A stretch of DNA of 64,000 nucleotides from NCBI GenBank assembly GCA_016218825.1, contig JACRCV010000006.1, positions 6,797 to 70,796 on the forward strand. Reading direction: 5' to 3'. The number at the start of each line of letters is the position of its first letter. The first letter of the stretch is position 1. Under the pieces are notes generated by a model. That model worked only from the letters and a program-made list of their open reading frames with translations, ran no database searches and had not been told where the DNA came from. Source of the DNA: Deltaproteobacteria bacterium (lineage in GTDB: Bacteria > Myxococcota > XYA12-FULL-58-9). This document shows, one piece after another, positions 1 through 64,000 of the stretch. A program made the translations under genes and the position numbers.

Positions 1-1762
1 GCTGCATCAGCCCCAGCGCCCCGGCCTTGGACGCCAGGGTCTTGCCGTTTCGCGTCTGGTGCATGTCCGACTCGGACTTCATCACCGCCTTGATGAGCGC
101 CGGGTCGACGTGGTGCTTTGCCGCCGCCGCCAGGATGCGGCTGTCCCAGGTCGCGACGTCGAGCTTCGCGGTGTCGATGCGGGTGCCGCTCACCACCTGG
201 CCCAAGAGCTCCATCCGCACCCGCGCCGCCTCGTAGCTGCCCTCGTTGGCGTCGCCAAACGGCATCCCCAACCGCGCCCCGAGGCTCGCGACCTTGTCGA
301 CGAGCTCGAGGTCGATCACCAGGGGCTTGCCGGCGGTGCCACCGGCGTAGCCGACGAGCTTGCGCGCCCGCGCCGGGTCCTCCGCCGCGAGCACCGCGAG
401 GGTCGCGAACCCGCCCGCTTGCGCCGCGGTCTGCAGCGCGGCGCCGTCGACCTCGATCCGAACGTCGGTGCGCAACAACGGCGTGCTGCCGACCTCTTGG
501 ATCATCTTCGCCCAGGTCTCGGTGCCGATGACGCCGTCCACGGTCTCGAGGGCGCGGGTCCGCTGGTACCAGATGACCGCGGTCTGCAGCTTGGCGCCGG
601 CGCTGGCGTCGACGGCGAGCGGCGGGGTCACGCCGAGGCGGTTCAGCACCCGCTCGGCCGCTTCGACGTCGAAGCCCACCTTGCCGCGGGAGATCGAGCG
701 GAAGAGCGGCGGCACGTCCATCACCGTGGTCGCGCTCGCCGCGGGCGGTCCGAGCGCCGGCGCCGGTTGCGGCGCGCCGTGAAGCGGCGGGGCGGGTCGG
801 GGGCCGGTGCTGGTCGGCGTCGGCACCCGCAGGCGCACCCCGGGCTGTAGCGGCGCCGGGAGCTTGGCGGGGGTCGTCGGCAGCGTGGCGGCGAGGAGCG
901 CGCTCGGGGGCTTGCCGGCGGCGACGCCGAGCTCGGTCTTGAAGCCGTTCCACACCGCCTCGCCGACGACGCCGTCGACGCGGCCGCGGTACGACTCGAA
1001 GTTGGCCTGATACCAGCGCACCCCGATCTCGGTGGCGTGGTCGTAGGCGCTGCCGCTCGCCGGCAGCGGCCCTTTGTAGTTCAGCTTGCGCAGCGTGCTG
1101 CGGACGGCGTCGACGTAGGGGCTGGTCTCGCCGGGACGGATCACCAGGCCGCGGGTGTCGTGCGGCGGCCGCACGAAGCTGTCGTTGGCGCCGAGGTCGA
1201 TGGCCATCGGCACCGACACCGGCACGAAGACCTGCGCCCCCAAGGCGAGGGCGTGGGGATTGTCGCGGAAGCAGGCGTTGCGGTCGTCGGCGAGCAGGTC
1301 GAGGTACGACCCGAGCTTGAAGCGGCGCGCGATCGCATCGAGCGAATCGCCTCGTTGCACCGTGGTGTAGAAGCCCGGCCCGCCGGCGGCGAGCGCCTTG
1401 TCGGCCTTGGTGCCGGTCGGTTGCGGCGCCGGCTCGCCGGCGGCGAGCGCCTGCAGGGCCGCGAGGGTCGCGGCGTCGACGTTGCCGTGGCTCTGCTTGT
1501 GGTACAGCGCCGGGTGATTGGTCTGGAAGCGCGCCACCTTCTTCAGGAGCGCCGGGTCATAGCGATCGTTCTCGGTGAGCGGCTGGTAGTGCGGGTTGTC
1601 GCGGCCGATCTGATTGAAGAGCTTCTTGACCTCGAGGACCGCGGGCCCGTGGTGGCCGGGCTTCAGCATCGCGGTGCCGGCCTGCAGCTCTTCGAGGGTC
1701 GGCGCGCCGACGCCCCGACCCTGCGTCGTGGTCTCTTTGCCGGTGCCCGCTACTCGCGCCAT
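1..1762 (-). CDS. Multidomain cell-wall enzyme: PG-binding domain, LysM, two more PG-binding domains, SLT lytic transglycosylase (3' end runs off the window)
   Basis: Not in ORF track; hand translation from ATG at 1762 is open to position 2. LysM-like TVQRGDSLDAIARRF..NPHALALGAQVFVP; PG-binding motifs VRWYQ..VDGVVGEAVW and VIWYQ..VDGVIGTETW; SLT motif HHVDPALIKAVMKSES..SKAGALGLMQ. Confidence 0.85.
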   Translation of the reverse strand, partial: MARVAGTGKETTTQGRGVGAPTLEELQAGTAMLKPGHHGPAVLEVKKLFNQIGRDNPHYQPLTENDRYDPALLKKVARFQTNHPALYHKQSHGNVDAATLAALQALAAGEPAPQPTGTKADKALAAGGPGFYTTVQRGDSLDAIARRFKLGSYLDLLADDRNACFRDNPHALALGAQVFVPVSVPMAIDLGANDSFVRPPHDTRGLVIRPGETSPYVDAVRSTLRKLNYKGPLPASGSAYDHATEIGVRWYQANFESYRGRVDGVVGEAVWNGFKTELGVAAGKPPSALLAATLPTTPAKLPAPLQPGVRLRVPTPTSTGPRPAPPLHGAPQPAPALGPPAASATTVMDVPPLFRSISRGKVGFDVEAAERVLNRLGVTPPLAVDASAGAKLQTAVIWYQRTRALETVDGVIGTETWAKMIQEVGSTPLLRTDVRIEVDGAALQTAAQAGGFATLAVLAAEDPARARKLVGYAGGTAGKPLVIDLELVDKVASLGARLGMPFGDANEGSYEAARVRMELLGQVVSGTRIDTAKLDVATWDSRILAAAAKHHVDPALIKAVMKSESDMHQTRNGKTLASKAGALGLMQ

Positions 1763-1855
1763 GGCAGCTCCGATCCTATTGCAGACAGCTATCTCCCTAA
1801 CGGTATCGAAGCCGGCGGTGAGTGGCAAGGACGAGCATGCGCCGGCCGCCGCCGG

Positions 1856-1884
1856 TTGACACTCCACGTCCCCGAGGGTACACG
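1856..1884 (+). promoter_or_regulatory. Possible sigma70 promoter for ahcY
   Basis: TTGACA, 17-nt spacer, TACACG (weak -10), 30 nt before the ATG. Confidence 0.35.
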
Positions 1885-1914
1885 CGGGGCCTTCCAAACC
1901 GCGGAGAAGCAGCC

Positions 1915-3174
1915 ATGAGCGACGCGTACCAGGTCAAAGACATCAACCTCGCCCTGCAGGGCACGATGAAGATCGAGTGGGCCGAGGCCCGCATGCCGGT
2001 GCTGATGGCATTGCGCAAGCGCTACGAGAAGGAGCAGCCGCTCAAAGGCCAGCGCATCGCCGGCTGTCTGCACGTCACCAAAGAGACCGCGGTCTTGGTG
2101 CGCACCTTGCGCGCCGCCGGCGCCGAGGTCGCGTGGTCGGGCTGCAACCCGCTCTCGACCCAGGACGAGATCGCCGCGGCGCTCGCCAAGGACGGCATCG
2201 CGATCTACGCCTGGCACGGCATGAACACCAAGGAGTTCTACTGGGCCATCGAGCGCACCCTCGACTTCAAGCCCACCCTGACCCTCGACGACGGCGCCGA
2301 CCTCATCATGACCGTGCACACCAAGCGCCAGGATCTGGCGAAGGGCGTCTTGGGCGGCACCGAAGAGACCACCACCGGCGTCCACCGGCTGCGGGCGATG
2401 GCGCACGACCACAAGCTCCTCTACCCGGTGCTCGCGATCAACGACGCGGTCACCAAGTGGGACTTCGACAACGTCTACGGCACCGGGCAGTCGTCGCTGG
2501 ACGGCATCCTGCGCGCGACCTCGGTGCTGGTCGCCGGCAAGACCTTCGTCGTCGCCGGCTACGGCCACTGCGGCCGCGGCTGTGCGATGCGGGCGCGCGG
2601 CATGGGCGCGAACGTGGTCGCGACCGAGGTCGATCCGCAGGCGGCGCTCAAGGCCACCCTCGACGGCAACCGGGTGATGACGATGGACCAGGCCGCGAGA
2701 TCAGGCGACATCTTCATCACCGCCACCGGGATGAAGGACGTGATCGTCGGCCGCCACTTCGACGTGATGAAGGACGGTGCCATCGTCTGCAACACCGGAC
2801 ACTACGACTGCGAGATCAACATCCCCGACCTCGAGAAGCGCCAGAAGTCGGTGCGCACCATCCGCGACAACTGCGAGGAGTACACCCTCAAAGACGGCCG
2901 CCGCATCTACCTGCTCGCCAAGGGCCGGCTCGTGAACCTCGCCGCCGCCGAGGGTCACCCGTCCGAGGTCATGGACATGTCGTTCGCCAACCAGTTCATG
3001 GGCATGATGCGCATGGCCAAGGAAGGCAAGGATCTCAAGCCCGCGGTCTACGACATCACCAAAGAGCAGGACGAAGAGGTCGCGCGCCTCAAGCTCGAGA
3101 CCATGGGCATCGACATCGACGCCCTCACCGCCGAGCAGAAGGCCTACGCCAGCGATTACCTCGCCGGGACATGA
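1915..3174 (+). CDS. ahcY: Adenosylhomocysteinase (short form, 419 aa)
   Basis: Motifs GCLHVT, SGCNPLSTQD, LDDGAD, EETTTG, KWDFDNVYGTGQS, GYGHCGRG, GRLVNLAAAEGHPSEVMDMSFANQ. ATG 1915 follows GGAGA; the track start at 1822 is probably over-extended. Confidence 0.97.
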   Translation: MSDAYQVKDINLALQGTMKIEWAEARMPVLMALRKRYEKEQPLKGQRIAGCLHVTKETAVLVRTLRAAGAEVAWSGCNPLSTQDEIAAALAKDGIAIYAWHGMNTKEFYWAIERTLDFKPTLTLDDGADLIMTVHTKRQDLAKGVLGGTEETTTGVHRLRAMAHDHKLLYPVLAINDAVTKWDFDNVYGTGQSSLDGILRATSVLVAGKTFVVAGYGHCGRGCAMRARGMGANVVATEVDPQAALKATLDGNRVMTMDQAARSGDIFITATGMKDVIVGRHFDVMKDGAIVCNTGHYDCEINIPDLEKRQKSVRTIRDNCEEYTLKDGRRIYLLAKGRLVNLAAAEGHPSEVMDMSFANQFMGMMRMAKEGKDLKPAVYDITKEQDEEVARLKLETMGIDIDALTAEQKAYASDYLAGT

Positions 3175-4130
3175 CCGCGCCCACGGCCGCGCCGACGATT
3201 GATCCGCAAGGCGACGCGGTCTTCCTCATCGATACCGGCCTGTTCCGGTCGCGCACCACCGCGAGCTACCTGGTGCGCGGGTCACGGACGTCGGCGTTCA
3301 TCGAGGTCGGGGCCGCGACCTCGGCGCCCCGGCTGCTCGCGGCGCTCGACGTCCTCGGCGTCAGCCGGGACGAGGTCGGCTACGTCATCGTCACCCACGT
3401 GCACCTCGATCACGCCGGCGGCGCGGGGACGATGATGCAGGAGCTGCCGGCGGCGACGCTCGTGGTGCACCCGCGCGGCAGCCGGCACTTGATCGATCCC
3501 ACGAAGCTCATCGCCGGCGCCACCGTCGTCTACGGCGAGGAGGCGCTCCGAACCCTCTACGGGCCGATCGTGCCGGTCGCCAAAGAACGCGTGGTCGACG
3601 CGGCGGACGGCTATGCCGTAGACCTCGGCGGCCGGACGCTCCTGTGTCGCGACGCGCCCGGGCACGCGAAGCACCACCTGGTGGTATACGACGACAAGGC
3701 GCGCGGCGTCTTCGCCGGCGACGCCTTCGGGCTCGCCTATCCGGAGATTCAGGGTGCGCGCGGGGCGCTGTTCTTCCCGACCACCTCGCCGTCGCAGCTC
3801 GACCCCGAGGCGCTGCACCGCTCGATCGACATGATGCTCGCGCTCCGCCCGGCGCACATCTTCCTCACCCATTACGGCGCCTTGAGCGCCGACCTCGACC
3901 GGTGGGGCGCGACCCTGCACGCCTATGTCGACAAGCACGTCGAGCTGGCGACGCGGGTCCCGGCGGGACCGAGCGCGCACGCCGAGATCGTCCTGGGCCT
4001 GCAAGCGCTGCTCCTGGAGGCCGCGCTCGCGCAGGGCGTCCGCGCCGGCCGCGAGGATATTCTCGCGGCGTGGGCCGTGGATCTCGAGCTCAACGCGCAG
4101 GGGCTCGAGGCGTGGCGGGAGCATCGTTAG
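3171..4130 (+). CDS. Metallo-beta-lactamase-fold hydrolase
   Basis: THVHLDHAGG (HxHxDH), GHAKHH, GDAFG, THYG; ATGA overlap with the ahcY stop. It is the C-terminal part of track ORF 1977-4130. Confidence 0.92.
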   Translation: MTAPTAAPTIDPQGDAVFLIDTGLFRSRTTASYLVRGSRTSAFIEVGAATSAPRLLAALDVLGVSRDEVGYVIVTHVHLDHAGGAGTMMQELPAATLVVHPRGSRHLIDPTKLIAGATVVYGEEALRTLYGPIVPVAKERVVDAADGYAVDLGGRTLLCRDAPGHAKHHLVVYDDKARGVFAGDAFGLAYPEIQGARGALFFPTTSPSQLDPEALHRSIDMMLALRPAHIFLTHYGALSADLDRWGATLHAYVDKHVELATRVPAGPSAHAEIVLGLQALLLEAALAQGVRAGREDILAAWAVDLELNAQGLEAWREHR

Positions 4131-4442
4131 CTGGCGGGCGCGATCTCCGGCACTAGCCAGGCGCGCGCGGCGAGTGGCATAGTCCCGGTGGTTTCGCCGG
4201 GGTCGATCATGATCGAGATCAAGGGCAAGCAGCCGGTTTCGCGCCGCGAGCTCGGCGTCGAGCGGTCCGAGAAACCCGGCGCCGAAGGCCGCCGCGAGCG
4301 GTTTGCGCCTGGGGTTGAGAATGGCGGGCGGTTGCCGACGATCACCAAGGCCGATCTCATCTCTCAGCGCGAGTCGGGCGGCCGGCAGTCGGTCGCCGGC
4401 GTCCACCGTGACGCGCTGCTCGCCGGTCGGGAGGGTTCGTCC

Positions 4443-6014
4443 ATGAGCGCCGCGTCCGTCAGCGACCCGTCCGCGATTGGGGGCCAGGCCTCGGTGTCGG
4501 CGCCGCCGGCGCTCTACGAGATCAACCTGCGGGTATTGCTCTTCGAGCTCGGCCGCGAGCTCGGTCGCCCCGCCACGCTCGACGACATCCCGGACGCCTA
4601 CCTCGACAGGGTCGCGAGCCTGGGGTGCGATTGGATCTGGCTGCTCGGCATCTGGCAGACCGGCGCGCACGGCGACCGTCTGGCGCGTACCCACGCGGGG
4701 GTGGGGCGCGAGCTCAAAGAGACGCTCGCCGACCTCACCGCCGCCGACATCGCGAGCTCGCCGTTCGCGGTGCAACAGCTGCGGGTGCATACGGCCTACG
4801 GCGACGCGGCGGGGCTGGCGCGGCTCCGGGCGCGGCTGCAGGCGCGCGGCTTGAAGCTGATGCTCGACTTCGTCCCCAACCACACCGCGGTCGATCACCC
4901 CTGGGCGTCTGCGCATCCGGAGTACTTCGTGCAGGGCAGCCGTGAGGACCTCGCGCGTCAGCCCGACGCCTACGTCGAGGTGCAGACCGCGGTCGGCCCG
5001 AAGATCTTGGCGCACGGCCGCGACCCCTACTTCCCGGCGTGGACCGACACCCTGCAGCTCAACTACCGGCACGCGGGGCTGCGCGCCGCCCAGACCGCCG
5101 AGCTCCTGCGCCTCGCGACCCTGTGTGACGGCCTGCGCTGCGACATGGCGATGTTGCTGTTGCCGGAGGTGATCGACAAGACCTGGTCGCAGGCGTCCTT
5201 GCCCGCCGACGGCACGGCGCCGGTGGACCGACCGTTTTGGGAGGAGGTCATCCCGAAGCTGAAGGCGAAGGCACCCGGGTTTACGCTGATGGCCGAGGTC
5301 TATTGGGACCTCGAGTGGCAGATCCAGCAGCAAGGCTTCGACTTCGCGTACGACAAGCGCCTCTACGATCGGCTGCACACCCACGACGCGCACGGCGTCC
5401 GGCAGCACCTGAAGGCCAGCATGGCGTTTCAGCGCCGCCTGGCGCGCTTCCTGGAGAACCACGACGAGCCGCGCGCCGCGGCCCGGTTTACCCCCGCCGA
5501 GCAACGGGCGGCGGCGGTCATCACCTTCCTGTCCGCCGGTCTGAAGCTGTTGCACGAAGGGCAGCTCGAGGGGCGCAAGGCGCGGGTGCCGATGCAGCTG
5601 GTGCGGCGGCCGCAGGAGGCTGCCGACAAGACCCTCGCCGACTTCTACCGCGACCTGTTTCGCTGCGTGCGGCGCGACGAGGTCAGCCGGGGTCATTTCC
5701 AGCTGCTCGACTGCGTCCCGGCCTGGGACGGCAACCCCACCGCCGACCACTTCGTCAGCTTTACCTGGCGGACGAAGAGCGGCCGGCAGCTGTTGTGCAC
5801 CGTGAACTACGGCGACACCGCGGCGCAGTGCTACGCGCAGCTGCCGTTCTCGGAGCTCCGCGGCCGGCGGCACGTGCTTCGCGATCTGATGAGCCCGGCG
5901 ACCTACGAGCGCGACGGCGACGAGCTCGTGGCGCGTGGGCTCTATCTCGATCTGCCGGCCTGGGGCTTCCACGTGTTCGAGATGCGCCCGGTCGGGGAGA
6001 ACGCTGTCCCCTGA
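4443..6014 (+). CDS. Alpha-amylase family (GH13) glycosidase
   Basis: DFVPNH, GLRCDMAM (nucleophile D), MAEVYW (acid/base E), FLENHDE; start placed at ATG 4443, uncertain. Confidence 0.9.
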   Translation: MSAASVSDPSAIGGQASVSAPPALYEINLRVLLFELGRELGRPATLDDIPDAYLDRVASLGCDWIWLLGIWQTGAHGDRLARTHAGVGRELKETLADLTAADIASSPFAVQQLRVHTAYGDAAGLARLRARLQARGLKLMLDFVPNHTAVDHPWASAHPEYFVQGSREDLARQPDAYVEVQTAVGPKILAHGRDPYFPAWTDTLQLNYRHAGLRAAQTAELLRLATLCDGLRCDMAMLLLPEVIDKTWSQASLPADGTAPVDRPFWEEVIPKLKAKAPGFTLMAEVYWDLEWQIQQQGFDFAYDKRLYDRLHTHDAHGVRQHLKASMAFQRRLARFLENHDEPRAAARFTPAEQRAAAVITFLSAGLKLLHEGQLEGRKARVPMQLVRRPQEAADKTLADFYRDLFRCVRRDEVSRGHFQLLDCVPAWDGNPTADHFVSFTWRTKSGRQLLCTVNYGDTAAQCYAQLPFSELRGRRHVLRDLMSPATYERDGDELVARGLYLDLPAWGFHVFEMRPVGENAVP

Positions 6015-6045
6015 GCGGTCGGCCCCCGCTCGAGTCGGCCGCAAC

Positions 6046-6239
6046 GCGCTGCTCGCGCGGCCTTGATCGATTCGGCCGCACTGCGCTGCTCGGGGGGCAC
6101 CGCTCGCCTCCGTGGGCGGCTTCGACCTGGCTTTGCCTCGATCGACGTTAAGTGCCGTATGTGAGCTTGGCGCCTTCGACTTGCGCGCCACCGTCGGCTT
6201 CGCGGCCCCCCACTGCGCTGCTCGCGCGGCCTCGATCGA
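6046..6239. repeat. Dispersed intergenic repeat family A, copy 1
   Basis: 25-nt direct repeats at 6046-6070 and 6215-6239 (1 mismatch); the reverse complement of 6073-6231 aligns with 15163-15317. Confidence 0.75.
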
Positions 6240-6291
6240 GTGGTTTTGCGCCGTAGTGGACAGCGGTCCGGTAACCAGCTAGCAACTAGCG

Positions 6292-7278
6292 GTGTTCGTC
6301 CTCGTCGCGCTCTCGATGATCGGTGCCGACGTGGCGGCGCAACTCCCGACGGTCTTCGTAGAGCGACCGTTTGCGGAACGTGAGATCCTGGACGTCCAGG
6401 GCCAGCTTGCGAGTCACTTGCACGCGGAGCTCGAGGGCCTCATCCGGGTGCCGACCGACACTCTCGCCGATTCGCCCACCGGTCGGGCACAGGCTGCGCT
6501 CCCGGCAGGCGCGGACGCGCGCGTGCTCTTCTTGGCGTTCGAGGGCGACGAGCTCCGGCTGGTGTGCGCTGCCGCGGCAGGCAGCAGCGTCGCAAGCCGA
6601 GCGCTCGCGGTCACGGCCGAGTCGCAAGGGGACACCGGGCGGCTGGGGGCGACGCTCGCCAAGGTGTTGTGCCGGGAGGTGACCGCCGAGCTGGCGTCGG
6701 CAACGCCGTTGCCACCCGCACCCGCGCCGCCGGCGTCGGCGCCGACCGCGGTCCCTGCGGTGCCCGAGACCGAAGGGCCGCACTTGTGGTTGGGCGCCGC
6801 GGGTCATGGCTCGTGGTCGTATCCGCCCGAGGCGCGCCGCGGTGGGGTCGGGGTCGTGGCGCGGGGGTCGTGGCAGGCGTGGAGTCTCGAGGGTTGGGGC
6901 GCGGTCGCGCGGTCGTGGCCGCAGGAGGCGCGTGGGGTGCGGGTGGAGAGCCTGGAGCTTCCGGTGGGCGTCGCCGCGGGTCGAGAGCTGTTCGCGGCGG
7001 CGGCGGGATCGGTGGAGGCCGGCTTGCAGCTGGTGGCGGCGAAGCGGTCGAGTCGGGTGTTGCCGTATGGGGCGAGCCGTTCGCTGTGGGGGGTGCGCGC
7101 CGACGCGGTGTTGGCGGCGGGGGGTGGGGTGGCGTTCGGGATGTTCTTGGCTCGGCTCGACGTGGTCGTGGAGACGACGCTCTTCGGCGCTCGGTGGCGC
7201 CCGTCCGACGGCTCGGGCGAGGTAGGGGAGGAGTGGGGGCGGGTGGGGTTGCGGTTGGCGCTACTCGCGGCGCGGTGA
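6292..7278 (+). CDS. Hypothetical exported protein, C-terminal half beta-barrel-like
   Basis: Coding-like GC3 frame, hydrophobic N-terminus, Pro/Ala linker, then amphipathic beta strands ending RVGLRLALLAAR. Confidence 0.6.
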   Translation: MFVLVALSMIGADVAAQLPTVFVERPFAEREILDVQGQLASHLHAELEGLIRVPTDTLADSPTGRAQAALPAGADARVLFLAFEGDELRLVCAAAAGSSVASRALAVTAESQGDTGRLGATLAKVLCREVTAELASATPLPPAPAPPASAPTAVPAVPETEGPHLWLGAAGHGSWSYPPEARRGGVGVVARGSWQAWSLEGWGAVARSWPQEARGVRVESLELPVGVAAGRELFAAAAGSVEAGLQLVAAKRSSRVLPYGASRSLWGVRADAVLAAGGGVAFGMFLARLDVVVETTLFGARWRPSDGSGEVGEEWGRVGLRLALLAAR

Positions 7279-7328
7279 CTGTGTCGGCCGCGCGGCGTGC
7301 CGGGAAGGCTCGGTCCGCTCGCCGGTAT

Positions 7329-7967
7329 TCAATCGCTCGCCGTCCCGGTGCGTTCGTAGAACGGACGCTTGCCGGCGGCGTGATCGGTGGTATCGACGAT
7401 GTTCGCGACCTCGGGAGCTACGCGGCGCACCATGACCTCGAGCCCTCGACGTAGCGTGACCTGGGAGGCGGCGCAGCCCTGGCAGCCCCCGCTCATGGCG
7501 ATCAGGAGATCGCCGTCGCGATAGTCGACGATGGAGATCTTGCCGCCGTGGCCGCCGACGGCGCGGTTGACCTGAGTGTCCAAGAGACTCTGCACCGCGA
7601 CGCGGACCTCCGCATCGGTGCGCGGTTTCGAGGCGCCGCCGCGGGGAAGGTCGACGATGGCGGGCACCGGGGTGAGCAGTTGGCTGCGGATCGCGGCAGC
7701 GACCGGTGCTTTGAGGTCCGACCACGAGGCCGTCGCTTCCTTGGTGATCGTCACGACGTTCTCGGCGACGAGGACGGTCGCCAGCCCCGAGATCGCGAAC
7801 AGCCGCTCGACGAGCGGCGAGCCACAATCCCGGTCCGCCTTCGCGAACAAGAACGGGCCGCCCGGATGGACGATCCGCGACACCGCGAACTTGAGGGAGT
7901 CGGGATCGGCGCGCGAAGGCTCGGCGCGGATGGTGATCGTCGGGGCGATCGGGAGGCCATCAGACAT
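7329..7967 (-). CDS. NfuA/NifU-like Fe-S carrier (Nfu N-terminal scaffold plus NifU C-terminal domain)
   Basis: DPDSLKF..SPLVERLFAISG..VLVAENVVTITK; GHGGKISIV..MSGGCQGC (CxxC). ATG 7967 follows GGAGG and overlaps the mrp stop. Confidence 0.9.
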   Translation of the reverse strand: MSDGLPIAPTITIRAEPSRADPDSLKFAVSRIVHPGGPFLFAKADRDCGSPLVERLFAISGLATVLVAENVVTITKEATASWSDLKAPVAAAIRSQLLTPVPAIVDLPRGGASKPRTDAEVRVAVQSLLDTQVNRAVGGHGGKISIVDYRDGDLLIAMSGGCQGCAASQVTLRRGLEVMVRRVAPEVANIVDTTDHAAGKRPFYERTGTASD

Positions 7968-9216
7968 CTTCCGCCTCCCCGGCGCGGTTGCCGTCGGCAA
8001 AGGCGCGCAGATAGTCGAACGCGTAGATCCCGGTGCTGTGGCCGTCGTTCCAGGTGATGGCGACGGCGTAGTTGCCGACGCTCTTGATCTTCAGCGGCGC
8101 CACGTCGGCGCGCACCTTCTTCGGGTCGAGCAGCGCCCGGCCGCTCGTCTCCTCGACACAGAAGGCGCAACGGCAGGCGAGCCGCAGATCGCGGACGTCG
8201 AAGTCGCTCCGGCCGCCGTCCTCCCACAGGACCGACAAAGTGCGCGGGTCTCGGCGCCGAAGACCGATCGCCGTGGTGTGCCCGCCGGCAAGACGCGCCG
8301 CGCTCTCGAGCCACGCCGGCCCGCCCTCGTTCTTCTCCCACGCCCACTCGAACGGCTGCAGCCCGGCCGCGGGGAGGCGCTCGAGCGCGCGCTCGAGCTG
8401 CGCCGCGATCGCGACGTAGGCGAGGGCCGCCGCGGACTCCGGGCGGTCTGAGACGATTGGCCGGCCTTCGTCCCCGCATTCGACCACCTTGCCGTCCAGG
8501 GGGATGGCGCCGAGGAACGGAACGCCGAGGGCCTGGCTCAGCAGCGCGCCACCGCCGCGGCGGAAGATGTCGGTCGCGCCGCCGCAGTGCGGGCAGGTGA
8601 AGGTGCTCATGTTCTCGACGATCCCTAGCACCGGGACGTGCACGGTCTCGAACATCCGCAGGCCGCGGCGGGCGATTCTCAGGCTCACCTCCTGCGGCGT
8701 CGTCACGATGATCGCGCCGGACAACGGGAAGCTCTGCGCCAGCGTCAGCTGGGTGTCACCGGTCCCGGGCGGGAGATCCAGGAGCAGGTAGTCCAGTCGG
8801 CCCCAGTCGACCGAGCCGACGAACAGCCGCAGGTACTTGCTGACCATCGGGCCGCGCAGGATGGCGGGATTGTCGTCACCGGTGAGCATGGCCATCGAGA
8901 TCAGCTTGAGACCGTGGCGGGTGGCCGGGACGATCCGCTCCTCGGCCGTCATCGCCGGCGGCTCCCCGGTGGGGAGCCCCAGCATGACCGGGACACTCGG
9001 TCCGTGGATGTCGGCGTCCACCAGCCCGACCCGGGCGCCGCGTTGCCGCAGCGCCAGCGCGAGGTTGACGCTGACGGTTGACTTGCCGACGCCGCCCTTG
9101 CCGCTGCCGATCGCGATGATGTGCCGGATACCGGGCAATCGGTCCGCGGCGCTTGCCGGCTGCGTGGCGGTGTCGGCGCCAGCGGTGCGGTGCTGCGCGA
9201 GGTCTGGGGTCGCCAT
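7960..9216 (-). CDS. mrp: Mrp/ApbC/NBP35 Fe-S carrier ATPase fused to C-terminal DUF971
   Basis: GSGKGGVGKST, DADIHGPS, LRGPM, LDLPPGTGD, VTTPQ, ENMS.FTCPHC; C-terminal LRLACRCAFC..VGNYAVAITWNDGHSTGIY. Confidence 0.93.
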   Translation of the reverse strand: MATPDLAQHRTAGADTATQPASAADRLPGIRHIIAIGSGKGGVGKSTVSVNLALALRQRGARVGLVDADIHGPSVPVMLGLPTGEPPAMTAEERIVPATRHGLKLISMAMLTGDDNPAILRGPMVSKYLRLFVGSVDWGRLDYLLLDLPPGTGDTQLTLAQSFPLSGAIIVTTPQEVSLRIARRGLRMFETVHVPVLGIVENMSTFTCPHCGGATDIFRRGGGALLSQALGVPFLGAIPLDGKVVECGDEGRPIVSDRPESAAALAYVAIAAQLERALERLPAAGLQPFEWAWEKNEGGPAWLESAARLAGGHTTAIGLRRRDPRTLSVLWEDGGRSDFDVRDLRLACRCAFCVEETSGRALLDPKKVRADVAPLKIKSVGNYAVAITWNDGHSTGIYAFDYLRAFADGNRAGEAEDV

Positions 9217-9243
9217 CGGCTCGCTCCTTGTCGCCGCCCGCCG

Positions 9244-9606
9244 CTACGGCGGCGCGACGGTCGGCTCCAACAGCTCCCTTACCAGGCGGGGATCTGCGGC
9301 CTCCGGGAGGTGCCGCTTGTCGAAGCCCGGGAGGCGATCGAGCGTGCTCCGATCCACCGCCAGAAAGGCCCGCAGGTCATCGAACGTGGGTTTCAGCGCA
9401 TCCTGCGGCACGGCGAACCACTTCGCGCCGAGCCCCAAGAAGCCGCCGTGGGTAACGACCACGTAGACGACGCGCCCCGACGCCGGATCTCCCACCGCTC
9501 CCTTGATGCGGCCGAGGTGCTCGCCCCACGGGTTCTCCACCTTTCGGTCGCGGTACGTCGCCGATGCCACCCAGCCGAGAGACATGTCGACCTCCGCAGC
9601 GCCCAC
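9244..9606 (-). CDS. PRC-barrel domain protein
   Basis: VENPWGEHLGRI..GRVVYVVVTHGGFLGLGAKWFAVP..AL pattern. Confidence 0.85.
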   Translation of the reverse strand: MGAAEVDMSLGWVASATYRDRKVENPWGEHLGRIKGAVGDPASGRVVYVVVTHGGFLGLGAKWFAVPQDALKPTFDDLRAFLAVDRSTLDRLPGFDKRHLPEAADPRLVRELLEPTVAPP

Positions 9607-9725
9607 GCTCGGCCGCCCTTCTCCGGCGGGGCGGTCGTGGCCGATGGCGCGCTTCAGAGCGCCGCCGCCGGGCGACGCCGGGCCACACGCGGCAAGCTAA
9701 CCACGCCGCGGCGGCGTGGCACGCC

Positions 9726-9741
9726 CGCAATCGCGCTGCCA
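9726..9741 (-). promoter_or_regulatory. Sigma54-like (-24/-12) promoter upstream of the PRC-mrp-nfu genes
   Basis: Minus strand TGGCAGCGCGATTGCG: GG and GC 10 nt apart, close to TGGCAC-N5-TTGC. Confidence 0.5.
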
Positions 9742-9768
9742 CACGCCCCCCGGACAAGGGTGGATTGA

Positions 9769-10875
9769 CTAGTCGCCGAGGCTCAGGATCTGCGTCGGGT
9801 CGAGGCGCAGCAAGTCTCTGAAGGTGAGCGTGCGCTCGGGATGCAAGTACAACTCCAGCGCATCCCCTTTGAGGGTCCCGGCCAACACGTCGCGCTCGCT
9901 TCGGCCCTGGTCCTCGAGCATCGCCGGCACGGCCCTGACCGTTTGCAGCAGGAAACCGGCTGCCTGACGCAACATCATCGCGTGCTCCTGGACGGCCGCG
10001 TCCACGTCACCGTCGAAGACCTCGGCCTCCGCGAGACGAACGTCCTCGGGCAACTCCTGCCATGCCTGGGCAACGAAGCTCTTGTCGACAGCTCCCAGCA
10101 GTTGGCCTGCGGCCCGATAGAGTCCGGTCAAGGTGACGCGCTCATCCAGGAGCGTGGCGAGCACCTCCGGAGCGCGCCTGCTCAGCAACCGCCGAACCGC
10201 GGTATCCGCCGGCCCGGCCTTCTGGGCGGCGGCGAAATCCGGGTCCGCCTGGAACGCCGCCATGACCGCTTCCCCCGCGAGCTCGGTGCGGCGCTCCGCG
10301 TCCCGTGGGAGCTTCGTGCCCACGGCCAGGAAGTAGGCGTCGGTCAACGCCTTCTCGATGGCGGCGGGGCTGCGGTCGCCAAGATCCACGGCGCCGACGT
10401 TGATCGGGTACTCCTGGCCGCGCTTGGGCTCGAACGAGACCGCGTATCGCGAGGGCGAGTCCGTCGCCGTCATTCGAACGGCGATCGGCTCACCGGAAAG
10501 CGGCAGGAGTCGCGAAGCGAACTTTCGCATGCCATCGACCAGGTTGCGGTTCGCGGCGGTGTCCATGCTCGGCACCGCCGTCGACTTTGCGCTCTTCCGG
10601 CCGAATTGGACCCCGAACCCTCCGGGGGGCGCGAGGCCGCTCATGCGCTCCCACACCGCGGCGCCATCGGCGCCGGTGGTCTTGCGATGCACATCGGCGA
10701 CGCCATCGCCGGTGGTGTCGGCAAAGATGAGGTGGCTACCTTCATCCCACTCGCCGCGATACTCGTTGCTGCGGTCGGCGAGGTGAGCAGCCGGCTCGGC
10801 CTCGGCGGTGCCGGGTGACGCGCTGGATACCGAGGAAGGTGCGAGGACTGCCGGACGCTTGGTGACGGGATCCAC
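9769..10875 (-). CDS. Hypothetical protein (368 aa), no recognised domain, no signal peptide
   Basis: GTG 10875 follows AAGGAG; Ser/Ala/Pro-rich N-terminus, then a protein-like helical body. Confidence 0.65.
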   Translation of the reverse strand: MDPVTKRPAVLAPSSVSSASPGTAEAEPAAHLADRSNEYRGEWDEGSHLIFADTTGDGVADVHRKTTGADGAAVWERMSGLAPPGGFGVQFGRKSAKSTAVPSMDTAANRNLVDGMRKFASRLLPLSGEPIAVRMTATDSPSRYAVSFEPKRGQEYPINVGAVDLGDRSPAAIEKALTDAYFLAVGTKLPRDAERRTELAGEAVMAAFQADPDFAAAQKAGPADTAVRRLLSRRAPEVLATLLDERVTLTGLYRAAGQLLGAVDKSFVAQAWQELPEDVRLAEAEVFDGDVDAAVQEHAMMLRQAAGFLLQTVRAVPAMLEDQGRSERDVLAGTLKGDALELYLHPERTLTFRDLLRLDPTQILSLGD

Positions 10876-11154
10876 GATGGGTCTCCTTCCCTTTCGGTGA
10901 ACGGGGTCCGCCGCGGGGCCTCTGCCCACCGGTCGGTCGCCGCTCTCGATTACCAAGCAAGCCGCGTGCCCGATCACCGCCGGAAGGAATCTGCACGCGA
11001 TTCGGTAGTTGTGGCCGCCGACGGCGAGGCGCGCGACGCCGGGCGGTGGCTTCGAGAGCCCGGACGTCCTCGGTCGGCTCGACGTGCGCGGAGGCTTGCC
11101 GATCGACGTCCCGACGCGGTACCAGGCACTTGGTGGAGGCACCTGGAGGTCTAC

Positions 11155-11775
11155 GTGGTCCGTTCTCGTTTCGTCGTCCCGGGTCCCGACCTGCGCTTGG
11201 AGACCTTGCTCTCCACGTACCAGGTCGGGGGGCTCCTACAGGTCGATCCGGTTACGGTCGGGCGATGGATGCAACGCAACAACCAGCCGTTCTCCCGTAC
11301 CCAGGGCGGCCACCGGCGCATCACCGTCGCCACGGTGCTCGCGCTCGCCAAGGCGCACGACGTCGCGGTGCCCGCGGTGCTGCGCCACCTCGTTCGGCCG
11401 TCCATCGTATTCGTCGACGACGAGCCGCGCGAGCTCAAGAGCGTCACCCGCCTGCTGCAGCCCCACGCCGCGCGGGTCGCGTTTCACGCCGCCGACAACG
11501 CGATCGACGGGCTGCTGAAGATCGGCGAGGTCCAACCCACCCTCGTCATCCTCGACGTCGTCATGCCGGGCCTGAACGGCATCGAAGCCTGCCGGCGCAT
11601 CCGCGCCACGCCGTCTCTCAAAGCCACCAGGGTCCTGATGGTCAGCGCCAACATGACCGAGGCGATCGAGCGCGACGCCCTGGCCGCCGGCGCCGACCGC
11701 TGCTTGAACAAGCCGCTCGCGGTACGCGACATCCTGGCGCTCTTGGGGGTCGCGACGCGAGCCGAAGATCTTTGA
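11155..11775 (+). CDS. Excisionase/MerR-like HTH plus receiver-domain response regulator
   Basis: LLSTYQVGGLLQVDPVTVGRWM..RTQGGHRRI HTH; receiver FVDDE, LDVVMP, VSA, KP. GTG 11155 follows GGAGGT. Confidence 0.88.
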   Translation: MVRSRFVVPGPDLRLETLLSTYQVGGLLQVDPVTVGRWMQRNNQPFSRTQGGHRRITVATVLALAKAHDVAVPAVLRHLVRPSIVFVDDEPRELKSVTRLLQPHAARVAFHAADNAIDGLLKIGEVQPTLVILDVVMPGLNGIEACRRIRATPSLKATRVLMVSANMTEAIERDALAAGADRCLNKPLAVRDILALLGVATRAEDL

Positions 11776-11806
11776 AGGAACGACCCCGCCGCGACACTAA
11801 GATACG

Positions 11807-12484
11807 GTGGCGAGCGCTGTCGCAACCTCTGGCATCGTAGGGAGGGTGTCGCCCCGCGTGATCGAGACTGCCGCCAAACCCGCGTCGCTCGCCGCCGCGG
11901 CGAACAGCGACCTGGTCGCGACCCTCGCGAGGCGCAGCCAGGACGGCGACGCCGAGGCGACCCGGCAGCTCTTCGACCTCCTGGTCGCGGACGTGCACCG
12001 CATCGTCTGGCGGCTCTTGGGGCCCGACCCCGAGCACGAGGACGTCTGCCAGAGCGTCCTGGTCGCGGTGCACCAGGCCCTCGCGGGCTTCCGCCACCAG
12101 AGCCAGCTCTCCACCTGGCTGTATCGCATCTGCATCCGCACCGCCGCCCGCCACCGTCGGAAGGCCTTCCGCTTCCGGCGCTTGTTCGCCGGCCCCGAGG
12201 CCGCAGCGGCCGAGCCCGCGACCCCCGACCCGAGCCCCGAGGAACGAGTCGCGAACCGCGAACGAGCCGCGGCCGCGCGCGCCGCGCTGTTCCGCATGGG
12301 CGCCCGCAAACGCACCGTCTACCAGCTCGTCGAGCTCGAGGGGCTCGCCCCCGACCAAGTCGCCGCCATCGTCGACGCGCCCCTCGCCACCGTCCACACC
12401 CGGCTGTTCCACGCCCGCCGCGAGCTGGCGCGGGCTCTGTGCCGTCACGATGCCAGAGAGGCAGGTCAACATGCAGACGCCTAG
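11807..12484 (+). CDS. ECF RNA polymerase sigma factor
   Basis: Region 2 HEDVCQSVLV..STWLYRI; region 4 LVELEGL..VAAIVDAPLATVHTRLFHARREL; exact start uncertain. Confidence 0.9.
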   Translation: MASAVATSGIVGRVSPRVIETAAKPASLAAAANSDLVATLARRSQDGDAEATRQLFDLLVADVHRIVWRLLGPDPEHEDVCQSVLVAVHQALAGFRHQSQLSTWLYRICIRTAARHRRKAFRFRRLFAGPEAAAAEPATPDPSPEERVANRERAAAARAALFRMGARKRTVYQLVELEGLAPDQVAAIVDAPLATVHTRLFHARRELARALCRHDAREAGQHADA

Positions 12485-13787
12485 AGACCCGATGCCTGCG
12501 GAGGAGGTGCGCCGGAGCCTCCAGGCCGCGCCGCCGCCGTTCACCCCGGCGGCGCGCGCCCGCATCGTCGACGGGGCGCTGGCGCGAGTCGCGAAACGAC
12601 AGCGTCGTCCGTGGCTGGTGTTGCTCCCGGCCGCGGCCGCGCTCGCCGGGCTGGTCGCGCTCCTGTTGCGGCCGGCGCCCGAGCTCGGCGCGCCGTTTCC
12701 GGCGGCGGCCGGCGGCGACTTGATCCCCATCGGCGAGGTGGTGGCGGTGGCCGGGCTCGCGGCGGTGAAGGCGCCGCTTGCCGACGGCGAGCGACCGGCC
12801 CGCGCCGGCAACGCGATCGACAACCACAGCACCGTGACCACCGGGGCGGGGTCGGGCGTCGAGATTCTCTTCGACCGCCGCTTCCGGATCTTCTTCGAAG
12901 CCCAAAGCCAGGGCGAGGTCTCCTATAGAGGTGTCGAGGTGACCGCGAGCCTGACCGAGGGCGCCATCGTCGTCCACGTCGACGCCCGCCGCCCTTTCGA
13001 AGAGCTCCAGGTTCAGGCCGGCCCGGTCACGGTCGCGGTGCGCGGCACCCGCTTCCGGGTCGAACGCCACGCCGCCGAGGTCACCGTGGCGCTGGAGTCC
13101 GGCGCCCTCCAGGTGCGCGGGCCCGGTCAACCGTCGTTGTCCCTCGCCGCCGGACAACAGGTGCGCTTCGGCGCGGCGCCGGTCGCGGTCTCGGCGCTGC
13201 TGCCCGAGATCGCGGCCGAGATCCGCGCACCCCGTGCACCCACCCCGTCGCGTCAACCCGGAAGCCCCGCGCCGGCGCCGACCGGCGCGGTCCGGGACCC
13301 GCCGCCGGCGGTGTCGCCGGCCGAGGCGCGCCCGGACCCGTACGCGCTCGCCCGCGCCCGCTTCTTCGACCGGGACTACGAGGGCACCGTCCAGGTGCTC
13401 GCCGTGTGGCTCGCCACCCTGAAGCCGGGCGCCGAGCCCAGAGCCCGGCTGCTGCTCGCCGACGCGCTCCGCTTGTCGCACCGCGACGGCGAGGCCCTCA
13501 CCCGCTACGAGGAGCTGCAGGACGCCGAGCGCTCGGTCGCCGAGCCGGCGCTGTTCGAGGCCGTGCGGTTGAAGCTGACGCGCGGCGATCTGCTCGGGGC
13601 CCTCACCGATTGCGGCATCTACCGCCGGCGGTTCCCCGCCGGGGTGCTGCTCCCGGAGATCACCGAGGTGGTGCTGGCGCATGCCGACTGCGGGTCCGCG
13701 AAGAAGTTCGTCGCCGGGCTGTCGACCGAAACCTGGAGCAACCGAACCCGGGCGGCGGCGCAAAGCTTCGCCGAGCGCTGCCCGTAA
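12471..13787 (+). CDS. FecR-family anti-sigma factor with C-terminal TPR-like helices
   Basis: Single TM segment, FecR strand pattern (VAVRGTRFRV..VALESGALQV), Pro-rich linker, helical TPR-like tail; overlaps the sigma stop. Confidence 0.85.
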   Translation: MQTPRDPMPAEEVRRSLQAAPPPFTPAARARIVDGALARVAKRQRRPWLVLLPAAAALAGLVALLLRPAPELGAPFPAAAGGDLIPIGEVVAVAGLAAVKAPLADGERPARAGNAIDNHSTVTTGAGSGVEILFDRRFRIFFEAQSQGEVSYRGVEVTASLTEGAIVVHVDARRPFEELQVQAGPVTVAVRGTRFRVERHAAEVTVALESGALQVRGPGQPSLSLAAGQQVRFGAAPVAVSALLPEIAAEIRAPRAPTPSRQPGSPAPAPTGAVRDPPPAVSPAEARPDPYALARARFFDRDYEGTVQVLAVWLATLKPGAEPRARLLLADALRLSHRDGEALTRYEELQDAERSVAEPALFEAVRLKLTRGDLLGALTDCGIYRRRFPAGVLLPEITEVVLAHADCGSAKKFVAGLSTETWSNRTRAAAQSFAERCP

Positions 13788-13877
13788 CCGCGCGGGTGCC
13801 GGGAGCGGCCGGATCTTTTCTTGAAGACCAACGAGGCGGCGGCCACAGATGGTGCGGACCCGATGAGGAGGACGACG

Positions 13878-15107
13878 ATGGAATGGCGGACCGTGGCAGC
13901 GCTCACCCTCTCTGTGGCACTGATGACGCCGGCGTGCCGGCAAGACCTGAGCCTCGACGAAGCGACCGAGACGCTCGTCGGGCCCGACGGCGGCGTCGCC
14001 TACAGCGCCGACGGCAGGGTGACGCTCAGCGTCCCGGCGGGGGCGCTCTCGGAGCTGACGCGGGTCACGGTCGAGCCTCTTGCGACCAAGCCTCAGGGGG
14101 CGGTGAGCCGGCTCTATCGCTTCGGGCCCGACGGTCTCGGGTTCGCGGTCCCGGTGACGCTGCGCCTGCGGCTCGAGCCGGGCGCGAACCGCGTGCCGGC
14201 GGCGTCGCGTCTGTTCGCGCTCGCGTCAGTGGTCGGTGACGCACCGGTGTTGCTCGCGGACGGCGCCTACGATGCAGCGACGGGTGAGGCCGAGGCGGGT
14301 CTGCTGCACTTCTCGGTCTACGGGGTCTTCGATTTCGGCTGCGACGCGGCGCCGGGCGGTTGCCTGGAGATTTGCCCCGCCGCGGTCCCGCTCGCCGCTT
14401 CGGACACCCCGTGTCTGTGCGAGGGCGCGGTGGCGGGCGCGGCCTCCATCGTCGGGCCCGAGGCGGTGGGTTGCTCCTGTCGTGCCGGGGTCGGGGTCGA
14501 GTGTCCGGCCCAGTGCACGCCGGGCGTCGACGGTGACGCGTTGTGTGCCGGGAGTGTCGGGGACGGGTACGTCTGCTGGGAGGGGCAATGTCTCGCGGTG
14601 CCCGACGCGCAGGTGCAGATCCAGCTCACTTGGGACGACGCCACGAACGATCAAGACTTGCACCTCGTCGCCATCGACCACGACCCGGCTCTCTGCACGG
14701 TCACCTGGGACTGTTATTGGAGGAACCGGACGCCGGAGTGGTACGCGGCGGCGGCCGCCGAGGTCGGGCCGAACCCGCACATGGACATCGACGACACCAA
14801 CGGCCTCGGGCCGGAGAACATCAACATCGACGCGATGGGCGTCGATCGCTATCGGATCTTCGTGCACTACTACCAGGGGTTCAGCGGTGCCGCGCCCACT
14901 CGAAACACCGTCAAGGTCTACGTCGACGGCGCGCTCGTGCTCGACGCCTCCCGTACGCTCACCGACGGTCACGTGTGGGCGGTGGCGACCATCAGCCGCG
15001 CCGCGGGCGCCTCGCCGAGCATCGAAGAGTATCCGAGCGACGCCGCGGATCAGGTGGGCGCGGTCGCGACGATGGCCAAGTGCGACACGCCGTTTGTTTT
15101 TCCCTGA
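13878..15107 (+). CDS. Putative lipoprotein: ZU5-like domain, Cys-rich linker, YfaP/DUF2135-like C-terminal domain
   Basis: ATG after AGGAGG; signal peptide ending TPAC; GPDGG..LSVPAGAL..FGPDG; IQLTWD..DQDLHLV..DIDDTNGLGPENINI..YRIFVHYY. Confidence 0.78.
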   Translation: MEWRTVAALTLSVALMTPACRQDLSLDEATETLVGPDGGVAYSADGRVTLSVPAGALSELTRVTVEPLATKPQGAVSRLYRFGPDGLGFAVPVTLRLRLEPGANRVPAASRLFALASVVGDAPVLLADGAYDAATGEAEAGLLHFSVYGVFDFGCDAAPGGCLEICPAAVPLAASDTPCLCEGAVAGAASIVGPEAVGCSCRAGVGVECPAQCTPGVDGDALCAGSVGDGYVCWEGQCLAVPDAQVQIQLTWDDATNDQDLHLVAIDHDPALCTVTWDCYWRNRTPEWYAAAAAEVGPNPHMDIDDTNGLGPENINIDAMGVDRYRIFVHYYQGFSGAAPTRNTVKVYVDGALVLDASRTLTDGHVWAVATISRAAGASPSIEEYPSDAADQVGAVATMAKCDTPFVFP

Positions 15108-15162
15108 GCGCTTACGGCATCGCAGAGGGCCAGGCGGTGCATGCACCGCTGTACTCGGACAC

Positions 15163-15317
15163 GGCCGCGCGCGCACCGCAGTGGGGGGCCGCGAGCCGGA
15201 GGTCATGCGCGTGTCGAAGCCGCTGCCGCGATTCGGTACTTCTCGTCATCGACGCACGGCCACATCGAAGGCGCCGTCGAAGGCGAGGGGTGCCCCCCGA
15301 GGAGCACAGTGCGGCCG
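15163..15317. repeat. Dispersed intergenic repeat family A, copy 2 (inverted relative to copy 1)
   Basis: ggccgcgc..cgcagtggggggccgcga...ggtgccccccga..cagtgcggccg matches the reverse complement of 6073-6231. Confidence 0.7.
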
Positions 15318-15359
15318 TTTCTGCTGCTGTTTGCGGCGGAGGTCGCATCGGCGCGGGTC

Positions 15360-15878
15360 TCACGACGGGCGCTGCAGCTCCACCTTGTGAGTGCCGAGCC
15401 GGTCGTGCACGGCCTCGAACGCTCGCGTCAGCTCGCCGCCGTCGGGGACGTCGGAGAGCAGCAGCACTTCGTGCAGGCCGGGGCCCTGGAGCTCGACGCG
15501 GCGAAACGCGCCGCGGGCGCGGTACTCTTCGGAGAAGAACTGCAGGCGCACGTGCCAGTCGGCGAGCGGCGCTTCGCTGTGTCGGGTGCGCCACTTGTCG
15601 GGGCGGGTGCGGGAGATGGTGCCGAGGTCTTGGTCGATCACCAGGGAGCCGGGGCGGACATAGAGGGAGATTAGCCACGCAAACCCGACGAGCGCCGCGA
15701 CGCCGCAGAGGACGATGGCGGCGTAGAGCTCGGCGTCGGCGAACGGTACGTGGAAGAAGGTGGCGGTCTCGTCTTTGAGGGCTTCGTACAAGATCTCGCC
15801 GCCGGCGATGAAGCTCATCAGAGCCAGCACCCAGGCCGGGCCGGTGGGAGAGCGAACCGGGATCGAAACGCGGGACAT
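15360..15878 (-). CDS. Hypothetical membrane protein (2 TM segments plus soluble beta domain)
   Basis: ATG 15878; hydrophobic WVLALMSFIAGG and YAAIVLCGVAALVGFAWLISLYV. Confidence 0.65.
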   Translation of the reverse strand: MSRVSIPVRSPTGPAWVLALMSFIAGGEILYEALKDETATFFHVPFADAELYAAIVLCGVAALVGFAWLISLYVRPGSLVIDQDLGTISRTRPDKWRTRHSEAPLADWHVRLQFFSEEYRARGAFRRVELQGPGLHEVLLLSDVPDGGELTRAFEAVHDRLGTHKVELQRPS

Positions 15879-16108
15879 GAAGCACCTACCGTCGTTGGCC
15901 GGCGCCATACCACATCTCGATCGCCGCCGGGGGGTGGAATCGGCCGCGGCCGCGATTGGACGGTATAGCGGCGAGCTATGGAGTAGGCCACACCTTGACG
16001 GACCAATGCCGGGGGTGTTTAAGGGTTCGCAATTCAGCCTTTGCCACGGAGCCTCGAGCTCCAGGACGAGTCGTTTTGGGACACCGAACCTCCAAGGAGA
16101 AGAAGAAG

Positions 16109-17419
16109 ATGGCACTCAAAGACAAGCTGTTCAGCAAGATCGAGGCCTGGCGGCCGCGCATCAAGACGCTGCTCAAGGACCACGGTGAAGTGAAGATTGA
16201 CGAAGTGACCATCGAGAAGTGCATCGGTGGGGCGCGCGACGTCAAGTCTCTCGTGACCGACATCTCCTACCTCGACCCGCAAGAGGGCATCCGCTTCCGC
16301 GGCATGACGATCCCCGAGGCGATGGAGAAGCTGCCGAAGGTGCCGGGCTCGGAGATGCCGTACGTCGAGGGTCACTTCTACCTGCTGTTGACCGGCGAAG
16401 TGCCGACCAAGAAAGAGGTCGAGGAGGTCGCGGCGGAGTTCAAGAAGCGCTCGCACGTGCCGCAGTACGTCTACGACATCCTGCGGACGATGCCGCGCGA
16501 CAGCCATCCGATGGTGATGTTCTCGACCGCGATCTTGGCGATGCAGCGCGAGTCGATCTTCTGCCGCAAGTACACCGACGGCATGAACAAGAACGACTAC
16601 TGGGATCCGACCTATGAGGACGCGATGAACCTCATGGCGAAGCTCCCGCCGATCGCGGCCTACATCTACCGCATGAAGTACAAGGGCGACACCCACATCG
16701 CGCCGAACGCCGACCTCGATCTGGGCGGCAACTTCGCGCACATGATGGGCGTCCAGAAGCCCTACGACGACGTCTCCCGCATGTACTTCATCCTGCACTC
16801 GGATCACGAGTCCGGGAACGTCTCGGCGCACACCGGCCACCTCGTGGCCTCGGCGCTCTCCGACGTCTATTACTCCTACTCGGCGGCGATCAACGGCCTC
16901 GCGGGCCCGCTGCACGGCCTCGCGAACCAGGAAGTGCTGCACTGGATCCAGAACGTGATGGAGAAGCTCGGCGGCAAGGTGCCGACCAAGGACGAGCTCG
17001 AGAAGTTCCTCTGGGACACGCTGAACTCCGGGCAGGTCATCCCCGGCTACGGGCACGCGGTCTTGCGCAAGACCGATCCGCGCTACACCGCGCAGATGGA
17101 GTTCTGCAAGAAGCACTTGCCGGACTACCCGATGTTCAAGCTGGTCAACATGATCTACGAGGTGGCCCCGGGCGTCTTGACCAAGCAGGGCAAGGCCAAG
17201 AATCCGTGGCCCAACGTCGACGCGCAGTCCGGCGTCATCCAGTGGTACTACGGAGTCACCGACTACGACTTCTACACCGTGCTGTTCGGCGTCGGCCGCG
17301 CGCTCGGCGTGCTGTCGAACATCGTCTGGGACCGCGGCTTGGGCTACGCGCTCGAGCGCCCGAAGTCGGTCACCACCGAGATGCTCGAGAAGTGGGCCAA
17401 GGAAGGCGCCAAGAAGTAG
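16109..17419 (+). CDS. gltA: Citrate (Si)-synthase, eukaryote-like/Geobacter type
   Basis: SYLDPQEGIRFRG, HSDHESGNVSAH, NGLAGPLHGLANQEV, PGYGHAVLRKTDPR, WPNVDAQSG; RBS AAGGAG. Confidence 0.96.
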   Translation: MALKDKLFSKIEAWRPRIKTLLKDHGEVKIDEVTIEKCIGGARDVKSLVTDISYLDPQEGIRFRGMTIPEAMEKLPKVPGSEMPYVEGHFYLLLTGEVPTKKEVEEVAAEFKKRSHVPQYVYDILRTMPRDSHPMVMFSTAILAMQRESIFCRKYTDGMNKNDYWDPTYEDAMNLMAKLPPIAAYIYRMKYKGDTHIAPNADLDLGGNFAHMMGVQKPYDDVSRMYFILHSDHESGNVSAHTGHLVASALSDVYYSYSAAINGLAGPLHGLANQEVLHWIQNVMEKLGGKVPTKDELEKFLWDTLNSGQVIPGYGHAVLRKTDPRYTAQMEFCKKHLPDYPMFKLVNMIYEVAPGVLTKQGKAKNPWPNVDAQSGVIQWYYGVTDYDFYTVLFGVGRALGVLSNIVWDRGLGYALERPKSVTTEMLEKWAKEGAKK

Positions 17420-17485
17420 CCGGCAGCACACGCGTCCCCCGTTCCCTATTTCCCTAGGGGCCCGGGGGATGGTGTTTGATCACGA

Positions 17486-17521
17486 GGGGGCGCCCTGACC
17501 CGGCGTCCCCTTCCCTTTTTT
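17486..17521 (+). terminator. Intrinsic terminator after gltA
   Basis: GGGGGCGCC/GGCGTCCCC stem followed by ttcccTTTTTT. Confidence 0.6.
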
Positions 17522-17691
17522 AGTGGCGCAGCGGCGCGCGACTACGTTATGTAGGCGTCGAGCCTCTGGCTGTGCCAGGGCGAGGTGCGGGGGCGCGGGG
17601 GGACGCAGAGTTCCGGCGCTCCGGCCCCGGACGAGGCGCGGCGTTTCAGCCGGCGGGCGGTCCCCCCGATAGAATGGAGCAGCGCCCGGTG

Positions 17692-20600
17692 ATGTGGCGG
17701 AGGTGTGCAGTGCTCAAGCTCGCGATGGCGTTCGTCTTGGTGCTGGTCGGTTGCTCGGTAAAAGTCCCCAGCCCGGACGACGGGGCGTTTGCGTGCAACG
17801 ACAGCTCCGACTGTGCTTCGGGCTACTACTGCAACGATCAGCGTTGCCAGAAGAACGGCCCCTGCACCGGCGCGTCCTGCAACCAGGGCGCGGCTCTCGA
17901 GACCATCCTCGACTCGACGCCGCCGAATCCGAGCAACTCGCGCGACGCCTCCTTCTCGTTTCACTGGGCCGGCAGCGGCGTGGGCGCCGAGTGCAAGCTG
18001 GACTCGGAGTCGAGCTACACCGCGTGCTCGGCGCCGAAGCAATACACCGGGCTCGCGGACGGCTCGCATCACTTCGAGGTGCGCGCCAAGGACGCGAACG
18101 GCGCCGTTGACCCGACCCCCGCCGGCTACGACTGGACCATCACGACCGCGATCCCGGACACCATCATCGACACCTGGCCCGCGTCGCCGAGCTCGCCGAA
18201 CGTCAGCTTCACGTTCCACGCCACCCCGGCCACGACCACCTTCGAATGTCGGCTGGACGGCACCGCGTGGATGAGCTGCAGCTCTCCGAAGGCCTACACC
18301 GCGCTCGGCAACGGCGGTCATGTGTTCGAGGTGCGGGCCACGAGCGCCTTCGGGGCCGACCCCACGCCCGCGAGTTGGAGCTTCACCGTGACCAGCGTCG
18401 ACACCACGCCGCCGGACGCGACGGTCAGCGGGCCGGCCGCCTTCGTCGCCAGCACGACCGCGACCTTCTACTTCACCTGCAGCGAGGCCGGCTGCACCTT
18501 CACCTGCGTCGTCGACGGCGTCGGTCCCACGCCCTGCGGCGCCACGCATTCCGTCACGGTCGGGGGCGAGGGCACCCACACGCTGGCGGTCACGGCGACC
18601 GACGCCAACGGGAACCCAGATCCGTCGCCGGCCAACTACACCTGGGTCGTGGACCTGACGCCGCCCATGGTCACCGGCATCGATGGGCTGGTGTTCGGCC
18701 ATCCCACGTTCTTCCCCTACGTCCTCCAGCTCGACTCGGGGTCGGTGGTCGTCTCTTGCAGTGATGTGAACGGTTGCACCGTCACCTGTTCGTTGGACAA
18801 CCCGACCGGCGCCGGCAGCTGCGGCTCGATTCAGATCATGTCCGCCGGCGATCACGTCGTCTACGTGACCGCGACCGATGCCGCCGGCAACGCCGCGACC
18901 GAGCTGCTGTGGGTGGCGTTGTCGCCCTCCACCTGGCGCCAGGTGTCGTCCGGGGCGATGCACACCTGCGCCATCGGCTCCGGCTCCGGCTACGCCGGGA
19001 CGCTGTGGTGCTGGGGGTGGAACACCGTCAACCAGGTCGGCAGCACCCTGGCGTCAGCGAGCTCGGTGACGTTGCCGACGAATGTCATCCTGCCGCATCG
19101 GGTGGACAACGGGTCTGACTGGCAGCAAGTGAGCGCCGGCGGTTGGTTCACCTGCGGTCTCAAGGGCGCGGCCGCGCCGTTTACTCTCTATTGTTGGGGC
19201 GGCAACGAGTCCTTCCAGATGGGGAACGGCACGACGAACACCGCCACCACGCCGGTCCAGGTCGGCGACGCCGGCCACTGGTCGAGTGTCTCTGCGGGTC
19301 GGAATCATGTCTGCGCCATCGACAAGTTCCAGCACCTCCGGTGTTGGGGCATGATCGACTACTCGGGCGCGAGCGTGAGCACCTATCAGGCGCCGACGGC
19401 GATCGACGACACCAGAACCTTCGCCACGGTCTCGTCGGGAGACCGGTTCGCGTGCGGCGTCGACAGCAGCGCCAACCTTCGCTGCTTCGGCGCCGGCAAT
19501 CTGGGCCAGCTCGGCGACGGTCTCTTCACCGACTCCTCCGCCCTGCGGTTGGCGAGCACGACGAGCACCTTTTGGCAGGCGGTGGCGGCCGGCAACGCGC
19601 ACGCTTGCGCCATTCACCAGACCGGCGATGTCTACTGCTGGGGCGCCAACAACGCCGGGCAGGCTGGCGCGACCGCCGCGGGCACGCCCACCCCGTTGCC
19701 GGCCGGCACGTTCCGAAGCATCGCGGCAGGGGCGGAGCACACCTGCGCGAGCGACGGCGCCGGCAATCTCAAGTGTTGGGGTAGCAACAGCCACGGCCAG
19801 CTGGGGTTGGGCGACACCGCCAATCGGAACGCGCCGACCCAGGTTGCGACCGGCGTGTCGGTGGCGCCGCCGCCTCAGGTGATCGGCCTGGGTCAGAACC
19901 ACAGCTGCATGGTGAAGGGCGACAACACGCTCTGGTGCTGGGGCAGCCGGCACGAGGGCCAGGTGGGGAGCGGGACGTCGGGGGTCGTACCGGTGGGCGC
20001 GGCCGTGTGGGATCCGTTGTCCGCGGGCAACTTGTTGGCCAACACCGTCGCCCTCGGTGGGACCAGCACCTGCGCTGTCGACACCGCCCTGAATCTCCGC
20101 TGTTGGGGGGACAACTTCTACGGCCAGCTGGGTATCGGGTCGGCCGAGCCGCGGCAGCGGCCGGCGTTGGCGGCTGGGACGCCGGGCTACACCGCCCTGA
20201 CGCTCGGCAACCTGCACGCCTGCGGCATTCAGGCGGGCGGCGCCTATTGCTGGGGTTACGGCAATGACGGCGAGCTGGGTCTCGGTGACACCCAAGGCCG
20301 CAACCAACCGACCCGAATCGGCACGCTGAGCACCTGGACGGCGATTGCCGCCGGCTTGTATCGGACTTGCGGTATCCAGAACGAGGCGGCGAACGTCGAC
20401 AAACTGTTTTGTTGGGGCGAGGACGCTGACAGCCGTGGGCTCTTGGGGGTCGGCGCTCCGGGCACCAACCGTGTGGCGCCGACGTTGGTGCTTGGGGGCT
20501 ATCAAGACTGGGTCGCGGTGGCGCTCGGTCAGGGGCATCTGTGCGGGATCCACAAAGGCGCGGCGCCCACCGACAACACGCTCACCTGTTGGGGAAGCAA

Positions 20601-21138
20601 CGGATCGAGTCAGCTCGGCGATGGTGGGACCACGGATCAAGCGGCGCCCGTGCCGATCGGCGGCGCGTTGAAGGGCTGGGTCAAGATCAGCGCCGGCGGG
20701 TTTCACACTTGCGCCATCCGCCGGAACGGCGTCAATCGCGAGCTCTACTGTTGGGGCGATAACGGCGCGGGTCAGCTGGGGCTCGGCGACTTCAGTGGCA
20801 GGAGTCAGCCGACGCGGGTCGACGCGGACAGCGACTGGCTCACGGTGGAGGCGGCGGACTCGACGACCTGCGGCGTGCGCGGTCCGGTAGCCGGCGGCGT
20901 CGGTTCGCTTTGGTGCTGGGGCTACAACTACCACAACATCGTCGCGGCCGGCGCGACCCAGTTGTATCCGCTGCGGCAGCAGCTCGGGACCGACACCGAC
21001 TGGGCGGACGTCCGCGTCGGGTCCGGTCACGTCTGTGGCGTGAAGAGCGACAAGACGGTGCGCTGCTGGGGCGACAACGACCGCGGTGAGCTCGGCGACG
21101 GCGTCGCGTGGGCGACGACGCCGGAGCGATTGCCGTAG
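17692..21138 (+). CDS. Large lipoprotein: Cys-rich knot, 3-4 Ig-like domains, 14 RCC1 repeats
   Basis: Lipobox LVGC; Ig-like repeats (ETILDSTPP, DTIIDTWP, DATVSGP); 14 hand-counted G..HxC...C(W/F)G units. Confidence 0.9.
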   Translation: MWRRCAVLKLAMAFVLVLVGCSVKVPSPDDGAFACNDSSDCASGYYCNDQRCQKNGPCTGASCNQGAALETILDSTPPNPSNSRDASFSFHWAGSGVGAECKLDSESSYTACSAPKQYTGLADGSHHFEVRAKDANGAVDPTPAGYDWTITTAIPDTIIDTWPASPSSPNVSFTFHATPATTTFECRLDGTAWMSCSSPKAYTALGNGGHVFEVRATSAFGADPTPASWSFTVTSVDTTPPDATVSGPAAFVASTTATFYFTCSEAGCTFTCVVDGVGPTPCGATHSVTVGGEGTHTLAVTATDANGNPDPSPANYTWVVDLTPPMVTGIDGLVFGHPTFFPYVLQLDSGSVVVSCSDVNGCTVTCSLDNPTGAGSCGSIQIMSAGDHVVYVTATDAAGNAATELLWVALSPSTWRQVSSGAMHTCAIGSGSGYAGTLWCWGWNTVNQVGSTLASASSVTLPTNVILPHRVDNGSDWQQVSAGGWFTCGLKGAAAPFTLYCWGGNESFQMGNGTTNTATTPVQVGDAGHWSSVSAGRNHVCAIDKFQHLRCWGMIDYSGASVSTYQAPTAIDDTRTFATVSSGDRFACGVDSSANLRCFGAGNLGQLGDGLFTDSSALRLASTTSTFWQAVAAGNAHACAIHQTGDVYCWGANNAGQAGATAAGTPTPLPAGTFRSIAAGAEHTCASDGAGNLKCWGSNSHGQLGLGDTANRNAPTQVATGVSVAPPPQVIGLGQNHSCMVKGDNTLWCWGSRHEGQVGSGTSGVVPVGAAVWDPLSAGNLLANTVALGGTSTCAVDTALNLRCWGDNFYGQLGIGSAEPRQRPALAAGTPGYTALTLGNLHACGIQAGGAYCWGYGNDGELGLGDTQGRNQPTRIGTLSTWTAIAAGLYRTCGIQNEAANVDKLFCWGEDADSRGLLGVGAPGTNRVAPTLVLGGYQDWVAVALGQGHLCGIHKGAAPTDNTLTCWGSNGSSQLGDGGTTDQAAPVPIGGALKGWVKISAGGFHTCAIRRNGVNRELYCWGDNGAGQLGLGDFSGRSQPTRVDADSDWLTVEAADSTTCGVRGPVAGGVGSLWCWGYNYHNIVAAGATQLYPLRQQLGTDTDWADVRVGSGHVCGVKSDKTVRCWGDNDRGELGDGVAWATTPERLP

Positions 21139-21226
21139 GCGCGCGGCATCTGGCCAGGAGCCCCTAGACCCGACCCCGACCCGACGCTAGATTCGCCCCG
21201 CCTCTGACTGTTGCGAGGTGAGAGTA

Positions 21227-21769
21227 ATGCGCGACGCGGTGTTGAAGCTGTGGCCGGAGCTCGACTGGATCGAGAACGCGGCGCTCAAAGAGGCGACGAT
21301 CAGCACCTGGGTGAAGGCCTTCGAGCTCAGCCCGCTTTCGGCCGCGGACCTCGACGAGATCCCGTTCACGCTGCTCGTCCCCAACTGCAAGGCGACCTTC
21401 ATGCAGCACAAGCGCTGCGTGGTGCACCTCGCCAAGCACGCCGCCCAGGACATGCAGCAGCACCTGGGTCACGCGCTGCCGATCGACATGGACACCGTGA
21501 TCGCCGGCGCCATCCTCGCCGACGTCGGCAAGCTCTTGGAGTACGACAAGCAAGGCGGCAAGGCGGTGCAGTCGAAGCGCGGCGAGGCCTTGCGACATCC
21601 GTTCACCGGGGTGGCGTTGGCGATGATGTGCGGCGTGCCGGACGCGGTCTGCCACGTCATCGCGGCGCACGCCGGCGAGGGCGATCTGGTGAAGCGCAGC
21701 ACCGAGGCCCTGATCGTTCACCACGCCGACTTCATGAGCTTCGAGCCCTTCAAGAACCTGAAGAAGTGA
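21227..21769 (+). CDS. HD/HDIG-domain protein with AD in place of HD
   Basis: QHKRCV, GAILADVGKLLE, RHPFTG, IAAHAGEG, VHHAD. Confidence 0.85.
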   Translation: MRDAVLKLWPELDWIENAALKEATISTWVKAFELSPLSAADLDEIPFTLLVPNCKATFMQHKRCVVHLAKHAAQDMQQHLGHALPIDMDTVIAGAILADVGKLLEYDKQGGKAVQSKRGEALRHPFTGVALAMMCGVPDAVCHVIAAHAGEGDLVKRSTEALIVHHADFMSFEPFKNLKK

Positions 21770-21776
21770 GACGACC

Positions 21777-23159
21777 ATGCCGGGCGACACCATCACCAAG
21801 ACGATGAGCACCTGGGCCGCGGGCCTGAGCTTCAAGCACCTCACCCCCGAGGCGGTGCACGAGGCCAAGCGCTACCTGCTCGACTCGATCGGCTGTGCGC
21901 TCGGCGGTTTCATGCAGCACGACGTCAAGATCGCGCTGAAAGTGCTCGGGCCGATGGCGGGCAAGGGCAAGGCCACGGTGATCGGCACCGGCAAGAAGAT
22001 CGATCCGGTCTCGGCGTCGCTGTTGAACGCGTTGATGGTCCGGGTGATGGACTACAACGACATCTACTGGCGCCAAGACCCGTCGCACCCGTCCGACATC
22101 ATCCCCGCGGCCCTCGCCACCGGCGAGCTCGGCGGCAAGAACGGCAAAGACCTGGTGGTCGGCGTCGTCCTGGGGCACGAGCTCGAGATGCGGCTGTGCG
22201 AGTGCGCCTTCCCCGGGGTGCGAGAGCGCGGCTGGCACCACGCGACCTTGACCGCCTTCGCCTCGCCGATCGTCGCCGGGCGGATGCTGGCCTTGAGCGC
22301 CGAGAAGATCCAACACGCGATCGGCATCTCCGGCTCGCGGCACGCCACCCTCGGCGCGGTCACCGCCGGCAAGCTGACGATGATGAAGAACACCGTCGAC
22401 CCGATGGCGACCCAGTCGGGCGTGTTGGCGGCGCTCTTGGCGAAGGAGGGCTACACCGGCCCCGAGCACGTCATCGACGGCAAGGAGGGCCTGGCCCACT
22501 GCCTGAAGCCGGAGTGGAAGCTGAACATCCTCACCGACGGCTTGGGCCAGAGTTTCCGCATCACCCAGTGCGGCATGAAGGCGTTTCCGACCGAGGCGCT
22601 GACGCACGCGCCGATCAGCTGCACCCTCGACATCATCAAGGGGCACGACCTGGCGCCGGACGAGGTGGCGAAGGTCAAGATCCGCTCGCTGGCGCGCGCC
22701 GCCGACATCCTCGCCGATCCGTCGAAGTACGACCCGCGCTCCAAGGAGACCGCGGACCATTCGCTGCCGTACGTGATCGCCGCGGCGATCGCCGACCGCC
22801 AGGTGACGCCACTGCAGTTCACCCAGAAGAAGATCATGAGCCAGGCGATCCGCTCGCAGCTCGACAAGGTCGAGGTCAAGGCCGATCCCGAGATCGAGGC
22901 GCTGTTCCCGAAGCTGCAGCGGGTCCACGTCACCGTGGTCACCACCGACGGTCGCGAGCTCGTCAAGCAGATCGACTTTCCGAAGGGTGACCCCAGAAAC
23001 CCGCTCACCGACGCCGAGGTCGAGGAGAAGCTCGAGGCGCTCGCGGCGCCGGTCGTCGGCAAGCCCGCCCTGGCGAAGATCAAGGACGCGGTGTGGGGCC
23101 TCGAGCGTCTGAAGTCGATCTCGGACTTGATGCAGCTCTTGCGCGCCCGGGCACGGTGA
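21777..23159 (+). CDS. prpD: MmgE/PrpD-family dehydratase (2-methylcitrate dehydratase-like)
   Basis: LLDSIGCALGG, DYNDIY..SHPSD, KAFPTEALTH, ETADHSLPY, FPKGDPRNPL. Confidence 0.9.
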   Translation: MPGDTITKTMSTWAAGLSFKHLTPEAVHEAKRYLLDSIGCALGGFMQHDVKIALKVLGPMAGKGKATVIGTGKKIDPVSASLLNALMVRVMDYNDIYWRQDPSHPSDIIPAALATGELGGKNGKDLVVGVVLGHELEMRLCECAFPGVRERGWHHATLTAFASPIVAGRMLALSAEKIQHAIGISGSRHATLGAVTAGKLTMMKNTVDPMATQSGVLAALLAKEGYTGPEHVIDGKEGLAHCLKPEWKLNILTDGLGQSFRITQCGMKAFPTEALTHAPISCTLDIIKGHDLAPDEVAKVKIRSLARAADILADPSKYDPRSKETADHSLPYVIAAAIADRQVTPLQFTQKKIMSQAIRSQLDKVEVKADPEIEALFPKLQRVHVTVVTTDGRELVKQIDFPKGDPRNPLTDAEVEEKLEALAAPVVGKPALAKIKDAVWGLERLKSISDLMQLLRARAR

Positions 23160-23167
23160 GGTCAAAG

Positions 23168-25123
23168 ATGGGACAGACCGTCGTCGAGAAGATCGCGCAG
23201 GCGCACATGAGCTCCGGGCCGCGCGGCCGGCCTCTCAGGGCCGGCGACTTCCTCACCGTCAAGCCGCGCCACCTGCTCACCCACGACAACACCTCGCCGG
23301 TGATCAAGAAGTTCAAGGGCATCATCAAGGGCATCAAGGCGGTCAAGGTGTTCGACCCCAGGCAGCCGGTGTTTGCGCTCGACCACGACATTCAGAATCG
23401 CACCGAGGAGAACCTGAAGAAGTACCGTGCCATCGAGGCGTTTGCCGCCGAGCACGGCATCGACTTCTATCCGGCCGGCACCGGCATCGGTCATCAGGTG
23501 ATGTGCGAGAACCTCTACGTGGTGCCCGGGGCGTTCGTGGTCGCCTCCGATTCGCACGCCAACATGTACGGCGCGCTCGGGGCGGTGGGGACGCCGGTGG
23601 TGCGCACCGACGCCGCCGCGATCTGGGCGACCGGCGAGTTCTGGTGGCAGATCCCCGCGACCCTGCAGGTGGTGCTGACCGGCAAGCTCCAAGCAGGCGT
23701 TACCGGCAAGGACCTCATCATCGCGTTGTGCGGCCTGTACGGCGAAGACAAGGTCCTGAACACCGCGGTCGAGTTCGCCGGCCCGGGGGTCGCGAGCCTG
23801 AGCATCGACGCGCGTTTGAGCATCGCCAACATGACGACCGAGTGGGGGGCGCTGGTCGGCTGGTTCCCGGTGGACGACCAGACCCTCGCCTGGGTCGAGA
23901 AGCGTCGCCAGGTGTTGGGGGCCAAGGGCGAGGCCCGCGCCAGCGCCGAGCAGATGCAGGAGTGGCGGCAGGCGCCGCCGCGGCCGGACGCGGACGCGGT
24001 CTACGCCGCGCGCCTCATCCTCGATCTGTCGACCGTGACGCCGGTGGTCTCGGGGCCGGACACGGTCCAGAAGACGTCGAGCTTGGCGGAGCTCGCGGCC
24101 AAGCACATCAAGATCCACAAGGCATATTTGTTGTCGTGCGTGAACTCGCGGCTCGAAGACCTCAAGGCCGCCGCCGCGGTGATTCGCGGCCGGAAGATCG
24201 CGCCCGGCGTGCAGCTCTACCTCGCCGCGGCCTCCAAAGAGGTGCAGAGCGCCGCGGAGCAGGACGGCGCCTGGCAGGCGCTGGTCGACGCCGGGGCGAC
24301 GGTGTTGCCGCCGTCGTGCGGGCCGTGCATCGGGTTGGGGCAGGGGCTGCTCGCCGCGGGGGAGGTGGGGATCTCGGCCACCAACCGCAACTTCAAAGGA
24401 CGGATGGGCTCGAAGGACGCCAAGTGCTACCTCGCGAGCCCCGCGGTGGTCGCGGCCTCGGCGATCGCGGGTGAGATCTGCGGCGCGGGTGCGGCGCCGA
24501 CGACGGCGGTCGAGCACAGCTACGAGGTGTTGAAGCCGCCGCCGCCGCAAAGCGAGCACGTCGAGATCCTCGCCGGCTTCCCGGCGACGCTTTGCGGTCG
24601 CCTGGTGTACTTGCCGGTCGACAACCTCAACACCGACGGCATCTACGGCAAGGACTACACCTACAAAGACGACGTCAGCCCGGAAGAGATGGCGCGGGTG
24701 GTGATGGAGAACTACGATCCGCAGTTCTCGACCCTGGCCCGGGCCGGCGACATCCTGGTCGCGGGCTTCAACTTCGGCACCGGCTCGAGCCGCGAGCAGG
24801 CGGCGACGGCGCTGAAGGCCAAGGGGCTGCAGCTCGTGATCGCCGGCAGCTTCTCGCAGACCTACCAGCGCAACGCCTTCAACAACGGCGTGCCCCTCGT
24901 CGAGTGCCCGCAGCTCTCGCGCCAGCTGTGGGCGGCGCACGCGGCCAAGGGTGACAAGACGGTGATCCCCGGGCCCGAGCTCGAGGTGGACTTCAGGACC
25001 GGCGTGGTGTCGTGGCAGGGGCAGGCCTTCCATTTCGTGCCCCTCGGCAGCGTGCCGCAGGCGCTGGTGGTGGCGGGCGGGGTCGAGAATCAGGTGATGA
25101 AGAAACTCGGGATCCGGGCGTAG
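23168..25123 (+). CDS. Homoaconitase-like aconitase (fused large and small subunits, fungal Lys4/LysF type)
   Basis: DSHANMYG, LLSCVNSR, PSCGPCIG (three cluster Cys), SATNRNFKGRMG, DNLNTDGIY, GFNFGTGSSREQAATAL. Confidence 0.88.
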   Translation: MGQTVVEKIAQAHMSSGPRGRPLRAGDFLTVKPRHLLTHDNTSPVIKKFKGIIKGIKAVKVFDPRQPVFALDHDIQNRTEENLKKYRAIEAFAAEHGIDFYPAGTGIGHQVMCENLYVVPGAFVVASDSHANMYGALGAVGTPVVRTDAAAIWATGEFWWQIPATLQVVLTGKLQAGVTGKDLIIALCGLYGEDKVLNTAVEFAGPGVASLSIDARLSIANMTTEWGALVGWFPVDDQTLAWVEKRRQVLGAKGEARASAEQMQEWRQAPPRPDADAVYAARLILDLSTVTPVVSGPDTVQKTSSLAELAAKHIKIHKAYLLSCVNSRLEDLKAAAAVIRGRKIAPGVQLYLAAASKEVQSAAEQDGAWQALVDAGATVLPPSCGPCIGLGQGLLAAGEVGISATNRNFKGRMGSKDAKCYLASPAVVAASAIAGEICGAGAAPTTAVEHSYEVLKPPPPQSEHVEILAGFPATLCGRLVYLPVDNLNTDGIYGKDYTYKDDVSPEEMARVVMENYDPQFSTLARAGDILVAGFNFGTGSSREQAATALKAKGLQLVIAGSFSQTYQRNAFNNGVPLVECPQLSRQLWAAHAAKGDKTVIPGPELEVDFRTGVVSWQGQAFHFVPLGSVPQALVVAGGVENQVMKKLGIRA

Positions 25124-25158
25124 GGCCTCGACCCACAGCGATTGAGGAGAGTCGGACA

Positions 25159-26346
25159 ATGGCACGTCACACCGTGGTCGCGATGCCGGGCGACGGCATC
25201 GGCAAGGTGGTGTTGCCCGAGGCGATTCGGGTGCTCGAGGCGGTGGGCTTCGACGCCGAGTACGTGCACGGCGACATCGGCTGGGACTTCTGGGTCAGCG
25301 AGGGCAACGCGCTGCCGGAGCGCACCGTGGCGCTCCTCGCCAAGCACAAGCTCGGGCTGTTCGGCGCCATCACCTCCAAGCCCAACAAGGACGCCGAGGC
25401 CGAGCTCAGCCCGGCACTGAAGGGCAAGGGCTTCAAGTACTTCAGCCCGATCGTCGGCATGCGGCAGAAGTTCAACCTCGACATCTGCGTGCGGCCCTGC
25501 AAGTCGTATCCCGGCAACCCGTTGAACTTCGTCCGCAAGCGGCCGGACGGCGCGGTCGAGGAGCCGGCGGTGAACGCGGTGATCTTCCGCCAGAACACCG
25601 AAGGGCTCTACGCCGGCGTCGAGTGGACCAACCCCTCGACCCAGGTGCGTGACGCCATCGCCACCCATCCGAAGTTCAAGGCGTTCGACAAGGTGCCGTC
25701 GGACGAGATGGCGCTGTCGGTGCGCATCATCACCCGCCAGGGTGCGACCCGCATCTGCACCGCGGCCTTCGAGTACGCCAAGCGGCACGGCTTCAAGAAC
25801 GTCACGATCTGCGAGAAGCCGAACGTGCTGCGCGAGACCTCGGGGCTGATGGAGGAGGTGGCGAAGGAGGTCGCGAAGAAGTACCCGGCGGTCGCGTTGT
25901 GGTCGGTCAACATCGACGCCATGACGATGTGGCTCACCAAGAACCCCGAGGAGTACGGCGTCATCGTCGCCTCCAACCTGTTCGGCGACGTGATCTCCGA
26001 CGCGTTCGCGGGGCTGGTCGGCGGGCTCGGGTTCGCCTGCTCCGGCAACATCGGCGACGAGGTCGCGGTGTTCGAGCCGACCCACGGCTCGGCGCCGAAG
26101 TACGCCGAGCTGAAGCCGTCGATCGTCAACCCGATCGCGACCATTCTGTCGGCGGCGATGCTCGCCGAGCACGTCGGTGACGTCGAGCGCGCCAAGAAGA
26201 TCGAGGCCGCGGTCGCCGCGGTGGTGAGAGAGGGCAAGGTGCGCACCTACGACATGGCCCGGCTGCCGGGCGGTCCGGACGCCTTGAAGCGCGGGGCGCA
26301 CAACACTCGAGAGCTCGGCGACGCGATCATCGCCAAGCTCAAGTAG
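25159..26346 (+). CDS. Isocitrate/isopropylmalate dehydrogenase family, homoisocitrate-dehydrogenase-like
   Basis: PGDGIG, YFSPIVGMR, FRQNTEGLY, EKPNV, NLFGDVISD, EPTHGSAP. Confidence 0.9.
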   Translation: MARHTVVAMPGDGIGKVVLPEAIRVLEAVGFDAEYVHGDIGWDFWVSEGNALPERTVALLAKHKLGLFGAITSKPNKDAEAELSPALKGKGFKYFSPIVGMRQKFNLDICVRPCKSYPGNPLNFVRKRPDGAVEEPAVNAVIFRQNTEGLYAGVEWTNPSTQVRDAIATHPKFKAFDKVPSDEMALSVRIITRQGATRICTAAFEYAKRHGFKNVTICEKPNVLRETSGLMEEVAKEVAKKYPAVALWSVNIDAMTMWLTKNPEEYGVIVASNLFGDVISDAFAGLVGGLGFACSGNIGDEVAVFEPTHGSAPKYAELKPSIVNPIATILSAAMLAEHVGDVERAKKIEAAVAAVVREGKVRTYDMARLPGGPDALKRGAHNTRELGDAIIAKLK

Positions 26347-26382
26347 CGTCGCGGCCGCTGGGGCTCGGCGCGGGAGCGTGTC

Positions 26383-27591
26383 ATGGTGCTCGAGAACAGG
26401 ACCGGGGTCGGGAGTGCGGGTCGGAGCGGCCCCGAGGTGCGCTCCGACCTCCGGGTGCAGGTCGCGACCCGGAGCGCCGGCGGGCTCGAGCTCAGCCTCA
26501 AGTCCAAGGTCGAGCCCTACTACGGCGACGCGATCCGCGAGCAGGTGCGATCGCTGTGCAAGGGGCTGGGGCTGCTGCACGCCAAGGTCGAGGTCGACGA
26601 CGCCGGCGCGGTGCCGTTCGTGATCGCGGCGCGCCTCGAGGCGGCGGTGCGGGCGGCCGGGGCGGGCGCTGGCCACGACGTGCGACCGCCGCGCTTGGAT
26701 CCGTTGCCGCCGCCGAGCTCGAAGACCCGGGTGCGCCGTTCGCGCCTCTACTTGCCGGGCAACGAGGCCAAGTTCATGCTGAGCGCCGGGCTGCACGGTC
26801 CGGACGGTGTCATCCTCGATCTCGAAGATTCGGTGCACCCGGCGGCCAAGGACGAAGCACGGCTGGTGGTCCGCAACGCGCTGCGGCAGGTGGACTTCGG
26901 CGCCTGCGAGCGGATGGTGCGCATCAACCAGCTGCCGCTCGGGCTCGAGGATCTGGCGGCGGTGGTGCCCGAGAGCCCGGATCTCATCTTGATCCCCAAG
27001 GTCGAGACCGCGGCGCAGGTCGAGGCGGTCGATCGGGCGGTGGCCGGCCTCTTGGGGAGCGACGCGCGGCCGCTGTGGCTGATGCCGATCATCGAGTCGG
27101 CGCTCGGGGTCGAGAACGCCTTCGCGATCGCCCGGGCGGCGTCGCGGGTCGCGGCCCTGACCATCGGCCTCGAGGACTACACCGCCGACCTGGGCGTGGT
27201 GAAGACCGCGACGGGCGACGAGACGTTGTGGGCGCGTGCCCGGCTGGTGAACGCCGCGCACGCCGCCGGGGTGCAGGCCATCGACTCGGTGTTCGGCGAC
27301 TTCGGCGACGAGGCGGGGTTGCGGGCCTGGGCCCTGAAGTCGCGGGCGATGGGCTTCGAGGGGATGGGCTGCATCCATCCGCGCCAGATCCCGATCATCC
27401 ACGAGTGCTTCGCGCCGTCGGCGGCGGAGATCGAGCGCGCCAAGAAGATCGTCGCCGCCTTCAAGGAGGCCGAGGCCAAGGGCGTCGGGGTCGTGAACCT
27501 CGGCTCGAAGATGATCGATCCGCCGGTGGTCGAGCGCGCCCGCCGCCTGGTCGCGGCGGCCGAGGCGATGGGGCTGTTGGCCAAAGGGTGA
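26383..27591 (+). CDS. citE: Citrate lyase acyl-carrier (CitD-like) fused to beta subunit (CitE)
   Basis: N-terminal ~95 aa CitD-like (SKVEPYYGDAIR..VDDAGAVPFVIAARLEAAV); CitE motifs RRSRLYLPG, LDLEDSV, VRIN, IPKVE, IIES, GLEDY, IHPRQI. Confidence 0.9.
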   Translation: MVLENRTGVGSAGRSGPEVRSDLRVQVATRSAGGLELSLKSKVEPYYGDAIREQVRSLCKGLGLLHAKVEVDDAGAVPFVIAARLEAAVRAAGAGAGHDVRPPRLDPLPPPSSKTRVRRSRLYLPGNEAKFMLSAGLHGPDGVILDLEDSVHPAAKDEARLVVRNALRQVDFGACERMVRINQLPLGLEDLAAVVPESPDLILIPKVETAAQVEAVDRAVAGLLGSDARPLWLMPIIESALGVENAFAIARAASRVAALTIGLEDYTADLGVVKTATGDETLWARARLVNAAHAAGVQAIDSVFGDFGDEAGLRAWALKSRAMGFEGMGCIHPRQIPIIHECFAPSAAEIERAKKIVAAFKEAEAKGVGVVNLGSKMIDPPVVERARRLVAAAEAMGLLAKG

Positions 27592-27604
27592 CGGGAGCTG
27601 GTCG

Positions 27605-29206
27605 ATGAGCGACAAGGTTGAGCTGTCGGAGAACGCGCTCGGGCGCCTGGTGCCGAGCGTGGTGAACGGCCGGCGCGAGGTCGCGTTCCAGGGCGTCAAC
27701 GCCCATCGGCCGCAAGGCAGGAAGCACGCGCCTTCGATTCGCAGCTCCGCCGACTATCCCGCGAACGGCGACAAGCGGGTGGCCGACCTCGAGACCGCGC
27801 TGAAGAAGTGCGGCGTCAAGAGCGGCATGGTGATCTCCAACCACCACCATTTCCGCAATGGCGACATCGTGGCGCTACAGGCGCTGCAGACCGCGGCCCG
27901 GCTCGGCGCCAAGGACCTGGTGTGGTTTCCGAGCGCCTCGTTTCCCTGCCAGGCGGCGGTGATCGAGCTGATGCAGCAGGGGGTCGTGCACCACATCGAG
28001 GGCAGCATGAACGGGCCGCTCGGCGATTACTGCACCGCCGGCAAGATGCGGGGTCTCGGGGTGCTGCGCTCGCACGGCGGTCGGTGGCAGGCGGTGCAGG
28101 ACGGCGAGGTGGAGATCGACATCGCGGTGATCGCGGCGCCCACCGCAGACCCCTTCGGGAACGCCGACGGCAGCCACGGTAGGTCGGCGTGCGGCTCGCT
28201 CGGCTTCGCGCTCGCCGACGCCACCTACGCCGAGCGCGCCATCGTCGTCACCGACAACCTGGTGCCCTTCCCCTGCATCCCCTGGCAGATCCAGGGCAAC
28301 CACATCGATCACGTGGTGGTGACCGACTCGATCGGTGACCCGGCGAAGATCGTCTCCGGCACCACCGAGATCACCAAGAGCCCGGATCGCTTGCGGATCG
28401 CCGAGTACGTGGCGCGCTTCCTCGCCGACGCCGGCATTATGAAGGACGGCTTCTCGTTCCAGGCCGGGGCCGGCGGCATCGCGCTGGCGTTCGTCAGCTA
28501 CCTCAAGGAGCTGATGCGTGGCGCCGGGGTCAAGGCGCGCTTCGTGCGCGGCGGCTCGACGAAGTACCTGGTGGAGCTGTTGAACGAGGGGCTCGTCGAC
28601 TACATCCTCGACGGTCAGACCTTCGATCTGCACGGCGTGGCGAGCATCGCCTCGAACCCGCGGCACGTGGCGACCTCGCCGTTCACCTCCTACAACCACC
28701 AGGGCAAGGGCAACTTCGCCACCTTCGTCGACGCCGCGGTGCTCGGGGCGACCGAGGTGGACGTTCACTTCAACGCCAACGTCGTCACCCACTCCGACGG
28801 CCGTCTGTTGCACGGCATCGGCGGCTGGCAGAACTGTCTGTTCTCCGGCTGTTCGATCTTGGCGGTGCCGTCGGTGCGCGACCGGATCCCGGTGATCGTC
28901 GACCGGGTGACGACGCTGGTCGGCCCCGGCGAGCTCGTCGACGTGGTCGCGACCGAGCGCGGCATCGCCATCAATCCGCGGCGCACCGACCTCTTGCAGG
29001 CGGTCCGCGGCACGTCGCTGCCGATCCGGCCGATCGAGGAGATCAAGGCCGAGGTCGAGAAGATCTGCGGCGGCAAGCCCAAGCCCCCGGCGCTCGGCGA
29101 CACGCCGGTGGCGGTGGTGAAGTGGGTCGACGGTACGATCATCGACACCGTGTGGCAGGTGCTGGGCCCGTTCGCGGCGGCGGGCGGCGGCGGCGGTGGC
29201 GACTAG
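27605..29206 (+). CDS. citF: Citrate lyase alpha subunit / citrate CoA-transferase
   Basis: HHHFRNGD, LRSHGGR, FSFQAGAGG, LGATEVD..FNANV, GIGG, VDVVATERGIAINPRR. Confidence 0.92.
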   Translation: MSDKVELSENALGRLVPSVVNGRREVAFQGVNAHRPQGRKHAPSIRSSADYPANGDKRVADLETALKKCGVKSGMVISNHHHFRNGDIVALQALQTAARLGAKDLVWFPSASFPCQAAVIELMQQGVVHHIEGSMNGPLGDYCTAGKMRGLGVLRSHGGRWQAVQDGEVEIDIAVIAAPTADPFGNADGSHGRSACGSLGFALADATYAERAIVVTDNLVPFPCIPWQIQGNHIDHVVVTDSIGDPAKIVSGTTEITKSPDRLRIAEYVARFLADAGIMKDGFSFQAGAGGIALAFVSYLKELMRGAGVKARFVRGGSTKYLVELLNEGLVDYILDGQTFDLHGVASIASNPRHVATSPFTSYNHQGKGNFATFVDAAVLGATEVDVHFNANVVTHSDGRLLHGIGGWQNCLFSGCSILAVPSVRDRIPVIVDRVTTLVGPGELVDVVATERGIAINPRRTDLLQAVRGTSLPIRPIEEIKAEVEKICGGKPKPPALGDTPVAVVKWVDGTIIDTVWQVLGPFAAAGGGGGGD

Positions 29207-29269
29207 CAGCGTCGCGATCGCGGCGCTCGGCTTGACAGTGTCGCGGCCCCGGCCCCAGAGTGGCGCCGC

Positions 29270-31612
29270 GTGACCAGCACTCTTCCCAACGGCATAGAGC
29301 TCGGTCGCTACCGCATCGTCAAGCTGCTCGGGCGTGGCGCGTCGGGGAACGTGTACCTGGCGCGCGACAACCTGCTCGACGTCGACGTCGCGTTGAAGGC
29401 CTTCCTGCCGGCGGTGATCGAGTCCGAGGAGGCCTGGGAGCGGGTGCGGCGCGAGCTGTTGCTCGCCCGGCGCCTGGCGCACCGCGGCATCTGCCGCTTG
29501 TTCGATCTGCACGCCGAAGGCGGCACGCGCTTCATCACCATGGAGTACATCGAGGGTCAGAGCCTCGAGGAGATCCTGGAGCGCGAGGCGCCGCTCGCCC
29601 CGGGGCGCGCGGTGGCCATCGCCTGCGCGCTGCTCGACGCGCTCGCCGTCGCGCATGACGCCGGCATCACCCACCGCGATCTGAAGCCGATGAACGTCAT
29701 CATCGACAGCTCCGGGCGGGTGGTGATCCTCGACTTCGGGTTCGCGAAGGGCAAGGGCGGCCGCGAGGTGACGCAGGCGGGCTCCTACGTCGGCACCCCG
29801 GCCTACATGGCGCCGGAGCTCTTCGGCGGCGTCGCGGCCTCGGCCGAGACCGATCTGTGGGCGGTCGCGGTCATTCTGTTTCGCGCCTTGACCCGGGTGG
29901 CGCCGTTCGCGGGTGACAACCTGCTCGAGGTCGGGCGGGCGGTCGTCAACGATCTGCCGGAGTCGCCGGCGCGCATCACCGGCACCGTCCCGGAGACGCT
30001 GTCGGCGGTGGTGATGCGGGCGCTCGACAAGACCCCCGGTCGTCGTTACCCGTCGGCGCGCGTCTTTGCCGCCGCCCTGGCGTCGTTCGCCGACGCCAAG
30101 GTCCTGCCGTCGCAGCCCGGGCTGGCGCCGGAGTGGGGGCCGCCGACCGCCGCCTATGATTCTCCACCCGGCGAGACCAGCGCCTCGATCACCGCCGCCT
30201 CGGGCATAGCGCCACTGGAGATCGGCGGCATCACCGCGCTGACGCCGCTCATCACCGACGGCCCGATGCCGCGGCTGGAGCGCACCGCGGTGACCGGCGA
30301 CGCTTCGTTCTCGCAGGTGATCCGCGGCAACATCGTGCCGACCACCATCCTGTTCTCCGACATCGTCGGCTTCACCAGCTACTTCGACCACTTCGGTGAC
30401 GTCCGCGGCCGCAAGCTGCTCGAGACCCACAACAAGCTGCTGCTGCCGATCATCGATGCCAACCACGGCAAGGTGGTGAAGACCATCGGCGACGCGATCA
30501 TGGCGATGTTCCCTTCCGCGGACGACGGGGTCAGCGCCGGGATCGCGATGCAGCGCAGCCTGGTGCTGCACAACGGCGGCGCCCCCCGCGAGGACCGGAT
30601 CACGATCCGCATCGGCCTGCACTCGGGCGACGCCATCGTCGAGAAGCAGGACGTCTTCGGCAACACCGTGAACGTCGCGGCGCGGATCGCGGCGCGCTCG
30701 GAGGGCGGCCAGATCCTGATCTCGGCCCAGACCCACGCGGCGCTCACCCTGCAGTCGGGCATGGTCACCTTCCACACCGCCGCCGAGCTCAAGGGCAAGG
30801 AGGAGGTCTACGACCTTTACCGGGTGCAGTGGCACGAGGGGACCGAGCCGGTGCCGCGGCTCACCGAGTCCGCCGAGCTCCCCGAGGAGCCGCCGGAGGG
30901 CACCGACCCCGAGGTGTTGCCGGACAAGCCGGAGGCGACCAGCCGCACCCGGCCCGACATCCTGGCGCCGCCGCGCACCACCAAGTGGGTGGCCGCGGGA
31001 GCGACGCTGCTCTTGGTCGCGGTCGCCGTGCTGCTGTTGGCGCTGTGGTCGCCCCCTTGGCTGTCCCGGATCCTCCCGGCGGCGGTGCCGCTGCCCGCGG
31101 AGGAGGCCGCGGCCGGCACGATCACCGAGCTGCAAGTGGCGCCACCGCCGTCGGTCGCCACCGAGACCACGATCCAGTCTCCGGTCAAGCCGCTCACCCC
31201 GGTCCAGAGTGAAGACAAGGCCACGGGCCGCAAGCGCGCGCTGCTGCAGGCCCAGGCGCAGAGGGTCGATCAGGCACTGCAGGCGAAGGGCATCATCGAG
31301 GGGGACCTCGCGGAGCTCGATCTCGCCTGTCGCCGGGCGGACCGGTTGGCGCGCCAAGGGCGCTACGAGGACGCGGTGACCTCGTTCAAGCACGCGGAGC
31401 AGGTGGCCCTCGCCGCGGTGATCGACAAGGGGTTCGTCAGCGCCAAGCTGATGCGCTTCAACCGCCAGTTCGACCGGGTCCGCAACAAGGCTCTGAAGAA
31501 GAAGCTCGAGCCGGTGGGGCAGACGGTGCTGAACGCGATCGCGGCCGGCGATGAAGAGGCCGCCAACCGCCACTTGAACCGGGGGTTCAGCATGCTGAAG
31601 GGGCCCCCTTAG
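29270..31612 (+). CDS. Ser/Thr kinase - class III adenylate cyclase - TM - extracytoplasmic helical domain
   Basis: GRGASG, VALK, HRDLKPMN, DFG, GTPAYMAPE; cyclase FSDIVGFT, KTIGDA, IGLHSG, DVFGNTVNVAAR; TM WVAAGATLLLVAVAVLLLAL. Confidence 0.92.
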   Translation: MTSTLPNGIELGRYRIVKLLGRGASGNVYLARDNLLDVDVALKAFLPAVIESEEAWERVRRELLLARRLAHRGICRLFDLHAEGGTRFITMEYIEGQSLEEILEREAPLAPGRAVAIACALLDALAVAHDAGITHRDLKPMNVIIDSSGRVVILDFGFAKGKGGREVTQAGSYVGTPAYMAPELFGGVAASAETDLWAVAVILFRALTRVAPFAGDNLLEVGRAVVNDLPESPARITGTVPETLSAVVMRALDKTPGRRYPSARVFAAALASFADAKVLPSQPGLAPEWGPPTAAYDSPPGETSASITAASGIAPLEIGGITALTPLITDGPMPRLERTAVTGDASFSQVIRGNIVPTTILFSDIVGFTSYFDHFGDVRGRKLLETHNKLLLPIIDANHGKVVKTIGDAIMAMFPSADDGVSAGIAMQRSLVLHNGGAPREDRITIRIGLHSGDAIVEKQDVFGNTVNVAARIAARSEGGQILISAQTHAALTLQSGMVTFHTAAELKGKEEVYDLYRVQWHEGTEPVPRLTESAELPEEPPEGTDPEVLPDKPEATSRTRPDILAPPRTTKWVAAGATLLLVAVAVLLLALWSPPWLSRILPAAVPLPAEEAAAGTITELQVAPPPSVATETTIQSPVKPLTPVQSEDKATGRKRALLQAQAQRVDQALQAKGIIEGDLAELDLACRRADRLARQGRYEDAVTSFKHAEQVALAAVIDKGFVSAKLMRFNRQFDRVRNKALKKKLEPVGQTVLNAIAAGDEEAANRHLNRGFSMLKGPP

Positions 31613-31670
31613 CAATCCGACCAGCGTGCCATGTTACTGATTCTGACCTCGGGGGCGAGCAGGTGAACGG

Positions 31671-31946
31671 ATGTCTGAGATCAAGATTGAACGGTCGCAC
31701 AAGCTCGGCAGCGACGAAGCCAAGAAGCGCTTTGCCGGCATCGAGGCCAAGCTCAAGGAGCGTTACGGCGTCGCGCTCGAGTGGCAGGGCCACAACGCCA
31801 CGGTGAAGGGCTCGGGCGTCACCGGTGACGTCAAGGTGACGAGCGACCGCATCGCGGTGGTCCTGAGGCTCGGCTTCCTGGTGCGGCCGTTCGCGGCGAA
31901 GATCAGAGAGGCCATCGAGCGCCAGGTGGACGAGAAGCTGGTGTAG
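31671..31946 (+). CDS. Polyhydroxyalkanoic acid system family protein (PHA_gran_rgn)
   Basis: IERSHKLG.DEAK..WQG..VKGSGVTG..LGFLVRPF..KI pattern, 91 aa. Confidence 0.85.
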   Translation: MSEIKIERSHKLGSDEAKKRFAGIEAKLKERYGVALEWQGHNATVKGSGVTGDVKVTSDRIAVVLRLGFLVRPFAAKIREAIERQVDEKLV

Positions 31947-31984
31947 CGCCTCCGGGCGTCGTGCTAGGGTCGGCGGCGAGGGCG

Positions 31985-32497
31985 ATGAAGAAGACCAGGC
32001 CACCCGAAGCGGCGAGTGTCTCCGACGCGGTGTCGCGGCGCGACTTCCTGGCCGACAGCGGTCGGCTGGTCACCGCGGCGTGCCTCGCCGGGGTGACGGC
32101 CGGCGCGGTGCGCTTGAGCCTCCCGGACGTCGAGAGCGGCCGGCGGCCGCGGGCGCGGCTCGGCGCGCCTGCCGACTTCAAGATGGGGACGGTGACCTGG
32201 CTGCAAGAGCACGAGCTCTTCGTCTGCCACAAGGCGCACGGCTTCGCGGCCTTCTCCTCGCGCTGTCCGCATCTCGGCTGCACGGTGCGGCGCACCACCA
32301 CCGGCTTTCGCTGCCCGTGTCACGGCGCGCGCTTCGACCCCGAGGGCCGGGTGGTCTCCGGGCCGGCGCGCCGGGCCCTCGACTGGTTCGCGGTCGAGAC
32401 CGGCCCCGACGGCCAGCTGTGGGTCGACCGGAGCCGCGCCACCGAGCCCGGCAGCTTCACCCCCTTGCGGGTCGCGGCCGCGGAGTCGGCCGGATGA
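31985..32497 (+). CDS. Rieske 2Fe-2S subunit of a Rieske/cytochrome b complex
   Basis: Tat motif SRRDFL; boxes CPHLGC and CPCHGARF; GPA..AL. Confidence 0.93.
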   Translation: MKKTRPPEAASVSDAVSRRDFLADSGRLVTAACLAGVTAGAVRLSLPDVESGRRPRARLGAPADFKMGTVTWLQEHELFVCHKAHGFAAFSSRCPHLGCTVRRTTTGFRCPCHGARFDPEGRVVSGPARRALDWFAVETGPDGQLWVDRSRATEPGSFTPLRVAAAESAG

Positions 32498-33858
32498 GCT
32501 TCGTGGCCGACGTCGTCCGCGCGGCGCGGGCGCTGCCCCAGAACCTGCGTCACGACCTGCACCCCGGGGTGTCGGCCGACGACAGTCCGGGCTCGCGCCT
32601 GCGGCGCAGCTTCCTCTACCACCTGTTCCCGCTGCGGGTGACCGAGCGCGCCCTCGCGCCGGCCACCACCTTCGGGCTCGGGCTCGTCAGCGTCGCGCTC
32701 TTCATTCTCCTCACGGTCACCGGCCTGTTGTTGATGTTCTACTACGTGCCGACGCCGCGCGACGCTTACGGCAGCATGCTCGACATCGACAACGTCGTGA
32801 CCTTTGGCCGCCTCTGCCGCCGCCTGCATCGCTTCGGCGCCGACCTGATGGTGGCCGTCGTCTTGTTGCACCTCGTCCGAGTGGTGGCCCAGGCCGCGTA
32901 CCGGCGTCGCGAGCTCAACTGGCTCATCGGCCTCGGGCTCGCGTCGCTGCTCGTCGGCCTGGCGTTCACCGGGTATCTGTTGCCCTGGGACCAGCGGTCG
33001 TACTGGGCGGTGCGCGTGGTCACCGAGCTGTTGGGCTTGTTGCCGGTCGTCGGCCGGGCGATGCAGCTCGTCTTGGTGGGCGGCGCCGAGGTCGGCGCGG
33101 CGACCTTGTCGCGTTTCTACGCCTTGCACGTGGCCCTGTTGCCGCTCGGGATGCTCGGGTGTTTGGTGTGGCATCTGTGGCGGATCCGCAAGGACGGCGG
33201 GCTGGCGGCGGTCGAGGTCGATCCGCCGACGGTCGCGGCCTGGCCGCACCTGGTGCTCCGGGTGTCGCTGGTGCTGCTCGGCACGACCGCGCTCGTGCTG
33301 TTCGTCGCCCTGGTACAAGACGCGCCGCTCGCGCCGCTCGCCAACCCGCTGCGGCCCGAGAACCCCGAGAAGGCGCCGTGGTACTTCCTCGCGGTGCAGG
33401 AGATGGTGAGCTACTCGGCGTTGACCGGCGGCGTCGTCATTCCGGTGTTGACCGCGCTGGGGTTCTTGGCGCTGCCGTTTCTCGACCGCGCCGACCTTGA
33501 CGTCGGATACTGGCTCGGAGCGCGCGGCGAACGGCGCACGGTGCTGGTCGCGGTCGTGGCGAGCGGTGTCGTGCTCGGCCTTGGCACCGTCGCCTACCTC
33601 ACGCCCGAGCTCGGCGCGGTCCTCGAGGCGCTGCCGCCCTGGGCACACGACGTCTTGAACCCGGCGGGCCTGATGTTGTGCTGGACGGCGCTCGTCGTCG
33701 TCGGCACCGGCCTGCGCACCGACGCGGTGCGGCCGGCGTTGCGTGCCGGGATCGGGGCGCTCTTCGTCGGCCTGTGTGTGTTCACCCTCCTCGGGATGCT
33801 GCGCGGGCCGGACTGGGGTCTGGCCTCGCCGTGGGAGGCGTTCCGCCGTGTCTTTTGA
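32494..33858 (+). CDS. Cytochrome b with fused subunit IV
   Basis: Heme His in RRLHRFG..LLHL and ALHV..WHL; GYLLPWDQ; APWYF (PEWY equivalent); ATGA overlap with the Rieske gene. Confidence 0.93.
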   Translation: MSFVADVVRAARALPQNLRHDLHPGVSADDSPGSRLRRSFLYHLFPLRVTERALAPATTFGLGLVSVALFILLTVTGLLLMFYYVPTPRDAYGSMLDIDNVVTFGRLCRRLHRFGADLMVAVVLLHLVRVVAQAAYRRRELNWLIGLGLASLLVGLAFTGYLLPWDQRSYWAVRVVTELLGLLPVVGRAMQLVLVGGAEVGAATLSRFYALHVALLPLGMLGCLVWHLWRIRKDGGLAAVEVDPPTVAAWPHLVLRVSLVLLGTTALVLFVALVQDAPLAPLANPLRPENPEKAPWYFLAVQEMVSYSALTGGVVIPVLTALGFLALPFLDRADLDVGYWLGARGERRTVLVAVVASGVVLGLGTVAYLTPELGAVLEALPPWAHDVLNPAGLMLCWTALVVVGTGLRTDAVRPALRAGIGALFVGLCVFTLLGMLRGPDWGLASPWEAFRRVF

Positions 33859-34861
33859 CCCGAGGCACGACTCCCGCCGGCTCTTCGAGCTGCTGCTGCT
33901 CGTGGCGTCGGTGCTCTTCGCCGGCCTCGCGATCGCGGCGGCGCAGGGGCTGTCCCGGCCCTGGAAGGCGTTTCAGGCGCAATTCGTGGCGCTCGGCCTC
34001 GGCAAGTCCGAGGTCCCGCCTGGCATCGTCGAGGTGTCGACCTGCGACGGCGACGTCGATCGCTGCACCACCTGTCACTTGGGGGCGGCGCGTCTGGACC
34101 TGAACGTCGCGGCGATCGGCCACCCGTTCCGCTCGCACCGCCCAGCGCTCGGGTCGCACACCCCGGAGCGCATGGGCTGCACCGCTTGCCACGGGGGCGT
34201 CGGCCGCGCCCTCGATGTCGACCGCGCCCACGCGCTCGCCGGCACCGCCGGCGTCGACCCGCTGCTGAAGACGCCCTTCGTGCTCGCCAGCTGCGGCCGC
34301 TGTCACGTGCCGGGGGACCGGCCGGGGACCGAGACCCTGGTGCAGGGGGCGCTGTTGTACCTGCAGCTCGGCTGCGCGATCTGTCACAGCTTGACCGCGG
34401 GCGGCATCGGCGCCTGGGACGACGGCCCGGAGCTGCGCGCCCTCGGCCGGCGCTCGAAGGTGGAGCTCGAGACCAGCCTCTTCGAGCCGGCGGCGGATTT
34501 CCCCGAGTCGACGATGCCGTCCTACGAGCCGACCTTCGAAGGCCATCCCGAGGAGCTGACGGTGCTCTCGACCTACGTTCAGGCGCTCACCCTCACGCGC
34601 CTGCCGGCGTGCGCCACGGCGGCGGCGCGCGACCTCGGCGCTCTGAGCGTGGCGTGCTCCCGGTGTCATCTGGACGGCGGCCCGGCCGCGGGCGTGCCGC
34701 ATCGCTGCAGCTACATCCTCGAGCGCAAGGCCGAGCTGCGGTGTCGCGGCTGCCACGGCGCCGCCACGGGGAAGAACGCGGCGCAAGACTGTCCGGTCGT
34801 CGCGGCGCATCGGCCGGCGTGCGTTGCCTGTCATTGGGGATCCGAGACCCTGCGGCGCTGA
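33848..34861 (+). CDS. Membrane-anchored 7-heme cytochrome c
   Basis: N-terminal TM; CTTCH, CTACH, CGRCH, CAICH, CSRCH, CRGCH, CVACH; overlaps the cytochrome b stop. Confidence 0.9.
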   Translation: MSFDPRHDSRRLFELLLLVASVLFAGLAIAAAQGLSRPWKAFQAQFVALGLGKSEVPPGIVEVSTCDGDVDRCTTCHLGAARLDLNVAAIGHPFRSHRPALGSHTPERMGCTACHGGVGRALDVDRAHALAGTAGVDPLLKTPFVLASCGRCHVPGDRPGTETLVQGALLYLQLGCAICHSLTAGGIGAWDDGPELRALGRRSKVELETSLFEPAADFPESTMPSYEPTFEGHPEELTVLSTYVQALTLTRLPACATAAARDLGALSVACSRCHLDGGPAAGVPHRCSYILERKAELRCRGCHGAATGKNAAQDCPVVAAHRPACVACHWGSETLRR

Positions 34862-34882
34862 GGGCGAGAGGAGCGTTACGGT

Positions 34883-35443
34883 ATGGACATCAACCGGCGG
34901 GAGCTGATCTCGGGGCTGGTGGCGCTCGGCGTCGCCGGGAGCGCCTGCCGCGGCCGGGCCGACGCCGACCCGCGGGCGCGCGCCTGGTACGGTCGGCTGC
35001 CGGCCGATCGGCAACGGGCGCTGGCGGCGGCGGTCGACCGCGTCCTGCCCGGCGCGGTGGCCGCCGGGGCGATGGTGTACCTCGACTATTGGTTGACGCG
35101 GCCGCCGTTCATCTTTGCCCAGCGCGAGTTCGACACCGCGGCCCTCCTGCTCAACCGCGCCGCCGAGCAGCGCTTCAAGAAGAGCTTCGCCGACGCCAGC
35201 GGCGTGGAGGCGGACGTGGTGCTCGGGTTGTTCGAGAAGGGGGAGATCAAGGGCAAGCACTTCGACGGCCGCGAGTTCTTCAAGCGCCTCGTGACCCTCA
35301 CCATCGAGAGCTACCTCGCCGATCCCAAGTACGGCGGCAACCAGGGGCAGGTGGGCTGGGAGCTCGCCCGTTGGCACCATTGCTGGTACTCGCCGCGCCA
35401 CGTCGACCAGCTCGCGCCCCGCGTCGGCGCGCTCCCTTACTGA
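34883..35443 (+). CDS. Gluconate 2-dehydrogenase subunit 3 family protein (Tat)
   Basis: NRRELISG Tat motif; DRVLPGA..GAMVYLD, F.KSFAD, FF..L..LTIESYLADPKYGGN..GW. Confidence 0.88.
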   Translation: MDINRRELISGLVALGVAGSACRGRADADPRARAWYGRLPADRQRALAAAVDRVLPGAVAAGAMVYLDYWLTRPPFIFAQREFDTAALLLNRAAEQRFKKSFADASGVEADVVLGLFEKGEIKGKHFDGREFFKRLVTLTIESYLADPKYGGNQGQVGWELARWHHCWYSPRHVDQLAPRVGALPY

Positions 35444-35451
35444 GGTGAACG

Positions 35452-37119
35452 ATGGCGGCGCGTGAGCAGGTGGACGTGGTGGTGGTGGGGAGCGGCGCCG
35501 GCGGCGCGCCGATCGCCGCGACCTTGGCCGAGGCCGGGGCGAGCGTCGTGGTGCTCGAGAAGGGGCCGTACTACACCATCCGCGACTTCACCCACGACGA
35601 GGTCGGCATCTGCCGCCGGAACTTCTTCGTCCCGTTTCCCGACGACGATCCGCACGTCCTCGTCAAGGACGGCGCCGCGCCGGTTCGCACCGCCGAGGGC
35701 TTCACCTCGCAGTGCGTCGGCGGCGCGACCGTGCACATGAGCGGCTTCACCTACCGTCTCAAAGAGCAGGATCTGCGCCTGCGGACCCTGCTCGGGGGCA
35801 TGAGCGGCGCCGAGCTCGCCGACTGGCCGCTGTCGATCGCCGAGCTGACACCCTTCTACGACCTCGCCGAGGCGGCGTTGGGGGTCTCGGGTCAAGCCGG
35901 CATCAATCCCTTCGATCCGCCGCGCCGGCCGTATCCGCTGCCGGCCTTGCGTCCCCACCCGGCCGCGGCGCTCATCGACGCCGCCGCCAAGCGCCTCGGG
36001 CACCATCCGTTTCCCACGCCGCGGGCGATCGTGTCGCGATCGTACGGGACGCGGCCGCCGTGCAACTACTGCGGGTTGTGCGGCGAGTACGGCTGCGAGA
36101 ACGGCTCGAAGTCGAGCGTGCTCGCGACCTTCATTCCCCGCGCCGAGGCGACGGGTCGCTGTCAGATCCGCGACCACGCCATGGCGCAGCGGATCCTCAC
36201 CGACGCCGACGGTCGGGCGACCGGCGTCGAGTACCTCGATTCCCACGGCGAGCTGCAGCTGGTGCAGGCGCGGGTGGTGGTGGTGGCGGCGAGCGCGATC
36301 GAGAGCGCGCGGCTGTTGTTGCTGTCGCACAGCAGCCTGTTTCCGAACGGTCTCGCGAACAGCTCCGGGCTGGTCGGCAAGAACTTGACCTTCTCCAACT
36401 TCGGCAAGGCGACCGCGGTGTTCGATCGGGGTGCCATCGCCGCCGCGGTGGGCGAGGCGGACCTGGGCCTGCCGTTCTTGCAGCGCAGCGTGCAGGACGA
36501 CTATTGGATCCCGAAGGCGGGGCTGGCGCTGCCGAAGGGTGGCACCTACAACTTCCTGCTCCATCACCCGAACCCGATCAACGCCGGGGTGCGCCTGGCG
36601 CTCGACTCCGACTGGGCGCTGTGGGGAGCCGATCTCAAGGAGGCGATGCGGCGCTACTTCCAGGACGAGGTCTGGATCGAGTTCGAGATCTTCGGCGAGT
36701 TTCTCGCTACCGCCGGCACCTTCGTCGAGCTGGATCCGGAGGCGACCGACCGCTTCGGCCTGCCGGCGGCGCGCATCAACGTCAAGCACCACCCGGAAGA
36801 CGTGAAGACCAACACCTACATGACGAAGCGGGGCATCGAGATCCTACAGTCGGTGACGCCGCAGGCGAAGTCGGTGAAGCCGTGGACCTGGGGCGGCACC
36901 ACGATGCACCTGCAACACGGCACTTGTCGTTTCGGCACCGACCCGTCGCGCTCGGTGTTGAACCCGTTCTGCGAGGCGCACGACGTCAAAGGCCTCTTCG
37001 TCACCGACGCCAGCTTCATGCCGACCTCCGGCGGCGTGCCGGCCACCCCGACCATCATCGCCAACAGCCTGCGGGTCGCGCACCACGTCCGGGAGCGGTT
37101 CGGGCGGCGGGAGCTCTGA
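35452..37119 (+). CDS. GMC-family FAD oxidoreductase (sugar-dehydrogenase flavoprotein type) with Fe-S motif
   Basis: VVGSGAGG, CVGGATVH, CNYCGLCGEYGC, HGTCRFG, LFVTDASFMPTSGGVPATPTI. Confidence 0.92.
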   Translation: MAAREQVDVVVVGSGAGGAPIAATLAEAGASVVVLEKGPYYTIRDFTHDEVGICRRNFFVPFPDDDPHVLVKDGAAPVRTAEGFTSQCVGGATVHMSGFTYRLKEQDLRLRTLLGGMSGAELADWPLSIAELTPFYDLAEAALGVSGQAGINPFDPPRRPYPLPALRPHPAAALIDAAAKRLGHHPFPTPRAIVSRSYGTRPPCNYCGLCGEYGCENGSKSSVLATFIPRAEATGRCQIRDHAMAQRILTDADGRATGVEYLDSHGELQLVQARVVVVAASAIESARLLLLSHSSLFPNGLANSSGLVGKNLTFSNFGKATAVFDRGAIAAAVGEADLGLPFLQRSVQDDYWIPKAGLALPKGGTYNFLLHHPNPINAGVRLALDSDWALWGADLKEAMRRYFQDEVWIEFEIFGEFLATAGTFVELDPEATDRFGLPAARINVKHHPEDVKTNTYMTKRGIEILQSVTPQAKSVKPWTWGGTTMHLQHGTCRFGTDPSRSVLNPFCEAHDVKGLFVTDASFMPTSGGVPATPTIIANSLRVAHHVRERFGRREL

Positions 37120-37167
37120 GCCGTCGACCGCGACGACGCCTTCGCGCTGTAGTGATCTTCGCCGCCG

Positions 37168-38652
37168 CTATTCTCCGAGCGTCGCGAGCATCGCCGCCAC
37201 CGCCGCCGGCATCTCGTGCTGCGCCGCCATCTCGCGCATGTGATCCTTGAGGTAGCTGTGCTCGATCAGGAGCTTCAACACGTCGACGAGGTAGGCGCGC
37301 TTGGCGGCCGGCAGCGACTCGAGGCGCGCGAACTTGTCGTGAAAGAACGAGCCGGTGGCGCGCAGCAGCGCGCGCCGCACCTCGTCGATCGTCATCGATC
37401 GCGGTTTGACCACGGGCTCGATGAGGTTGTAGCGCGAGTAGTCGCGGCTGGTGACGTGCGCCTCGAGCTGCGGGTAGAGATCGGCGTAAGGCCAGGGCGT
37501 CAGCGCCAGGAAGAAGGCCATGTCGGGCGCGTACCACTTCGCGAGCTCGACGGTGCGGGCGATCGACGCCGGTGTTTCGTCGAGCGTGCCGAGCACGAAT
37601 GAGGTCTCGCTGACGATGCCGTGGTCATTGATCATCGCGATCGCCCGCTTGGCGTCGGCGACGCGGGTCTCCTTCTTGTACAGGTCGAGGGTCGCCTGGC
37701 TCGTGGACTCGACGCCGACGTAGATGTGCGAGATGCCGGCGGCGCGGTACTGCCCCAGGAGCGCCGCGTCGCGCAGGATGTCGTCGATGCGCGTCTCCAT
37801 CAACAGCTCGACGCCGACCCGGCGGTCGATGAGCAGCCTCAAGATCTCCTGCCAGCGGGTCGGATCGACCGTCGGCGTTTCGTCGGCGAGCATGGCCACC
37901 TGGACGTCGAAGCGGTCGCGCAAGCGCTCGAGCTCTTCGACCACGGCGAGCGGCCGCCGGCCGCGCCAAGAGCGCGCCCAGAACTTCTGCTGGGAACAGA
38001 ACGAGCACTGCTTCTGGCAGCCGCGGGAGGTGCTGATGATGGCGAGCCGACCGGCAGGGTGGGGGCGATAGAAGTAGCGCGGCCAGTCCACCGCGTCCCA
38101 GGCCGGCGTGAGGCGATCGAGATCGGCGCACAAGGGCCGGGGCGGGTTCTGCACCGCGATGCCGTCGCGGCGCCAGGCGACGCCGCGCACCGGTCCCAGA
38201 TCGGTCGTGTGCGCTGCGCCGGGTGTCGCGGCGACGGCCGCGACGACCTCCGCCAGGGTCTGCTCGCCCTCCCCGCACACGATCGCCTCGACGGCCGGGT
38301 CCGCGCCGAGGATCTCGCGCCACATGAACGTCGGGTGCTGATTGCCGAGCAGGGTCAGGATGCGTGGATCGACGGCCTTGGCGCTACGGCAAACCCGGCG
38401 AGCGTCGGGCTCCATCGCGGTGATCGCGGTGACGCCGACGACGTCGGGGCGGAAGCGCTCGATCTCCTTGGCGATCGCATCGTGGTCATGGCGAAGCGAC
38501 ATCGCGTCGTAGAGGTAGACCTCGGCGCCCGCCTGGCGAGCTGCACCCGCCAGGTAGACCAGGTGCAGCGGCAGCCACACCCCGGCGGCCTCGACCACGC
38601 CCGTGTGGTACGGGGGGGTGATCAGCATCACGCGGCGGCGAGCGCTCGTCAT
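37168..38652 (-). CDS. Cobalamin-binding radical SAM protein (class B methyltransferase-like)
   Basis: N-terminal B12-binding Rossmann (PLHLVYLAG, PDVVGVT, GNQHPT); STSRGCQKQCSFC (CxxxCxxC); LADE, GVES; no signal peptide. Confidence 0.93.
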   Translation of the reverse strand: MTSARRRVMLITPPYHTGVVEAAGVWLPLHLVYLAGAARQAGAEVYLYDAMSLRHDHDAIAKEIERFRPDVVGVTAITAMEPDARRVCRSAKAVDPRILTLLGNQHPTFMWREILGADPAVEAIVCGEGEQTLAEVVAAVAATPGAAHTTDLGPVRGVAWRRDGIAVQNPPRPLCADLDRLTPAWDAVDWPRYFYRPHPAGRLAIISTSRGCQKQCSFCSQQKFWARSWRGRRPLAVVEELERLRDRFDVQVAMLADETPTVDPTRWQEILRLLIDRRVGVELLMETRIDDILRDAALLGQYRAAGISHIYVGVESTSQATLDLYKKETRVADAKRAIAMINDHGIVSETSFVLGTLDETPASIARTVELAKWYAPDMAFFLALTPWPYADLYPQLEAHVTSRDYSRYNLIEPVVKPRSMTIDEVRRALLRATGSFFHDKFARLESLPAAKRAYLVDVLKLLIEHSYLKDHMREMAAQHEMPAAVAAMLATLGE

Positions 38653-39170
38653 CGGCGGGCGCCTCCGGACGCGGCGGGGCCGGGCAGGGGCGCGGCGGGA
38701 GCGTCACTCGGGGGCGCGACGGTGGTGGTGGCGATCGTCCGGGCGCGGGCGACCCGATACGCGCCGGCGGCGCGCGCGACCTCGAGCTCCATCACCATGT
38801 CGGCGACCACCAGCGGCCCCGGCTCGCTCCCCGGAGCGGCGCCCCGATCTCGATACCGCCAGCGCTCCTCGGTCCTTACGATGACCAACTCGGGAGCCCG
38901 CTCCTCGACGCCGACGACCCGAAAGGCGAGGAGCTCGGCCTCCAGGACCACGCCGGCCGCGCGCTTGAGATCGATGAGGGCGCGGACCCGTTGGACCTCG
39001 TCCGGGCGCGCGACGCCGGCGAGGTCGGAGCTGTCGCCGGTGCCGTAGGCATCCGCGAGGGCGTCGGCGTAGGCGCGCACCGCGCGGGCCGCCGGGTGAT
39101 CGGCCTGCGCCGGCCGGCAGCCGGCGAGCGCGTCGGCGAGCAGGAAGAGCGCCGTCGGGGCCCGGCTCAC
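38649..39170 (-). CDS. Small putative lipoprotein (173 aa), possibly NTF2-like
   Basis: GTG 39170 overlaps the ccsA stop and its TGA overlaps the radical SAM ATG; lipobox LAGC; helices followed by beta strands (RTEERWRYRD). It is the tail of track ORF 38649-39827. Confidence 0.72.
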   Translation of the reverse strand: MSRAPTALFLLADALAGCRPAQADHPAARAVRAYADALADAYGTGDSSDLAGVARPDEVQRVRALIDLKRAAGVVLEAELLAFRVVGVEERAPELVIVRTEERWRYRDRGAAPGSEPGPLVVADMVMELEVARAAGAYRVARARTIATTTVAPPSDAPAAPLPGPAASGGARR

Positions 39171-50400: not shown

Positions 50401-50790
50401 CACGGGTCGGCGGCGAAGTTCGTGCTCAAGGGCCCGAACACCAACTGGGGCACGAGCATCACGGTGTCGAGCTCAGGGATGCCGGCGGGGACGTTCTGCG
50501 CCAATTGTCATCCACAGGACTTCGCCGGCTCGCGTTTCCCGGATCACACCCGCAGCGACCACCGACGGGCGTGCACGATCTGCCACGTCCTGATCCCGCA
50601 CGGCTCGGGGCGGCCCGGCCTGTTGGCGTCGCTCCCGCCCTCCGGCAGCTACCCGCCGGATGGCGCCAAGATCACCGACTCGGCGCCGTACGCCTCCGGG
50701 GTGACGCTCGGGATCGTGACCTACCCGACGAGCAGCACGACCAACTGGAGGAAGGACGACTGCGGCTGCAACTCGTTCACCAACCACTGA
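41455..50790 (+). CDS. Giant multiheme cytochrome c lipoprotein, 3111 aa, about 80 heme motifs (Geobacter CxxxxCH..CxxCH repeat type)
   Basis: Lipobox AAGC and Cys-rich knot; 14 penta-heme repeats plus a 10-heme C-terminal region. Hand count: 63 CX2CH, 4 CX3CH, 13 CX4CH. Confidence 0.95.
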   Translation: MTLSSRRLFVVCVGLILAPAAGCNRLLAIPDLACNTAADCLADQSCAWRPGACTCKSGACYFDASVAVDWGETGCRACHGSLANPAPPLSIAGGDRADEIAVGAHQTHLGGGLASRPVACSECHQVPVRVDAPGHVDTELPAEVAFGALATGAGAVIADWERGLERCSSYCHGATLPGGTNTTPQWTRVDGSEAACGSCHGLPPAGGHPQSNACEQCHFPSAGPSGSIANRYTHVDGKLDLVLTCTSCHGTPGVNPAPPLDTTGGSATILVTVGAHQGHATTGALRVAIACTECHPDNGTDTAHADGVVDVIFGALADQGTTTTWDGGAATCATDYCHGGSAALQGGSETTPVWTRVDGSQKTCVSCHGSPPPPPHAQSDVCDACHAGYSKTGVTTGVVNLLSHIDGTIDVTSVTCTGCHGDPATGSSYPPRGTHGELQSSDAAVGSHVAHMEPSAWHRQVACGDCHLVPTSPGHTNGVVEVPLGGLAVAAGSTPAFDDAALSCTNVYCHGATLFPANAAGVIRRTPVWTQVDGTFNACGSSCHTNPPGVPHPQVGQCSTCHAAVIDANAVIITPSLHIDGHIDVAPPSCDTCHGSTANPAPPASTTGLTSTTALTVGAHQQHLAVGPLALAMPCDECHLVPAAVTDPAHLDLPPAEVVFGPLATTGAAPAAWDGSRAQCANVYCHGATLTGGSNRTPAWTTVDGSQSACGTCHGNPPPPPHPAPTGCNACHSATVTAAGTLDVAGGHHVDGRVDVDGLSCTSCHGDGLTNDPAPPLGTRGETLTTSPAVGAHVQHRAASNTHRVVQCGDCHVVPSSPMHWNGVVELAFGGPASAGGAAPYYDAASSSCADVYCHGVTLSGPSAGGAVKRTPIWTQVDGSFAACGASCHTNPPGAPHPASTQCWSCHAAVITASGSFANAALHVNGSVDETDPACNSCHGSVANDAPPVSTRGAVTTADIGVGAHQKHLVDGPMRGALACDECHVVPTVVGDPAHIDGLPSEVAFGGLAKTAGAQPAWTRATASCAGAYCHGATLAGGTLKTPVWTTVNGTQAACGTCHGNPPPPPHVQNDACGRCHPGYTKTGPTTGTVNLATHIDGSVDSPALDCSSCHGSAGGNAAPPTDTTGAGATTRIAVGAHQGHVTTGVLRNAIACTECHPDNGLDMRHADGSVDLAFGAVANLGTSTAWSGAAATCAADYCHGGSAALTGGTKTTPVWTTVDGSQKTCVSCHGNPPPPPHVQSGACSTCHAGYSKTGATTGTVDLTTHIDGTIDAATMTCTSCHGTTAVNAAPPVDTTGGSLTALVTVGAHQGHVTTGSLRAAITCSECHPDHGNNMAHSNGVIDMTFGALANHGTTTVWAAGLATCAADYCHGGSAALQGGTKTTPVWTTVDGTQKTCVSCHGNPPAAPHVQNNACGTCHVGYSKTGATIGTVNLATHIDGNIDSVALSCTSCHGAAAVNAAPPVDTTGGVATTRVTVGAHQGHVTTGSLRTAIACTECHPNNGANMVHSNSVVDMVFGVLANHGTTTVWAAGPATCAADYCHGGSAALSGGTKTTPVWTTVDGSQKTCVSCHGNPPPPPHLQNNACGTCHVGFSKTGATTGTVNLATHIDGNIDSVALSCTSCHGTAGLNAAPPVDTTGGSATTLVTVGAHQGHVTTGLLRPAIACTECHIDNGTNAAHSNSAVDMVFGALANQGTTTVWSAAAATCAADYCHGGSAALQGGTKTTPVWTTVDGTQKTCVSCHGNPPPAPHVQTGACGSCHVGYSKTGATTGTVNLTTHIDGKIDAATMTCTSCHGTTAVNAAPPVDTTGGSATTLVTVGAHQGHVTTGSLRTAIACTQCHPDHGTNMAHSNSVIDMTFGALANRGTTTVWAAGPATCAADYCHGGSSALKGGTKTTPVWTTVDGTQKTCVSCHGNPPPAPHVQNNACGPCHTGYTKTGATTGTVNLATHIDGNIDSVALSCTSCHGAFGVNAAPPIDTTGGSATTRVTVGAHQGHVTTGSLRTAIACTECHPDPGTNMQHANGVEDLSFGPIANKGTTTVWNLGARTCAADYCHGGSTALKGGTKTTPVWTTVDGTQKTCTACHGNPPPPAHVQNNACGSCHAGYTKTGATTGTVNLATHVNGTIDVVALTCSTCHGTVAVNNAPPADTTGGSATTLVTVGAHQGHVKNGTLRAAIACSECHPDPGTNMQHGNGVDDVTFGALANRGTVTVWNAAAATCAGNYCHGGSTALKGGTRTTPVWTTVDGTQKTCVSCHGNPPPAPHVQNNACGSCHSGYTKTGATTGTVNLTAHINGAVNTVALSCSTCHGRAGINNAPPADTTGASATTLLTVGAHQAHVTAGALDGAIACTECHPDPGTNMAHANGVQDVVFGALANRGTVTVWNGAGGTCASGYCHGKFQNGNATNTPVWTGGAAQAACGTCHGTGTNPTPGGTHPAVAPTTSCGDCHPGYTRTTVDTILHCNGAIDGAGEPPTSGTSCGACHASTVDVMTGVVAVTTKHTLAGADNPMDPGGAWTGSGTLKASPRYATASCVSMCHPDHPHDLTSPATATHEYNVHLDANARSTSRTSSTRDSTDFDAALATGGLCMSCHTLAVDANHPALSIATYNTSAHDYVTNAQGNWTYTLHDGRVFGRNCTKCHTDPADARPNDGSTPFAAVHSSSAPSLLAGTTNPNGAPASFICYNCHGNGTTGADYSGKNLAAMFAKTGSKHPANTDNVHNSTTEQNNAAFGNTLGVSGRHANCLDCHDQHEAMPTIPMGSTITGTASLATSAVACPSATGLGNKCYTVTGTGTAWSATSPNMTGWRFRLYTQAIWYPVVQVTSATQLLVYSAATPTAGNSTYVLQQLYRGTNRAGPALQGAWGAALTTPPAAWAAPTAASFTKKTIVYGTDLEATLCFKCHSAYYGPLPVSPSGGFTETDTAREFNPANGGAARGSFHPVLASAGGNRGVTKSILPPWTTTSLMACSDCHESETVTDLGGPHGSAAKFVLKGPNTNWGTSITVSSSGMPAGTFCANCHPQDFAGSRFPDHTRSDHRRACTICHVLIPHGSGRPGLLASLPPSGSYPPDGAKITDSAPYASGVTLGIVTYPTSSTTNWRKDDCGCNSFTNH
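44773..48891 (+). repeat. Intragenic tandem array of eight units with exact 513-bp period
   Basis: First Cys codons at 44773, 45286, 45799, 46312, 46825, 47338, 47851, 48364; units are similar but not identical. Confidence 0.92.
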
Positions 50791-50835
50791 GAGCGGCAGC
50801 CGCGGCGCGGGAAACAAAGGCAGGTGCAGCGCGCC

Positions 50836-52215
50836 CTAGATTCGGTGCGCGACCTGCACGAAGAAGGTGTGGAACAGAGCGCCCCGATCGATGAAGCCTT
50901 GATACTCGCCGAGCAGGTGGACGGTCTTGAGGTTGTCGGCGAGCGGGCCGAGCCCCAGCCACAGTGAGCCGTAGACGTTGAACGCCGCCGCCGGCCGCGG
51001 CTCGCGGACCCGCCGGCCGTAGAGCGCGGTGACCCCGGTTTCGATCCCCCAGGTGGTCTCGTCGACGCCGACCATCGCCTCGCCGAGGTGGGTCGGCACG
51101 CCGAAGGTGTCGCGGTAGGCGTAGGCCAGGTCGGTATAGCCCCAGCGCGGCCGCCACTTGAGCCCGGCGCGCGCCTCGCCGCCGTCGAGCTTCTCGGCGT
51201 GTCGCCGGTCGTAGCGCAGCCGCGCGTAGGGCGCGAGCTCCGCGCCGACGTGCAGGGTCTGGGTGAAGCGGGCGCTCGACAAGCGGGTGCCGAGCGGCTC
51301 TTCGCCGTCGATGATGAAGCCGCGCTTCTTGCGCTCCGCCGCCAGGTAGTCGCTCCACCAACGATTCGGCAGGACGGTGTGATTGTGCGACAACACCAGG
51401 GAGCTGTCCCACCACCGCGCCGGGCGAATGCGGGCGAGGGCGTTGAAGCTCGTCAGGTCCAGGCCGCCGTCGACCTTGGCGTTGGTGCCGTAGCGCACGA
51501 GCGGTTGCGGCGCGACGAGGTCGACGACGGTGAAGGTCGAGAACGTCCACTCGCGGCCGAAGCTCAAGAAGGCCCGATGATTGAGATAGGCGCGGTCGAG
51601 CTTGCCGCCGAAGGTCGAGGCTACCGCGCCGCCGGATTGGTTGGCGCCCTCGCCGCGGCTGTCGATCCCGAGCCCGGCGATCGCGAGCTCGTTGTCGAAG
51701 GCGCCGGTTTGCGGGTGCGGCGCGAGGCCGCCGAAGACAAAGAGGCTCGTCGACTCGGTCAGCTGCCGGTCGAGCTTCAAGCCGTCGACCTCGGTGTTGG
51801 CGAGCGGCCGGACCAGCTGGCGGCCGAGCGTCAAGCGCCAGGGGTCGCGGGCTCGTCCGAGCCGCACGTTGCCTTCGACCAGGGTCAGGCGATCGTCGAC
51901 GCTCGGGGCGGTGAAGTGACGCGCACGGCCGTCGATGACGGCGCCGACCGGCAGGCTCGTGAGCTCGCCGGCCTCGGCGAAGACATGCAGATCGGCGAAG
52001 CCAACATCACGCCCGGTGTTGTTGTCGAAGGCATAGAGCCCCGCCAGGGTGATGCGGTCCTGCCAGGTGGGCTGGGCCGGCGTCGGCGCAGTCGCGATCG
52101 ACGCTGGGGGCGGTGGCGCGACCGCGACCGGCGCCGGCTCCGCCGCCGCGGCGTGGGTGGTCACCGCCGCCAAGAGCAGCGAGACGACGAGGGCGGCGGG
52201 CGCGAGCGTGCTCAT
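50836..52215 (-). CDS. Outer-membrane beta-barrel protein, probable porin of a porin-cytochrome conduit
   Basis: Sec signal MSTLAPAALVVSLLLAA, amphipathic strands, C-terminal TFFVQVAHRI; ATG 52215 overlaps the upstream cytochrome stop (ATGA). Confidence 0.8.
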   Translation of the reverse strand: MSTLAPAALVVSLLLAAVTTHAAAAEPAPVAVAPPPPASIATAPTPAQPTWQDRITLAGLYAFDNNTGRDVGFADLHVFAEAGELTSLPVGAVIDGRARHFTAPSVDDRLTLVEGNVRLGRARDPWRLTLGRQLVRPLANTEVDGLKLDRQLTESTSLFVFGGLAPHPQTGAFDNELAIAGLGIDSRGEGANQSGGAVASTFGGKLDRAYLNHRAFLSFGREWTFSTFTVVDLVAPQPLVRYGTNAKVDGGLDLTSFNALARIRPARWWDSSLVLSHNHTVLPNRWWSDYLAAERKKRGFIIDGEEPLGTRLSSARFTQTLHVGAELAPYARLRYDRRHAEKLDGGEARAGLKWRPRWGYTDLAYAYRDTFGVPTHLGEAMVGVDETTWGIETGVTALYGRRVREPRPAAAFNVYGSLWLGLGPLADNLKTVHLLGEYQGFIDRGALFHTFFVQVAHRI

Positions 52216-54737
52216 CGGGTCGCCGGGATCCAGCCCATCGGCGAGTGGCAATCCTCGCAGGTGATCGGGTAGCCCGCGGCCACGTGGTTCGGCACCGTGC
52301 TCGGGTCGTAGTAGCGCTGCAGGTGGCAGGACTCGCAGGTGTCCGGGGTGCCGGCGTAGACCCCGCTGCCGTGGCAGCTCCGGCAGTGCACGAAGCCGTG
52401 GCGGCCGACGAGCGGCCACTCGAAGTGGAAGCGGCGCGCCGGTACGAACCCGGCCTCGGTGTGGCAGCGGTCACAGGGTCGGAGCTCGGCGGTGTGGATC
52501 GGGTCTTTGGCCTTGAGCGCGTCTTGCTGGTGACAGAACTCGCAGTCGGTCGACGTCCCGGCGTAGGTGCCGACGCCGTGGCAGCCACGGCAGGCGGTGC
52601 GGTGGTGCGCGCCGCGGAGCGCGAAGCCGGTCTGCGCGTGCACGAAGCGCGCCGGCAGCCACTCGATCTGGCGGTGACAGTCGCCGCAGAAGGGCCCGAG
52701 CGCGCCGCCGTGGGGGTCTTTGTCGAGATGGCAGCGCTGGCAGAGCTCACCTTGTCCGGCCAACATCAGCCCGGGCTCGTGGCACCGGCCGCAGGGCAGC
52801 GTGGCGTGGACGCCCGCCAACCGGAAGGCGCCGGTGTCGTGCATCGTGGCGCTCACGTCTTTGAAGGCCGTCGGCTTGTGGCAGCTCTGACAAGCCGCGC
52901 CGAAGCGACCGTCGTGGTTGTCCTTGTGGCATTCGGCGCATGTTCTGCCCATCACCGGGAAGGTGCGATCCGCAGGTGTCGCCTCGAGGCCTGCGGTCCA
53001 ACCGGCGACCGGCGGGCCGGCGGCGGGTGGCGGACGGTGACAGAAGGTGCAAGCGACCTGCAGGTGGCGGCCGGTGCGCACGAACTGCGTCATGCGCTCG
53101 TGGTCGAAGCGCGGCGCGCCCTTCGCGGCCAGGTGGCAGCGCTCGCAGGCGTCACCGAGCCGGCCCTTGTGGGGCTCGGCCGCCTTGTGGCAGTCGCTGC
53201 ACTTCAGTCGGCCGGTTCGATACTGGCGATCGGGGTGGCACTTCTTGCACTCGACCTGCTGGTGTAGCCCCTCGAGGCGGAAGCGCTCGGCTTTGTCGTG
53301 ATCGAACACGATCTTCGCGAACTTCACCTCGGGGCTGTGGCAGCGGTTGCAGTCGGCGCCGAGGTCGCCTTTGTGCGGGTCCTTGTGGCAGTCGGTGCAG
53401 GCCCGCTTGCCGGTGCGGAACAGGCCGTTCTTGTGGCAGGTGTCGCATTTCTTCGCCGCCGCGAGCTTGGCGTGGGCGCCGGCGAGGGGGAACGGCGAGT
53501 CGCGGTTGTGGTCGAACACCAGCTTCTTGCCGCCGCTCTCGTCATGACAGGAGACACACGGCTTGTCGCCGAACTGGCCGTTGTGGGCGTTCTTGTGCCG
53601 GTGGCAGTCGCGACACTCGTGGTTCGCGAGCTTCTCCCAGTCCCAGAGCGACTTGCCGCGATGGCAGGCGCGGCAGGTGAGCTTGGTGTGCTTGCCGCTG
53701 AGCTTGAGCTTGGCGACCGCCTCGTGAGCGATCGCGACCGTGCTCGGCGCCGCCGGTTTGTGGCACTGCAGGCAGGCGAGCGCCGCGAAGCGCTTGCGAT
53801 GCGGGTCCTTGTGGCAGCTGTCGCAGCTCTTGGCCGGCTTGACGTTGGCGTCCCGATGACACTTGGCGCACGCCGGCTTCTCGTGGCCGCCGGCCAGCGG
53901 GAACTCACCCTGGCCGTGATCGTAGTCGGCCTTGGCAAAGGCGCGTGCCGGGGTGTGGCAGGCAGCGCACGGGTGGGCGAGGAAGACCTTGCCGTGGCGG
54001 TCCTTGTGGCAGCTCGCGCAAGAGCGGCGGCTCTCGCCCTGCATCGACATCTTGCCCTTCGCGTGGCACTTCACACAGTGCACTTGCAGGTGCTTGCCGA
54101 CGAGGGGGACGCCGGTGTCGTCGCCGTGGTTGAAAGGGATCTGGGCGGCGGTCATGGCCTTGGGCGGCACGCCGCCGACCACGTGGCACTTCAGGCACTC
54201 GTGGCGCAGCTCCTCTTTGGTGAAGGCGTGCGGGTTCTTGTGGCAGGTGTCACAGTCGCGGCTGACCCCCTGGTACGAGGCTCGGCCGGAGGCCAGGCGC
54301 CGTCGGTGACAGGCGCTGCACACCGCCTTGTCGTGCATGCCGGTGAGCGGGAAGCCGGTGCGCTTGTGGTCGAAGCCGGTCTGGCCGCCGAGCAGCGCCC
54401 AATCGATGATGTTGGCGGTGCGGCCCTTGTGCTCCGGGTGGCAGCGGGCGCACGGTTGGCTGAAGGTCGCGTGCAGGCGCTTCTGGTCGATGGCCTCTTT
54501 GAGCGCGGCGTGGTCGTGGCAATCGAGGCAGAGCATCTCCTTCTTGGCGCTCAAGGCCTTGTGGCATTCGAGGCAGCCGGTCGGGTTGTCCCACTTGGCG
54601 TGACCGCCCCACAGCGGTCCGGGCGAGAGTTGGACGAACGGTCCCTGGGCGAACGCCGCAGAGCAGAAGAGCACGGCGCAGCAGAGGATGAAGAGACCGA
54701 TGCCGGCGACGACTCGCCGCGGCTGCCCTCGCCCCAC
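52212..54737 (-). CDS. 33-heme cytochrome c built of c7/c3-like tri-heme repeats
   Basis: 33 hand-counted CxxCH; repeated H..(F)PL.G.H..CxxCH..CxxCH..H..CxxCH; signal peptide ending AFA. GTG 54737 preferred over the track start because repeat B occupies 54743-54824. Confidence 0.92.
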   Translation of the reverse strand: MGRGQPRRVVAGIGLFILCCAVLFCSAAFAQGPFVQLSPGPLWGGHAKWDNPTGCLECHKALSAKKEMLCLDCHDHAALKEAIDQKRLHATFSQPCARCHPEHKGRTANIIDWALLGGQTGFDHKRTGFPLTGMHDKAVCSACHRRRLASGRASYQGVSRDCDTCHKNPHAFTKEELRHECLKCHVVGGVPPKAMTAAQIPFNHGDDTGVPLVGKHLQVHCVKCHAKGKMSMQGESRRSCASCHKDRHGKVFLAHPCAACHTPARAFAKADYDHGQGEFPLAGGHEKPACAKCHRDANVKPAKSCDSCHKDPHRKRFAALACLQCHKPAAPSTVAIAHEAVAKLKLSGKHTKLTCRACHRGKSLWDWEKLANHECRDCHRHKNAHNGQFGDKPCVSCHDESGGKKLVFDHNRDSPFPLAGAHAKLAAAKKCDTCHKNGLFRTGKRACTDCHKDPHKGDLGADCNRCHSPEVKFAKIVFDHDKAERFRLEGLHQQVECKKCHPDRQYRTGRLKCSDCHKAAEPHKGRLGDACERCHLAAKGAPRFDHERMTQFVRTGRHLQVACTFCHRPPPAAGPPVAGWTAGLEATPADRTFPVMGRTCAECHKDNHDGRFGAACQSCHKPTAFKDVSATMHDTGAFRLAGVHATLPCGRCHEPGLMLAGQGELCQRCHLDKDPHGGALGPFCGDCHRQIEWLPARFVHAQTGFALRGAHHRTACRGCHGVGTYAGTSTDCEFCHQQDALKAKDPIHTAELRPCDRCHTEAGFVPARRFHFEWPLVGRHGFVHCRSCHGSGVYAGTPDTCESCHLQRYYDPSTVPNHVAAGYPITCEDCHSPMGWIPATR

Positions 54738-54742
54738 CCGGG

Positions 54743-54824
54743 GGGCGGTCCCGCCGCTAGGTTGGCCGGGGGCGGGGAGCGCGGCCGCATCGGCCGCGCG
54801 GGAATCAACGGAAGGGCAGAGCGC
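54743..54824. repeat. Dispersed repeat family B, copy 1
   Basis: 74/82 identity to 61197-61278; perfect stem GCGCGGCCG-cat-CGGCCGCGC. Confidence 0.85.
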
Positions 54825-54977
54825 TCTAGATTGGCTACGCATCGCTCGTCGTCTGAAGGCTCACGGGAAGCGACAGCGTCGCCTGGATCGATCGGATATT
54901 CAAATACAAAGATGCTCGCCGCACGTCGATGTACTCGCGACCGCAGCGACGGGGGCCATTCAAACCGGTCGGCGTTC

Positions 54978-56153
54978 TCAGGGCTCGAGGCGAAAGACCT
55001 TGGCCGAGAGCCGCTGTTGGTCTTGCTGCTGGAACAGGTACAGGCGGTCGTCGACGATCTCGAAGCTCGAGTGGTTGTCCATGACGCCGTGGTCCTGCAC
55101 CTGCTCTTGGTGCAGCAGCGTGAAGCCGGCCTCGACGTCGAAGAGCGCCAGGTGCTCGCTGACGGCGAAGCCGGCGGCACCGACGAAGGCGTCGACGAAG
55201 TTGATGATCAGCGTGCCGTTCACGTGACGGGCGCGGGTGACCCTGGTGGGAAACGTCCGGCCGCTGACCGGCAGCCGCACCGCGGGCCCGGCGAACGATC
55301 GCAGGTCGTTTGCGAGCGGCAGGATGTAGAGCTCGGAGGTGTTGGGCGCGACCCACATCCCCGACGGGAACCCGGCGACCAGGAAGGGCTCGGCGTCGAT
55401 GTGCAGGAGCGCGCTCTGGCTCAACTGCCGGCCCGGCACCAGGGCGCCGGTGTCGAGCAGGATGTCCTCGGCGACGCTCAGGTCGTCGTCGAGCCGGCGC
55501 AGGTGATGGACGGTGCTCGTGTTCCAGGCGCGGGTCAGGACGTAGCGGGCGCCTCGATGATAGAACGGCGTCGGATCATCGGCGACCTCTGGATTCGCCG
55601 GCACCCCGGTCGGATGCTCCAGGAACTCGCGCTTGACGGCGCAGCCGGTCGCGATGTGGTTGGCGCTCGCCACCACCTGCGGGGGAACGCCGCCATAGGC
55701 CGCCGCATTCAAGAAGTGCTCGTGGCACGCGATCTCGGGCAGCACGACGCTCTCGTAGGCCATCCAGAGCGCGCCGTCGGCGTTGCCGACCCGGAGGTCG
55801 GTGATCATCTCGGTCGCCGGCGCCAGCGCCGTAGGCGCGCCGACGCTGTGCATCTCGGTGTCGTAGCGCTGCAGCTGGGGCCCGCCCTGACCGCTGTTGT
55901 AGGCCAGCCACAGCTCCCCGTTGATGGCCGTCACGTCGGGCCGAAAGCCGATGTCGCCCGCGGGGGTCACGTCGCGCTCCGCGAGCAGCGCGAGCGAAGC
56001 CGGCTTCACCACCGAGGACGCGACCTCGCTGCCGTCCTCGCTGTCGACCGCGACATCGACCGGCCGGCTCGCGCCGCCACAACCGCCCGCGACGAAGAGA
56101 GCCGGAAACAGCAGCGTTGCCGCACGGCCTGACAATTGGTGTCTCGCGCTCAT
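54978..56153 (-). CDS. Hypothetical lipoprotein, probably beta-rich
   Basis: ATG 56153 seven nt after AGGAGA; lipobox AGGC; no recognised domain. Confidence 0.7.
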   Translation of the reverse strand: MSARHQLSGRAATLLFPALFVAGGCGGASRPVDVAVDSEDGSEVASSVVKPASLALLAERDVTPAGDIGFRPDVTAINGELWLAYNSGQGGPQLQRYDTEMHSVGAPTALAPATEMITDLRVGNADGALWMAYESVVLPEIACHEHFLNAAAYGGVPPQVVASANHIATGCAVKREFLEHPTGVPANPEVADDPTPFYHRGARYVLTRAWNTSTVHHLRRLDDDLSVAEDILLDTGALVPGRQLSQSALLHIDAEPFLVAGFPSGMWVAPNTSELYILPLANDLRSFAGPAVRLPVSGRTFPTRVTRARHVNGTLIINFVDAFVGAAGFAVSEHLALFDVEAGFTLLHQEQVQDHGVMDNHSSFEIVDDRLYLFQQQDQQRLSAKVFRLEP

Positions 56154-56233
56154 CGCCAAGTCTCCTGTTGTCGGCCCACCGACCGACGTCGTCGGTTCAC
56201 GGACCGACGGACGCTCGTATCGACCGACAGCGA

Positions 56234-56250
56234 TGCAGCGGCCATGCCAA
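56234..56250 (-). promoter_or_regulatory. Sigma54-like promoter
   Basis: Minus strand TTGGCATGGCCGCTGCA with correct GG-N10-GC spacing, 80 nt before ATG 56153. Confidence 0.5.
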
Positions 56251-56378
56251 GGCCGCGGTCTGAAACTACACGGGATTTCCTTGCCGCTGAGATCTCGAGG
56301 TTACGGTTCGGTCTTTGCCCCGCCGATCAGCCGGCCAGTGCTGGTCGCGGTGGCTCGGCTTCGTGGTCGGAACGAGTG

Positions 56379-58604
56379 TCAGGGCAGCTGCCGCCGGAAC
56401 ATCCCGAAGCCTTTGGTGATCACGAACCCGGTGTCGCTGGCGCCGGGGATGACGGCGACGCTAGCCCCGGCCGCGCCCGCGGGCAGGCCGTCGTTAAGGG
56501 CGGCGAAGGTCGAGCCGTCGGTCGCGCCGCCGTCGGCCGCGTACTGGACGCCGCTCTCGGTGGCGATGAGCAGCCGCGGCATCGAGCCCTTGGCCATCGC
56601 GTTCACGAAGCGATCGAAAGTCGTGAGCGCGGCGTCGAAGGGGGCGAACGACGGGCTCGCGAGGTCGGTGCTGCGCTTCAGGCCGACGCCGCCGCCGAAC
56701 CAGCCCGACATCAGTAGGGCGCCTGTGGGATCGACGATGATCCCGGTGGGCCGCCAGACCTCGCTCCAGGCCGCGGTGGCGGTCGAGCCCTGATCGGCAG
56801 AGCGCCAGAGCGTCGGCTCGGGGTTGGCGCCGGCCGGCCGCATGCCGAGGAAGACGACGCCGTCGCTCGTCACCACCAGCGGCGCGTCTCCGAAGTCGTC
56901 CGTCGGCACGCCGACCAGGTTGGTGGCGGCGAAGGAGCCGCCGCTGTCGGTGCTCAGGTACAGGCCGGTCGGCGGGATGCCGGGGGTGTCGGGCTCCGCT
57001 TCGCCGCGCGACTCGAAGGCGAACACCCGGCGCGCGTGCGGGCTCGTGGTGCTGGGGTCGAAGGCGATCGCCTTGACGTTGCGGCCGTCGAGGCCGGTCG
57101 CACGCCTGACGGTGCTCTCTGACAACGACGCCGCCAGGACTCCGTGGCCGGCCGGGCAACCCGCGAAGGCCTCTTCGTGGGTCGCGAGCAGGACCCGATC
57201 GGGGTCGTCGGGATCTTGCGCCAGATCGGCGACACAGTGCGGGCCGATGTCGAGCCGCTCCCAACTGCCGCCCAGATCCGCAGAGCGGAACACGCCGCCG
57301 CCCGAGAGCAGCCACAGCGTGTAGACACCGGCGATCTCGGTGACCCGCAGCCGGCCGGACAGCTCGTCGATGCCGGTGGCGCTCGGCGTGAAGGTGACGC
57401 CGCCGTCGGCAGAGCTCCAGACCGCGCCGTTCGCCGCGCCGACGTAGACCGGATTGGCGCCGTTCGGGTGGTCCGGCGGCAGCGCCACCGCGGTCAGCGC
57501 GACCGGCACCAGACACTGACCGGTCGGCGCCAGCGTCGAGGCGCTGCTGCCGGCGAGCAAGCCGTCGCCGTCGGTCGTCGCGAACAGGCCGCTCTCGGTG
57601 AAGGCGACGTCGGTGAACGCGCTCGTCGAGAAGTCGGGGGCGGCCGTGGTGAAGGACAGGCCGCCGTCGGTCGACTCGACGAGGCCGCTGCCGGTAGTGC
57701 TGACCAAGAGGTGCGCGGCGTTTCTCGGGTCGGCATGCAGCGCGACGATTTGCGCGAGGCCGCTCGGCGGAAACGCCGTGCTGCCGAAGGTCGTGGCGGT
57801 GAAGTATTCGCCGCCGTCGGCGCTGGCGAAGAAGGTCGTGTCGTTGGCGAGGTAGACCCGGTCGCGGTCGGTGACGTCGGCGACCATCGCCAGCGCCGGG
57901 CCGTCGCTGCCCTCGAGGACGTTGTTCATCGCCGCCGCTTGAAAGACGCCGCCGCCGGCCTGGTCGTCGAGGCGATAGAGCGAGGCCGTGGCGCAGGAGG
58001 CGCAGGCGCCGCTGCCTTCGAAAAGGGCGTAGAGCCGCTCGCTTTGCCCACTCGTCGCCGCGACCGACAACCGCCGCAGCCGCCGGCCGTAGTTGCCGGC
58101 GTCGAGCGCCGGCAGCCCGGCGTTGACCGGGTCGAAGGTCGCCCCACCGTCGGTGGACAGGTAGACGCCGTCGTCCGGCGAGCCGCTGCGCGAGCCGACG
58201 CCGGCGTAGATCCGCGTCGTGCCCGGTACGACCACCAGGGCGGTGACCGAGGTCTTGGTGAACCTGCGGGACAGCGTGTAGGCGCCCGCCGCCGCGGTGG
58301 TGCGGTAGATGCCGGCGGTGTGCTCCGGCCACGCCCCGGTGCCGACCACGACGGTCTCGCCGCCGAGCGCCAAGATCGAGCGGACGCTGCCGCCCGGCGG
58401 CCCGGCCTGTTCCCAGGTCGTCAGCGGCGCCCCGAGCCCCGGCCGACCAGTGGCGTAGGGGCAGCGCGCCGGGGTCGGGACGGCGTCGCCGTCACCGCTC
58501 GGAGCGCCGCTGTCACCGATGATGGATCGGGAGCACCCGGCTGAGAGCATCGCGCCCGCGGCGGCGACCGTCAGCGCGAGGCGGCGAGGCCGTTGCCACC
58601 GCAT
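56379..58604 (-). CDS. Lipoprotein with BNR/Asp-box repeats (sialidase/VPS10-like beta-propellers)
   Basis: Lipobox SAGC; about 9 SxDxG motifs (YLSTDGGATF, FASADGG, VESTDGGLSF, WSSADGGVTF, FRSADLGGSW, YLSTDSGGSF). Confidence 0.85.
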   Translation of the reverse strand: MRWQRPRRLALTVAAAGAMLSAGCSRSIIGDSGAPSGDGDAVPTPARCPYATGRPGLGAPLTTWEQAGPPGGSVRSILALGGETVVVGTGAWPEHTAGIYRTTAAAGAYTLSRRFTKTSVTALVVVPGTTRIYAGVGSRSGSPDDGVYLSTDGGATFDPVNAGLPALDAGNYGRRLRRLSVAATSGQSERLYALFEGSGACASCATASLYRLDDQAGGGVFQAAAMNNVLEGSDGPALAMVADVTDRDRVYLANDTTFFASADGGEYFTATTFGSTAFPPSGLAQIVALHADPRNAAHLLVSTTGSGLVESTDGGLSFTTAAPDFSTSAFTDVAFTESGLFATTDGDGLLAGSSASTLAPTGQCLVPVALTAVALPPDHPNGANPVYVGAANGAVWSSADGGVTFTPSATGIDELSGRLRVTEIAGVYTLWLLSGGGVFRSADLGGSWERLDIGPHCVADLAQDPDDPDRVLLATHEEAFAGCPAGHGVLAASLSESTVRRATGLDGRNVKAIAFDPSTTSPHARRVFAFESRGEAEPDTPGIPPTGLYLSTDSGGSFAATNLVGVPTDDFGDAPLVVTSDGVVFLGMRPAGANPEPTLWRSADQGSTATAAWSEVWRPTGIIVDPTGALLMSGWFGGGVGLKRSTDLASPSFAPFDAALTTFDRFVNAMAKGSMPRLLIATESGVQYAADGGATDGSTFAALNDGLPAGAAGASVAVIPGASDTGFVITKGFGMFRRQLP

Positions 58605-58607
58605 GGC

Positions 58608-59408
58608 CTAGCGGCTGGCCTTGGAGGCCTCGTTGGAGAAGTCGCTCTCGGCGCCCGCGGTGTTGTAGGCCGTCACCGCGAAGAAGTGTACTCCGGCGGG
58701 CAGGTCGAAGATGGTGAAGGTCGTGCGGTTGCCGACGTCGATGGTCGTCGTGTAGGTGCGCGACTGGTCGCCGAAGTAGAGCTTGTAGCCGGCGAGGTCG
58801 GTGCACGGCGTGCCGTCGGTGTTGGTGGTTGGTGGATCCCATTTGAGCGCCGTCTTGTTGGGCGGCAACAACGGCCCGAGGCCGACGCCCTCGAAGACTC
58901 GACGCCGGAAGTCGCCGTATCGATCCGCCGGCACGGCGAGGCGCCCGACCCGGACCGGGGCGGTGCGACCGGCGTTGGCGGTGTCACTCGTCGCGGCGGC
59001 CGGGAGCGGGCCGGCGGTCGCCGGCGCCGGGGCGGACGACATCGGCGGCACCGGTGACGGCAGCGGCAGCGCCACGTTGGCGGCCTTGGCCATGGTGTCG
59101 CCGGCGAACTGCTTCTTCCAGGTGTCGAGGCCGCCGTCGACCTTGCGCATCGCGTCGACGTAGCGGTCGGCGTGATCGCGAACCTCCGCGACCACCTGCG
59201 TGAGCGACGACCGTAGCGGCACCAAGATCGTGGCGCCGGCGCGAATGCGGGTGAAGTCCTTCACGCCGCTGTGCAGCGCGACGAAGGCCAACAGCTCCTT
59301 GTTGCTCGCGATGTCGCGGTCGGAGAAGCCGTTCTGGTTCAAGGCCGACCACGCGGTCTTCGGACCGCCGGCGCCGAGAGTGACCGACTTGAGCTCGATG
59401 GTCGCCAT
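58608..59408 (-). CDS. Protein with weak LysM-like N-terminus and C-terminal fibronectin type III domain
   Basis: RBS GGAGG; KDFTRIRAGATILVP; LKWDPP..DLAGYKLYFG..FAVTAYNTAGAESDFSNE. Confidence 0.8.
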   Translation of the reverse strand: MATIELKSVTLGAGGPKTAWSALNQNGFSDRDIASNKELLAFVALHSGVKDFTRIRAGATILVPLRSSLTQVVAEVRDHADRYVDAMRKVDGGLDTWKKQFAGDTMAKAANVALPLPSPVPPMSSAPAPATAGPLPAAATSDTANAGRTAPVRVGRLAVPADRYGDFRRRVFEGVGLGPLLPPNKTALKWDPPTTNTDGTPCTDLAGYKLYFGDQSRTYTTTIDVGNRTTFTIFDLPAGVHFFAVTAYNTAGAESDFSNEASKASR

Positions 59409-59540
59409 CCTAGTGTGCCTCCGAAGGGGACCCGCGAGAGCCTACGTCTTCGCGCTGCGGGTGTCTATTCTCCCTCGGGTTAGGGTCGCGCAGCCTGGCA
59501 CCCACCGCGGGGCCTCGAGTAAGCTCTTCGCGTGGCACCG

Positions 59541-60455
59541 ATGGCGACCGCGAGCGCGCCGTATCACCTGCAGCGTCCGGCCCTCGGCGCCGTGATGCTG
59601 GGTCTCGCCGCGGTCGTCGGCTGCGGCGCCAACGGCAGCGGTGGCCCGCGGAAAGTCGACGCGCCGGCGGGCGTGGATTACCCGAGCGACGCGCCCCGGC
59701 CCGGCGACGCTCCCCGCGGGGACCTCGATGGCGGTGACCGCGGGCACGGCGGCGACATCGGCGCTGGCTGTCAGTGTGACGACGGCAATCCGTGTACGCG
59801 GGACAGCTGTTTGGCGGGTCAGTGCCAGCGCGACGCGATGCCGGTCGGTGTCGTGACCTGCATCGATGCGACGTCGGCCCGGGTTTGCACCGCGGCCGGA
59901 GCGCTCGCCACGCAGAGCTGTGGGGCGCGCTGCGAGGCGCTCGGCTTCAACGGGGTCCTCGGGTGCAGCAACGATGCCTGTGGTTGCACCAACCTCGGCG
60001 GCGCCTGCACGGTCGGCCGCGAGGCGTGTGTCAGCCCGGACGGCGTGACGCAGTATCGCGCAGTCTGCGTCGACAACACCGTGCTCGGCACCGCCGGTCC
60101 GATCTGGCAGGTCGCGGCGTGCGACCGCATCTGTGCCGCGAGCGGCTACGGGGTCGCGGTCGGCTGCACCGCAGATCCACTGAACGCAACGCGCCGCGTC
60201 TGCGTCTGCGGCCACCCCTGTTCGCCGCCGTGCACCGGGACCGAGGTCTGCGATTGGCGCTCCGGGAGCTGTTACTCCAGCGCCAGCCCGGAGTGCGACT
60301 TCAACAGCGACTGTCCGTCGCACATGATCTGCAGCAGCCAGCGCTGCCTGTACGTCGACTGCACCAGCGACTCGAACTGCCCGTACTGCTTCCGCTGCTC
60401 CGGCTACGCCTGCGTCTCCTGCGGCGACAACCCCTACGGCGGCTGCGGCTGTTGA
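59541..60455 (+). CDS. Cys-rich lipoprotein (myxobacterial type)
   Basis: Lipobox VVGC; CDDGNPCTRDSC and CxxxSxC repeats. Confidence 0.8.
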   Translation: MATASAPYHLQRPALGAVMLGLAAVVGCGANGSGGPRKVDAPAGVDYPSDAPRPGDAPRGDLDGGDRGHGGDIGAGCQCDDGNPCTRDSCLAGQCQRDAMPVGVVTCIDATSARVCTAAGALATQSCGARCEALGFNGVLGCSNDACGCTNLGGACTVGREACVSPDGVTQYRAVCVDNTVLGTAGPIWQVAACDRICAASGYGVAVGCTADPLNATRRVCVCGHPCSPPCTGTEVCDWRSGSCYSSASPECDFNSDCPSHMICSSQRCLYVDCTSDSNCPYCFRCSGYACVSCGDNPYGGCGC

Positions 60456-60500
60456 CCGACGCCGCCGGCGCGCCCGGTGCCCCGAACCACCGGCGCCTCG

Positions 60501-61154
60501 TCAGAGCTTCTGACGGCAGTAGGCGGTCGCGAGCGCGTCGGCGTATTCGTTCCAACGCGAGCCGTCGTGGGCCTTGATCCACCGCAACGTCAGGTTGGGC
60601 CGCGTCTGCGCGAGGGCGTACAGCTCCTGGACCAGCTCGAGGTTCTTGATCGGTCCGCCCTTGCGCCGCCAGCCGCGGGCCTCCCAGGCCGGCGCCCATT
60701 CGTTGATGGTCTTGACGCACAGCTCGCTGTCAGAGAAGACGTCGAGGCTGACGCTCGCCGGGCCGATCTTGTAAGCCTCGATGAGCGCGATGAGCTCCAT
60801 GCGGTTGTTGGTGGTGTGCGGCTCGTGGCCGTGGAGTTGATCGATGATCTCGCCGTCGGCGACGTACACCACGCCCCAGCCGCCCGGCCCGGGGTTGGGG
60901 CTGGCGCTGCCGTCGGTGAACAGCCCGGTGTCCGGCCCCGCGGTGTAGCGCGCCAGCACCTCGTCGACGCTCAGGTTCAGCTCCGGCGCGCCGCGGTCGC
61001 GCGCCACGCCGGGTCGGCCCTTGCCGCCGCCCCGATTGCGGCAGGGGAGGCACTGGGTCGGCCGCCAGCCGGGAAAGCGGTCGAGCGTCGCCTTGGGGAC
61101 GATGAAGTCGGTGCCGCAGACCCGACAGCGAAAGGCGTTGTTCGTTTCAGCCAC
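60501..61154 (-). CDS. rnhA: Ribonuclease HI with N-terminal zinc ribbon
   Basis: FTDGSASPNPGPGGWG, TNNRMEL, FSDSEL, WIKAHDG..NEYADALA; N-terminal CRVC..CLPC. Confidence 0.9.
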   Translation of the reverse strand: MAETNNAFRCRVCGTDFIVPKATLDRFPGWRPTQCLPCRNRGGGKGRPGVARDRGAPELNLSVDEVLARYTAGPDTGLFTDGSASPNPGPGGWGVVYVADGEIIDQLHGHEPHTTNNRMELIALIEAYKIGPASVSLDVFSDSELCVKTINEWAPAWEARGWRRKGGPIKNLELVQELYALAQTRPNLTLRWIKAHDGSRWNEYADALATAYCRQKL

Positions 61155-61196
61155 CGGTCACCCGACGCCGAAGGCGACGGCGCCCGGAGTGCCGGC

Positions 61197-61278
61197 GGGC
61201 GGTCCCCCCGCTAGGTTGGCTGGGGGTGGGGAGCGCGGCCGCAACGGCCGCGCGGGAATCAAAGCAAGTGCAGACCGC
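61197..61278. repeat. Dispersed repeat family B, copy 2
   Basis: 74/82 identity to 54743-54824; 61191-61210 is also identical (20 nt) to 17649-17668. Confidence 0.85.
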
Positions 61279-61412
61279 CTTCGACAGGACTTCACGGCTC
61301 GACCTCGATGCATTGCCCGCAGGCATCGACCGCCTGTAGCCGCAGCGACCCGAGAGGTCAACGACCTCTCGGGCAATAGAGCGCCGCCATCTCGCGTGGT
61401 AGGCTGCAGGGG

Positions 61413-64000
61413 ATGACGAGACTCGCAACCTTGAGCGAGCGCGTCCGCACCCACGTGAGCGGACCCATCGACGTCGAGCAGGCGCGCAAGCTGCACAACC
61501 TGCTCGGCAACTACCGGCCGAGCGCCGCCGAGATCAAAGAGCTCGCTCTCCGTTTCCGAGACCGGTTCACGAAGGAAGGCGCTCGCGAGTGGGCGCAGCT
61601 GTGGACGCCGCAGGCCGCGCACCACGGGAAGGTCGGCGGCGAGTCGAAGGACCCCGGGTTGAGTCTCGTCAGCCTGCGGGCCGCGCTCGGCTCCGACTCG
61701 CCGCTGCCCGCGCCGCGCAAGGCCGCGACCCACAGCGACGCCAGGGGCACGTCGCGGGTGCCGGGGGTGGCGGCGCTGCTACGCCGCACGAAGAAACCCG
61801 AGCCACCCCGCGTTCGTTTGAGCGTCGGCGAGGCGCACGGCTTCGGGGTGACGCCCGAGATGTTTCGCGAAGCGATCGCCGCCGGCGCCTGCAACTCGAG
61901 CGTCGAGGCGGTGCTTCGTGAGCTTTCAGCGTTGCCGCGGGCGAGCACCGATCACATCGCGCCCCGCGATCTGGAGACCGCCCCCAAAGCGCTCGTCGAG
62001 GTCATGGAGCTCGTCTGGGCCTACGGCGGCACCGCCGACCCGGTCGCGGAGCGGACCGACGAGGTGCGTGTCCGCCGCGACGCCCGTGCCGCCGCCCGCC
62101 GGATGTCGCTCGCCGAAGTCCGCGCCGCGCTGCCGAACGCGCTGCTGCGCATGGCCGCCCGCCACCGCATGCGCGCCAACACCGACCTCGCGCCGCTCTA
62201 CACCGTGGTCTGCGAGCAGACGCTGACCTTCTTCGCCGCCGAGTACTACGCCAAGGTGACGAGCGGCGCCGTGCCGTCGAGCCGCTACCTGGCGCGCCTC
62301 GGGCTGTCGCGCGACGCTCCCGACGCCTTCCGCAAGCGGCTGCAGGCGTATGCCCCGCGACCGAGCCTCACCGAGCTCGCGGCGCTCTATGCGCGCGCAG
62401 CCGACGGCAAGCTCGCGGCCCGCGACTTCTACATCGCCAGCGGCTTGTCGAAGGAGCAGCTCCTCGGCCTGCAGCGGGAGCAGCCGAAGCTATTCCCGCG
62501 GTCGCCGGACCTCCGGGAGCGTGACGCGCTGCCGCACCTCTCGGTCGGGGGCGGCGAGCGCGACCTCGACGAGCTGACGCGGGTGTTCGACCGGATGGTG
62601 ATCAAGGGCGGCAAGAGCGTCGCGGACTTCTGCGTCGCGATGGACCTCCGCCCGGCGACCTGGGCCGAGCTGCGGCGCGGCCGTCCCGAGTTTCAGGCGC
62701 GGCAGCGCTACACGCCGGAGAGCATCGCCGCGATCGCGAAGAAGGCGCAGGCGATCTTCACCCACAACCCGCTGGCGTCGCTCGACCAGATCGTGGCGGA
62801 GATCAACGCCGACAAGAGCTTCGTCCAAACCCACGGCACGGTCGAACCGCAGCGCTACATGCAGGCGCGGCGCCTGAGCAAGAAGGCCTTCCCCGACCTG
62901 CGCGGCGGTTGGCTGCGGCCTCTGCGGCGGCGCGTCGACGCCATTCTCCAAGAGGCCGGCCGGCGTCCGCAGAGCGTCGACGAGCTGGTGACGCTGGTGC
63001 AAAAGGAGCTGCCGGAGTTCAACCGCAAGCACGCCGCCGAGCTACGGGTGCTGTCGGGGGGCGACGCGCCGACGGCGGCGACGCGCGCCAGCACTACTCT
63101 GACCCGCGCCGCGATCGCCACCATTCTCAAAGACGCGCCGGCGCTCGCGCCCGCCGACATTCGCCGCAAGCTGCATGACCAGGGCATCGAGGTGAAGAGC
63201 AGCGACATCCGTCGCCTGGTGCGCACGGTCCGGCCGCACACGGTGCAGGCCGGACGCGACATGCAATTCGAGCGCAACTGCTATGCGATGCGGGCGCTGT
63301 TGCAGTTGATCATTCGCCTGTCGCCGCCGGGCATCGAGTACCTCGACTTGTTCAAGCGCTGGGACGCCGAGCTCGTGCGCCGTGGCATCCCGTCGATGCA
63401 GCCCACCGCCGACAAGGTCGCGTCGCACGGCAGCTACTACTGGGAGAGCGAGGCGGAGTCGCCGAAGTCGCACTCCGCCCGCCTGACCGCGGAGCTGTTC
63501 GCGGAGTACGCCGCCGCGAGCAGCAAGACTCTGACCCACGACGCCATCGTCTCACGGATCCTCGCCGACTATCCGACCTTGAGCCGGTACAAGCTCGGGC
63601 ACTACCTGCGGTTGTGGAAGGCGAGCCCGAAGGCGTTTCCGGCCTTGGCGCCGTACTGGAAGCGCGGCCGCATCGAGCTGCATGGCGAGGGATCGCCGCC
63701 CAAAACCCCCCGCTTCGTCGGCGGCTTCAAGGTCGAGCAGGCGATGCTCGGCGGTCTCAACCCCGACCTCAAAGAGCTCATCCGCCTGACCGAGGCGATG
63801 CGCATCCCATTGCGGCTCGCCGACCTCGACGCGGTGATCGACGACCAGCACGGCAGCCAGCCGCTCAGCCAGTCCGGCTTCCTGTGGGTGACGCACCAGG
63901 TGGCCGACATCGTCCCCCTCGCCTTCGCGCTGCGCGCCATCGGGCTGTCGCCGGCGCGGGCGACCGTCGTCGGCTCGCCGTACGGCAGCAACCAGACGGT
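61413..64000 (+). CDS. Large hypothetical protein (>862 aa, 3' end runs off the window); helical/HTH-like segments, then the start of an AdoHcyase-like domain
   Basis: Not in ORF track; hand translation from ATG 61413 stays open to the window end with strong GC3 bias. Confidence 0.85.
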   Translation, partial: MTRLATLSERVRTHVSGPIDVEQARKLHNLLGNYRPSAAEIKELALRFRDRFTKEGAREWAQLWTPQAAHHGKVGGESKDPGLSLVSLRAALGSDSPLPAPRKAATHSDARGTSRVPGVAALLRRTKKPEPPRVRLSVGEAHGFGVTPEMFREAIAAGACNSSVEAVLRELSALPRASTDHIAPRDLETAPKALVEVMELVWAYGGTADPVAERTDEVRVRRDARAAARRMSLAEVRAALPNALLRMAARHRMRANTDLAPLYTVVCEQTLTFFAAEYYAKVTSGAVPSSRYLARLGLSRDAPDAFRKRLQAYAPRPSLTELAALYARAADGKLAARDFYIASGLSKEQLLGLQREQPKLFPRSPDLRERDALPHLSVGGGERDLDELTRVFDRMVIKGGKSVADFCVAMDLRPATWAELRRGRPEFQARQRYTPESIAAIAKKAQAIFTHNPLASLDQIVAEINADKSFVQTHGTVEPQRYMQARRLSKKAFPDLRGGWLRPLRRRVDAILQEAGRRPQSVDELVTLVQKELPEFNRKHAAELRVLSGGDAPTAATRASTTLTRAAIATILKDAPALAPADIRRKLHDQGIEVKSSDIRRLVRTVRPHTVQAGRDMQFERNCYAMRALLQLIIRLSPPGIEYLDLFKRWDAELVRRGIPSMQPTADKVASHGSYYWESEAESPKSHSARLTAELFAEYAAASSKTLTHDAIVSRILADYPTLSRYKLGHYLRLWKASPKAFPALAPYWKRGRIELHGEGSPPKTPRFVGGFKVEQAMLGGLNPDLKELIRLTEAMRIPLRLADLDAVIDDQHGSQPLSQSGFLWVTHQVADIVPLAFALRAIGLSPARATVVGSPYGSNQT

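Follow-up and report, generated by a model that had tools for sequence, protein, structure and literature searches.

A conserved six-gene operon combining an MmgE/PrpD-family protein, a homoaconitase-like enzyme, a dehydrogenase and a citrate lyase-like complex: a candidate (homo)citrate pathway

The window analysed here is a 64,000-nucleotide stretch of DNA from a Deltaproteobacteria bacterium (GCA_016218825.1 JACRCV010000006.1:6797-70796). Positions 21227-29206 carry six genes, all on the + strand, whose products were assigned to domain families using Pfam and NCBIfam. They are listed below together with the leader that precedes them.

21139..21226, + strand: leader, 88 nt intergenic, upstream of the operon (sequence read)
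21227..21769, + strand: HD-fold protein, 180 aa (Pfam HD, TIGR00277 HDIG)
21777..23159, + strand: MmgE/PrpD-family protein, 460 aa (PF03972, PF19305)
23168..25123, + strand: homoaconitase-like protein, fused LeuC/LeuD-type, 651 aa (TIGR00139, Pfam Aconitase and Aconitase_C)
25159..26346, + strand: beta-decarboxylating dehydrogenase of the isocitrate/isopropylmalate family (Iso_dh), 395 aa (PF00180)
26383..27591, + strand: CitD-CitE fusion (PF06857 ACP, PF03328 HpcH_HpaI)
27605..29206, + strand: CitF-type alpha subunit, acyl-ACP:carboxylate ACP/CoA transferase, 533 aa (PF04223)

The intergenic gaps are, in order, 7, 8, 35, 36 and 13 nt. A preliminary description of this DNA had reported six co-oriented genes with gaps of 7-36 nt, and coordinates, strands and gaps all agree. 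The four components named in its title are present, but the title omitted the conserved HD-fold gene, which is the first of the six and part of the unit. Reading of the leader suggested a possible promoter-like element, TAGACC-N17-TAGATT, and a GAGGTGAGAG ribosome-binding site; a consensus promoter scan of the leader gave zero sites at its threshold, and no Rfam family matched anywhere in the window. A comparable CTCGAC-N17/18-TAAGCT element is found upstream of the operon in many Terriglobia loci. A housekeeping citrate synthase gene lies close upstream of the operon in the window, and also in loci L007 and L012.

The PrpD-like protein is encoded in at least 568 stretches of a one-genome-per-species collection, and 80 related loci were kept for comparison. 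Colinearity was counted only where at least 7 kb of DNA lies downstream (62 loci); an identical colinear operon was present in 58 of these, and in 76 of 78 loci the PrpD-like gene directly follows the HD gene, which argues that the gene arrangement is not due to chance. The carriers span Acidobacteriota, Gemmatimonadota, Latescibacterota, Rhodothermales and Eisenbacteria, among others, and hundreds of species of soil and sediment bacteria retain the operon almost unchanged. Its proteins are 60-80% identical across loci, and the flanking DNA differs between loci. No neighbour beyond the six genes recurred across 82 sequences (81 loci and the window), nor was a conserved transporter, regulator or further catabolic gene seen beside the operon in the loci compared. 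A literature search found no paper describing such an operon, in line with the earlier statement that none of this composition was known to be characterised.

The second gene encodes a member of the MmgE/PrpD superfamily with both the N-terminal (PF03972, 241 bits) and the C-terminal domain (PF19305, 139 bits). Automatic annotations name it 2-methylcitrate dehydratase, and it had previously been called PrpD. This name does not hold: the protein reached 53, 73 and 75 bits with the PrpD equivalog models TIGR02330, NF006943 and NF042438, where the cutoffs stand at 458, 575 and 950, and the closest solved relatives are iminodisuccinate epimerase (2e-36) and IRG1/CAD (1e-31 to 1e-23), true solved PrpDs matching at 1e-14 or weaker. 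With scores so far below the cutoffs, and the epimerase and CAD nearer, an identity as PrpD orthologue was rejected. Identity as a cis-aconitate decarboxylase (IRG1/CAD) was also considered. The active-site set of the human enzyme, which Chen and colleagues are said to have described in 2019, comprises D93, T97, H103, H159, K207, K272, H277 and Y318. Alignment to CAD showed that the equivalents of D93, H103, H159, K207 and K272 are retained, and the last four are invariant among the aligned homologues, but T97, H277 and Y318 are replaced by I, E and A, and this candidate was rejected because the eight-residue set is incomplete. Identity between the protein from the window and 20 aligned homologues is 74-78%. 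Judged by its sequence, it belongs to a distinct MmgE/PrpD subfamily.

The succinate substructure on which all MmgE/PrpD enzymes act by way of an enolate is held by the conserved His and Lys residues, and the family is functionally diverse, mostly uncharacterised, and includes decarboxylases and epimerases (PMC12290011). The enolate chemistry would fit a beta-elimination on a citrate analogue. We propose that the protein is a (homo)citrate-type dehydratase carrying out the first half of an isomerisation, an activity that we only infer since the family also holds decarboxylases and epimerases. The idea of a two-enzyme isomerase is supported by more distant PrpD-like genes, which likewise adjoin genes for LeuC/D-like hydro-lyases.

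The product of 23168..25123 is predicted to be an aconitase-family [4Fe-4S] hydro-lyase of the fungal homoaconitase (Lys4) type. This bears out the earlier naming, as the protein scores 736.7 bits with TIGR00139 (h_aconitase; cutoff 529.9) and falls below cutoff in every other aconitase or IPMI model. Its domains are fused, the three cluster cysteines are kept, and 68 orthologues share the cluster motifs SCVNSR and CGPCIG as well as the YGKDYTY(K/R)DD loop of the small domain. The basic residue (K/R) kept in this loop would be expected for a distal carboxylate, a reading made by comparison with the YLRT/YLVY loops of methanogens. The best solved relative is the large subunit of Methanocaldococcus jannaschii homoaconitase (2e-69). 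Fungal homoaconitase converts homoaconitate to homoisocitrate only, and the first half of the reaction requires a second enzyme (PMC3556520). This supports the logic of a "split aconitase" formed with the PrpD-like protein, as put forward in the preliminary description.

The best NCBIfam matches of the dehydrogenase are AksF2, LEU3_arch and AksF (257-267 bits), all under cutoff. Among the homoisocitrate dehydrogenase (HICDH) equivalogs, AksF2, AksF and iso_homocit_dh gave 267, 257 and 145 bits against cutoffs of 540, 500 and 680. The best solved relative is the Thermus HICDH (7e-58). The substrate loop reads YFSPIVGMR, and the resemblance to fungal YSSPIVALR noted in the preliminary description was confirmed in the solved HICDH of S. 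pombe, 3ty3; the S-P-I-V core is invariant across 63 orthologues. Aligned isocitrate dehydrogenases carry an S-x-N-V-x-x-R loop, whose isocitrate-specific Asn is Ile here, so that the loop is of the HICDH type and not of the IDH (S-x-N) or IPMDH type. The catalytic Tyr, Lys and Asp lie in the stretches EGLYAG, EKPNVL, NIDA and GDVISD, which the protein has and which vary little among the orthologues. HGSAPKYA is invariant in the orthologues, whereas the Thermus HICDH and one NAD-IDH have APDIA. The cofactor motif APKYA is of the NADP-IDH type, unlike these two aligned NAD-type relatives, and matches that of E. coli isocitrate dehydrogenase. Characterised HICDHs are NAD+-dependent.

The last two genes encode a citrate lyase-like complement of carrier, beta lyase and alpha transferase. 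In the fusion, a CitD-type acyl carrier domain (about residues 1-95; PF06857 ACP, 60.9 bits) precedes a CitE-type acyl-ACP/CoA C-C lyase (about residues 116-397; PF03328 HpcH_HpaI, 172.5 bits), and solved structures related to it are those of malyl-CoA lyase, CLYBL and CitE. CitF matches PF04223 with 431.9 bits, and among its solved relatives are 2hj0 (5e-114) and 1xr4. All three subunits stay under the equivalog cutoffs: 260.5 against 443.4 for citE (TIGR01588), 49.6 against 63.5 for citD (TIGR01608) and 472.6 against 501.45 for citF (TIGR01584). Identity to the E. coli proteins is about 29% for CitD, 37% for CitE and 39% for CitF. In the carrier domain, the Ser of the RSD(L/V) motif falls no more than one position away from the Ser14 region of E. 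coli CitD. It is kept in 44 of the 45 orthologues aligned, the exception being L071 (GSD), and we take it to be the likely prosthetic-group site. The CitE domain opens with a DLEDS stretch that is likewise conserved.

As in the citCDEFXG operons of E. coli, Klebsiella and lactic acid bacteria, the genes for the CitD, CitE and CitF homologues follow one another in that order, with a conserved carrier Ser region. In contrast to these operons, CitD is fused to CitE and the lyase complex is embedded among isomerase and dehydrogenase genes. In E. coli citC, citX and citG accompany citDEF, and, as far as is known, other characterised citrate lyase operons likewise carry them. The citrate lyase-like complex described previously is present as an ACP-type CitDEF set, but its usual maturation genes are missing nearby: tblastn with E. 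coli queries (E <= 1e-3) found no match to the CitC ligase, CitX holo-ACP synthase or CitG prosthetic-group synthase in the window and the neighbourhoods of about 88 related loci, which also lack a citrate carrier.

Our preferred but tentative reading of these predicted functions is that the operon forms a self-contained tricarboxylic acid module, needing neither ATP nor free CoA, that most likely works in the homocitrate series. The CitD-E/CitF complex would interconvert homocitrate with 2-oxoglutarate and acetate via an acyl-thioester carried by the fused CitD-type domain. The PrpD-family enzyme would then take homocitrate to cis-homoaconitate, the half-reaction beyond fungal-type homoaconitases, the Lys4-type Fe-S enzyme would convert cis-homoaconitate to homoisocitrate, and the NADP-type dehydrogenase would interconvert homoisocitrate with 2-oxoadipate and CO2. 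The net reaction would be 2-oxoglutarate + acetate + NADP+ <-> 2-oxoadipate + CO2 + NADPH, and by rough estimate from textbook free energies, flux in either direction should be thermodynamically feasible.

A module is favoured by conservation of the operon as a unit while its flanks differ, and by the conserved carrier Ser and DLEDS stretch of the CitDEF homologues. The substrate series is something that we infer, and specificity for homocitrate is suggested by one loop motif and one HMM: the dehydrogenase has the S-P-I-V of fungal HICDH without the Asn of IDH, with HICDHs as its top matches, and the homoaconitase equivalog is the only model whose cutoff the Fe-S enzyme clears. Several observations speak against this reading. 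CitF is only 29 bits under the citrate lyase equivalog cutoff, so that citrate itself may be a substrate, and citrate synthase is encoded upstream in the window, L007 and L012. The cofactor motif is of the NADP type, unlike the aligned Thermus HICDH, and PrpD is a more distant relative of the PrpD-like protein than an epimerase and a decarboxylase are. The genes citC, citX and citG, to prime or acetylate the carrier, are absent nearby. None of the loci compared (neighbourhoods, 82 sequences) has a linked gene for making or using 2-oxoadipate or 2-aminoadipate. Furthermore, some Thermoanaerobaculaceae have only the HD, PrpD-like and homoaconitase-like genes at the locus of the operon.

The homocitrate reading shares several features with the upper alpha-aminoadipate pathway of fungi and Thermus, which consists of homocitrate synthase, aconitase and Lys4 homoaconitase, and Lys12 homoisocitrate dehydrogenase. 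Both have a fused Lys4-type homoaconitase and the fungal S-P-I-V dehydrogenase loop, and in both the homocitrate to homoaconitate half-reaction requires a second enzyme (PMC3556520). The operon differs in having a CitDEF-type lyase in place of a LeuA/NifV-type homocitrate synthase, an MmgE/PrpD-family partner dehydratase instead of aconitase, an NADP-type cofactor motif and an extra HD-fold protein, and downstream lysine genes are unlinked. Homocitrate synthase, LysW/X/Y/Z/J/K and Lys2/9/1 were not linked in the neighbourhoods of 81 loci and the window, and genes of the diaminopimelate pathway occur in at least one acidobacterium (PMC5584792). The entry into lysine biosynthesis that had been suggested earlier is therefore unlikely as a general explanation.

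The 2-oxoacid elongation of methanogen coenzyme B synthesis (AksA, AksD/E, AksF) has the same isomerase and dehydrogenase logic and homocitrate-type acids, with AksF2 and AksF as top NCBIfam matches and the M. jannaschii homoaconitase as nearest solved relative of the Fe-S enzyme. Unlike in that system, the scores are far below the equivalog cutoffs, and AksA is an acetyl-CoA-dependent synthase, unlike the lyase complex. According to Drevland 2008, as cited in PMC3556520, methanogen homoaconitase carries out both half-reactions and does not need a PrpD-like partner.

If homocitrate is the substrate, a bolder and doubtful speculation is that dominant soil and sediment phyla share an unrecognised ATP- and CoA-free homologation of 2-oxoglutarate and free acetate to 2-oxoadipate, or the reverse, a CO2-consuming cleavage of 2-oxoadipate. 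Such a route would combine a new homocitrate lyase, its carrier primed by another system, with a new MmgE/PrpD homocitrate dehydratase and a homoisocitrate dehydrogenase that uses NADP, assisted by a new accessory protein of the HD fold, and the operon would be a bacterial relative of fungal Lys4 and Lys12. The MmgE/PrpD homocitrate dehydratase would then account for the "missing" opening half-reaction of homoaconitase.

A serious competitor, though on balance unlikely, is that a different substituted citrate or malate is made or broken down by the module, e.g. an alkyl-, hydroxy- or carboxyalkyl-citrate of plant or fungal origin or a member of the citramalate/methylmalate series, with the PrpD-like protein as dehydratase, decarboxylase or epimerase. 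Citramalate, like citrate, has known ACP-type lyases, and the five catalytic proteins are under all specific equivalog cutoffs, homoaconitase alone excepted. The diverse and mostly uncharacterised MmgE/PrpD family (PMC12290011) leaves room for such a substrate, and PrpD-like and LeuCD-like pairs do occur in clearly different pathways, with a tricarboxylate transporter and UbiD decarboxylase in L090 and with an ICL/PEP-mutase-family lyase and OYE-type reductase in L087. However, no transporter, regulator or further catabolic gene is conserved with the operon, its very strong cross-phylum conservation is more in keeping with a central than with a niche function, and the S-P-I-V loop and small-domain basic residue point to a distal carboxylate of the homoisocitrate kind.

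It is quite improbable that the operon works in the citrate series, as an alternative branch from citrate via cis-aconitate and isocitrate to 2-oxoglutarate, where an Fe-S-free PrpD-type citrate dehydratase replaces half of aconitase and is coupled to ordinary citrate lyase (citrate to oxaloacetate and acetate). The near-cutoff CitF score (473 against 501), citE as best CitE-family match and the APKYA motif shared with E. coli isocitrate dehydrogenase are consistent with it, as are the weak dehydration of citrate by E. coli PrpD and the housekeeping citrate synthase near the operon in three lineages. However, citrate synthase beside citrate lyase would make a futile cycle, and citC, citX and citG are absent from the window and the roughly 88 loci. 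The Ile that replaces the gamma-carboxylate-binding Asn of all aligned isocitrate dehydrogenases, and an aconitase-family protein under cutoff in all aconitase models but over that for homoaconitase, also argue against citrate.

Least probable by far is a variant methylcitrate cycle for propionate, in which the lyase makes or splits 2-methylcitrate and PrpD and aconitase isomerise it: isomerisation split between PrpD and aconitase is a hallmark of that cycle (PrpC, PrpD, AcnB, PrpB; PMC3556520), with MmgE/PrpD-family dehydration and aconitase-family rehydration, and the automatic annotation points the same way, but the PrpD models score 53-75 bits against 458-950, the operon lacks a methylcitrate synthase and a methylisocitrate lyase, prpB, prpC and prpE are unlinked in the loci compared, the aconitase-family protein belongs to none of the types AcnA, AcnB and AcnD, and the proposed pathway ends in an oxidative decarboxylation by a beta-decarboxylating dehydrogenase that has no role in the cycle.

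The HD-fold protein, whose start was placed at 21227 from a 180-aa database copy (P0121), is an obligatory companion of the PrpD-like and aconitase-like proteins, its gene lying ahead of the one for the PrpD-like protein in 76 of 78 loci. It matches Pfam HD with 26.9 bits and TIGR00277 HDIG with 30 bits. Its AlphaFold model has a pLDDT of 87.7, and the best Foldseek match was the HD domain of YhaM (TM 0.69), a generic HD fold. The HD doublet is degenerate in the bacterial proteins, where the His is an invariant Ala (invariant ILADVGK), and intact in two homologues from Bathyarchaeia with 41% and 38% identity.

The preliminary description, made from the sequence alone, had pointed to six co-oriented and closely packed genes at window positions 21227-29206, and this is borne out by the list of open reading frames (ORFs) and by searches against Pfam and NCBIfam, which confirmed every domain of the six proteins. 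Genes were called from the ORF list in combination with a third-position G+C filter, the window having a G+C content of about 70%. The enzyme families listed in that description are all present, and the first gene, encoding an HD-fold protein, has to be added as part of the unit. The operon consists of the following genes:

21227-21769, + strand: HD-fold protein, 180 aa (start set from its database copy, P0121)
21777-23159, + strand: MmgE/PrpD family protein, 460 aa
23168-25123, + strand: aconitase family protein with large and small domains fused, 651 aa
25159-26346, + strand: isocitrate/isopropylmalate dehydrogenase family protein, 395 aa
26383-27591, + strand: CitD-type carrier domain fused to a CitE-type lyase, 402 aa
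27605-29206, + strand: CitF, 533 aa

The gaps between these genes are, in order, 7, 8, 35, 36 and 13 nt. A horizontal-transfer island was considered and rejected; the operon shows no compositional anomaly, with a G+C fraction of 0.68-0.71 versus 0.64-0.74 in the rest of the window. No RNA leader or riboswitch was matched at the Rfam gathering score in the whole window, and a promoter and terminator scan gave nothing above the shuffled background. The 5' neighbour of the operon is a gene for a 1188-aa RCC1-repeat protein (17572-21138, + strand), which has Ig-like domains and an N-terminus resembling that of a lipoprotein. The 3' neighbour encodes a fusion of a Ser/Thr protein kinase with an adenylate/guanylate cyclase domain (29270-31612, + strand). 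A eukaryote-type citrate synthase (15956-17419, + strand; PRK09569, 786 bits) is encoded 3.8 kb upstream.

Database relatives of the PrpD-like protein number in the thousands, and identity is 74-79% for each of the best 120. In a collection with one genome per species, at least 568 stretches encode it. Eighty of these loci were kept for comparison; they belong to Acidobacteriota (Terriglobia and Thermoanaerobaculia), Gemmatimonadota, Latescibacterota, Rhodothermales and Eisenbacteria. The six-gene order is preserved in 58 of the 62 loci with at least 7 kb of downstream sequence (local tblastn with the window proteins as queries), the HD gene is located directly 5' of the PrpD-like gene in 76 of 78 loci, and the genes flanking the operon vary between loci. 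This is a conserved operon rather than a neighbourhood arisen by chance. All-against-all ORF clustering of 82 sequences (81 loci and the window) gave no seventh recurrent gene: beyond the six, no family was common to more than about ten loci, and the larger apparent clusters were shadow ORFs of the six genes. The operon proteins are 60-80% identical across phyla; for the PrpD-like, CitF and HD proteins identity is about 79-81% within a phylum and 72-77% between phyla. We take such unusually flat conservation of sequence as a sign that all six proteins are very strongly constrained, possibly together with lateral spread, the two being inseparable here.

Some Terriglobales carry an ORF inserted within the operon, either DinB-like (about 155 aa) or of no known family (163 aa), at the junction of the PrpD-like and homoaconitase-like genes in L040, L056, L060 and L063 and at the dehydrogenase/CitD-E junction in L035 and L046. 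Across the loci such insertions are DinB-like, antitoxin-like or unknown, and are uninformative. About 110 nt 5' of the HD gene in related loci (e.g. L016-L021, L029, L036; L014, L034, L053, L073), a promoter-like element (CTCGAC-N17/18-TAAGCT) is common to many Terriglobia, and a subset of Acidobacteriaceae has in addition a palindrome, TCACA-N6-TGTGA, that may be a regulator binding site. Type I citrate synthases are encoded directly 5' of the HD gene in L007 and L012.

The second gene had been taken to encode PrpD, an identity that did not hold: the protein scores 53-75 bits against PrpD models with cutoffs of 458-950, and among proteins of solved structure it is nearest to iminodisuccinate epimerase and IRG1/cis-aconitate decarboxylase (CAD). 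By these scores it is a member of the MmgE/PrpD superfamily and not a PrpD orthologue. It retains the His and Lys residues by which the family holds the succinate substructure of its substrates. Identity as a CAD was rejected, as three of the eight CAD active-site residues differ. The activities characterised in the MmgE/PrpD family comprise dehydratase, decarboxylase, epimerase and methylsuccinate isomerase, all proceeding via an enolate, and most members are uncharacterised (2025 study, PMC12290011). Because the family is so varied in function, it is the gene context that suggests a dehydratase role for the PrpD-like protein.

The proposal of a fungal-type homoaconitase was upheld. The aconitase-family protein passes the homoaconitase equivalog TIGR00139 with 736.7 bits (cutoff 529.9) and falls below every aconitase and isopropylmalate isomerase model in NCBIfam; its cluster-binding cysteine motifs are kept in 68 orthologues. 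Fungal homoaconitase has been reported to catalyse only the conversion of cis-homoaconitate to homoisocitrate, the step from homocitrate to homoaconitate being performed by another enzyme (PMC3556520).

The best family matches of the dehydrogenase in NCBIfam are homoisocitrate dehydrogenases, all below the equivalog cutoffs, and its best solved relative is the homoisocitrate dehydrogenase of Thermus. The fungal substrate-loop motif given in the preliminary description, YSSPIVALR, is real and present in the Schizosaccharomyces pombe homoisocitrate dehydrogenase (3ty3), and the loop of the operon enzyme, YFSPIVGMR, resembles it. Aligned isocitrate dehydrogenases (IDHs) have S-x-N-V-x-x-R at this loop, with an Asn that corresponds to N115 of E. 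coli IDH and binds the gamma-carboxylate of isocitrate. The operon enzyme also has the stretches containing the catalytic Tyr, Lys and Asp, and these are largely conserved. An unexpected finding was the invariant cofactor motif HGSAPKYA. This is the K344/Y345 signature of the NADP-dependent E. coli IDH, whereas the Thermus homoisocitrate dehydrogenase and an NAD-IDH have APDIA at this site.

The CitD, CitE and CitF domains are all under the equivalog cutoffs, CitF narrowly, and are 29%, 37% and 39% identical to their E. coli counterparts. The carrier domain has a conserved Ser, part of an RSD(L/V) motif, that is no more than one position away from the region containing the prosthetic-group serine of E. 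coli CitD. In the E. coli citrate lyase operon citC, citX and citG are found beside citDEF, whereas searches with the E. coli CitC, CitX and CitG gave no match within the 64-kb window or any of about 88 related loci. An ACP-type lyase without the usual maturation genes nearby is a directly testable finding, whatever the substrate.

The HD protein has a generic HD fold (AlphaFold pLDDT 87.7; Foldseek TM 0.69 to the YhaM HD domain). Neither Foldseek with the AlphaFold model nor a PDB sequence search gave a specific relative, the sole match of the latter being YedJ at 0.12. Every bacterial copy has Ala in place of the His of the HD doublet, within ILADVGK. The constant coupling of this protein to the PrpD-like/aconitase-like pair is also directly testable independently of the substrate.

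Three loci from Thermoanaerobaculaceae have only the HD, PrpD-like and homoaconitase-like genes, followed in L051 and L065 by a convergent sodium:dicarboxylate symporter (SDF) gene and in L082 by a convergent ORF and then the contig end. In L014 the lyase genes are absent from the 6.6 kb following the dehydrogenase. The homoaconitase-like and dehydrogenase genes of this locus form a single 1103-aa ORF (11477-14785), either a real fusion or the result of a stop codon lost in long-read assembly.

An exhaustive search for representatives of the PrpD-like protein gave the orthologue group, then a few sister clusters at 43-50% identity, then a broad background at 30-36%. No related operon was found around the sisters L084-L086 (46-50% identity). 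Another sister lies on the Bathyarchaeia contig L087 (GCA_038882735.1, 1084-12487), along with a second MmgE/PrpD gene, LeuC/LeuD-like genes and genes for two HD proteins that have the HD doublet intact and share 41% and 38% identity with the HD protein of the window. The same cluster includes an ICL/PEP-mutase-family gene, an OYE-type reductase, a solute-binding protein and a CMD-family gene. In the more distant L090 (3539-11242) an MmgE/PrpD gene (36% identical to the window protein), LeuC/LeuD-like genes, a TctCBA tricarboxylate transporter and a UbiD-family decarboxylase form one co-oriented block, which probably represents a distinct tricarboxylate pathway, so far undescribed. The pairing of a PrpD-family protein with a LeuCD/aconitase-family hydro-lyase thus recurs, joined in one case by an HD-fold protein, which supports the logic of a two-enzyme isomerase in general. 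The recurrence furthermore shows that the HD protein goes with this pair and not with the lyase.

The best-supported model, to which we give somewhat less than an even chance, is a closed four-step module in the homocitrate series. The lyase would interconvert a 2-substituted malate with a 2-oxoacid and acetate, the PrpD-like enzyme would carry out the dehydration and the Lys4-type enzyme the rehydration, and the NADP-type dehydrogenase would catalyse oxidative decarboxylation or its reverse. Overall, the module would catalyse 2-oxoglutarate + acetate + NADP+ <-> 2-oxoadipate + CO2 + NADPH. By analogy with textbook standard values for citrate lyase, aconitase and IDH, we roughly estimate this to be near equilibrium under standard conditions; it could run in either direction, set by acetate, CO2 and NADPH/NADP+. 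The reason for a PrpD-type partner may possibly be stereochemical, with a syn-elimination on the enantiomer used or formed by the lyase, as in the methylcitrate cycle.

The homocitrate series is favoured because the two specificity indicators available, membership in TIGR00139 and the S-P-I-V loop, point to it. The model is held tentatively because CitF comes close to that of a citrate lyase, there are housekeeping citrate synthases a short way 5' of the operon in the window, L007 and L012, the NADP motif is unlike the aligned Thermus homoisocitrate dehydrogenase, no linked gene makes or uses 2-oxoadipate, and the priming of the carrier is unexplained by it. A pathway for another substituted citrate or malate is the most serious rival, somewhat less probable than the homocitrate model. 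The CitF similarity and the citrate synthases would suit a branch in the citrate series, which the same two indicators make improbable. The methylcitrate cycle was rejected, on the PrpD scores among other grounds, and a variant of it is very improbable.

The operon had also been proposed as an entry to the alpha-aminoadipate pathway. Lysine biosynthesis is unlikely as its general purpose, since no downstream aminoadipate gene is linked in the 82 sequences compared and at least one acidobacterium has diaminopimelate-pathway genes, there under a lysine riboswitch (PMC5584792).

Full-text literature searches gave no published description of this gene combination and zero matches for "homocitrate lyase". 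Nor does NCBIfam have a curated model specific for the HD protein, the PrpD-like protein, the dehydrogenase or the lyase. The protein families themselves are all known, and in its logic the pathway is similar to 2-oxoacid homologation. Should the homocitrate model be correct, the operon would provide a new carbon-carbon step for such homologation, a carrier-bound lyase replacing the acetyl-CoA-dependent synthase. It would also reveal an enzyme dedicated to homocitrate dehydration, add a function to the MmgE/PrpD family, which is largely uncharacterised, and place the origin of the fungal lysine enzymes in a bacterial context. At least several hundred species, from Acidobacteriota, Gemmatimonadota and neighbouring phyla, carry the operon almost unchanged, and without an assigned function it is a gap in the metabolic maps used for interpreting soil and sediment metagenomes. 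Being so widespread in abundant soil phyla, and with several features unexplained, it merits experimental follow-up.

Elsewhere in the window, a 3123-aa ORF (41419-50790, + strand) rich in haem-binding repeats of the cytochrome c7/c3 type and with the CxxxxCH...CxxCH motif of Geobacter appears to encode a giant multihaem cytochrome. An 882-aa multihaem cytochrome with c7, c3 and MtrC/MtrF-like domains is encoded near CcsA/ResB-type cytochrome c assembly genes (52212-54860 and 39167-41414, both - strand). The two cytochromes suggest an organism that, like Anaeromyxobacter or Geobacter, uses extracellular electron transfer. Multihaem cytochromes, the eukaryote-type citrate synthase and the G+C content of 70% would fit a deltaproteobacterial source, Myxococcota- or Geobacter-like. 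Next to the gene for a B12-binding radical SAM protein (37168-38703, - strand) are those for a cytochrome b fusion protein (31867-33858) and for a GMC oxidoreductase/gluconate 2-dehydrogenase subunit 3 pair (34862-37119).

Follow-up and report, generated by a model that had tools for sequence, protein, structure and literature searches.

Rieske/cytochrome b complexes are commonly viewed as quinol oxidases with a fixed role. To our knowledge, the pairing of such a core with a catalytic module is hinted at only by the p-cresol methylhydroxylase (PCMH) complex of Geobacter and by the anammox complexes, and the cytochrome b clade carrying the Qo motif APWY has never been characterised. The PCMH flavocytochrome is of the VAO type and does not belong to the GMC family. 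Kao & Hunte described the APWY clade, with a Pro as the second residue of its Qo motif, and linked it to electrons entering on the c side, with reference to the PCMH-bc gene cluster of Geobacter (PMC4122944). In the account given there of Geobacter metallireducens PCMH-bc (Peters 2007; Johannes 2008), it was proposed that substrate electrons pass from the c side through the bc complex to menaquinone. In dehydrogenases of the gluconate/fructose type a tri-haem subunit receives the electrons from a surface 3Fe-4S cluster (PMC6719666, PMC5979317); the use of a tri-haem subunit by these enzymes had also been stated in the first-pass annotation of the DNA studied here.

In this study we analysed a 64,000-nucleotide stretch of DNA (the window) from a Deltaproteobacteria bacterium, originating from a groundwater metagenome. 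Five genes had been described there as co-oriented with overlaps or short gaps, and this held in all details checked. The Rieske and cytochrome b genes overlap by 4 nt (ATGA), and a c-type cytochrome is encoded alongside this core, as the start of the heptahaem gene overlaps the cytochrome b stop by 11 nt. The small-subunit gene follows after a gap of 21 nt containing the RBS-like GAGAGGAG, and the GMC gene after a further 8 nt (Table 1). The gene upstream of the Rieske gene encodes a PHA-granule protein. Additionally, a 63-haem cytochrome, a 33-haem cytochrome and CcsBA are encoded nearby in the window.

Table 1. Features of the five-gene operon. Positions are counted from the first nucleotide of the window.
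Feature	Position (nt)	Strand	Details
Rieske [2Fe-2S] subunit	31985..32497	+	170 aa; PF00355 E 6e-12
Rieske Tat signal/anchor SRRDFL	32033-32050	+	motif
Rieske box I CPHLGC	32264-32281	+	motif
Rieske box II CPCHGARF	32312-32335	+	motif
Cytochrome b, long, fused b6 + subunit-IV-like	32494..33858	+	454 aa; PF00033 E 4e-41, PF13631 E 3e-35
Cytochrome b Qo motif APWY	33373-33384	+	motif; residues 294-297
Membrane-anchored heptahaem cytochrome c	33848 (GTG)..34861	+	337 aa; 7 CxxCH
Heptahaem CxxCH motifs (nt starts)	34064, 34178, 34292, 34373, 34655, 34742, 34820	+	residues 73, 111, 149, 176, 270, 299, 325
Small "hitch-hiker" subunit	34883..35443	+	186 aa; PF13618 Gluconate_2-dh3 E 8e-16
Small-subunit twin-arginine motif NRRELI	34892-34909	+	motif
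GMC-fold FAD catalytic subunit	35452..37119	+	555 aa; PF00732 + PF05199
GMC Fe-S Cys loop CNYCGLCGEYGC	36061-36096	+	C204-x2-C207-x2-C210-x4-C215

The top NCBIfam matches of the Rieske protein were b6f/bc1 Rieske models, and its Tat signal matched TIGR01409 (E 0.0025). Both Rieske boxes and the twin-arginine motif were kept in all 20 relatives compared. The Ala/Phe signature that had been noted in box II turned out to be only half a family trait: the Ala after CPCHG is invariant, but where the window has Phe, roughly half of the relatives have Tyr. Ser and Tyr at these positions do raise the potential of Rieske proteins (PMC12954380), as had been presupposed; that their loss marks a menaquinol-type protein is a tendency only.

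In the cytochrome b the haem ligands were found as two His pairs, H112/H126 (13 residues between them) and H212/H227 (14 residues), none of which varies among 20 sequences. Across the same number of cytochrome b sequences the Qo motif is kept as [A/T/S]PW[Y/F] with invariant Pro and Trp. The window protein also carries a PWDQ motif, approx. 9–10 hydrophobic segments and, on the Qi side, a conserved IRKDGG motif that is b6-like. No Cys was found in its first 107 residues, hence the haem-ci Cys of the b6 type is absent, and the earlier observation of APWY without this Cys was correct. By its Qo motif the protein is assigned to the published APWY clade (PMC4122944). Taken together, the Rieske boxes with their disulfide Cys pair, the Tat anchor, the two His pairs, the Qo motif and a c subunit, i.e. 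the sequence features of a bc complex, are all encoded.

The heptahaem cytochrome has a single N-terminal transmembrane helix (residues 12–30), and its seven CxxCH motifs and Met223 are invariant among 16 sequences. Over residues 8–278 it shows homology with the c subunits of sister bc complexes, with which the spacing of haems 1–4 (73/110/148/176) is shared. The domain that houses haem 4 is of class I (His/Met, CcoO-like), and over residues ~165–250 the profile matched the Aquifex bc1 cytochrome c as well as CcoO. Residues 139–330 (haems 3–7) are homologous to a 7-haem cytochrome with signal peptide from a locus without bc genes (L103; 33% over 194 aa, E 3e-27), where it immediately precedes a small-subunit/GMC pair. 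Judged by these alignments the heptahaem is a hybrid, in which the anchor and haems 1–4 are bc-like and haems 3–7 resemble a GMC-adjacent cytochrome. This hybrid anatomy supports its role as the wire between the two modules. In one locus (P0300) cytochrome b and heptahaem are naturally fused in one ORF. The predicted structure of the heptahaem was of low confidence (pLDDT 65.6).

The small subunit was confirmed as a Tat-signal partner by its PF13618 match and NRRELI motif, and the [S/T/N]RRx motif is conserved within the clade. The GMC subunit was reported to have an Fe-S Cys motif and no signal of its own. Both points were verified: the loop reads CxxCxxCxxxxC and is conserved in relatives, and as the Rossmann motif GSGAGG begins at residue 13 there is no signal peptide. 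The top PDB sequence matches were BcGDH alpha (6a2u, 7.5e-39) and the FDH large subunit (7w2j, 6e-33). The AF2 model (pLDDT 81.5, pTM 0.87) gave TM scores of 0.77–0.81 to FDH/BcGDH in Foldseek (8k6k/7w2j/6a2u, E 5e-42 to 1e-37); the fold class that came next reached E 4e-27. C204, C210 and C215 align with the 3Fe-4S ligands C212, C218 and C222 of BcGDH (PMC6719666). In a low-scoring region of the alignment (20 bits), H487, kept in the bc-linked clade, aligns with BcGDH His476, and an invariant Pro530 with Asn519 of the catalytic His/Asn pair. Given this Pro, the chemistry of the GMC subunit may differ from that of the classical GMC dehydrogenases.

The five-gene order was found in 34 further loci, and with the window included there were 28 non-redundant sets with a mean pairwise identity of 46–66%, from groundwater, sediment and saline samples. 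The hosts are uncultured Myxococcota. When loci were collected by the heptahaem (20 loci, each from another GTDB species), 14 of them showed the order Rieske, cytochrome b, heptahaem, small subunit, GMC, and three truncated loci were consistent with it. On the GMC side, where a locus was counted as informative at a GMC identity of at least 60% with at least 3.4 kb of upstream sequence, the full set was present in 19/19 informative metagenome loci; three truncated loci were consistent and the one exception (L047) combined a GMC at 63% identity with the absence of bc genes. The bc association ends sharply under about 57% GMC identity: most of the 58 loci with a GMC identity of at most 57% were without any bc, GMC relatives at or below 55% identity had no bc complex beside them, and the wider small/GMC family mostly has no cytochrome gene nearby. 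One cytochrome beside a sister GMC carries a C-terminal pair of CxxCH motifs with a weak, non-significant likeness to PDB 3o5c_A, a cytochrome c peroxidase (E 0.11); that it is an electron sink is a guess. Four loci hold a heptahaem-bc without GMC (L013, L015, L020 and P0300), and one a module without Rieske (L021). Surveyed from the heptahaem, GMC and cytochrome b sides, the link between GMC and bc genes held, and on this gene-order evidence the association is beyond chance.

The overlaps of 4 nt between Rieske and cytochrome b and of 11 nt between cytochrome b and heptahaem recur in nearly all loci. At the heptahaem/small-subunit junction an overlap of 4 nt was found in 13 distinct other loci. 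Because these start/stop overlaps span the bc/GMC boundary, it is unlikely that the GMC genes are transcribed separately from the bc genes. In mirror-tree comparisons the bc block correlated at r about 0.9 (heptahaem vs Rieske/cytochrome b 0.89–0.90) and the small/GMC block at 0.88, while correlations between the two blocks were lower (r 0.70–0.77, Spearman 0.30–0.47).

We consider it likely that all five proteins belong to a single unit of electron transfer. No tri-haem cytochrome gene was found in or beside the operon, where the sole adjacent cytochrome is the heptahaem of the bc block. The unit is supported by this absence, since the GMC subunit nevertheless retains the surface Fe-S loop that feeds a cytochrome in BcGDH (PMC6719666). 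The proposal that the flavoenzyme is wired to a bc-type complex through the heptahaem gained support, from co-occurrence on three sides and from the hybrid heptahaem. We infer the physical complex, the electron path, its direction and the substrate from gene data. The FAD/Fe-S subunit would fold in the cytoplasm, and its small partner would provide the Tat signal that takes it through the membrane, an export route modelled on the fructose and FAD-glucose dehydrogenase complexes. The pair would then dock on the heptahaem instead of a tri-haem quinone-reducing cytochrome, and the heptahaem would double as c subunit in a dedicated, b6-like Rieske/cytochrome b module of the APWY clade. In the periplasm the flavoprotein would most likely oxidise a substrate of the CH-OH type, with electrons passing from FAD via the Fe-S cluster and the haem wire to Rieske/cytochrome b and the menaquinone pool. 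Heptahaem and Rieske/cytochrome b would in this way replace the classical tri-haem subunit as quinone-coupling membrane module, following the idea put forward for the PCMH-bc cluster of Geobacter metallireducens. For this reading as a whole, a single respiratory unit in which the flavoprotein feeds menaquinone, direction included, we put the chances at about even. The idea that the Rieske/cytochrome b module anchors a periplasmic dehydrogenase in the membrane and couples it to quinone is tentative and somewhat less likely than not.

The direction of electron flow had been left open, with the flavoenzyme as donor or as terminal reductase; the present evidence favours the donor without settling the matter, and a donor-to-quinone direction taken by itself falls, if anything, just short of an even chance. 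It is favoured because the GMC/FDH/GDH family consists of dehydrogenases, because sister GMC pairs adjoin c-type cytochromes, and because the cytochrome b has the APWY motif of a clade tied to c-side input (PMC4122944). The conserved forward Q-cycle features (Rieske, Qo motif, four His and IRKDGG) argue against it, since by family logic they point to quinol oxidation rather than quinone reduction. If a low-potential alcohol or sugar donor drove the Q cycle in reverse, both redox energy and proton-motive force would also be wasted.

These features would be accommodated if Rieske/cytochrome b ran forward, from menaquinol to the heptahaem in a normal Q cycle, and the GMC subunit reduced the same heptahaem, with the haem wire delivering to an acceptor whose gene lies elsewhere, for instance a soluble cytochrome c together with a terminal oxidase, or a periplasmic/extracellular multihaem network. 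Every part, including the FDH/GDH-like GMC subunit, would then keep its family role. The CcoO/class-I-like domain of haem 4 is typical of oxidase partners, heptahaem-bc cores without GMC (L013, L020 and P0300) suggest that the core can serve other partners, and the large cytochromes and CcsBA of the window would fit such an outlet. However, the tight translational coupling of this bc type to one flavoprotein clade would be left unexplained. Clustering of the flanks of 43 loci revealed no conserved acceptor gene, with only a TSP_3 protein and ExbB recurring, and elsewhere the module does not have the window's large cytochromes as conserved neighbours. We regard this arrangement as unlikely.

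A closed quinol-to-acceptor chain would keep the path inside one operon. Here Rieske/cytochrome b would oxidise menaquinol and the heptahaem would pass electrons via Fe-S and FAD to a high-potential periplasmic acceptor, perhaps O2 or an organic compound in its oxidised form. The anammox bc complex, which has an HAO-like subunit, would be comparable. The intact bc module is forward-competent, the sister bc complexes detected in this work belong to the anammox-like type, and the GMC active site appears atypical, with a Pro aligned to the catalytic Asn. Catalytic modules on the P-side haem chain of related Rieske/cytochrome b complexes also have a precedent (PMC12954380). Against this, the only role known for GMC enzymes with this Fe-S loop is that of a dehydrogenase donating to cytochromes (PMC6719666), and the APWY clade is linked to c-side input (PMC4122944). 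Furthermore, carbonyl/alcohol couples have potentials far below that of a Rieske-fed haem chain, so that only unusually oxidising acceptors would fit. A terminal reductase is, in our view, rather improbable.

Two independent systems that merely travel together, a specialised bc with its heptahaem and a soluble periplasmic GMC enzyme with another acceptor and no electron transfer between them, would agree with the weaker cross-correlation of the two mirror-tree blocks, with each block occurring alone (L013, L015, L020, P0300 and L047) and with the scarcity of cytochrome genes near the wider small/GMC family, but are very improbable given the gene order kept across the 28 sets, the 4-nt overlap falling exactly on the block boundary, the sharp drop of the association with GMC identity, the electron-export Fe-S loop kept while no other cytochrome partner is encoded, and the C-terminal half that the heptahaem shares with the GMC-adjacent cytochrome of a bc-less locus.

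The operon represents a second, well-defined and widely conserved dehydrogenase-bc pairing, and as the structures of the family to which its flavoprotein belongs (FDH/FAD-GDH) are understood, the electron entry point can be predicted. If the Rieske/cytochrome b module does act as a membrane anchor in this way, the operon would show bc complexes at work as dehydrogenase anchors, give the APWY clade a general function and make the heptahaem an exchangeable adaptor that plugs different enzymes into one core. It offers a testable system for whether a bc-type complex works in reverse or as a redox loop, for how a multihaem adaptor is shared between modules and for what substitutes for the tri-haem subunit in menaquinone-only bacteria. 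[quoted passage not shown]

With the three-subunit complexes of FDH, FAD-GDH and gluconate 2-DH type (FAD-glucose dehydrogenase BcGDH from Burkholderia cepacia, 6a2u/8grj; fructose dehydrogenase from Gluconobacter japonicus, 7w2j) the window shares the signal-less GMC-fold subunit, the aligned 3Fe-4S Cys loop and the twin-arginine PF13618 small subunit, and electron exit via a multihaem c-type cytochrome (PMC6719666) is expected here too. Sequence identity is only ~25%, however, the window GMC has the extra C207, Asn205 stands where BcGDH has its inter-subunit disulfide Cys, in the low-scoring part of the alignment the BcGDH catalytic Asn is matched by a Pro, and the tri-haem subunit is replaced by an N-anchored 7-haem c subunit of Rieske/cytochrome b. 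Geobacter ExtP and ExtQ (NF040969/NF040970) were the best NCBIfam matches to the b6-like and subunit-IV-like parts of the window cytochrome b, but its scores of 234 bits (residues 38–237) and 46 bits (residues 250–368) lie below the curated cutoffs of 290 and 150 bits. ExtP and ExtQ are also two proteins in another operon context, whereas the window encodes a single fused one.

The anammox-type complexes (Kuenenia Kuste4569-4574 and Kustd1480-1485; PMC12954380) resemble the window in combining a b6-like Rieske/cytochrome b core with a multihaem c and a flavoprotein. The nearest non-GMC relatives of the window cytochrome b (37–45% identity) have this layout, and their c subunits match haems 1–4 of the heptahaem. 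In the anammox type the flavoprotein gene precedes the Rieske gene on its upstream side, and its product is an Fe-S/NAD(P)-type oxidoreductase of the cytoplasm, in contrast to the periplasmic GMC type of the window. A gene for such an Fe-S/FAD oxidoreductase is present in the sister loci L108–L110, and a tblastn search of the window with the L109 protein gave zero matches. The Kuenenia Rieske proteins were measured as high-potential and keep the Ser, one of them also the Tyr (PMC12954380), whereas in the window the Ser is replaced by Ala.

The closest precedent is the proposed PCMH-bc cluster of Geobacter metallireducens, which, as described in PMC4122944, likewise combines a periplasmic flavoprotein dehydrogenase with an APWY-type Rieske/cytochrome b. 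There the flavoprotein is the PCMH flavocytochrome, which is not known to come with a hitch-hiker subunit, Fe-S loop or heptahaem, all three of which the window has. We concluded that the design of a dehydrogenase plus a bc complex is already known, though little studied, and that the pairing of a GMC enzyme with a heptahaem is a new variant of it.

The contig comes from a groundwater metagenome, for which a query for RNA runs turned up three DNA runs and no RNA, and the G+C content of the window is approximately 70%. Five plus-strand genes with overlaps or short gaps had been proposed at 31985-37119 in the first-pass annotation. Gene calls and coordinates agreed with this, and the motifs it had quoted (Rieske box II, APWY, seven CxxCH and the Fe-S cysteine motif), together with Rieske box I and the twin-arginine motif of the small subunit, were all located at verified coordinates. 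A plus-strand gene for a PHA-granule protein lies upstream of the Rieske gene and a B12-binding radical SAM gene converges on the GMC gene from downstream, thus the five genes are bounded as a unit. A promoter/terminator scan of 31400-37400 detected no promoter-like site and five weak terminator-like sites (2.0 ± 1.7 expected), every one of them within coding sequence. Immediately 5' of the module and its PHA-granule neighbour is a kinase-cyclase fusion gene. At other loci the B12-binding radical SAM gene was not kept beside the module. We rejected the 63- and 33-CxxCH cytochromes as dedicated partners, since at other loci neither accompanies the module.

Position and properties of the module genes, of neighbouring genes in the window and of related features at other loci (L handles, genome or metagenome loci used for comparison).
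Feature	Position	Strand	Remarks
Rieske protein	31985-32497	+	CPHLGC and CPCHGARF at checked coordinates
Cytochrome b	32494-33858	+	ATGA overlap with Rieske gene; APWY at checked coordinates
Heptahaem c-type cytochrome	33848-34861	+	GTG start; 11-nt overlap with cytochrome b gene; seven CxxCH
PF13618 small subunit	34883-35443	+	21-nt gap before, with GAGAGGAG; NRRELI
GMC flavoprotein	35452-37119	+	8-nt gap before; motif CNYCGLCGEYGC
B12-binding radical SAM protein	37168-38652	-	convergent to GMC gene, 48-nt gap
CcsA- and ResB-like system II cytochrome c biogenesis proteins	39167-40036, 39993-41249	both -	between module and giant cytochromes
Giant multihaem cytochrome	41455-50790	+	3111 aa, internally repetitive, 63 CxxCH
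Multihaem cytochrome	52212-54860	-	882 aa, 33 CxxCH; Cytochrome_C7/c3 and MtrC-like matches
Citrate-related co-oriented run	15881-29206	+	citrate synthase, HD-domain protein, PrpD/MmgE, aconitase, isocitrate/isopropylmalate dehydrogenase, citrate lyase beta/ACP fusion, CitF
RCC1-like-repeat protein	17524-21138	+	1204 aa; bacterial Ig-like domain
Ser/Thr protein kinase-adenylate/guanylate cyclase fusion	29270-31612	+	C-terminal TM/coiled part
Sister bc operons	L108:4383-9652, L109:4552-9827, L110:4580-10257		multihaem c with 5, 6 or 8 haems
Thrombospondin type-3 repeat protein	L003:13530-14876, L013:11028-12425, L015:11617-12948		and 10 more loci
~750-790-aa protein beside sister GMC pairs	L026:4970-7282, L027:9704-12019, L024:5069-7306 (-), L103:2644-5001, L084:2996-5572		

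The Rieske protein contains bc-type boxes with both disulfide cysteines and a Tat signal/anchor. The first-pass annotation had read Ala and Phe in box II as a signature. The Ala following CPCHG, where high-potential proteins have Ser, was present in 20 of 20 Rieske relatives, but the Phe held in only about half of them, as Tyr and Phe were about equally frequent at the next-but-one position. Ser and Tyr form hydrogen bonds to the Rieske cluster that increase its potential (PMC12954380); since Ser is replaced by Ala here, the redox potential of the cluster is plausibly lowered. Cytochrome b is a long fused protein, which resembles Geobacter ExtP/b6 over residues 38-237 and ExtQ/subunit IV over residues 250-368, both with scores under the NCBIfam cutoff. 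Conserved among its relatives are H112/H126 (13 apart), H212/H227 (14 apart, b6-like) and the motifs PWDQ, IRKDGG and [A/T/S]PW[Y/F]. There is no Cys in residues 1-107, thus the b6/Firmicute haem-ci ligand is absent, as had been proposed earlier. The predicted bc-type core shows every sequence-testable feature of Rieske/cytochrome b complexes.

As already noted in the first reading, the flavoprotein lacks its own signal peptide; it opens directly on the FAD Rossmann motif, and the twin-arginine signal typical of the family is carried by the small subunit. A lipobox reading of the latter (AGSAC) was dropped, as the Cys is not conserved. The best sequence match of the flavoprotein was the catalytic subunit of the Burkholderia cepacia FAD-glucose dehydrogenase (BcGDH; E 7.5e-39), followed by that of Gluconobacter fructose dehydrogenase (E 6e-33). 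Its AlphaFold2 model (pLDDT 81.5) matched these dehydrogenases in Foldseek with TM 0.77-0.81 (E 5e-42 to 1e-37), and pyranose oxidases were the next fold class (4e-27). Cys204, Cys210 and Cys215 lined up with the three cysteines that ligate the 3Fe-4S cluster of BcGDH, where this cluster lies at the surface and passes FAD electrons to the multihaem subunit (PMC6719666); an extra fourth cysteine, C207, is conserved in the relatives of the flavoprotein. His487 aligned with the catalytic His476 of BcGDH, and the partner residue Asn519 with a Pro that is invariant in the flavoprotein family, so the reaction may differ from the classical GMC one. The flavoprotein/small subunit pair has the features of FAD-dependent dehydrogenase complexes except for their defining tri-haem subunit, which was looked for and not found.

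Approximately 100 GMC clusters shared 57% identity or more with the window protein. The relative at 57% identity (L022) had all five genes, and the one at 67% (L021) had the order cytochrome b, heptahaem, small subunit, GMC; tblastn detected no Rieske gene at the L021 module (L021:5131-9653, on an 863-kb contig). A pyrophosphatase gene is found there on the opposite strand, 400 nt upstream of the module. At 51-55% identity the GMC gene was alone, or formed a small-GMC pair beside other partners. A metagenome scan with the GMC alignment gave 80 loci. The full set was present in all 19 scanned loci with at least 60% GMC identity whose upstream sequence extended for at least 3.4 kb, and three truncated loci were compatible with it; L047 (63% identity), with small-GMC only, was the exception among the metagenome loci. 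Below approx. 55% nearly all scanned loci were small-GMC without bc and few had a cytochrome gene nearby. L106, at 50%, had a complete but divergent module. Apparent small-GMC read-through frames at L047, L084 and L103 were stop-free upstream stretches in another frame.

Starting from the heptahaem cytochrome, a word-indexed search gave 36 clusters of relatives and an exhaustive profile search over 1.84 billion representative sequences gave 295 at E <= 1e-30. About one third of the best 150 of these 295 were full-length heptahaems of ~300-345 aa; the remainder were mostly longer cytochromes with the match limited to the N-terminal two thirds. A profile scan with one genome per species yielded 20 loci, all in MAGs labelled Myxococcota, Deltaproteobacteria or similar. 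The order Rieske-cytochrome b-heptahaem-small-GMC was found in 14 of them, three ended at a contig edge but were compatible with it, and three (L013, L015 and L020) lacked GMC. Across loci the Rieske/cytochrome b junction was -4 nt and the cytochrome b/heptahaem junction -11 nt. The heptahaem/small junction was -4 nt at 13 separate loci (14 with the duplicate locus L023), thus the boundary between the bc and GMC blocks is translationally coupled in most species. Starts at other loci were picked by closeness to the window alignment, so single gap values may be a few codons off, but the recurring values of -4 and -11 are unlikely to be artefacts. In the nanopore-assembled MAG locus L011 (L011:10001-11593) the heptahaem and small frames continue without a stop; we rejected a fusion in favour of a probable frameshift, as the close relative L014 has the usual 4-nt overlap.

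The combination of GMC with this bc type, for which a synteny survey had been suggested, recurred in 28 non-redundant complete sets, window included (some loci are redundant between collections, e.g. L012/L041 and L029/L030). Pairwise identity in these sets averaged 66% (GMC), 55% (Rieske and cytochrome b), 48% (heptahaem) and 46% (small subunit). The bc/GMC association delimits a clade from the heptahaem and GMC sides alike. In 13 of 43 module loci the gene after GMC encodes a thrombospondin type-3 repeat protein whose tail is MYXO-CTERM-like, often followed by ExbB/ExbD-like genes. Its gene persists in L013, where small and GMC are missing, and in L015, where GMC is missing, and also stands behind the lone 55%-identity GMC of L025.

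Full-length matches at 42-60% identity comprised about 90 cytochrome b clusters. Next, at 37-45%, come relatives encoded in operons on non-anammox metagenome contigs (L108-L110), the nearest relatives of the window bc core, with the order Fe-S/FAD oxidoreductase, Rieske, cytochrome b, multihaem c. This layout is known from anammox bacteria (PMC12954380, PMC5600118); no oxidoreductase of this type was found in the window. The first four haems of the sister c subunits are at 73/110/148/176, or a constant shift thereof, and those of the window heptahaem at 73/111/149/176. Homology covers heptahaem residues 8-278, i.e. the anchor and haems 1-4, including a CcoO-like His/Met domain. L103 lacks a bc, and there a signal-peptide 7-haem cytochrome stands ahead of a sister GMC pair (51% identity); haems 3-7 of this cytochrome are spaced like those of the window protein (33% identity over residues 139-330, E 3e-27). 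From these two homologies, the window heptahaem combines a bc-type front with a back half that is also found beside GMC where bc is absent. Its AlphaFold2 model was poor (pLDDT 65.6) and Foldseek returned a class-I cytochrome c domain alone, with nothing at E <= 0.001, hence no whole-protein structural relative.

The protein record P0300, from an 8-kb JGI contig, is a 688-aa ORF in which cytochrome b (APWF motif) is fused to a 7-CxxCH heptahaem; either the fusion is genuine or a 1-nt frame error arose at the usual 11-nt overlap. The ORF is preceded by a Rieske gene and has no small or GMC genes in its vicinity, thus the heptahaem-bc core can stand alone. The idea that the C-terminal tri-haem is strictly GMC-specific was weakened by P0300 and L013, which retain seven haems without GMC. 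In mirror-tree comparisons the heptahaem correlated with Rieske and cytochrome b (r 0.89-0.90) and the small subunit with GMC (0.88), and across the two blocks r was 0.70-0.77. The pattern is that of two sub-blocks which, in most cases though perhaps not in all, are inherited as one. Next to sister GMC pairs (50-53%) is a ~750-790-aa protein that bears an anchor at its N-terminus, contains a YncE/S-layer-like beta-propeller and carries two CxxCH in its C-terminal part; it looks like an undescribed partner family. The match of the two-CxxCH region to cytochrome c peroxidase 3o5c_A was weak and not significant (E 0.11), and a role as electron sink would be a guess.

We consider it very probable, from sequence and gene order, that electrons pass between the GMC/small heterodimer and the heptahaem, and by way of the latter to or from Rieske/cytochrome b, because the flavoprotein retains its Fe-S electron-export loop while the tri-haem partner is lost, because translational coupling links the small/GMC genes to the heptahaem gene, and because heptahaem relatives adjoin GMC pairs even without bc. 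Less certain than the exchange is its direction. Electrons would flow from substrate to flavoprotein, heptahaem, Rieske/cytochrome b and finally quinone. The dehydrogenase nature of the enzyme family, the closed path suggested by operon logic and the c-type cytochromes adjoining sister GMC pairs may favour this route. The APWY Qo motif may be relevant too: Kao & Hunte define an uncharacterised APWY clade in delta-proteobacteria, Planctomycetes, Nitrospirales and others, and tie it to c-side electron input (PMC4122944). Against the route, all features for ordinary quinol oxidation are conserved, and a reversed Q cycle with a low-potential donor would, by thermodynamics, waste energy. Alternatively, electrons could take a redox-loop route through the b haems, or the heptahaem could serve as a hub with an external oxidant. 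A terminal-reductase role of the flavoprotein is a further alternative.

By its parts the module belongs to two known families at once, the bc-type complexes and the FAD-dependent dehydrogenase complexes. In the full-text literature searched, which reaches into few subscription journals, no operon of GMC (or gluconate dehydrogenase) with Rieske/cytochrome b is described; this counts as no more than absence of evidence. The carriers are uncultured bacteria only and the function is predicted, yet the module is conserved and real, and mechanistically suggestive for an uncharacterised bc clade. The one published precedent, proposed only, is the p-cresol methylhydroxylase of Geobacter metallireducens, which clusters with an APWY-type bc and for which menaquinone reduction by a reversed Q cycle was suggested (PMC4122944). 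It likewise pairs a periplasmic flavoprotein dehydrogenase with an APWY-type bc complex, but its flavoprotein is unrelated and no heptahaem is known from it.

What the first reader, a model, noticed from the sequence alone, without database searches (positions are those of the whole stretch)
31985..54737. Complete quinol-to-surface conduit in one 23-kb island (about 120 c-heme motifs)
Seen: inner-membrane bc module (7 hemes), maturation operon, 80-heme lipoprotein, porin and 33-heme protein, all contiguous in four transcription units. Inference: a self-contained extracellular electron-transfer chain; the GMC enzyme leaves the direction (export versus uptake) open.
Basis: inference. Interest (0 to 1): 0.8.

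Follow-up and report, generated by a model that had tools for sequence, protein, structure and literature searches.

The report
Three-module multiheme electron-conduit gene cluster
An uncultured, probably myxobacterial genome places a giant 80-heme-motif surface protein, its outer-membrane pore and 33-heme partner, a dedicated heme-attachment cassette and a respiratory complex side by side, but relatives show these are three separate modules rather than one fixed island.

Summary
All the named genes are present and the heme-motif counts are exact: 7 + 80 + 33 = 120. The "one self-contained island" reading is only partly supported. Comparison with relatives splits the 23 kb into three separately conserved modules.

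(A) An outer-membrane conduit built like PCC3. It has a 33-heme periplasmic cytochrome, a 22-strand beta-barrel from an unannotated family, and a lipoprotein with 14 tandem pentaheme units. This module is syntenic in seven related metagenomic loci.

(B) A four-gene cassette: ResB, CcsA, a small lipoprotein and a B12 radical-SAM enzyme. It recurs elsewhere next to cytochromes that share the giant's C-terminal region.

(C) A five-gene operon: Rieske, cytochrome b, heptaheme c, a Tat small subunit and a GMC flavoprotein. It stands alone in all four other genomes sampled.

The GMC enzyme therefore belongs to C and says nothing about the conduit's direction. Relatives pair A with other inner-membrane modules. 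This window has none of those, so C may be the entry point here (about even odds). There is no compositional sign of horizontal transfer. The direction of electron flow is unresolved. Verdict: a new variant of a known kind.

The parts
31985..32497 (+). Module C: Rieske iron-sulfur subunit, 170 aa, with a Tat signal (SRRDFL)
   Evidence: CPHLGC...CPCH boxes are visible in the sequence. NCBIfam gives Rieske/PetC-type hits. It overlaps the cytochrome b gene by 4 nt.
32494..33858 (+). Module C: b6-type cytochrome b fused to a subunit-IV-like C-terminal part, 454 aa
   Evidence: PF00033 scores 141 bits. The best NCBIfam hit is ExtP at 234 bits, below its cutoff of 290, with ExtQ on the C-terminal part. 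The heme-ligand spacings H-x13-H and H-x14-H are present.
33848..34861 (+). Module C: membrane-anchored heptaheme cytochrome c, 337 aa
   Evidence: It has 7 CxxCH motifs and an N-terminal hydrophobic helix. All 35 full-length family members (326-374 aa) have exactly 7 motifs. One stretch gives weak CcoO/SoxX-like hits.
34883..35443 (+). Module C: Tat-signal small subunit of a flavoprotein dehydrogenase (Gluconate_2-dh3), 186 aa
   Evidence: PF13618 scores 59 bits. The N-terminus carries the twin-arginine motif NRRELI.
35452..37119 (+). Module C: FAD/Fe-S GMC-family dehydrogenase catalytic subunit, 555 aa
   Evidence: GMC_oxred_N and GMC_oxred_C hits. The nearest solved structures are the B. 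cepacia FAD-glucose dehydrogenase alpha subunit (6a2u_B, E 7.5e-39) and the Gluconobacter fructose dehydrogenase large subunit (7w2j_A). Three cysteines of its C-x2-C-x2-C-x4-C box align with the cysteine box of the glucose dehydrogenase.
37168..38652 (-). Module B: B12-binding radical-SAM enzyme, BchE-like, 494 aa
   Evidence: PF02310 plus PF04055. TIGR02026 (BchE) scores 388 bits, below its cutoff of 481. Among close orthologs with enough upstream sequence, 10 of 17 lie directly downstream of CcsA.
38649..39170 (-). Module B: small lipoprotein of unknown family, 173 aa, lipobox LADALAG-C
   Evidence: It overlaps CcsA and the radical-SAM gene by 4 nt each. Homologs at 28-45% identity occur in 13 of the radical-SAM loci, in most cases within the ResB-CcsA-rSAM gene group. 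No significant Pfam or NCBIfam hit.
39167..40036 (-). Module B: CcsA/ResC-type heme-handling subunit of a system II cytochrome c synthase. The start is GTG 40036 or ATG 39985.
   Evidence: PF01578 scores 83 bits. TIGR03144 scores 133 bits, below its cutoff of 187.6. The WAWDPIETSSL tryptophan-rich motif is present.
39993..41249 (-). Module B: ResB/CcsB-type subunit, 418 aa
   Evidence: PF05140 scores 30.9 bits, above its cutoff of 24.6.
41250..41454 (.). 205-nt divergent spacer between ResB and the giant cytochrome gene; a possible shared control region
   Evidence: Geometry only. No Rfam family matches, and the promoter scan was uninformative.
41455..50790 (+). Module A: giant lipoprotein cytochrome, 3111 aa, 80 heme motifs. 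It consists of an N-terminal lipobox and Cys-rich head, 14 tandem pentaheme units of about 171 aa (about 41632-48849), and a conserved C-terminal module (48790-50790).
   Evidence: Motif map and repeat period of 171 aa / 513 nt. Units U2 and U7-U13 share 68-89% protein identity. PF09698/TIGR01904 CxxxxCH/CxxCH domain. Orthologs have canonical lipoboxes and 28, 31 or 45 motifs. The C-terminal module is 66% identical in L001 and 43% in L009.
50836..52215 (-). Module A: outer-membrane beta-barrel (porin-like) protein, 459 aa, from an unannotated family
   Evidence: No Pfam or PDB sequence hit. The family has about 45 clusters at 50% identity. The AlphaFold2 model built on 34 sequences has pLDDT 87.9 and shows 22 strands. 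Foldseek matches only generic large outer-membrane barrels. Members have signal peptides and a family C-terminal motif ...GYR(F/I/L).
52212..54842 (-). Module A: Sec-exported periplasmic cytochrome with 33 CxxCH motifs (841 aa from GTG 54737, 876 aa from ATG 54842). It overlaps the barrel gene by 4 nt.
   Evidence: Exactly 33 motifs in the window and in L001, L008, L009 and L013. It has 25.5 residues per heme. It is 31-32% identical to the periplasmic cytochrome of PCC3 clusters L019 and L022.

Best explanation
The 23-kb stretch consists of three separately conserved modules that are contiguous in this uncultured, Myxococcota-like genome.

(A) A trans-outer-membrane electron conduit built like PCC3. 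A Sec-exported 33-heme cytochrome, probably long enough to cross the periplasm, is translationally coupled to a 22-strand beta-barrel that it presumably threads. Outside the barrel it would meet a lipid-anchored cytochrome whose 14 tandem pentaheme units and conserved C-terminal module carry 80 heme motifs, forming a wire that could be tens of nanometres long.

(B) A four-gene cassette: ResB, CcsA, a small lipoprotein and a B12 radical-SAM enzyme. It is most likely a dedicated heme-attachment or modification system for the giant, particularly its C-terminal module and its non-canonical CX3CH and CX4CH sites.

(C) A five-gene respiratory operon. A Rieske/b6-type complex uses a heptaheme cytochrome c in place of c1. 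A Tat-exported FAD/Fe-S GMC dehydrogenase of the fructose/glucose-dehydrogenase type probably docks on that same heptaheme subunit and feeds it electrons from a periplasmic substrate.

I think electrons most likely flow outward: inner membrane, then 33-heme protein, then barrel, then giant, then an insoluble or polymeric acceptor. Module C is the only membrane redox module nearby and may be the entry point in this organism (about even odds). It is not a dedicated part of the conduit.

Shown here: gene content, motif counts, repeat structure, the beta-barrel model, homologies and synteny. Inferred: protein locations, threading of the barrel, direction of flow, the A-C coupling and the role of the radical-SAM enzyme.
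For: Module A:
- A multiheme cytochrome gene lies directly upstream of the barrel gene in every related locus with usable context. In L001, L008, L009 and L010 it overlaps the barrel gene by 4 nt. It is the 33-heme-type protein in L001, L008, L009 and L006 (36 motifs there) and a 27-motif lipoprotein cytochrome in L010 and L013.
- The 33-motif count is identical in five loci, while the surface cytochrome has 28, 31, 45 or 80 motifs.
- The barrel model has pLDDT 87.9 and 22 strands.
- Lipoboxes are present in the giant and its orthologs.
- Histidines suffice for bis-His ligation: 178 for 80 hemes and 74 for 33 hemes.
- The 33-heme protein is homologous to the periplasmic cytochrome of PCC3 clusters L019 and L022, which carry the published WX3HX13H inner-membrane protein (PMC5566968).

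Module B:
- 10 of 17 close radical-SAM orthologs with enough upstream sequence follow CcsA directly.
- The small lipoprotein is conserved in the cassette.
- Cytochromes sharing the giant's C-terminal boxes, including C-x3-CH-x-DHPH, precede ResB in L031, L032, L036, L039, L070/L071 and L092-L094.

Module C:
- The operon cytochrome b-heptaheme-small subunit-GMC recurs in 4 of 4 sampled genomes, with a called Rieske gene in three.
- All 35 full-length heptaheme homologs have exactly 7 motifs.
- The GMC subunit's nearest solved relatives donate electrons to a cytochrome c subunit, and its Fe-S cysteine box is conserved.

Coupling of A and C:
- All seven Myxococcota-like relatives encode an inner-membrane redox protein inside the cluster, either Ni_hydr_CYTB or a PCC3-type membrane domain fused to an Fe-S flavoprotein. 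The window has neither.
Against: - There are no expression, proteomic or biochemical data.
- All protein locations rest on signal peptides and lipoboxes read by eye, and on analogy.
- Module C is never next to module A in the relatives sampled. The true inner-membrane partner could lie outside the 64-kb window.
- A Rieske centre normally delivers electrons at a fairly high potential. That fits oxygen, nitrate or Mn(IV) better than Fe(III) oxides, and it fits electron uptake equally well.
- PCC3, the closest architecture, was proposed for Fe(II) oxidation, which is the opposite direction (PMC5566968, PMC10734462).
- The barrel has no detectable sequence similarity to MtrB or to proteins in the PCC3 loci I hold.
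- The radical-SAM-CcsA linkage holds for only 5 of 36 more distant homologs.
- The repeat copy number depends on one assembly.
Confidence: 0.55

Rival explanations
1. The Rieske/b/heptaheme complex is the dedicated quinol oxidase of the conduit, and the whole 23 kb works as one self-contained quinol-to-surface chain.
For: The modules are contiguous with tight spacing. The window lacks the inner-membrane modules that all seven relatives carry inside the cluster. Geobacter's extHIJKLMNOPQS cluster also combines a porin-like protein with Rieske, cytochrome b and multiheme cytochromes, and the window's cytochrome b best matches ExtP/ExtQ (PMC5877670).
Against: The bc/GMC operon stands alone in 4 of 4 other genomes, once with the same upstream neighbours as in the window. 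No relative of module A carries it. The ExtP score is below the equivalog cutoff.
Confidence: 0.3
2. The conduit imports electrons. It oxidises extracellular Fe(II), reduced humics, minerals or a cathode. Electrons are passed inward to the heptaheme/bc complex, either in reverse to the quinone pool or onward to a terminal oxidase.
For: The 33-heme protein is homologous to the periplasmic cytochrome of PCC3 clusters, which were found in Fe(II) oxidisers and modelled as uptake conduits. bc complexes are standard parts of Fe(II)-oxidiser chains (established knowledge). HydC-type b modules occur in both reducers and oxidisers (PMC6295460). The heptaheme protein has a weakly CcoO-like stretch.
Against: The domain content is of the Geobacter type (c7-like and CxxxxCH/CxxCH domains). 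The genomic context is a heterotroph's TCA and citrate-lyase cluster. In five relatives the PCC3-type membrane domain is fused to an Fe-S flavoprotein, which resembles an NAD(P)H-oxidase-like exporter. None of these points is decisive.
Confidence: 0.3
3. The giant is not a wire to the outside. It is a periplasmic or cell-bound electron store (a capacitor) or a sheath component, and the barrel is an ordinary porin or secretion pore.
For: Very large multiheme proteins have been proposed as electron stores (PMC11492766). Surface exposure is not shown. Foldseek's best matches include usher secretion pores.
Against: Barrel genes of this family are invariably flanked by multiheme cytochrome genes, and in the closer relatives the upstream cytochrome gene overlaps the barrel gene. 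The giant's length varies while the periplasmic partner is fixed at 33 motifs, which fits reach outside the cell better than storage.
Confidence: 0.1
4. The figure of 80 is an assembly artefact: the number of 513-nt repeat units was inflated or collapsed during assembly.
For: An independent short-read contig breaks inside the array, and the longest exact internal repeat is 117 nt.
Against: Units differ by 12-26% at the DNA level among the young copies and by more among the old ones. The reading frame is intact over 9.3 kb. Orthologs with 28, 31 and 45 motifs show that copy number really does vary.
Confidence: 0.1

Closest known systems
PCC3 porin-cytochrome clusters of Fe(II)-oxidising and other Proteobacteria (He et al. 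2017, PMC5566968; Gallionellaceae pangenome, PMC10734462)
   Same: The four-part logic is the same: a barrel, a very heme-dense periplasmic cytochrome thought to span the periplasm (21-27 hemes), and a repeat-rich, Thr/Ala/Gly-rich extracellular cytochrome of variable length (10-63 hemes), with an inner-membrane di-heme b protein in relatives. The window's 33-heme protein is 31-32% identical to the periplasmic cytochrome of two PCC3 loci. Five relatives carry a PCC3-type membrane domain.
   Different: The barrel profile finds nothing in the PCC3 loci I hold. The periplasmic cytochrome has 33 motifs rather than 21-27. The surface protein has a CxxxxCH-containing pentaheme unit and a distinct C-terminal module, with no significant match to the PCC3 extracellular cytochrome. 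The window has no PCC3 inner-membrane protein. The lineage is Myxococcota-like, not Proteobacteria.
Geobacter Pcc conduits (OmaB/OmbB/OmcB, ExtABCD) and the extHIJKLMNOPQS cluster (PMC5877670)
   Same: The architecture is periplasmic multiheme cytochrome, porin-like barrel and lipoprotein cytochrome. The giant shares the CxxxxCH/CxxCH domain (PF09698/TIGR01904). The ext cluster also places Rieske (ExtO) and cytochrome b (ExtP/Q) next to a porin-like protein, and the window's cytochrome b best matches ExtP/ExtQ.
   Different: Heme numbers are far larger: 33 and 80 against 8 and 12 (the Geobacter figures are recalled). Barrel homology to OmbB or ExtI was not tested. The ExtP score of 234 is below the equivalog cutoff of 290. 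The ext cluster has no GMC enzyme, no rhodanese or selenoprotein is found here, and here the Rieske/b operon is separately conserved.
MtrCAB / MtoAB / PioAB
   Same: The same working principle: a cytochrome inserted into a barrel, with a surface cytochrome outside.
   Different: None of 34 family members matches the MtrB_PioB family or any other Pfam family convincingly. The DmsE/MtrA family score is 34 bits against a cutoff of 192. The model has 22 strands, against 26 in MtrB (recalled).
Membrane-bound flavoprotein-cytochrome c dehydrogenases (Gluconobacter fructose dehydrogenase, Burkholderia FAD-glucose dehydrogenase, gluconate 2-dehydrogenase)
   Same: A catalytic GMC subunit with the Fe-S cysteine box, and a Tat-signal small subunit.
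   Different: There is no triheme cytochrome subunit. Instead the two genes sit in one operon behind Rieske, cytochrome b and a heptaheme cytochrome c. I found no paper describing this arrangement.
Dedicated system II heme lyases for unusual motifs (Wolinella CcsA1 for CX15CH, NrfI for CXXCK; recalled from the literature)
   Same: An extra ResB/CcsA pair is encoded next to a cytochrome with non-canonical heme motifs.
   Different: Here the pair travels with a small lipoprotein and a B12 radical-SAM enzyme. I found no paper describing such a cassette.

Membership tests
PCC3-type porin-cytochrome cluster | Periplasmic multiheme cytochrome of the PCC3 family | tested here: met
   31-32% identity over most of its length to the cytochromes of L019 and L022, which sit beside ORFs carrying the published WX3HX13H motifs.
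PCC3-type porin-cytochrome cluster | Outer-membrane beta-barrel gene adjacent to the cytochrome genes | tested here: met
   4-nt overlap with the 33-heme gene. Confident 22-strand model. Homology to PCC3 porins is not detectable: the profile finds no hit in L019-L023.
PCC3-type porin-cytochrome cluster | Repeat-rich extracellular multiheme cytochrome | tested here: inconclusive
   The architecture and the composition (Thr/Ala/Gly about 39%) fit. There is no significant match to the L022 extracellular cytochrome. Surface exposure cannot be tested here.
PCC3-type porin-cytochrome cluster | Conserved inner-membrane protein of about 300 aa with two WX3HX13H motifs | tested here: not met
   No homolog in the 64-kb window (best tblastn E 0.69). 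Relatives L006, L008, L010, L013 and L014 have such a domain fused to an Fe-S flavoprotein.
Geobacter Pcc (OmaB/OmbB/OmcB type) | Trio of periplasmic cytochrome, porin-like protein and lipoprotein cytochrome | tested here: met
   Signal peptide on the 33-heme protein, lipobox on the giant and its orthologs, and a barrel model.
Geobacter Pcc (OmaB/OmbB/OmcB type) | Sequence homology to OmaB, OmbB or OmcB | not tested
Only the shared PF09698/TIGR01904 domain was seen.
MtrAB/MtoAB/PioAB | MtrB_PioB-family barrel and DmsE/MtrA-family decaheme cytochrome | tested here: not met
   No Pfam hit for the barrel or for 34 family members. TIGR03508 scores 34 bits against a cutoff of 192.
Rieske/cytochrome b complex (bc1/b6f superfamily) | Rieske protein with both cluster-binding boxes; cytochrome b with two His pairs; a c-type cytochrome subunit | tested here: met
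   CPHLGC...CPCH, H-x13-H and H-x14-H. PF00033 scores 141 bits. The heptaheme c gene overlaps the cytochrome b gene.
ExtP/ExtQ (Geobacter ext cluster) equivalogs | Score above the NCBIfam equivalog cutoff | tested here: not met
   ExtP scores 234 against a cutoff of 290; ExtQ scores 46 against 150.
Flavoprotein-cytochrome c dehydrogenase complex (FDH/FAD-GDH type) | GMC catalytic subunit with the Fe-S cysteine box, plus a Tat small subunit | tested here: met
   6a2u_B at E 7.5e-39, with the cysteine boxes aligned. PF13618 scores 59 bits, with an RR motif.
Flavoprotein-cytochrome c dehydrogenase complex (FDH/FAD-GDH type) | Triheme cytochrome c subunit that reduces quinone | tested here: not met
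   The operon has no triheme subunit. The only cytochrome c is the heptaheme protein, which has no PDB match better than E 0.04.
System II cytochrome c synthase (ResB/CcsB + CcsA/ResC) | ResB domain, plus CcsA with the tryptophan-rich WWD motif | tested here: met
   PF05140 scores 30.9 bits (cutoff 24.6) and PF01578 scores 83 bits. The WAWDP motif is present. The CcsB equivalog model scores 133 bits, below its cutoff of 187.6.
BchE (anaerobic Mg-protoporphyrin cyclase) | Score above the equivalog cutoff, and a photosynthesis gene context | tested here: not met
   388 bits against a cutoff of 481. The neighbours are CcsA and ResB, not bch genes.

The most novel reading that the evidence does not exclude
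The ResB-CcsA-lipoprotein-B12 radical-SAM cassette is an undescribed cytochrome c maturation pathway. It would install or chemically modify hemes (or nearby residues) in the conserved C-terminal module of giant surface cytochromes. In this organism that would complete an all-protein heme wire running from a Rieske/b-flavoprotein supercomplex, through a periplasm-spanning 33-heme cytochrome and a new barrel family, to an 80-heme filament outside the cell.
Probability: 0.2. Interest if true: 0.85.

Novelty: new variant of a known kind. Interest (0 to 1): 0.6.

Why it matters
Porin-cytochrome conduits let bacteria respire on minerals, humics and electrodes, and they drive iron and carbon cycling. 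This cluster extends the PCC3-like design to uncultured Myxococcota-like bacteria. It adds a barrel family that no database recognises.

It also shows a clear design rule. The periplasmic cytochrome is fixed at 33 hemes in five loci, as if it were a ruler for the width of the periplasm. The surface cytochrome grows from 28 to 80 hemes by duplicating a pentaheme unit.

Two by-products may matter more than the conduit itself. One is a recurrent heme-lyase and radical-SAM cassette tied to one cytochrome module, which would point to an unknown maturation chemistry. The other is a conserved operon joining a complex III variant to a periplasmic flavoprotein dehydrogenase. Both can be tested directly by expression and mass spectrometry.

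Tried and rejected
Searches and tools that led nowhere:
- An exact-sequence look-up of the GMC protein found nothing.
- The window's own 162-kb contig could not be retrieved. Only a 6.6-kb Logan contig was returned.
- AlphaFold2 on a two-sequence porin alignment was useless (pLDDT 29). The 34-sequence alignment fixed this.
The two-sequence patterns found no relative in 185,579 species genomes.
- The word-indexed search with the family profile returned only three proteins.
- Tandem Repeats Finder missed the 513-nt period because its longest period is 500. The repeat tool and my own alignment found it.
- The promoter and terminator scan was uninformative in this 70% GC DNA.
- Rfam found no structured RNA, so no cobalamin riboswitch near the B12 enzyme.
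- My first tblastn with the small lipoprotein used an out-of-frame query and missed it. This was corrected.

Ideas rejected:
- MtrB-family membership.
- A true BchE, and ExtP/ExtQ equivalog status.
- A recently transferred island: GC3 and codon usage lie within the range of the flanking genes, there are no tRNA genes, and no repeats mark the block boundaries.
- The GMC enzyme as an indicator of the conduit's direction.
- A Ni_hydr_CYTB or PCC3-type membrane protein anywhere in the window.

Full report
**Observation.** The window is about 70% GC, so I chose genes by third-position GC rather than ORF length. Between 31985 and 54842 there are thirteen genes in four blocks of alternating strand. 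The 337-aa cytochrome has 7 CxxCH. The 3111-aa protein has 63 CxxCH, 4 CxxxCH and 13 CxxxxCH, which makes 80. The 841/876-aa protein has 33 CxxCH. No other ORF of at least 100 codons with high third-position GC in the window has one such motif. Its end, 54737, is an internal GTG of the 33-heme gene, whose longest ORF begins at 54842. The "four transcription units" claim rests on geometry only. Genes within blocks overlap by 4-11 nt or lie 8-21 nt apart. The blocks meet at two convergent gaps of about 45 nt and one 205-nt divergent spacer.

**Anatomy of the first block (31985-37119, + strand).**
- The Rieske protein has a twin-arginine signal and both cluster boxes.
- Cytochrome b carries the b6-type H-x13-H and H-x14-H pairs and a fused subunit-IV-like tail.
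- The heptaheme cytochrome c is membrane-anchored.
- A Gluconate_2-dh3 small subunit has its own twin-arginine signal.
- The GMC flavoprotein completes the operon.

The GMC protein's nearest solved relatives are the catalytic subunits of Burkholderia FAD-glucose dehydrogenase and Gluconobacter fructose dehydrogenase. Three cysteines of its C-x2-C-x2-C-x4-C box align with the cysteine box of the glucose dehydrogenase. From memory, that box binds the 3Fe-4S cluster that relays electrons from FAD to a cytochrome c subunit. The usual triheme subunit is absent, so the adjacent heptaheme protein is the obvious acceptor (inference).

**Anatomy of the second block (41249-37168, - strand).** That enzyme resembles BchE but scores below the BchE cutoff.

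**Anatomy of the giant (41455-50790, + strand).**
- It starts with a signal peptide and lipobox cysteine. Its orthologs have canonical lipoboxes.
- Fourteen tandem units of about 171 aa follow. Each has the motif series CxxCH, CxxCH, Cx4CH (Cx3CH in three units), CxxCH, CxxCH at spacings of 46/41/32/18/34 residues.
- Units U2 and U7-U13 are 68-89% identical in protein and 74-88% in DNA. The others are about 40-55% identical in protein. So there is an old core and a younger expansion.
- The unit contains the CxxxxCH/CxxCH domain known from Geobacter cytochromes (83 bits).
- The last roughly 650 residues are a different module, with ten canonical motifs plus one CX3CH motif and a heme-free insert. 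It matches no family or solved structure.
- The protein has 178 histidines for 80 hemes, enough for bis-histidine ligation.

**Anatomy of the fourth block (54842-50836, - strand).** It encodes the 33-heme protein, with a Sec-type signal peptide and 25.5 residues per heme. A 459-aa protein follows, overlapping it by 4 nt. That protein hits no Pfam family and no solved structure by sequence. An exhaustive profile search found a small family: about 45 clusters at 50% identity, mostly 410-495 aa. Members have signal peptides and a C-terminal ...GYR(F/I/L) motif typical of outer-membrane barrels. With a 34-sequence alignment, AlphaFold2 gives a confident model (pLDDT 87.9, pTM 0.79) with 22 strands and one helix. 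Foldseek matches only generic large barrels such as ushers, Occ porins and TonB-dependent receptors, at TM-scores of 0.46 or less.

**Relatives of the outer module.** Seven distinct related loci were recovered from metagenomes and metagenome-assembled genomes labelled Myxococcales, Deltaproteobacteria or, in one case, Bdellovibrionales.
- A multiheme cytochrome gene lies directly upstream of the barrel gene in every locus where the barrel is present. In L001, L008, L009 and L010 it overlaps the barrel gene by 4 nt.
- In L001, L008 and L009 that gene is the 33-motif cytochrome and in L006 a 36-motif relative. In L010 and L013 it is a 27-motif lipoprotein cytochrome.
- Window, L001, L008, L009 and L013 each have a cytochrome with exactly 33 motifs.
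- The lipoprotein cytochrome has 28, 31, 45 or 80 motifs, with conserved N-terminal and C-terminal ends.
- More distant homologs of the 33-heme protein occur in Thermoanaerobaculia, Burkholderiales and Chromatiaceae genomes.
- L019 and L022 are PCC3 clusters as defined by He et al. Next to the cytochrome gene lies an ORF of about 300 aa carrying the published WX3HX13H motif: twice in L022, and once exactly plus one variant in L019.
- All seven relatives also encode an inner-membrane redox protein inside the cluster. It is a Ni_hydr_CYTB-type cytochrome b in L001, L008 and L009. In L006, L008, L010, L013 and L014 it is a large Fe-S/FAD protein whose C-terminal part is homologous to the PCC3 inner-membrane protein.
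- The window has neither type.

**Relatives of the other two modules.** A tblastn of every cluster protein against the 25 loci related to the outer module found no Rieske, cytochrome b, heptaheme, GMC, radical-SAM or ResB homolog. It found only a distant CcsA in three Thermoanaerobaculia loci.

The heptaheme cytochrome has its own family of about 35 clusters, each with exactly 7 motifs. In 4 of 4 contexts examined it sits in the same operon, with no porin, giant cytochrome or CcsBA gene in the sequence available around it. That was 10 kb on each side except in L027, whose contig ends just past the GMC gene. A Rieske gene was called in three of the four; in L108 there is an uncalled gap upstream of cytochrome b. 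In the closest case the upstream kinase-cyclase and PHA_gran_rgn genes also match the window, but a trypsin-like protease gene, an aminotransferase gene and PEPCK follow the GMC gene. The bc/GMC operon is therefore a resident respiratory unit of this lineage, and the block 37168-54842 lies beside it only in this genome.

The radical-SAM enzyme has many relatives. Among close orthologs (59% identity or more) with enough upstream sequence, 10 of 17 directly follow CcsA, against 5 of 36 among distant ones. The small lipoprotein is conserved in 13 of these loci. Where contigs reach further, a cytochrome sharing the giant's C-terminal boxes precedes ResB. Those boxes are C-x3-CH-x-DHPH, NCTKCH, RHAxCLDCH, LCFKCHS, DCH...GPHGS and CxxCHV-IPHG.

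**Horizontal transfer.** GC3 (0.89-0.95) and synonymous codon-usage distances (0.07-0.12) of the cluster genes fall within the range of the neighbouring genes (0.06-0.21). There are no tRNA genes in the window. The repeats reported across 31-58 kb are almost entirely the giant's own units plus short imperfect matches, and none marks a block boundary. The surroundings are ordinary chromosomal genes: citrate synthase, PrpD, aconitase, isocitrate dehydrogenase, citrate lyase and AdoHcy hydrolase.

**Mechanism.** I read module A as a trans-outer-membrane conduit. The 33-heme chain collects electrons at the inner membrane, crosses the periplasm and enters the barrel. The lipid-anchored giant carries the electrons away from the cell.

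If hemes are spaced as in MtrA (about 10 hemes per 8 nm, recalled), 33 hemes would span 25-30 nm and 80 hemes 60-80 nm. This is inference. The fixed count of 33, set against the variable 28-80, fits a periplasmic ruler paired with an adjustable external reach.

Module B is probably a dedicated maturation system for the giant's C-terminal module and its non-canonical sites. This follows the precedent of dedicated CcsA-type lyases for unusual motifs (recalled). What the radical-SAM enzyme does is unknown; methylation or cross-linking are guesses.

Module C is a complex III variant whose heptaheme subunit probably also receives electrons from the docked flavoprotein dehydrogenase.

Whether C feeds A is open. 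In favour: it is the only membrane redox module nearby, relatives always encode one inside the cluster, and Geobacter's ext cluster sets a precedent. Against: the two are never together in relatives. I put this at about even odds.

Direction cannot be read from the sequence. The Geobacter-like domains, the heterotrophic gene context and the NAD(P)H-oxidase-like fusions in relatives lean towards export. The PCC3 kinship and the Rieske complex are equally at home in uptake.

**Comparison and novelty.** PCC3 is the closest known system. It shares the architecture and a homologous periplasmic cytochrome. It differs in the barrel, the surface cytochrome, the membrane partner and the lineage. Geobacter Pcc and ext clusters share the principle and one domain. 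MtrCAB shares only the principle.

Eighty motifs is extreme but has precedent. Desulfuromonadia reach 87, and PCC3 extracellular cytochromes reach at least 63.

I rate the cluster a new variant of a known kind. The radical-SAM/heme-lyase cassette and the Rieske-b-heptaheme-GMC operon are the least anticipated items, and I found no paper describing either.

**Limits.** Everything here is sequence, context and one structure model. Signal peptides and lipoboxes were read by eye. Synteny samples are small: 7 loci for module A and 4 for module C. The source genome beyond 64 kb was not available. The repeat copy number rests on one assembly.

Noticed in passing
window 31985-37119; L026 8012-13235; L027 8120-13267; L108 8632-13330: A five-gene operon (Rieske, b6-type cytochrome b, heptaheme c, Tat small subunit, FAD/Fe-S GMC dehydrogenase) is conserved as a free-standing unit in Myxococcota-like genomes. 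This suggests a complex III variant with a docked periplasmic flavoprotein dehydrogenase. I found no published description.
   Followed up: partly
window 37168-41249; L032 4495-8660; L036 4406-8504; L035 3-3819; L045 194-3093: A recurrent four-gene cassette (ResB, CcsA, a lipoprotein of about 170 aa, and a BchE-like B12 radical-SAM enzyme) often sits just downstream of a multiheme cytochrome that shares the giant's C-terminal module. The gene order of the lipoprotein varies between loci.
   Followed up: partly
L008 5494-7488; L006 2687-5524; L010 324-3143; L013 3894-6815; L014 5035-7983: Upstream of the cytochrome genes in these relatives lies a 660-980-aa protein. In L006, L008 and L010 it combines Fe-S and FAD/NAD(P)-binding domains. 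In all five its C-terminal region is homologous to the PCC3 inner-membrane di-heme b protein. It looks like an NAD(P)H-oxidase-like transmembrane electron exporter that could bypass the quinone pool.
   Followed up: partly
window 52212-54737; L001 7482-10004; L008 7458-10004; L009 7488-10004; L013 7223-10618: The periplasmic cytochrome has exactly 33 CxxCH motifs in five loci that are only 46-63% identical, while the surface partner ranges from 28 to 80. This suggests selection on a fixed length.
   Followed up: yes
L015 2745-7889; L016 8905-15154; L018: Thermoanaerobaculia genomes carry related clusters with a Ni_hydr_CYTB-type membrane protein, cytochromes with 45-48 and 15-21 motifs, and a distant CcsA homolog 6-8 kb downstream.
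   Followed up: no
L026 4798-7873; L027 1145-4253: In two genomes a NuoE/NuoF/NuoG-like trio (2Fe-2S thioredoxin-like, 51-kDa and NADH-G domains) lies upstream of the Rieske-b-heptaheme-GMC operon, on the same strand.
   Followed up: no
window 29270-31946: A Ser/Thr kinase fused to a nucleotide cyclase domain, followed by a PHA_gran_rgn protein, lies just upstream of the Rieske gene (38-nt gap). The same two gene types precede the operon in the closest relative's contig, so they may regulate it or be co-transcribed with it.
   Followed up: no
window 15881-29206: A run of citrate-related genes: citrate synthase, a 1204-aa RCC1-repeat protein, PrpD, aconitase, isocitrate dehydrogenase, an ACP-fused citrate lyase beta-like protein and a citrate lyase alpha-like protein. 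Having citrate lyase next to TCA enzymes is unusual and was not examined.
   Followed up: no
window 54978-58604: Two lipoprotein genes (393 aa with no family; 741 aa sortilin/BNR-like) lie upstream of the 33-heme gene on the same strand. They are absent from all related loci, so they are probably not part of the conduit.
   Followed up: partly
L005 (Logan SRR12113407), equal to window 48238-54803: An independent public run holds a near-identical strain (1 mismatch in 6566 nt). Its contig ends inside the giant's repeat array.
   Followed up: yes
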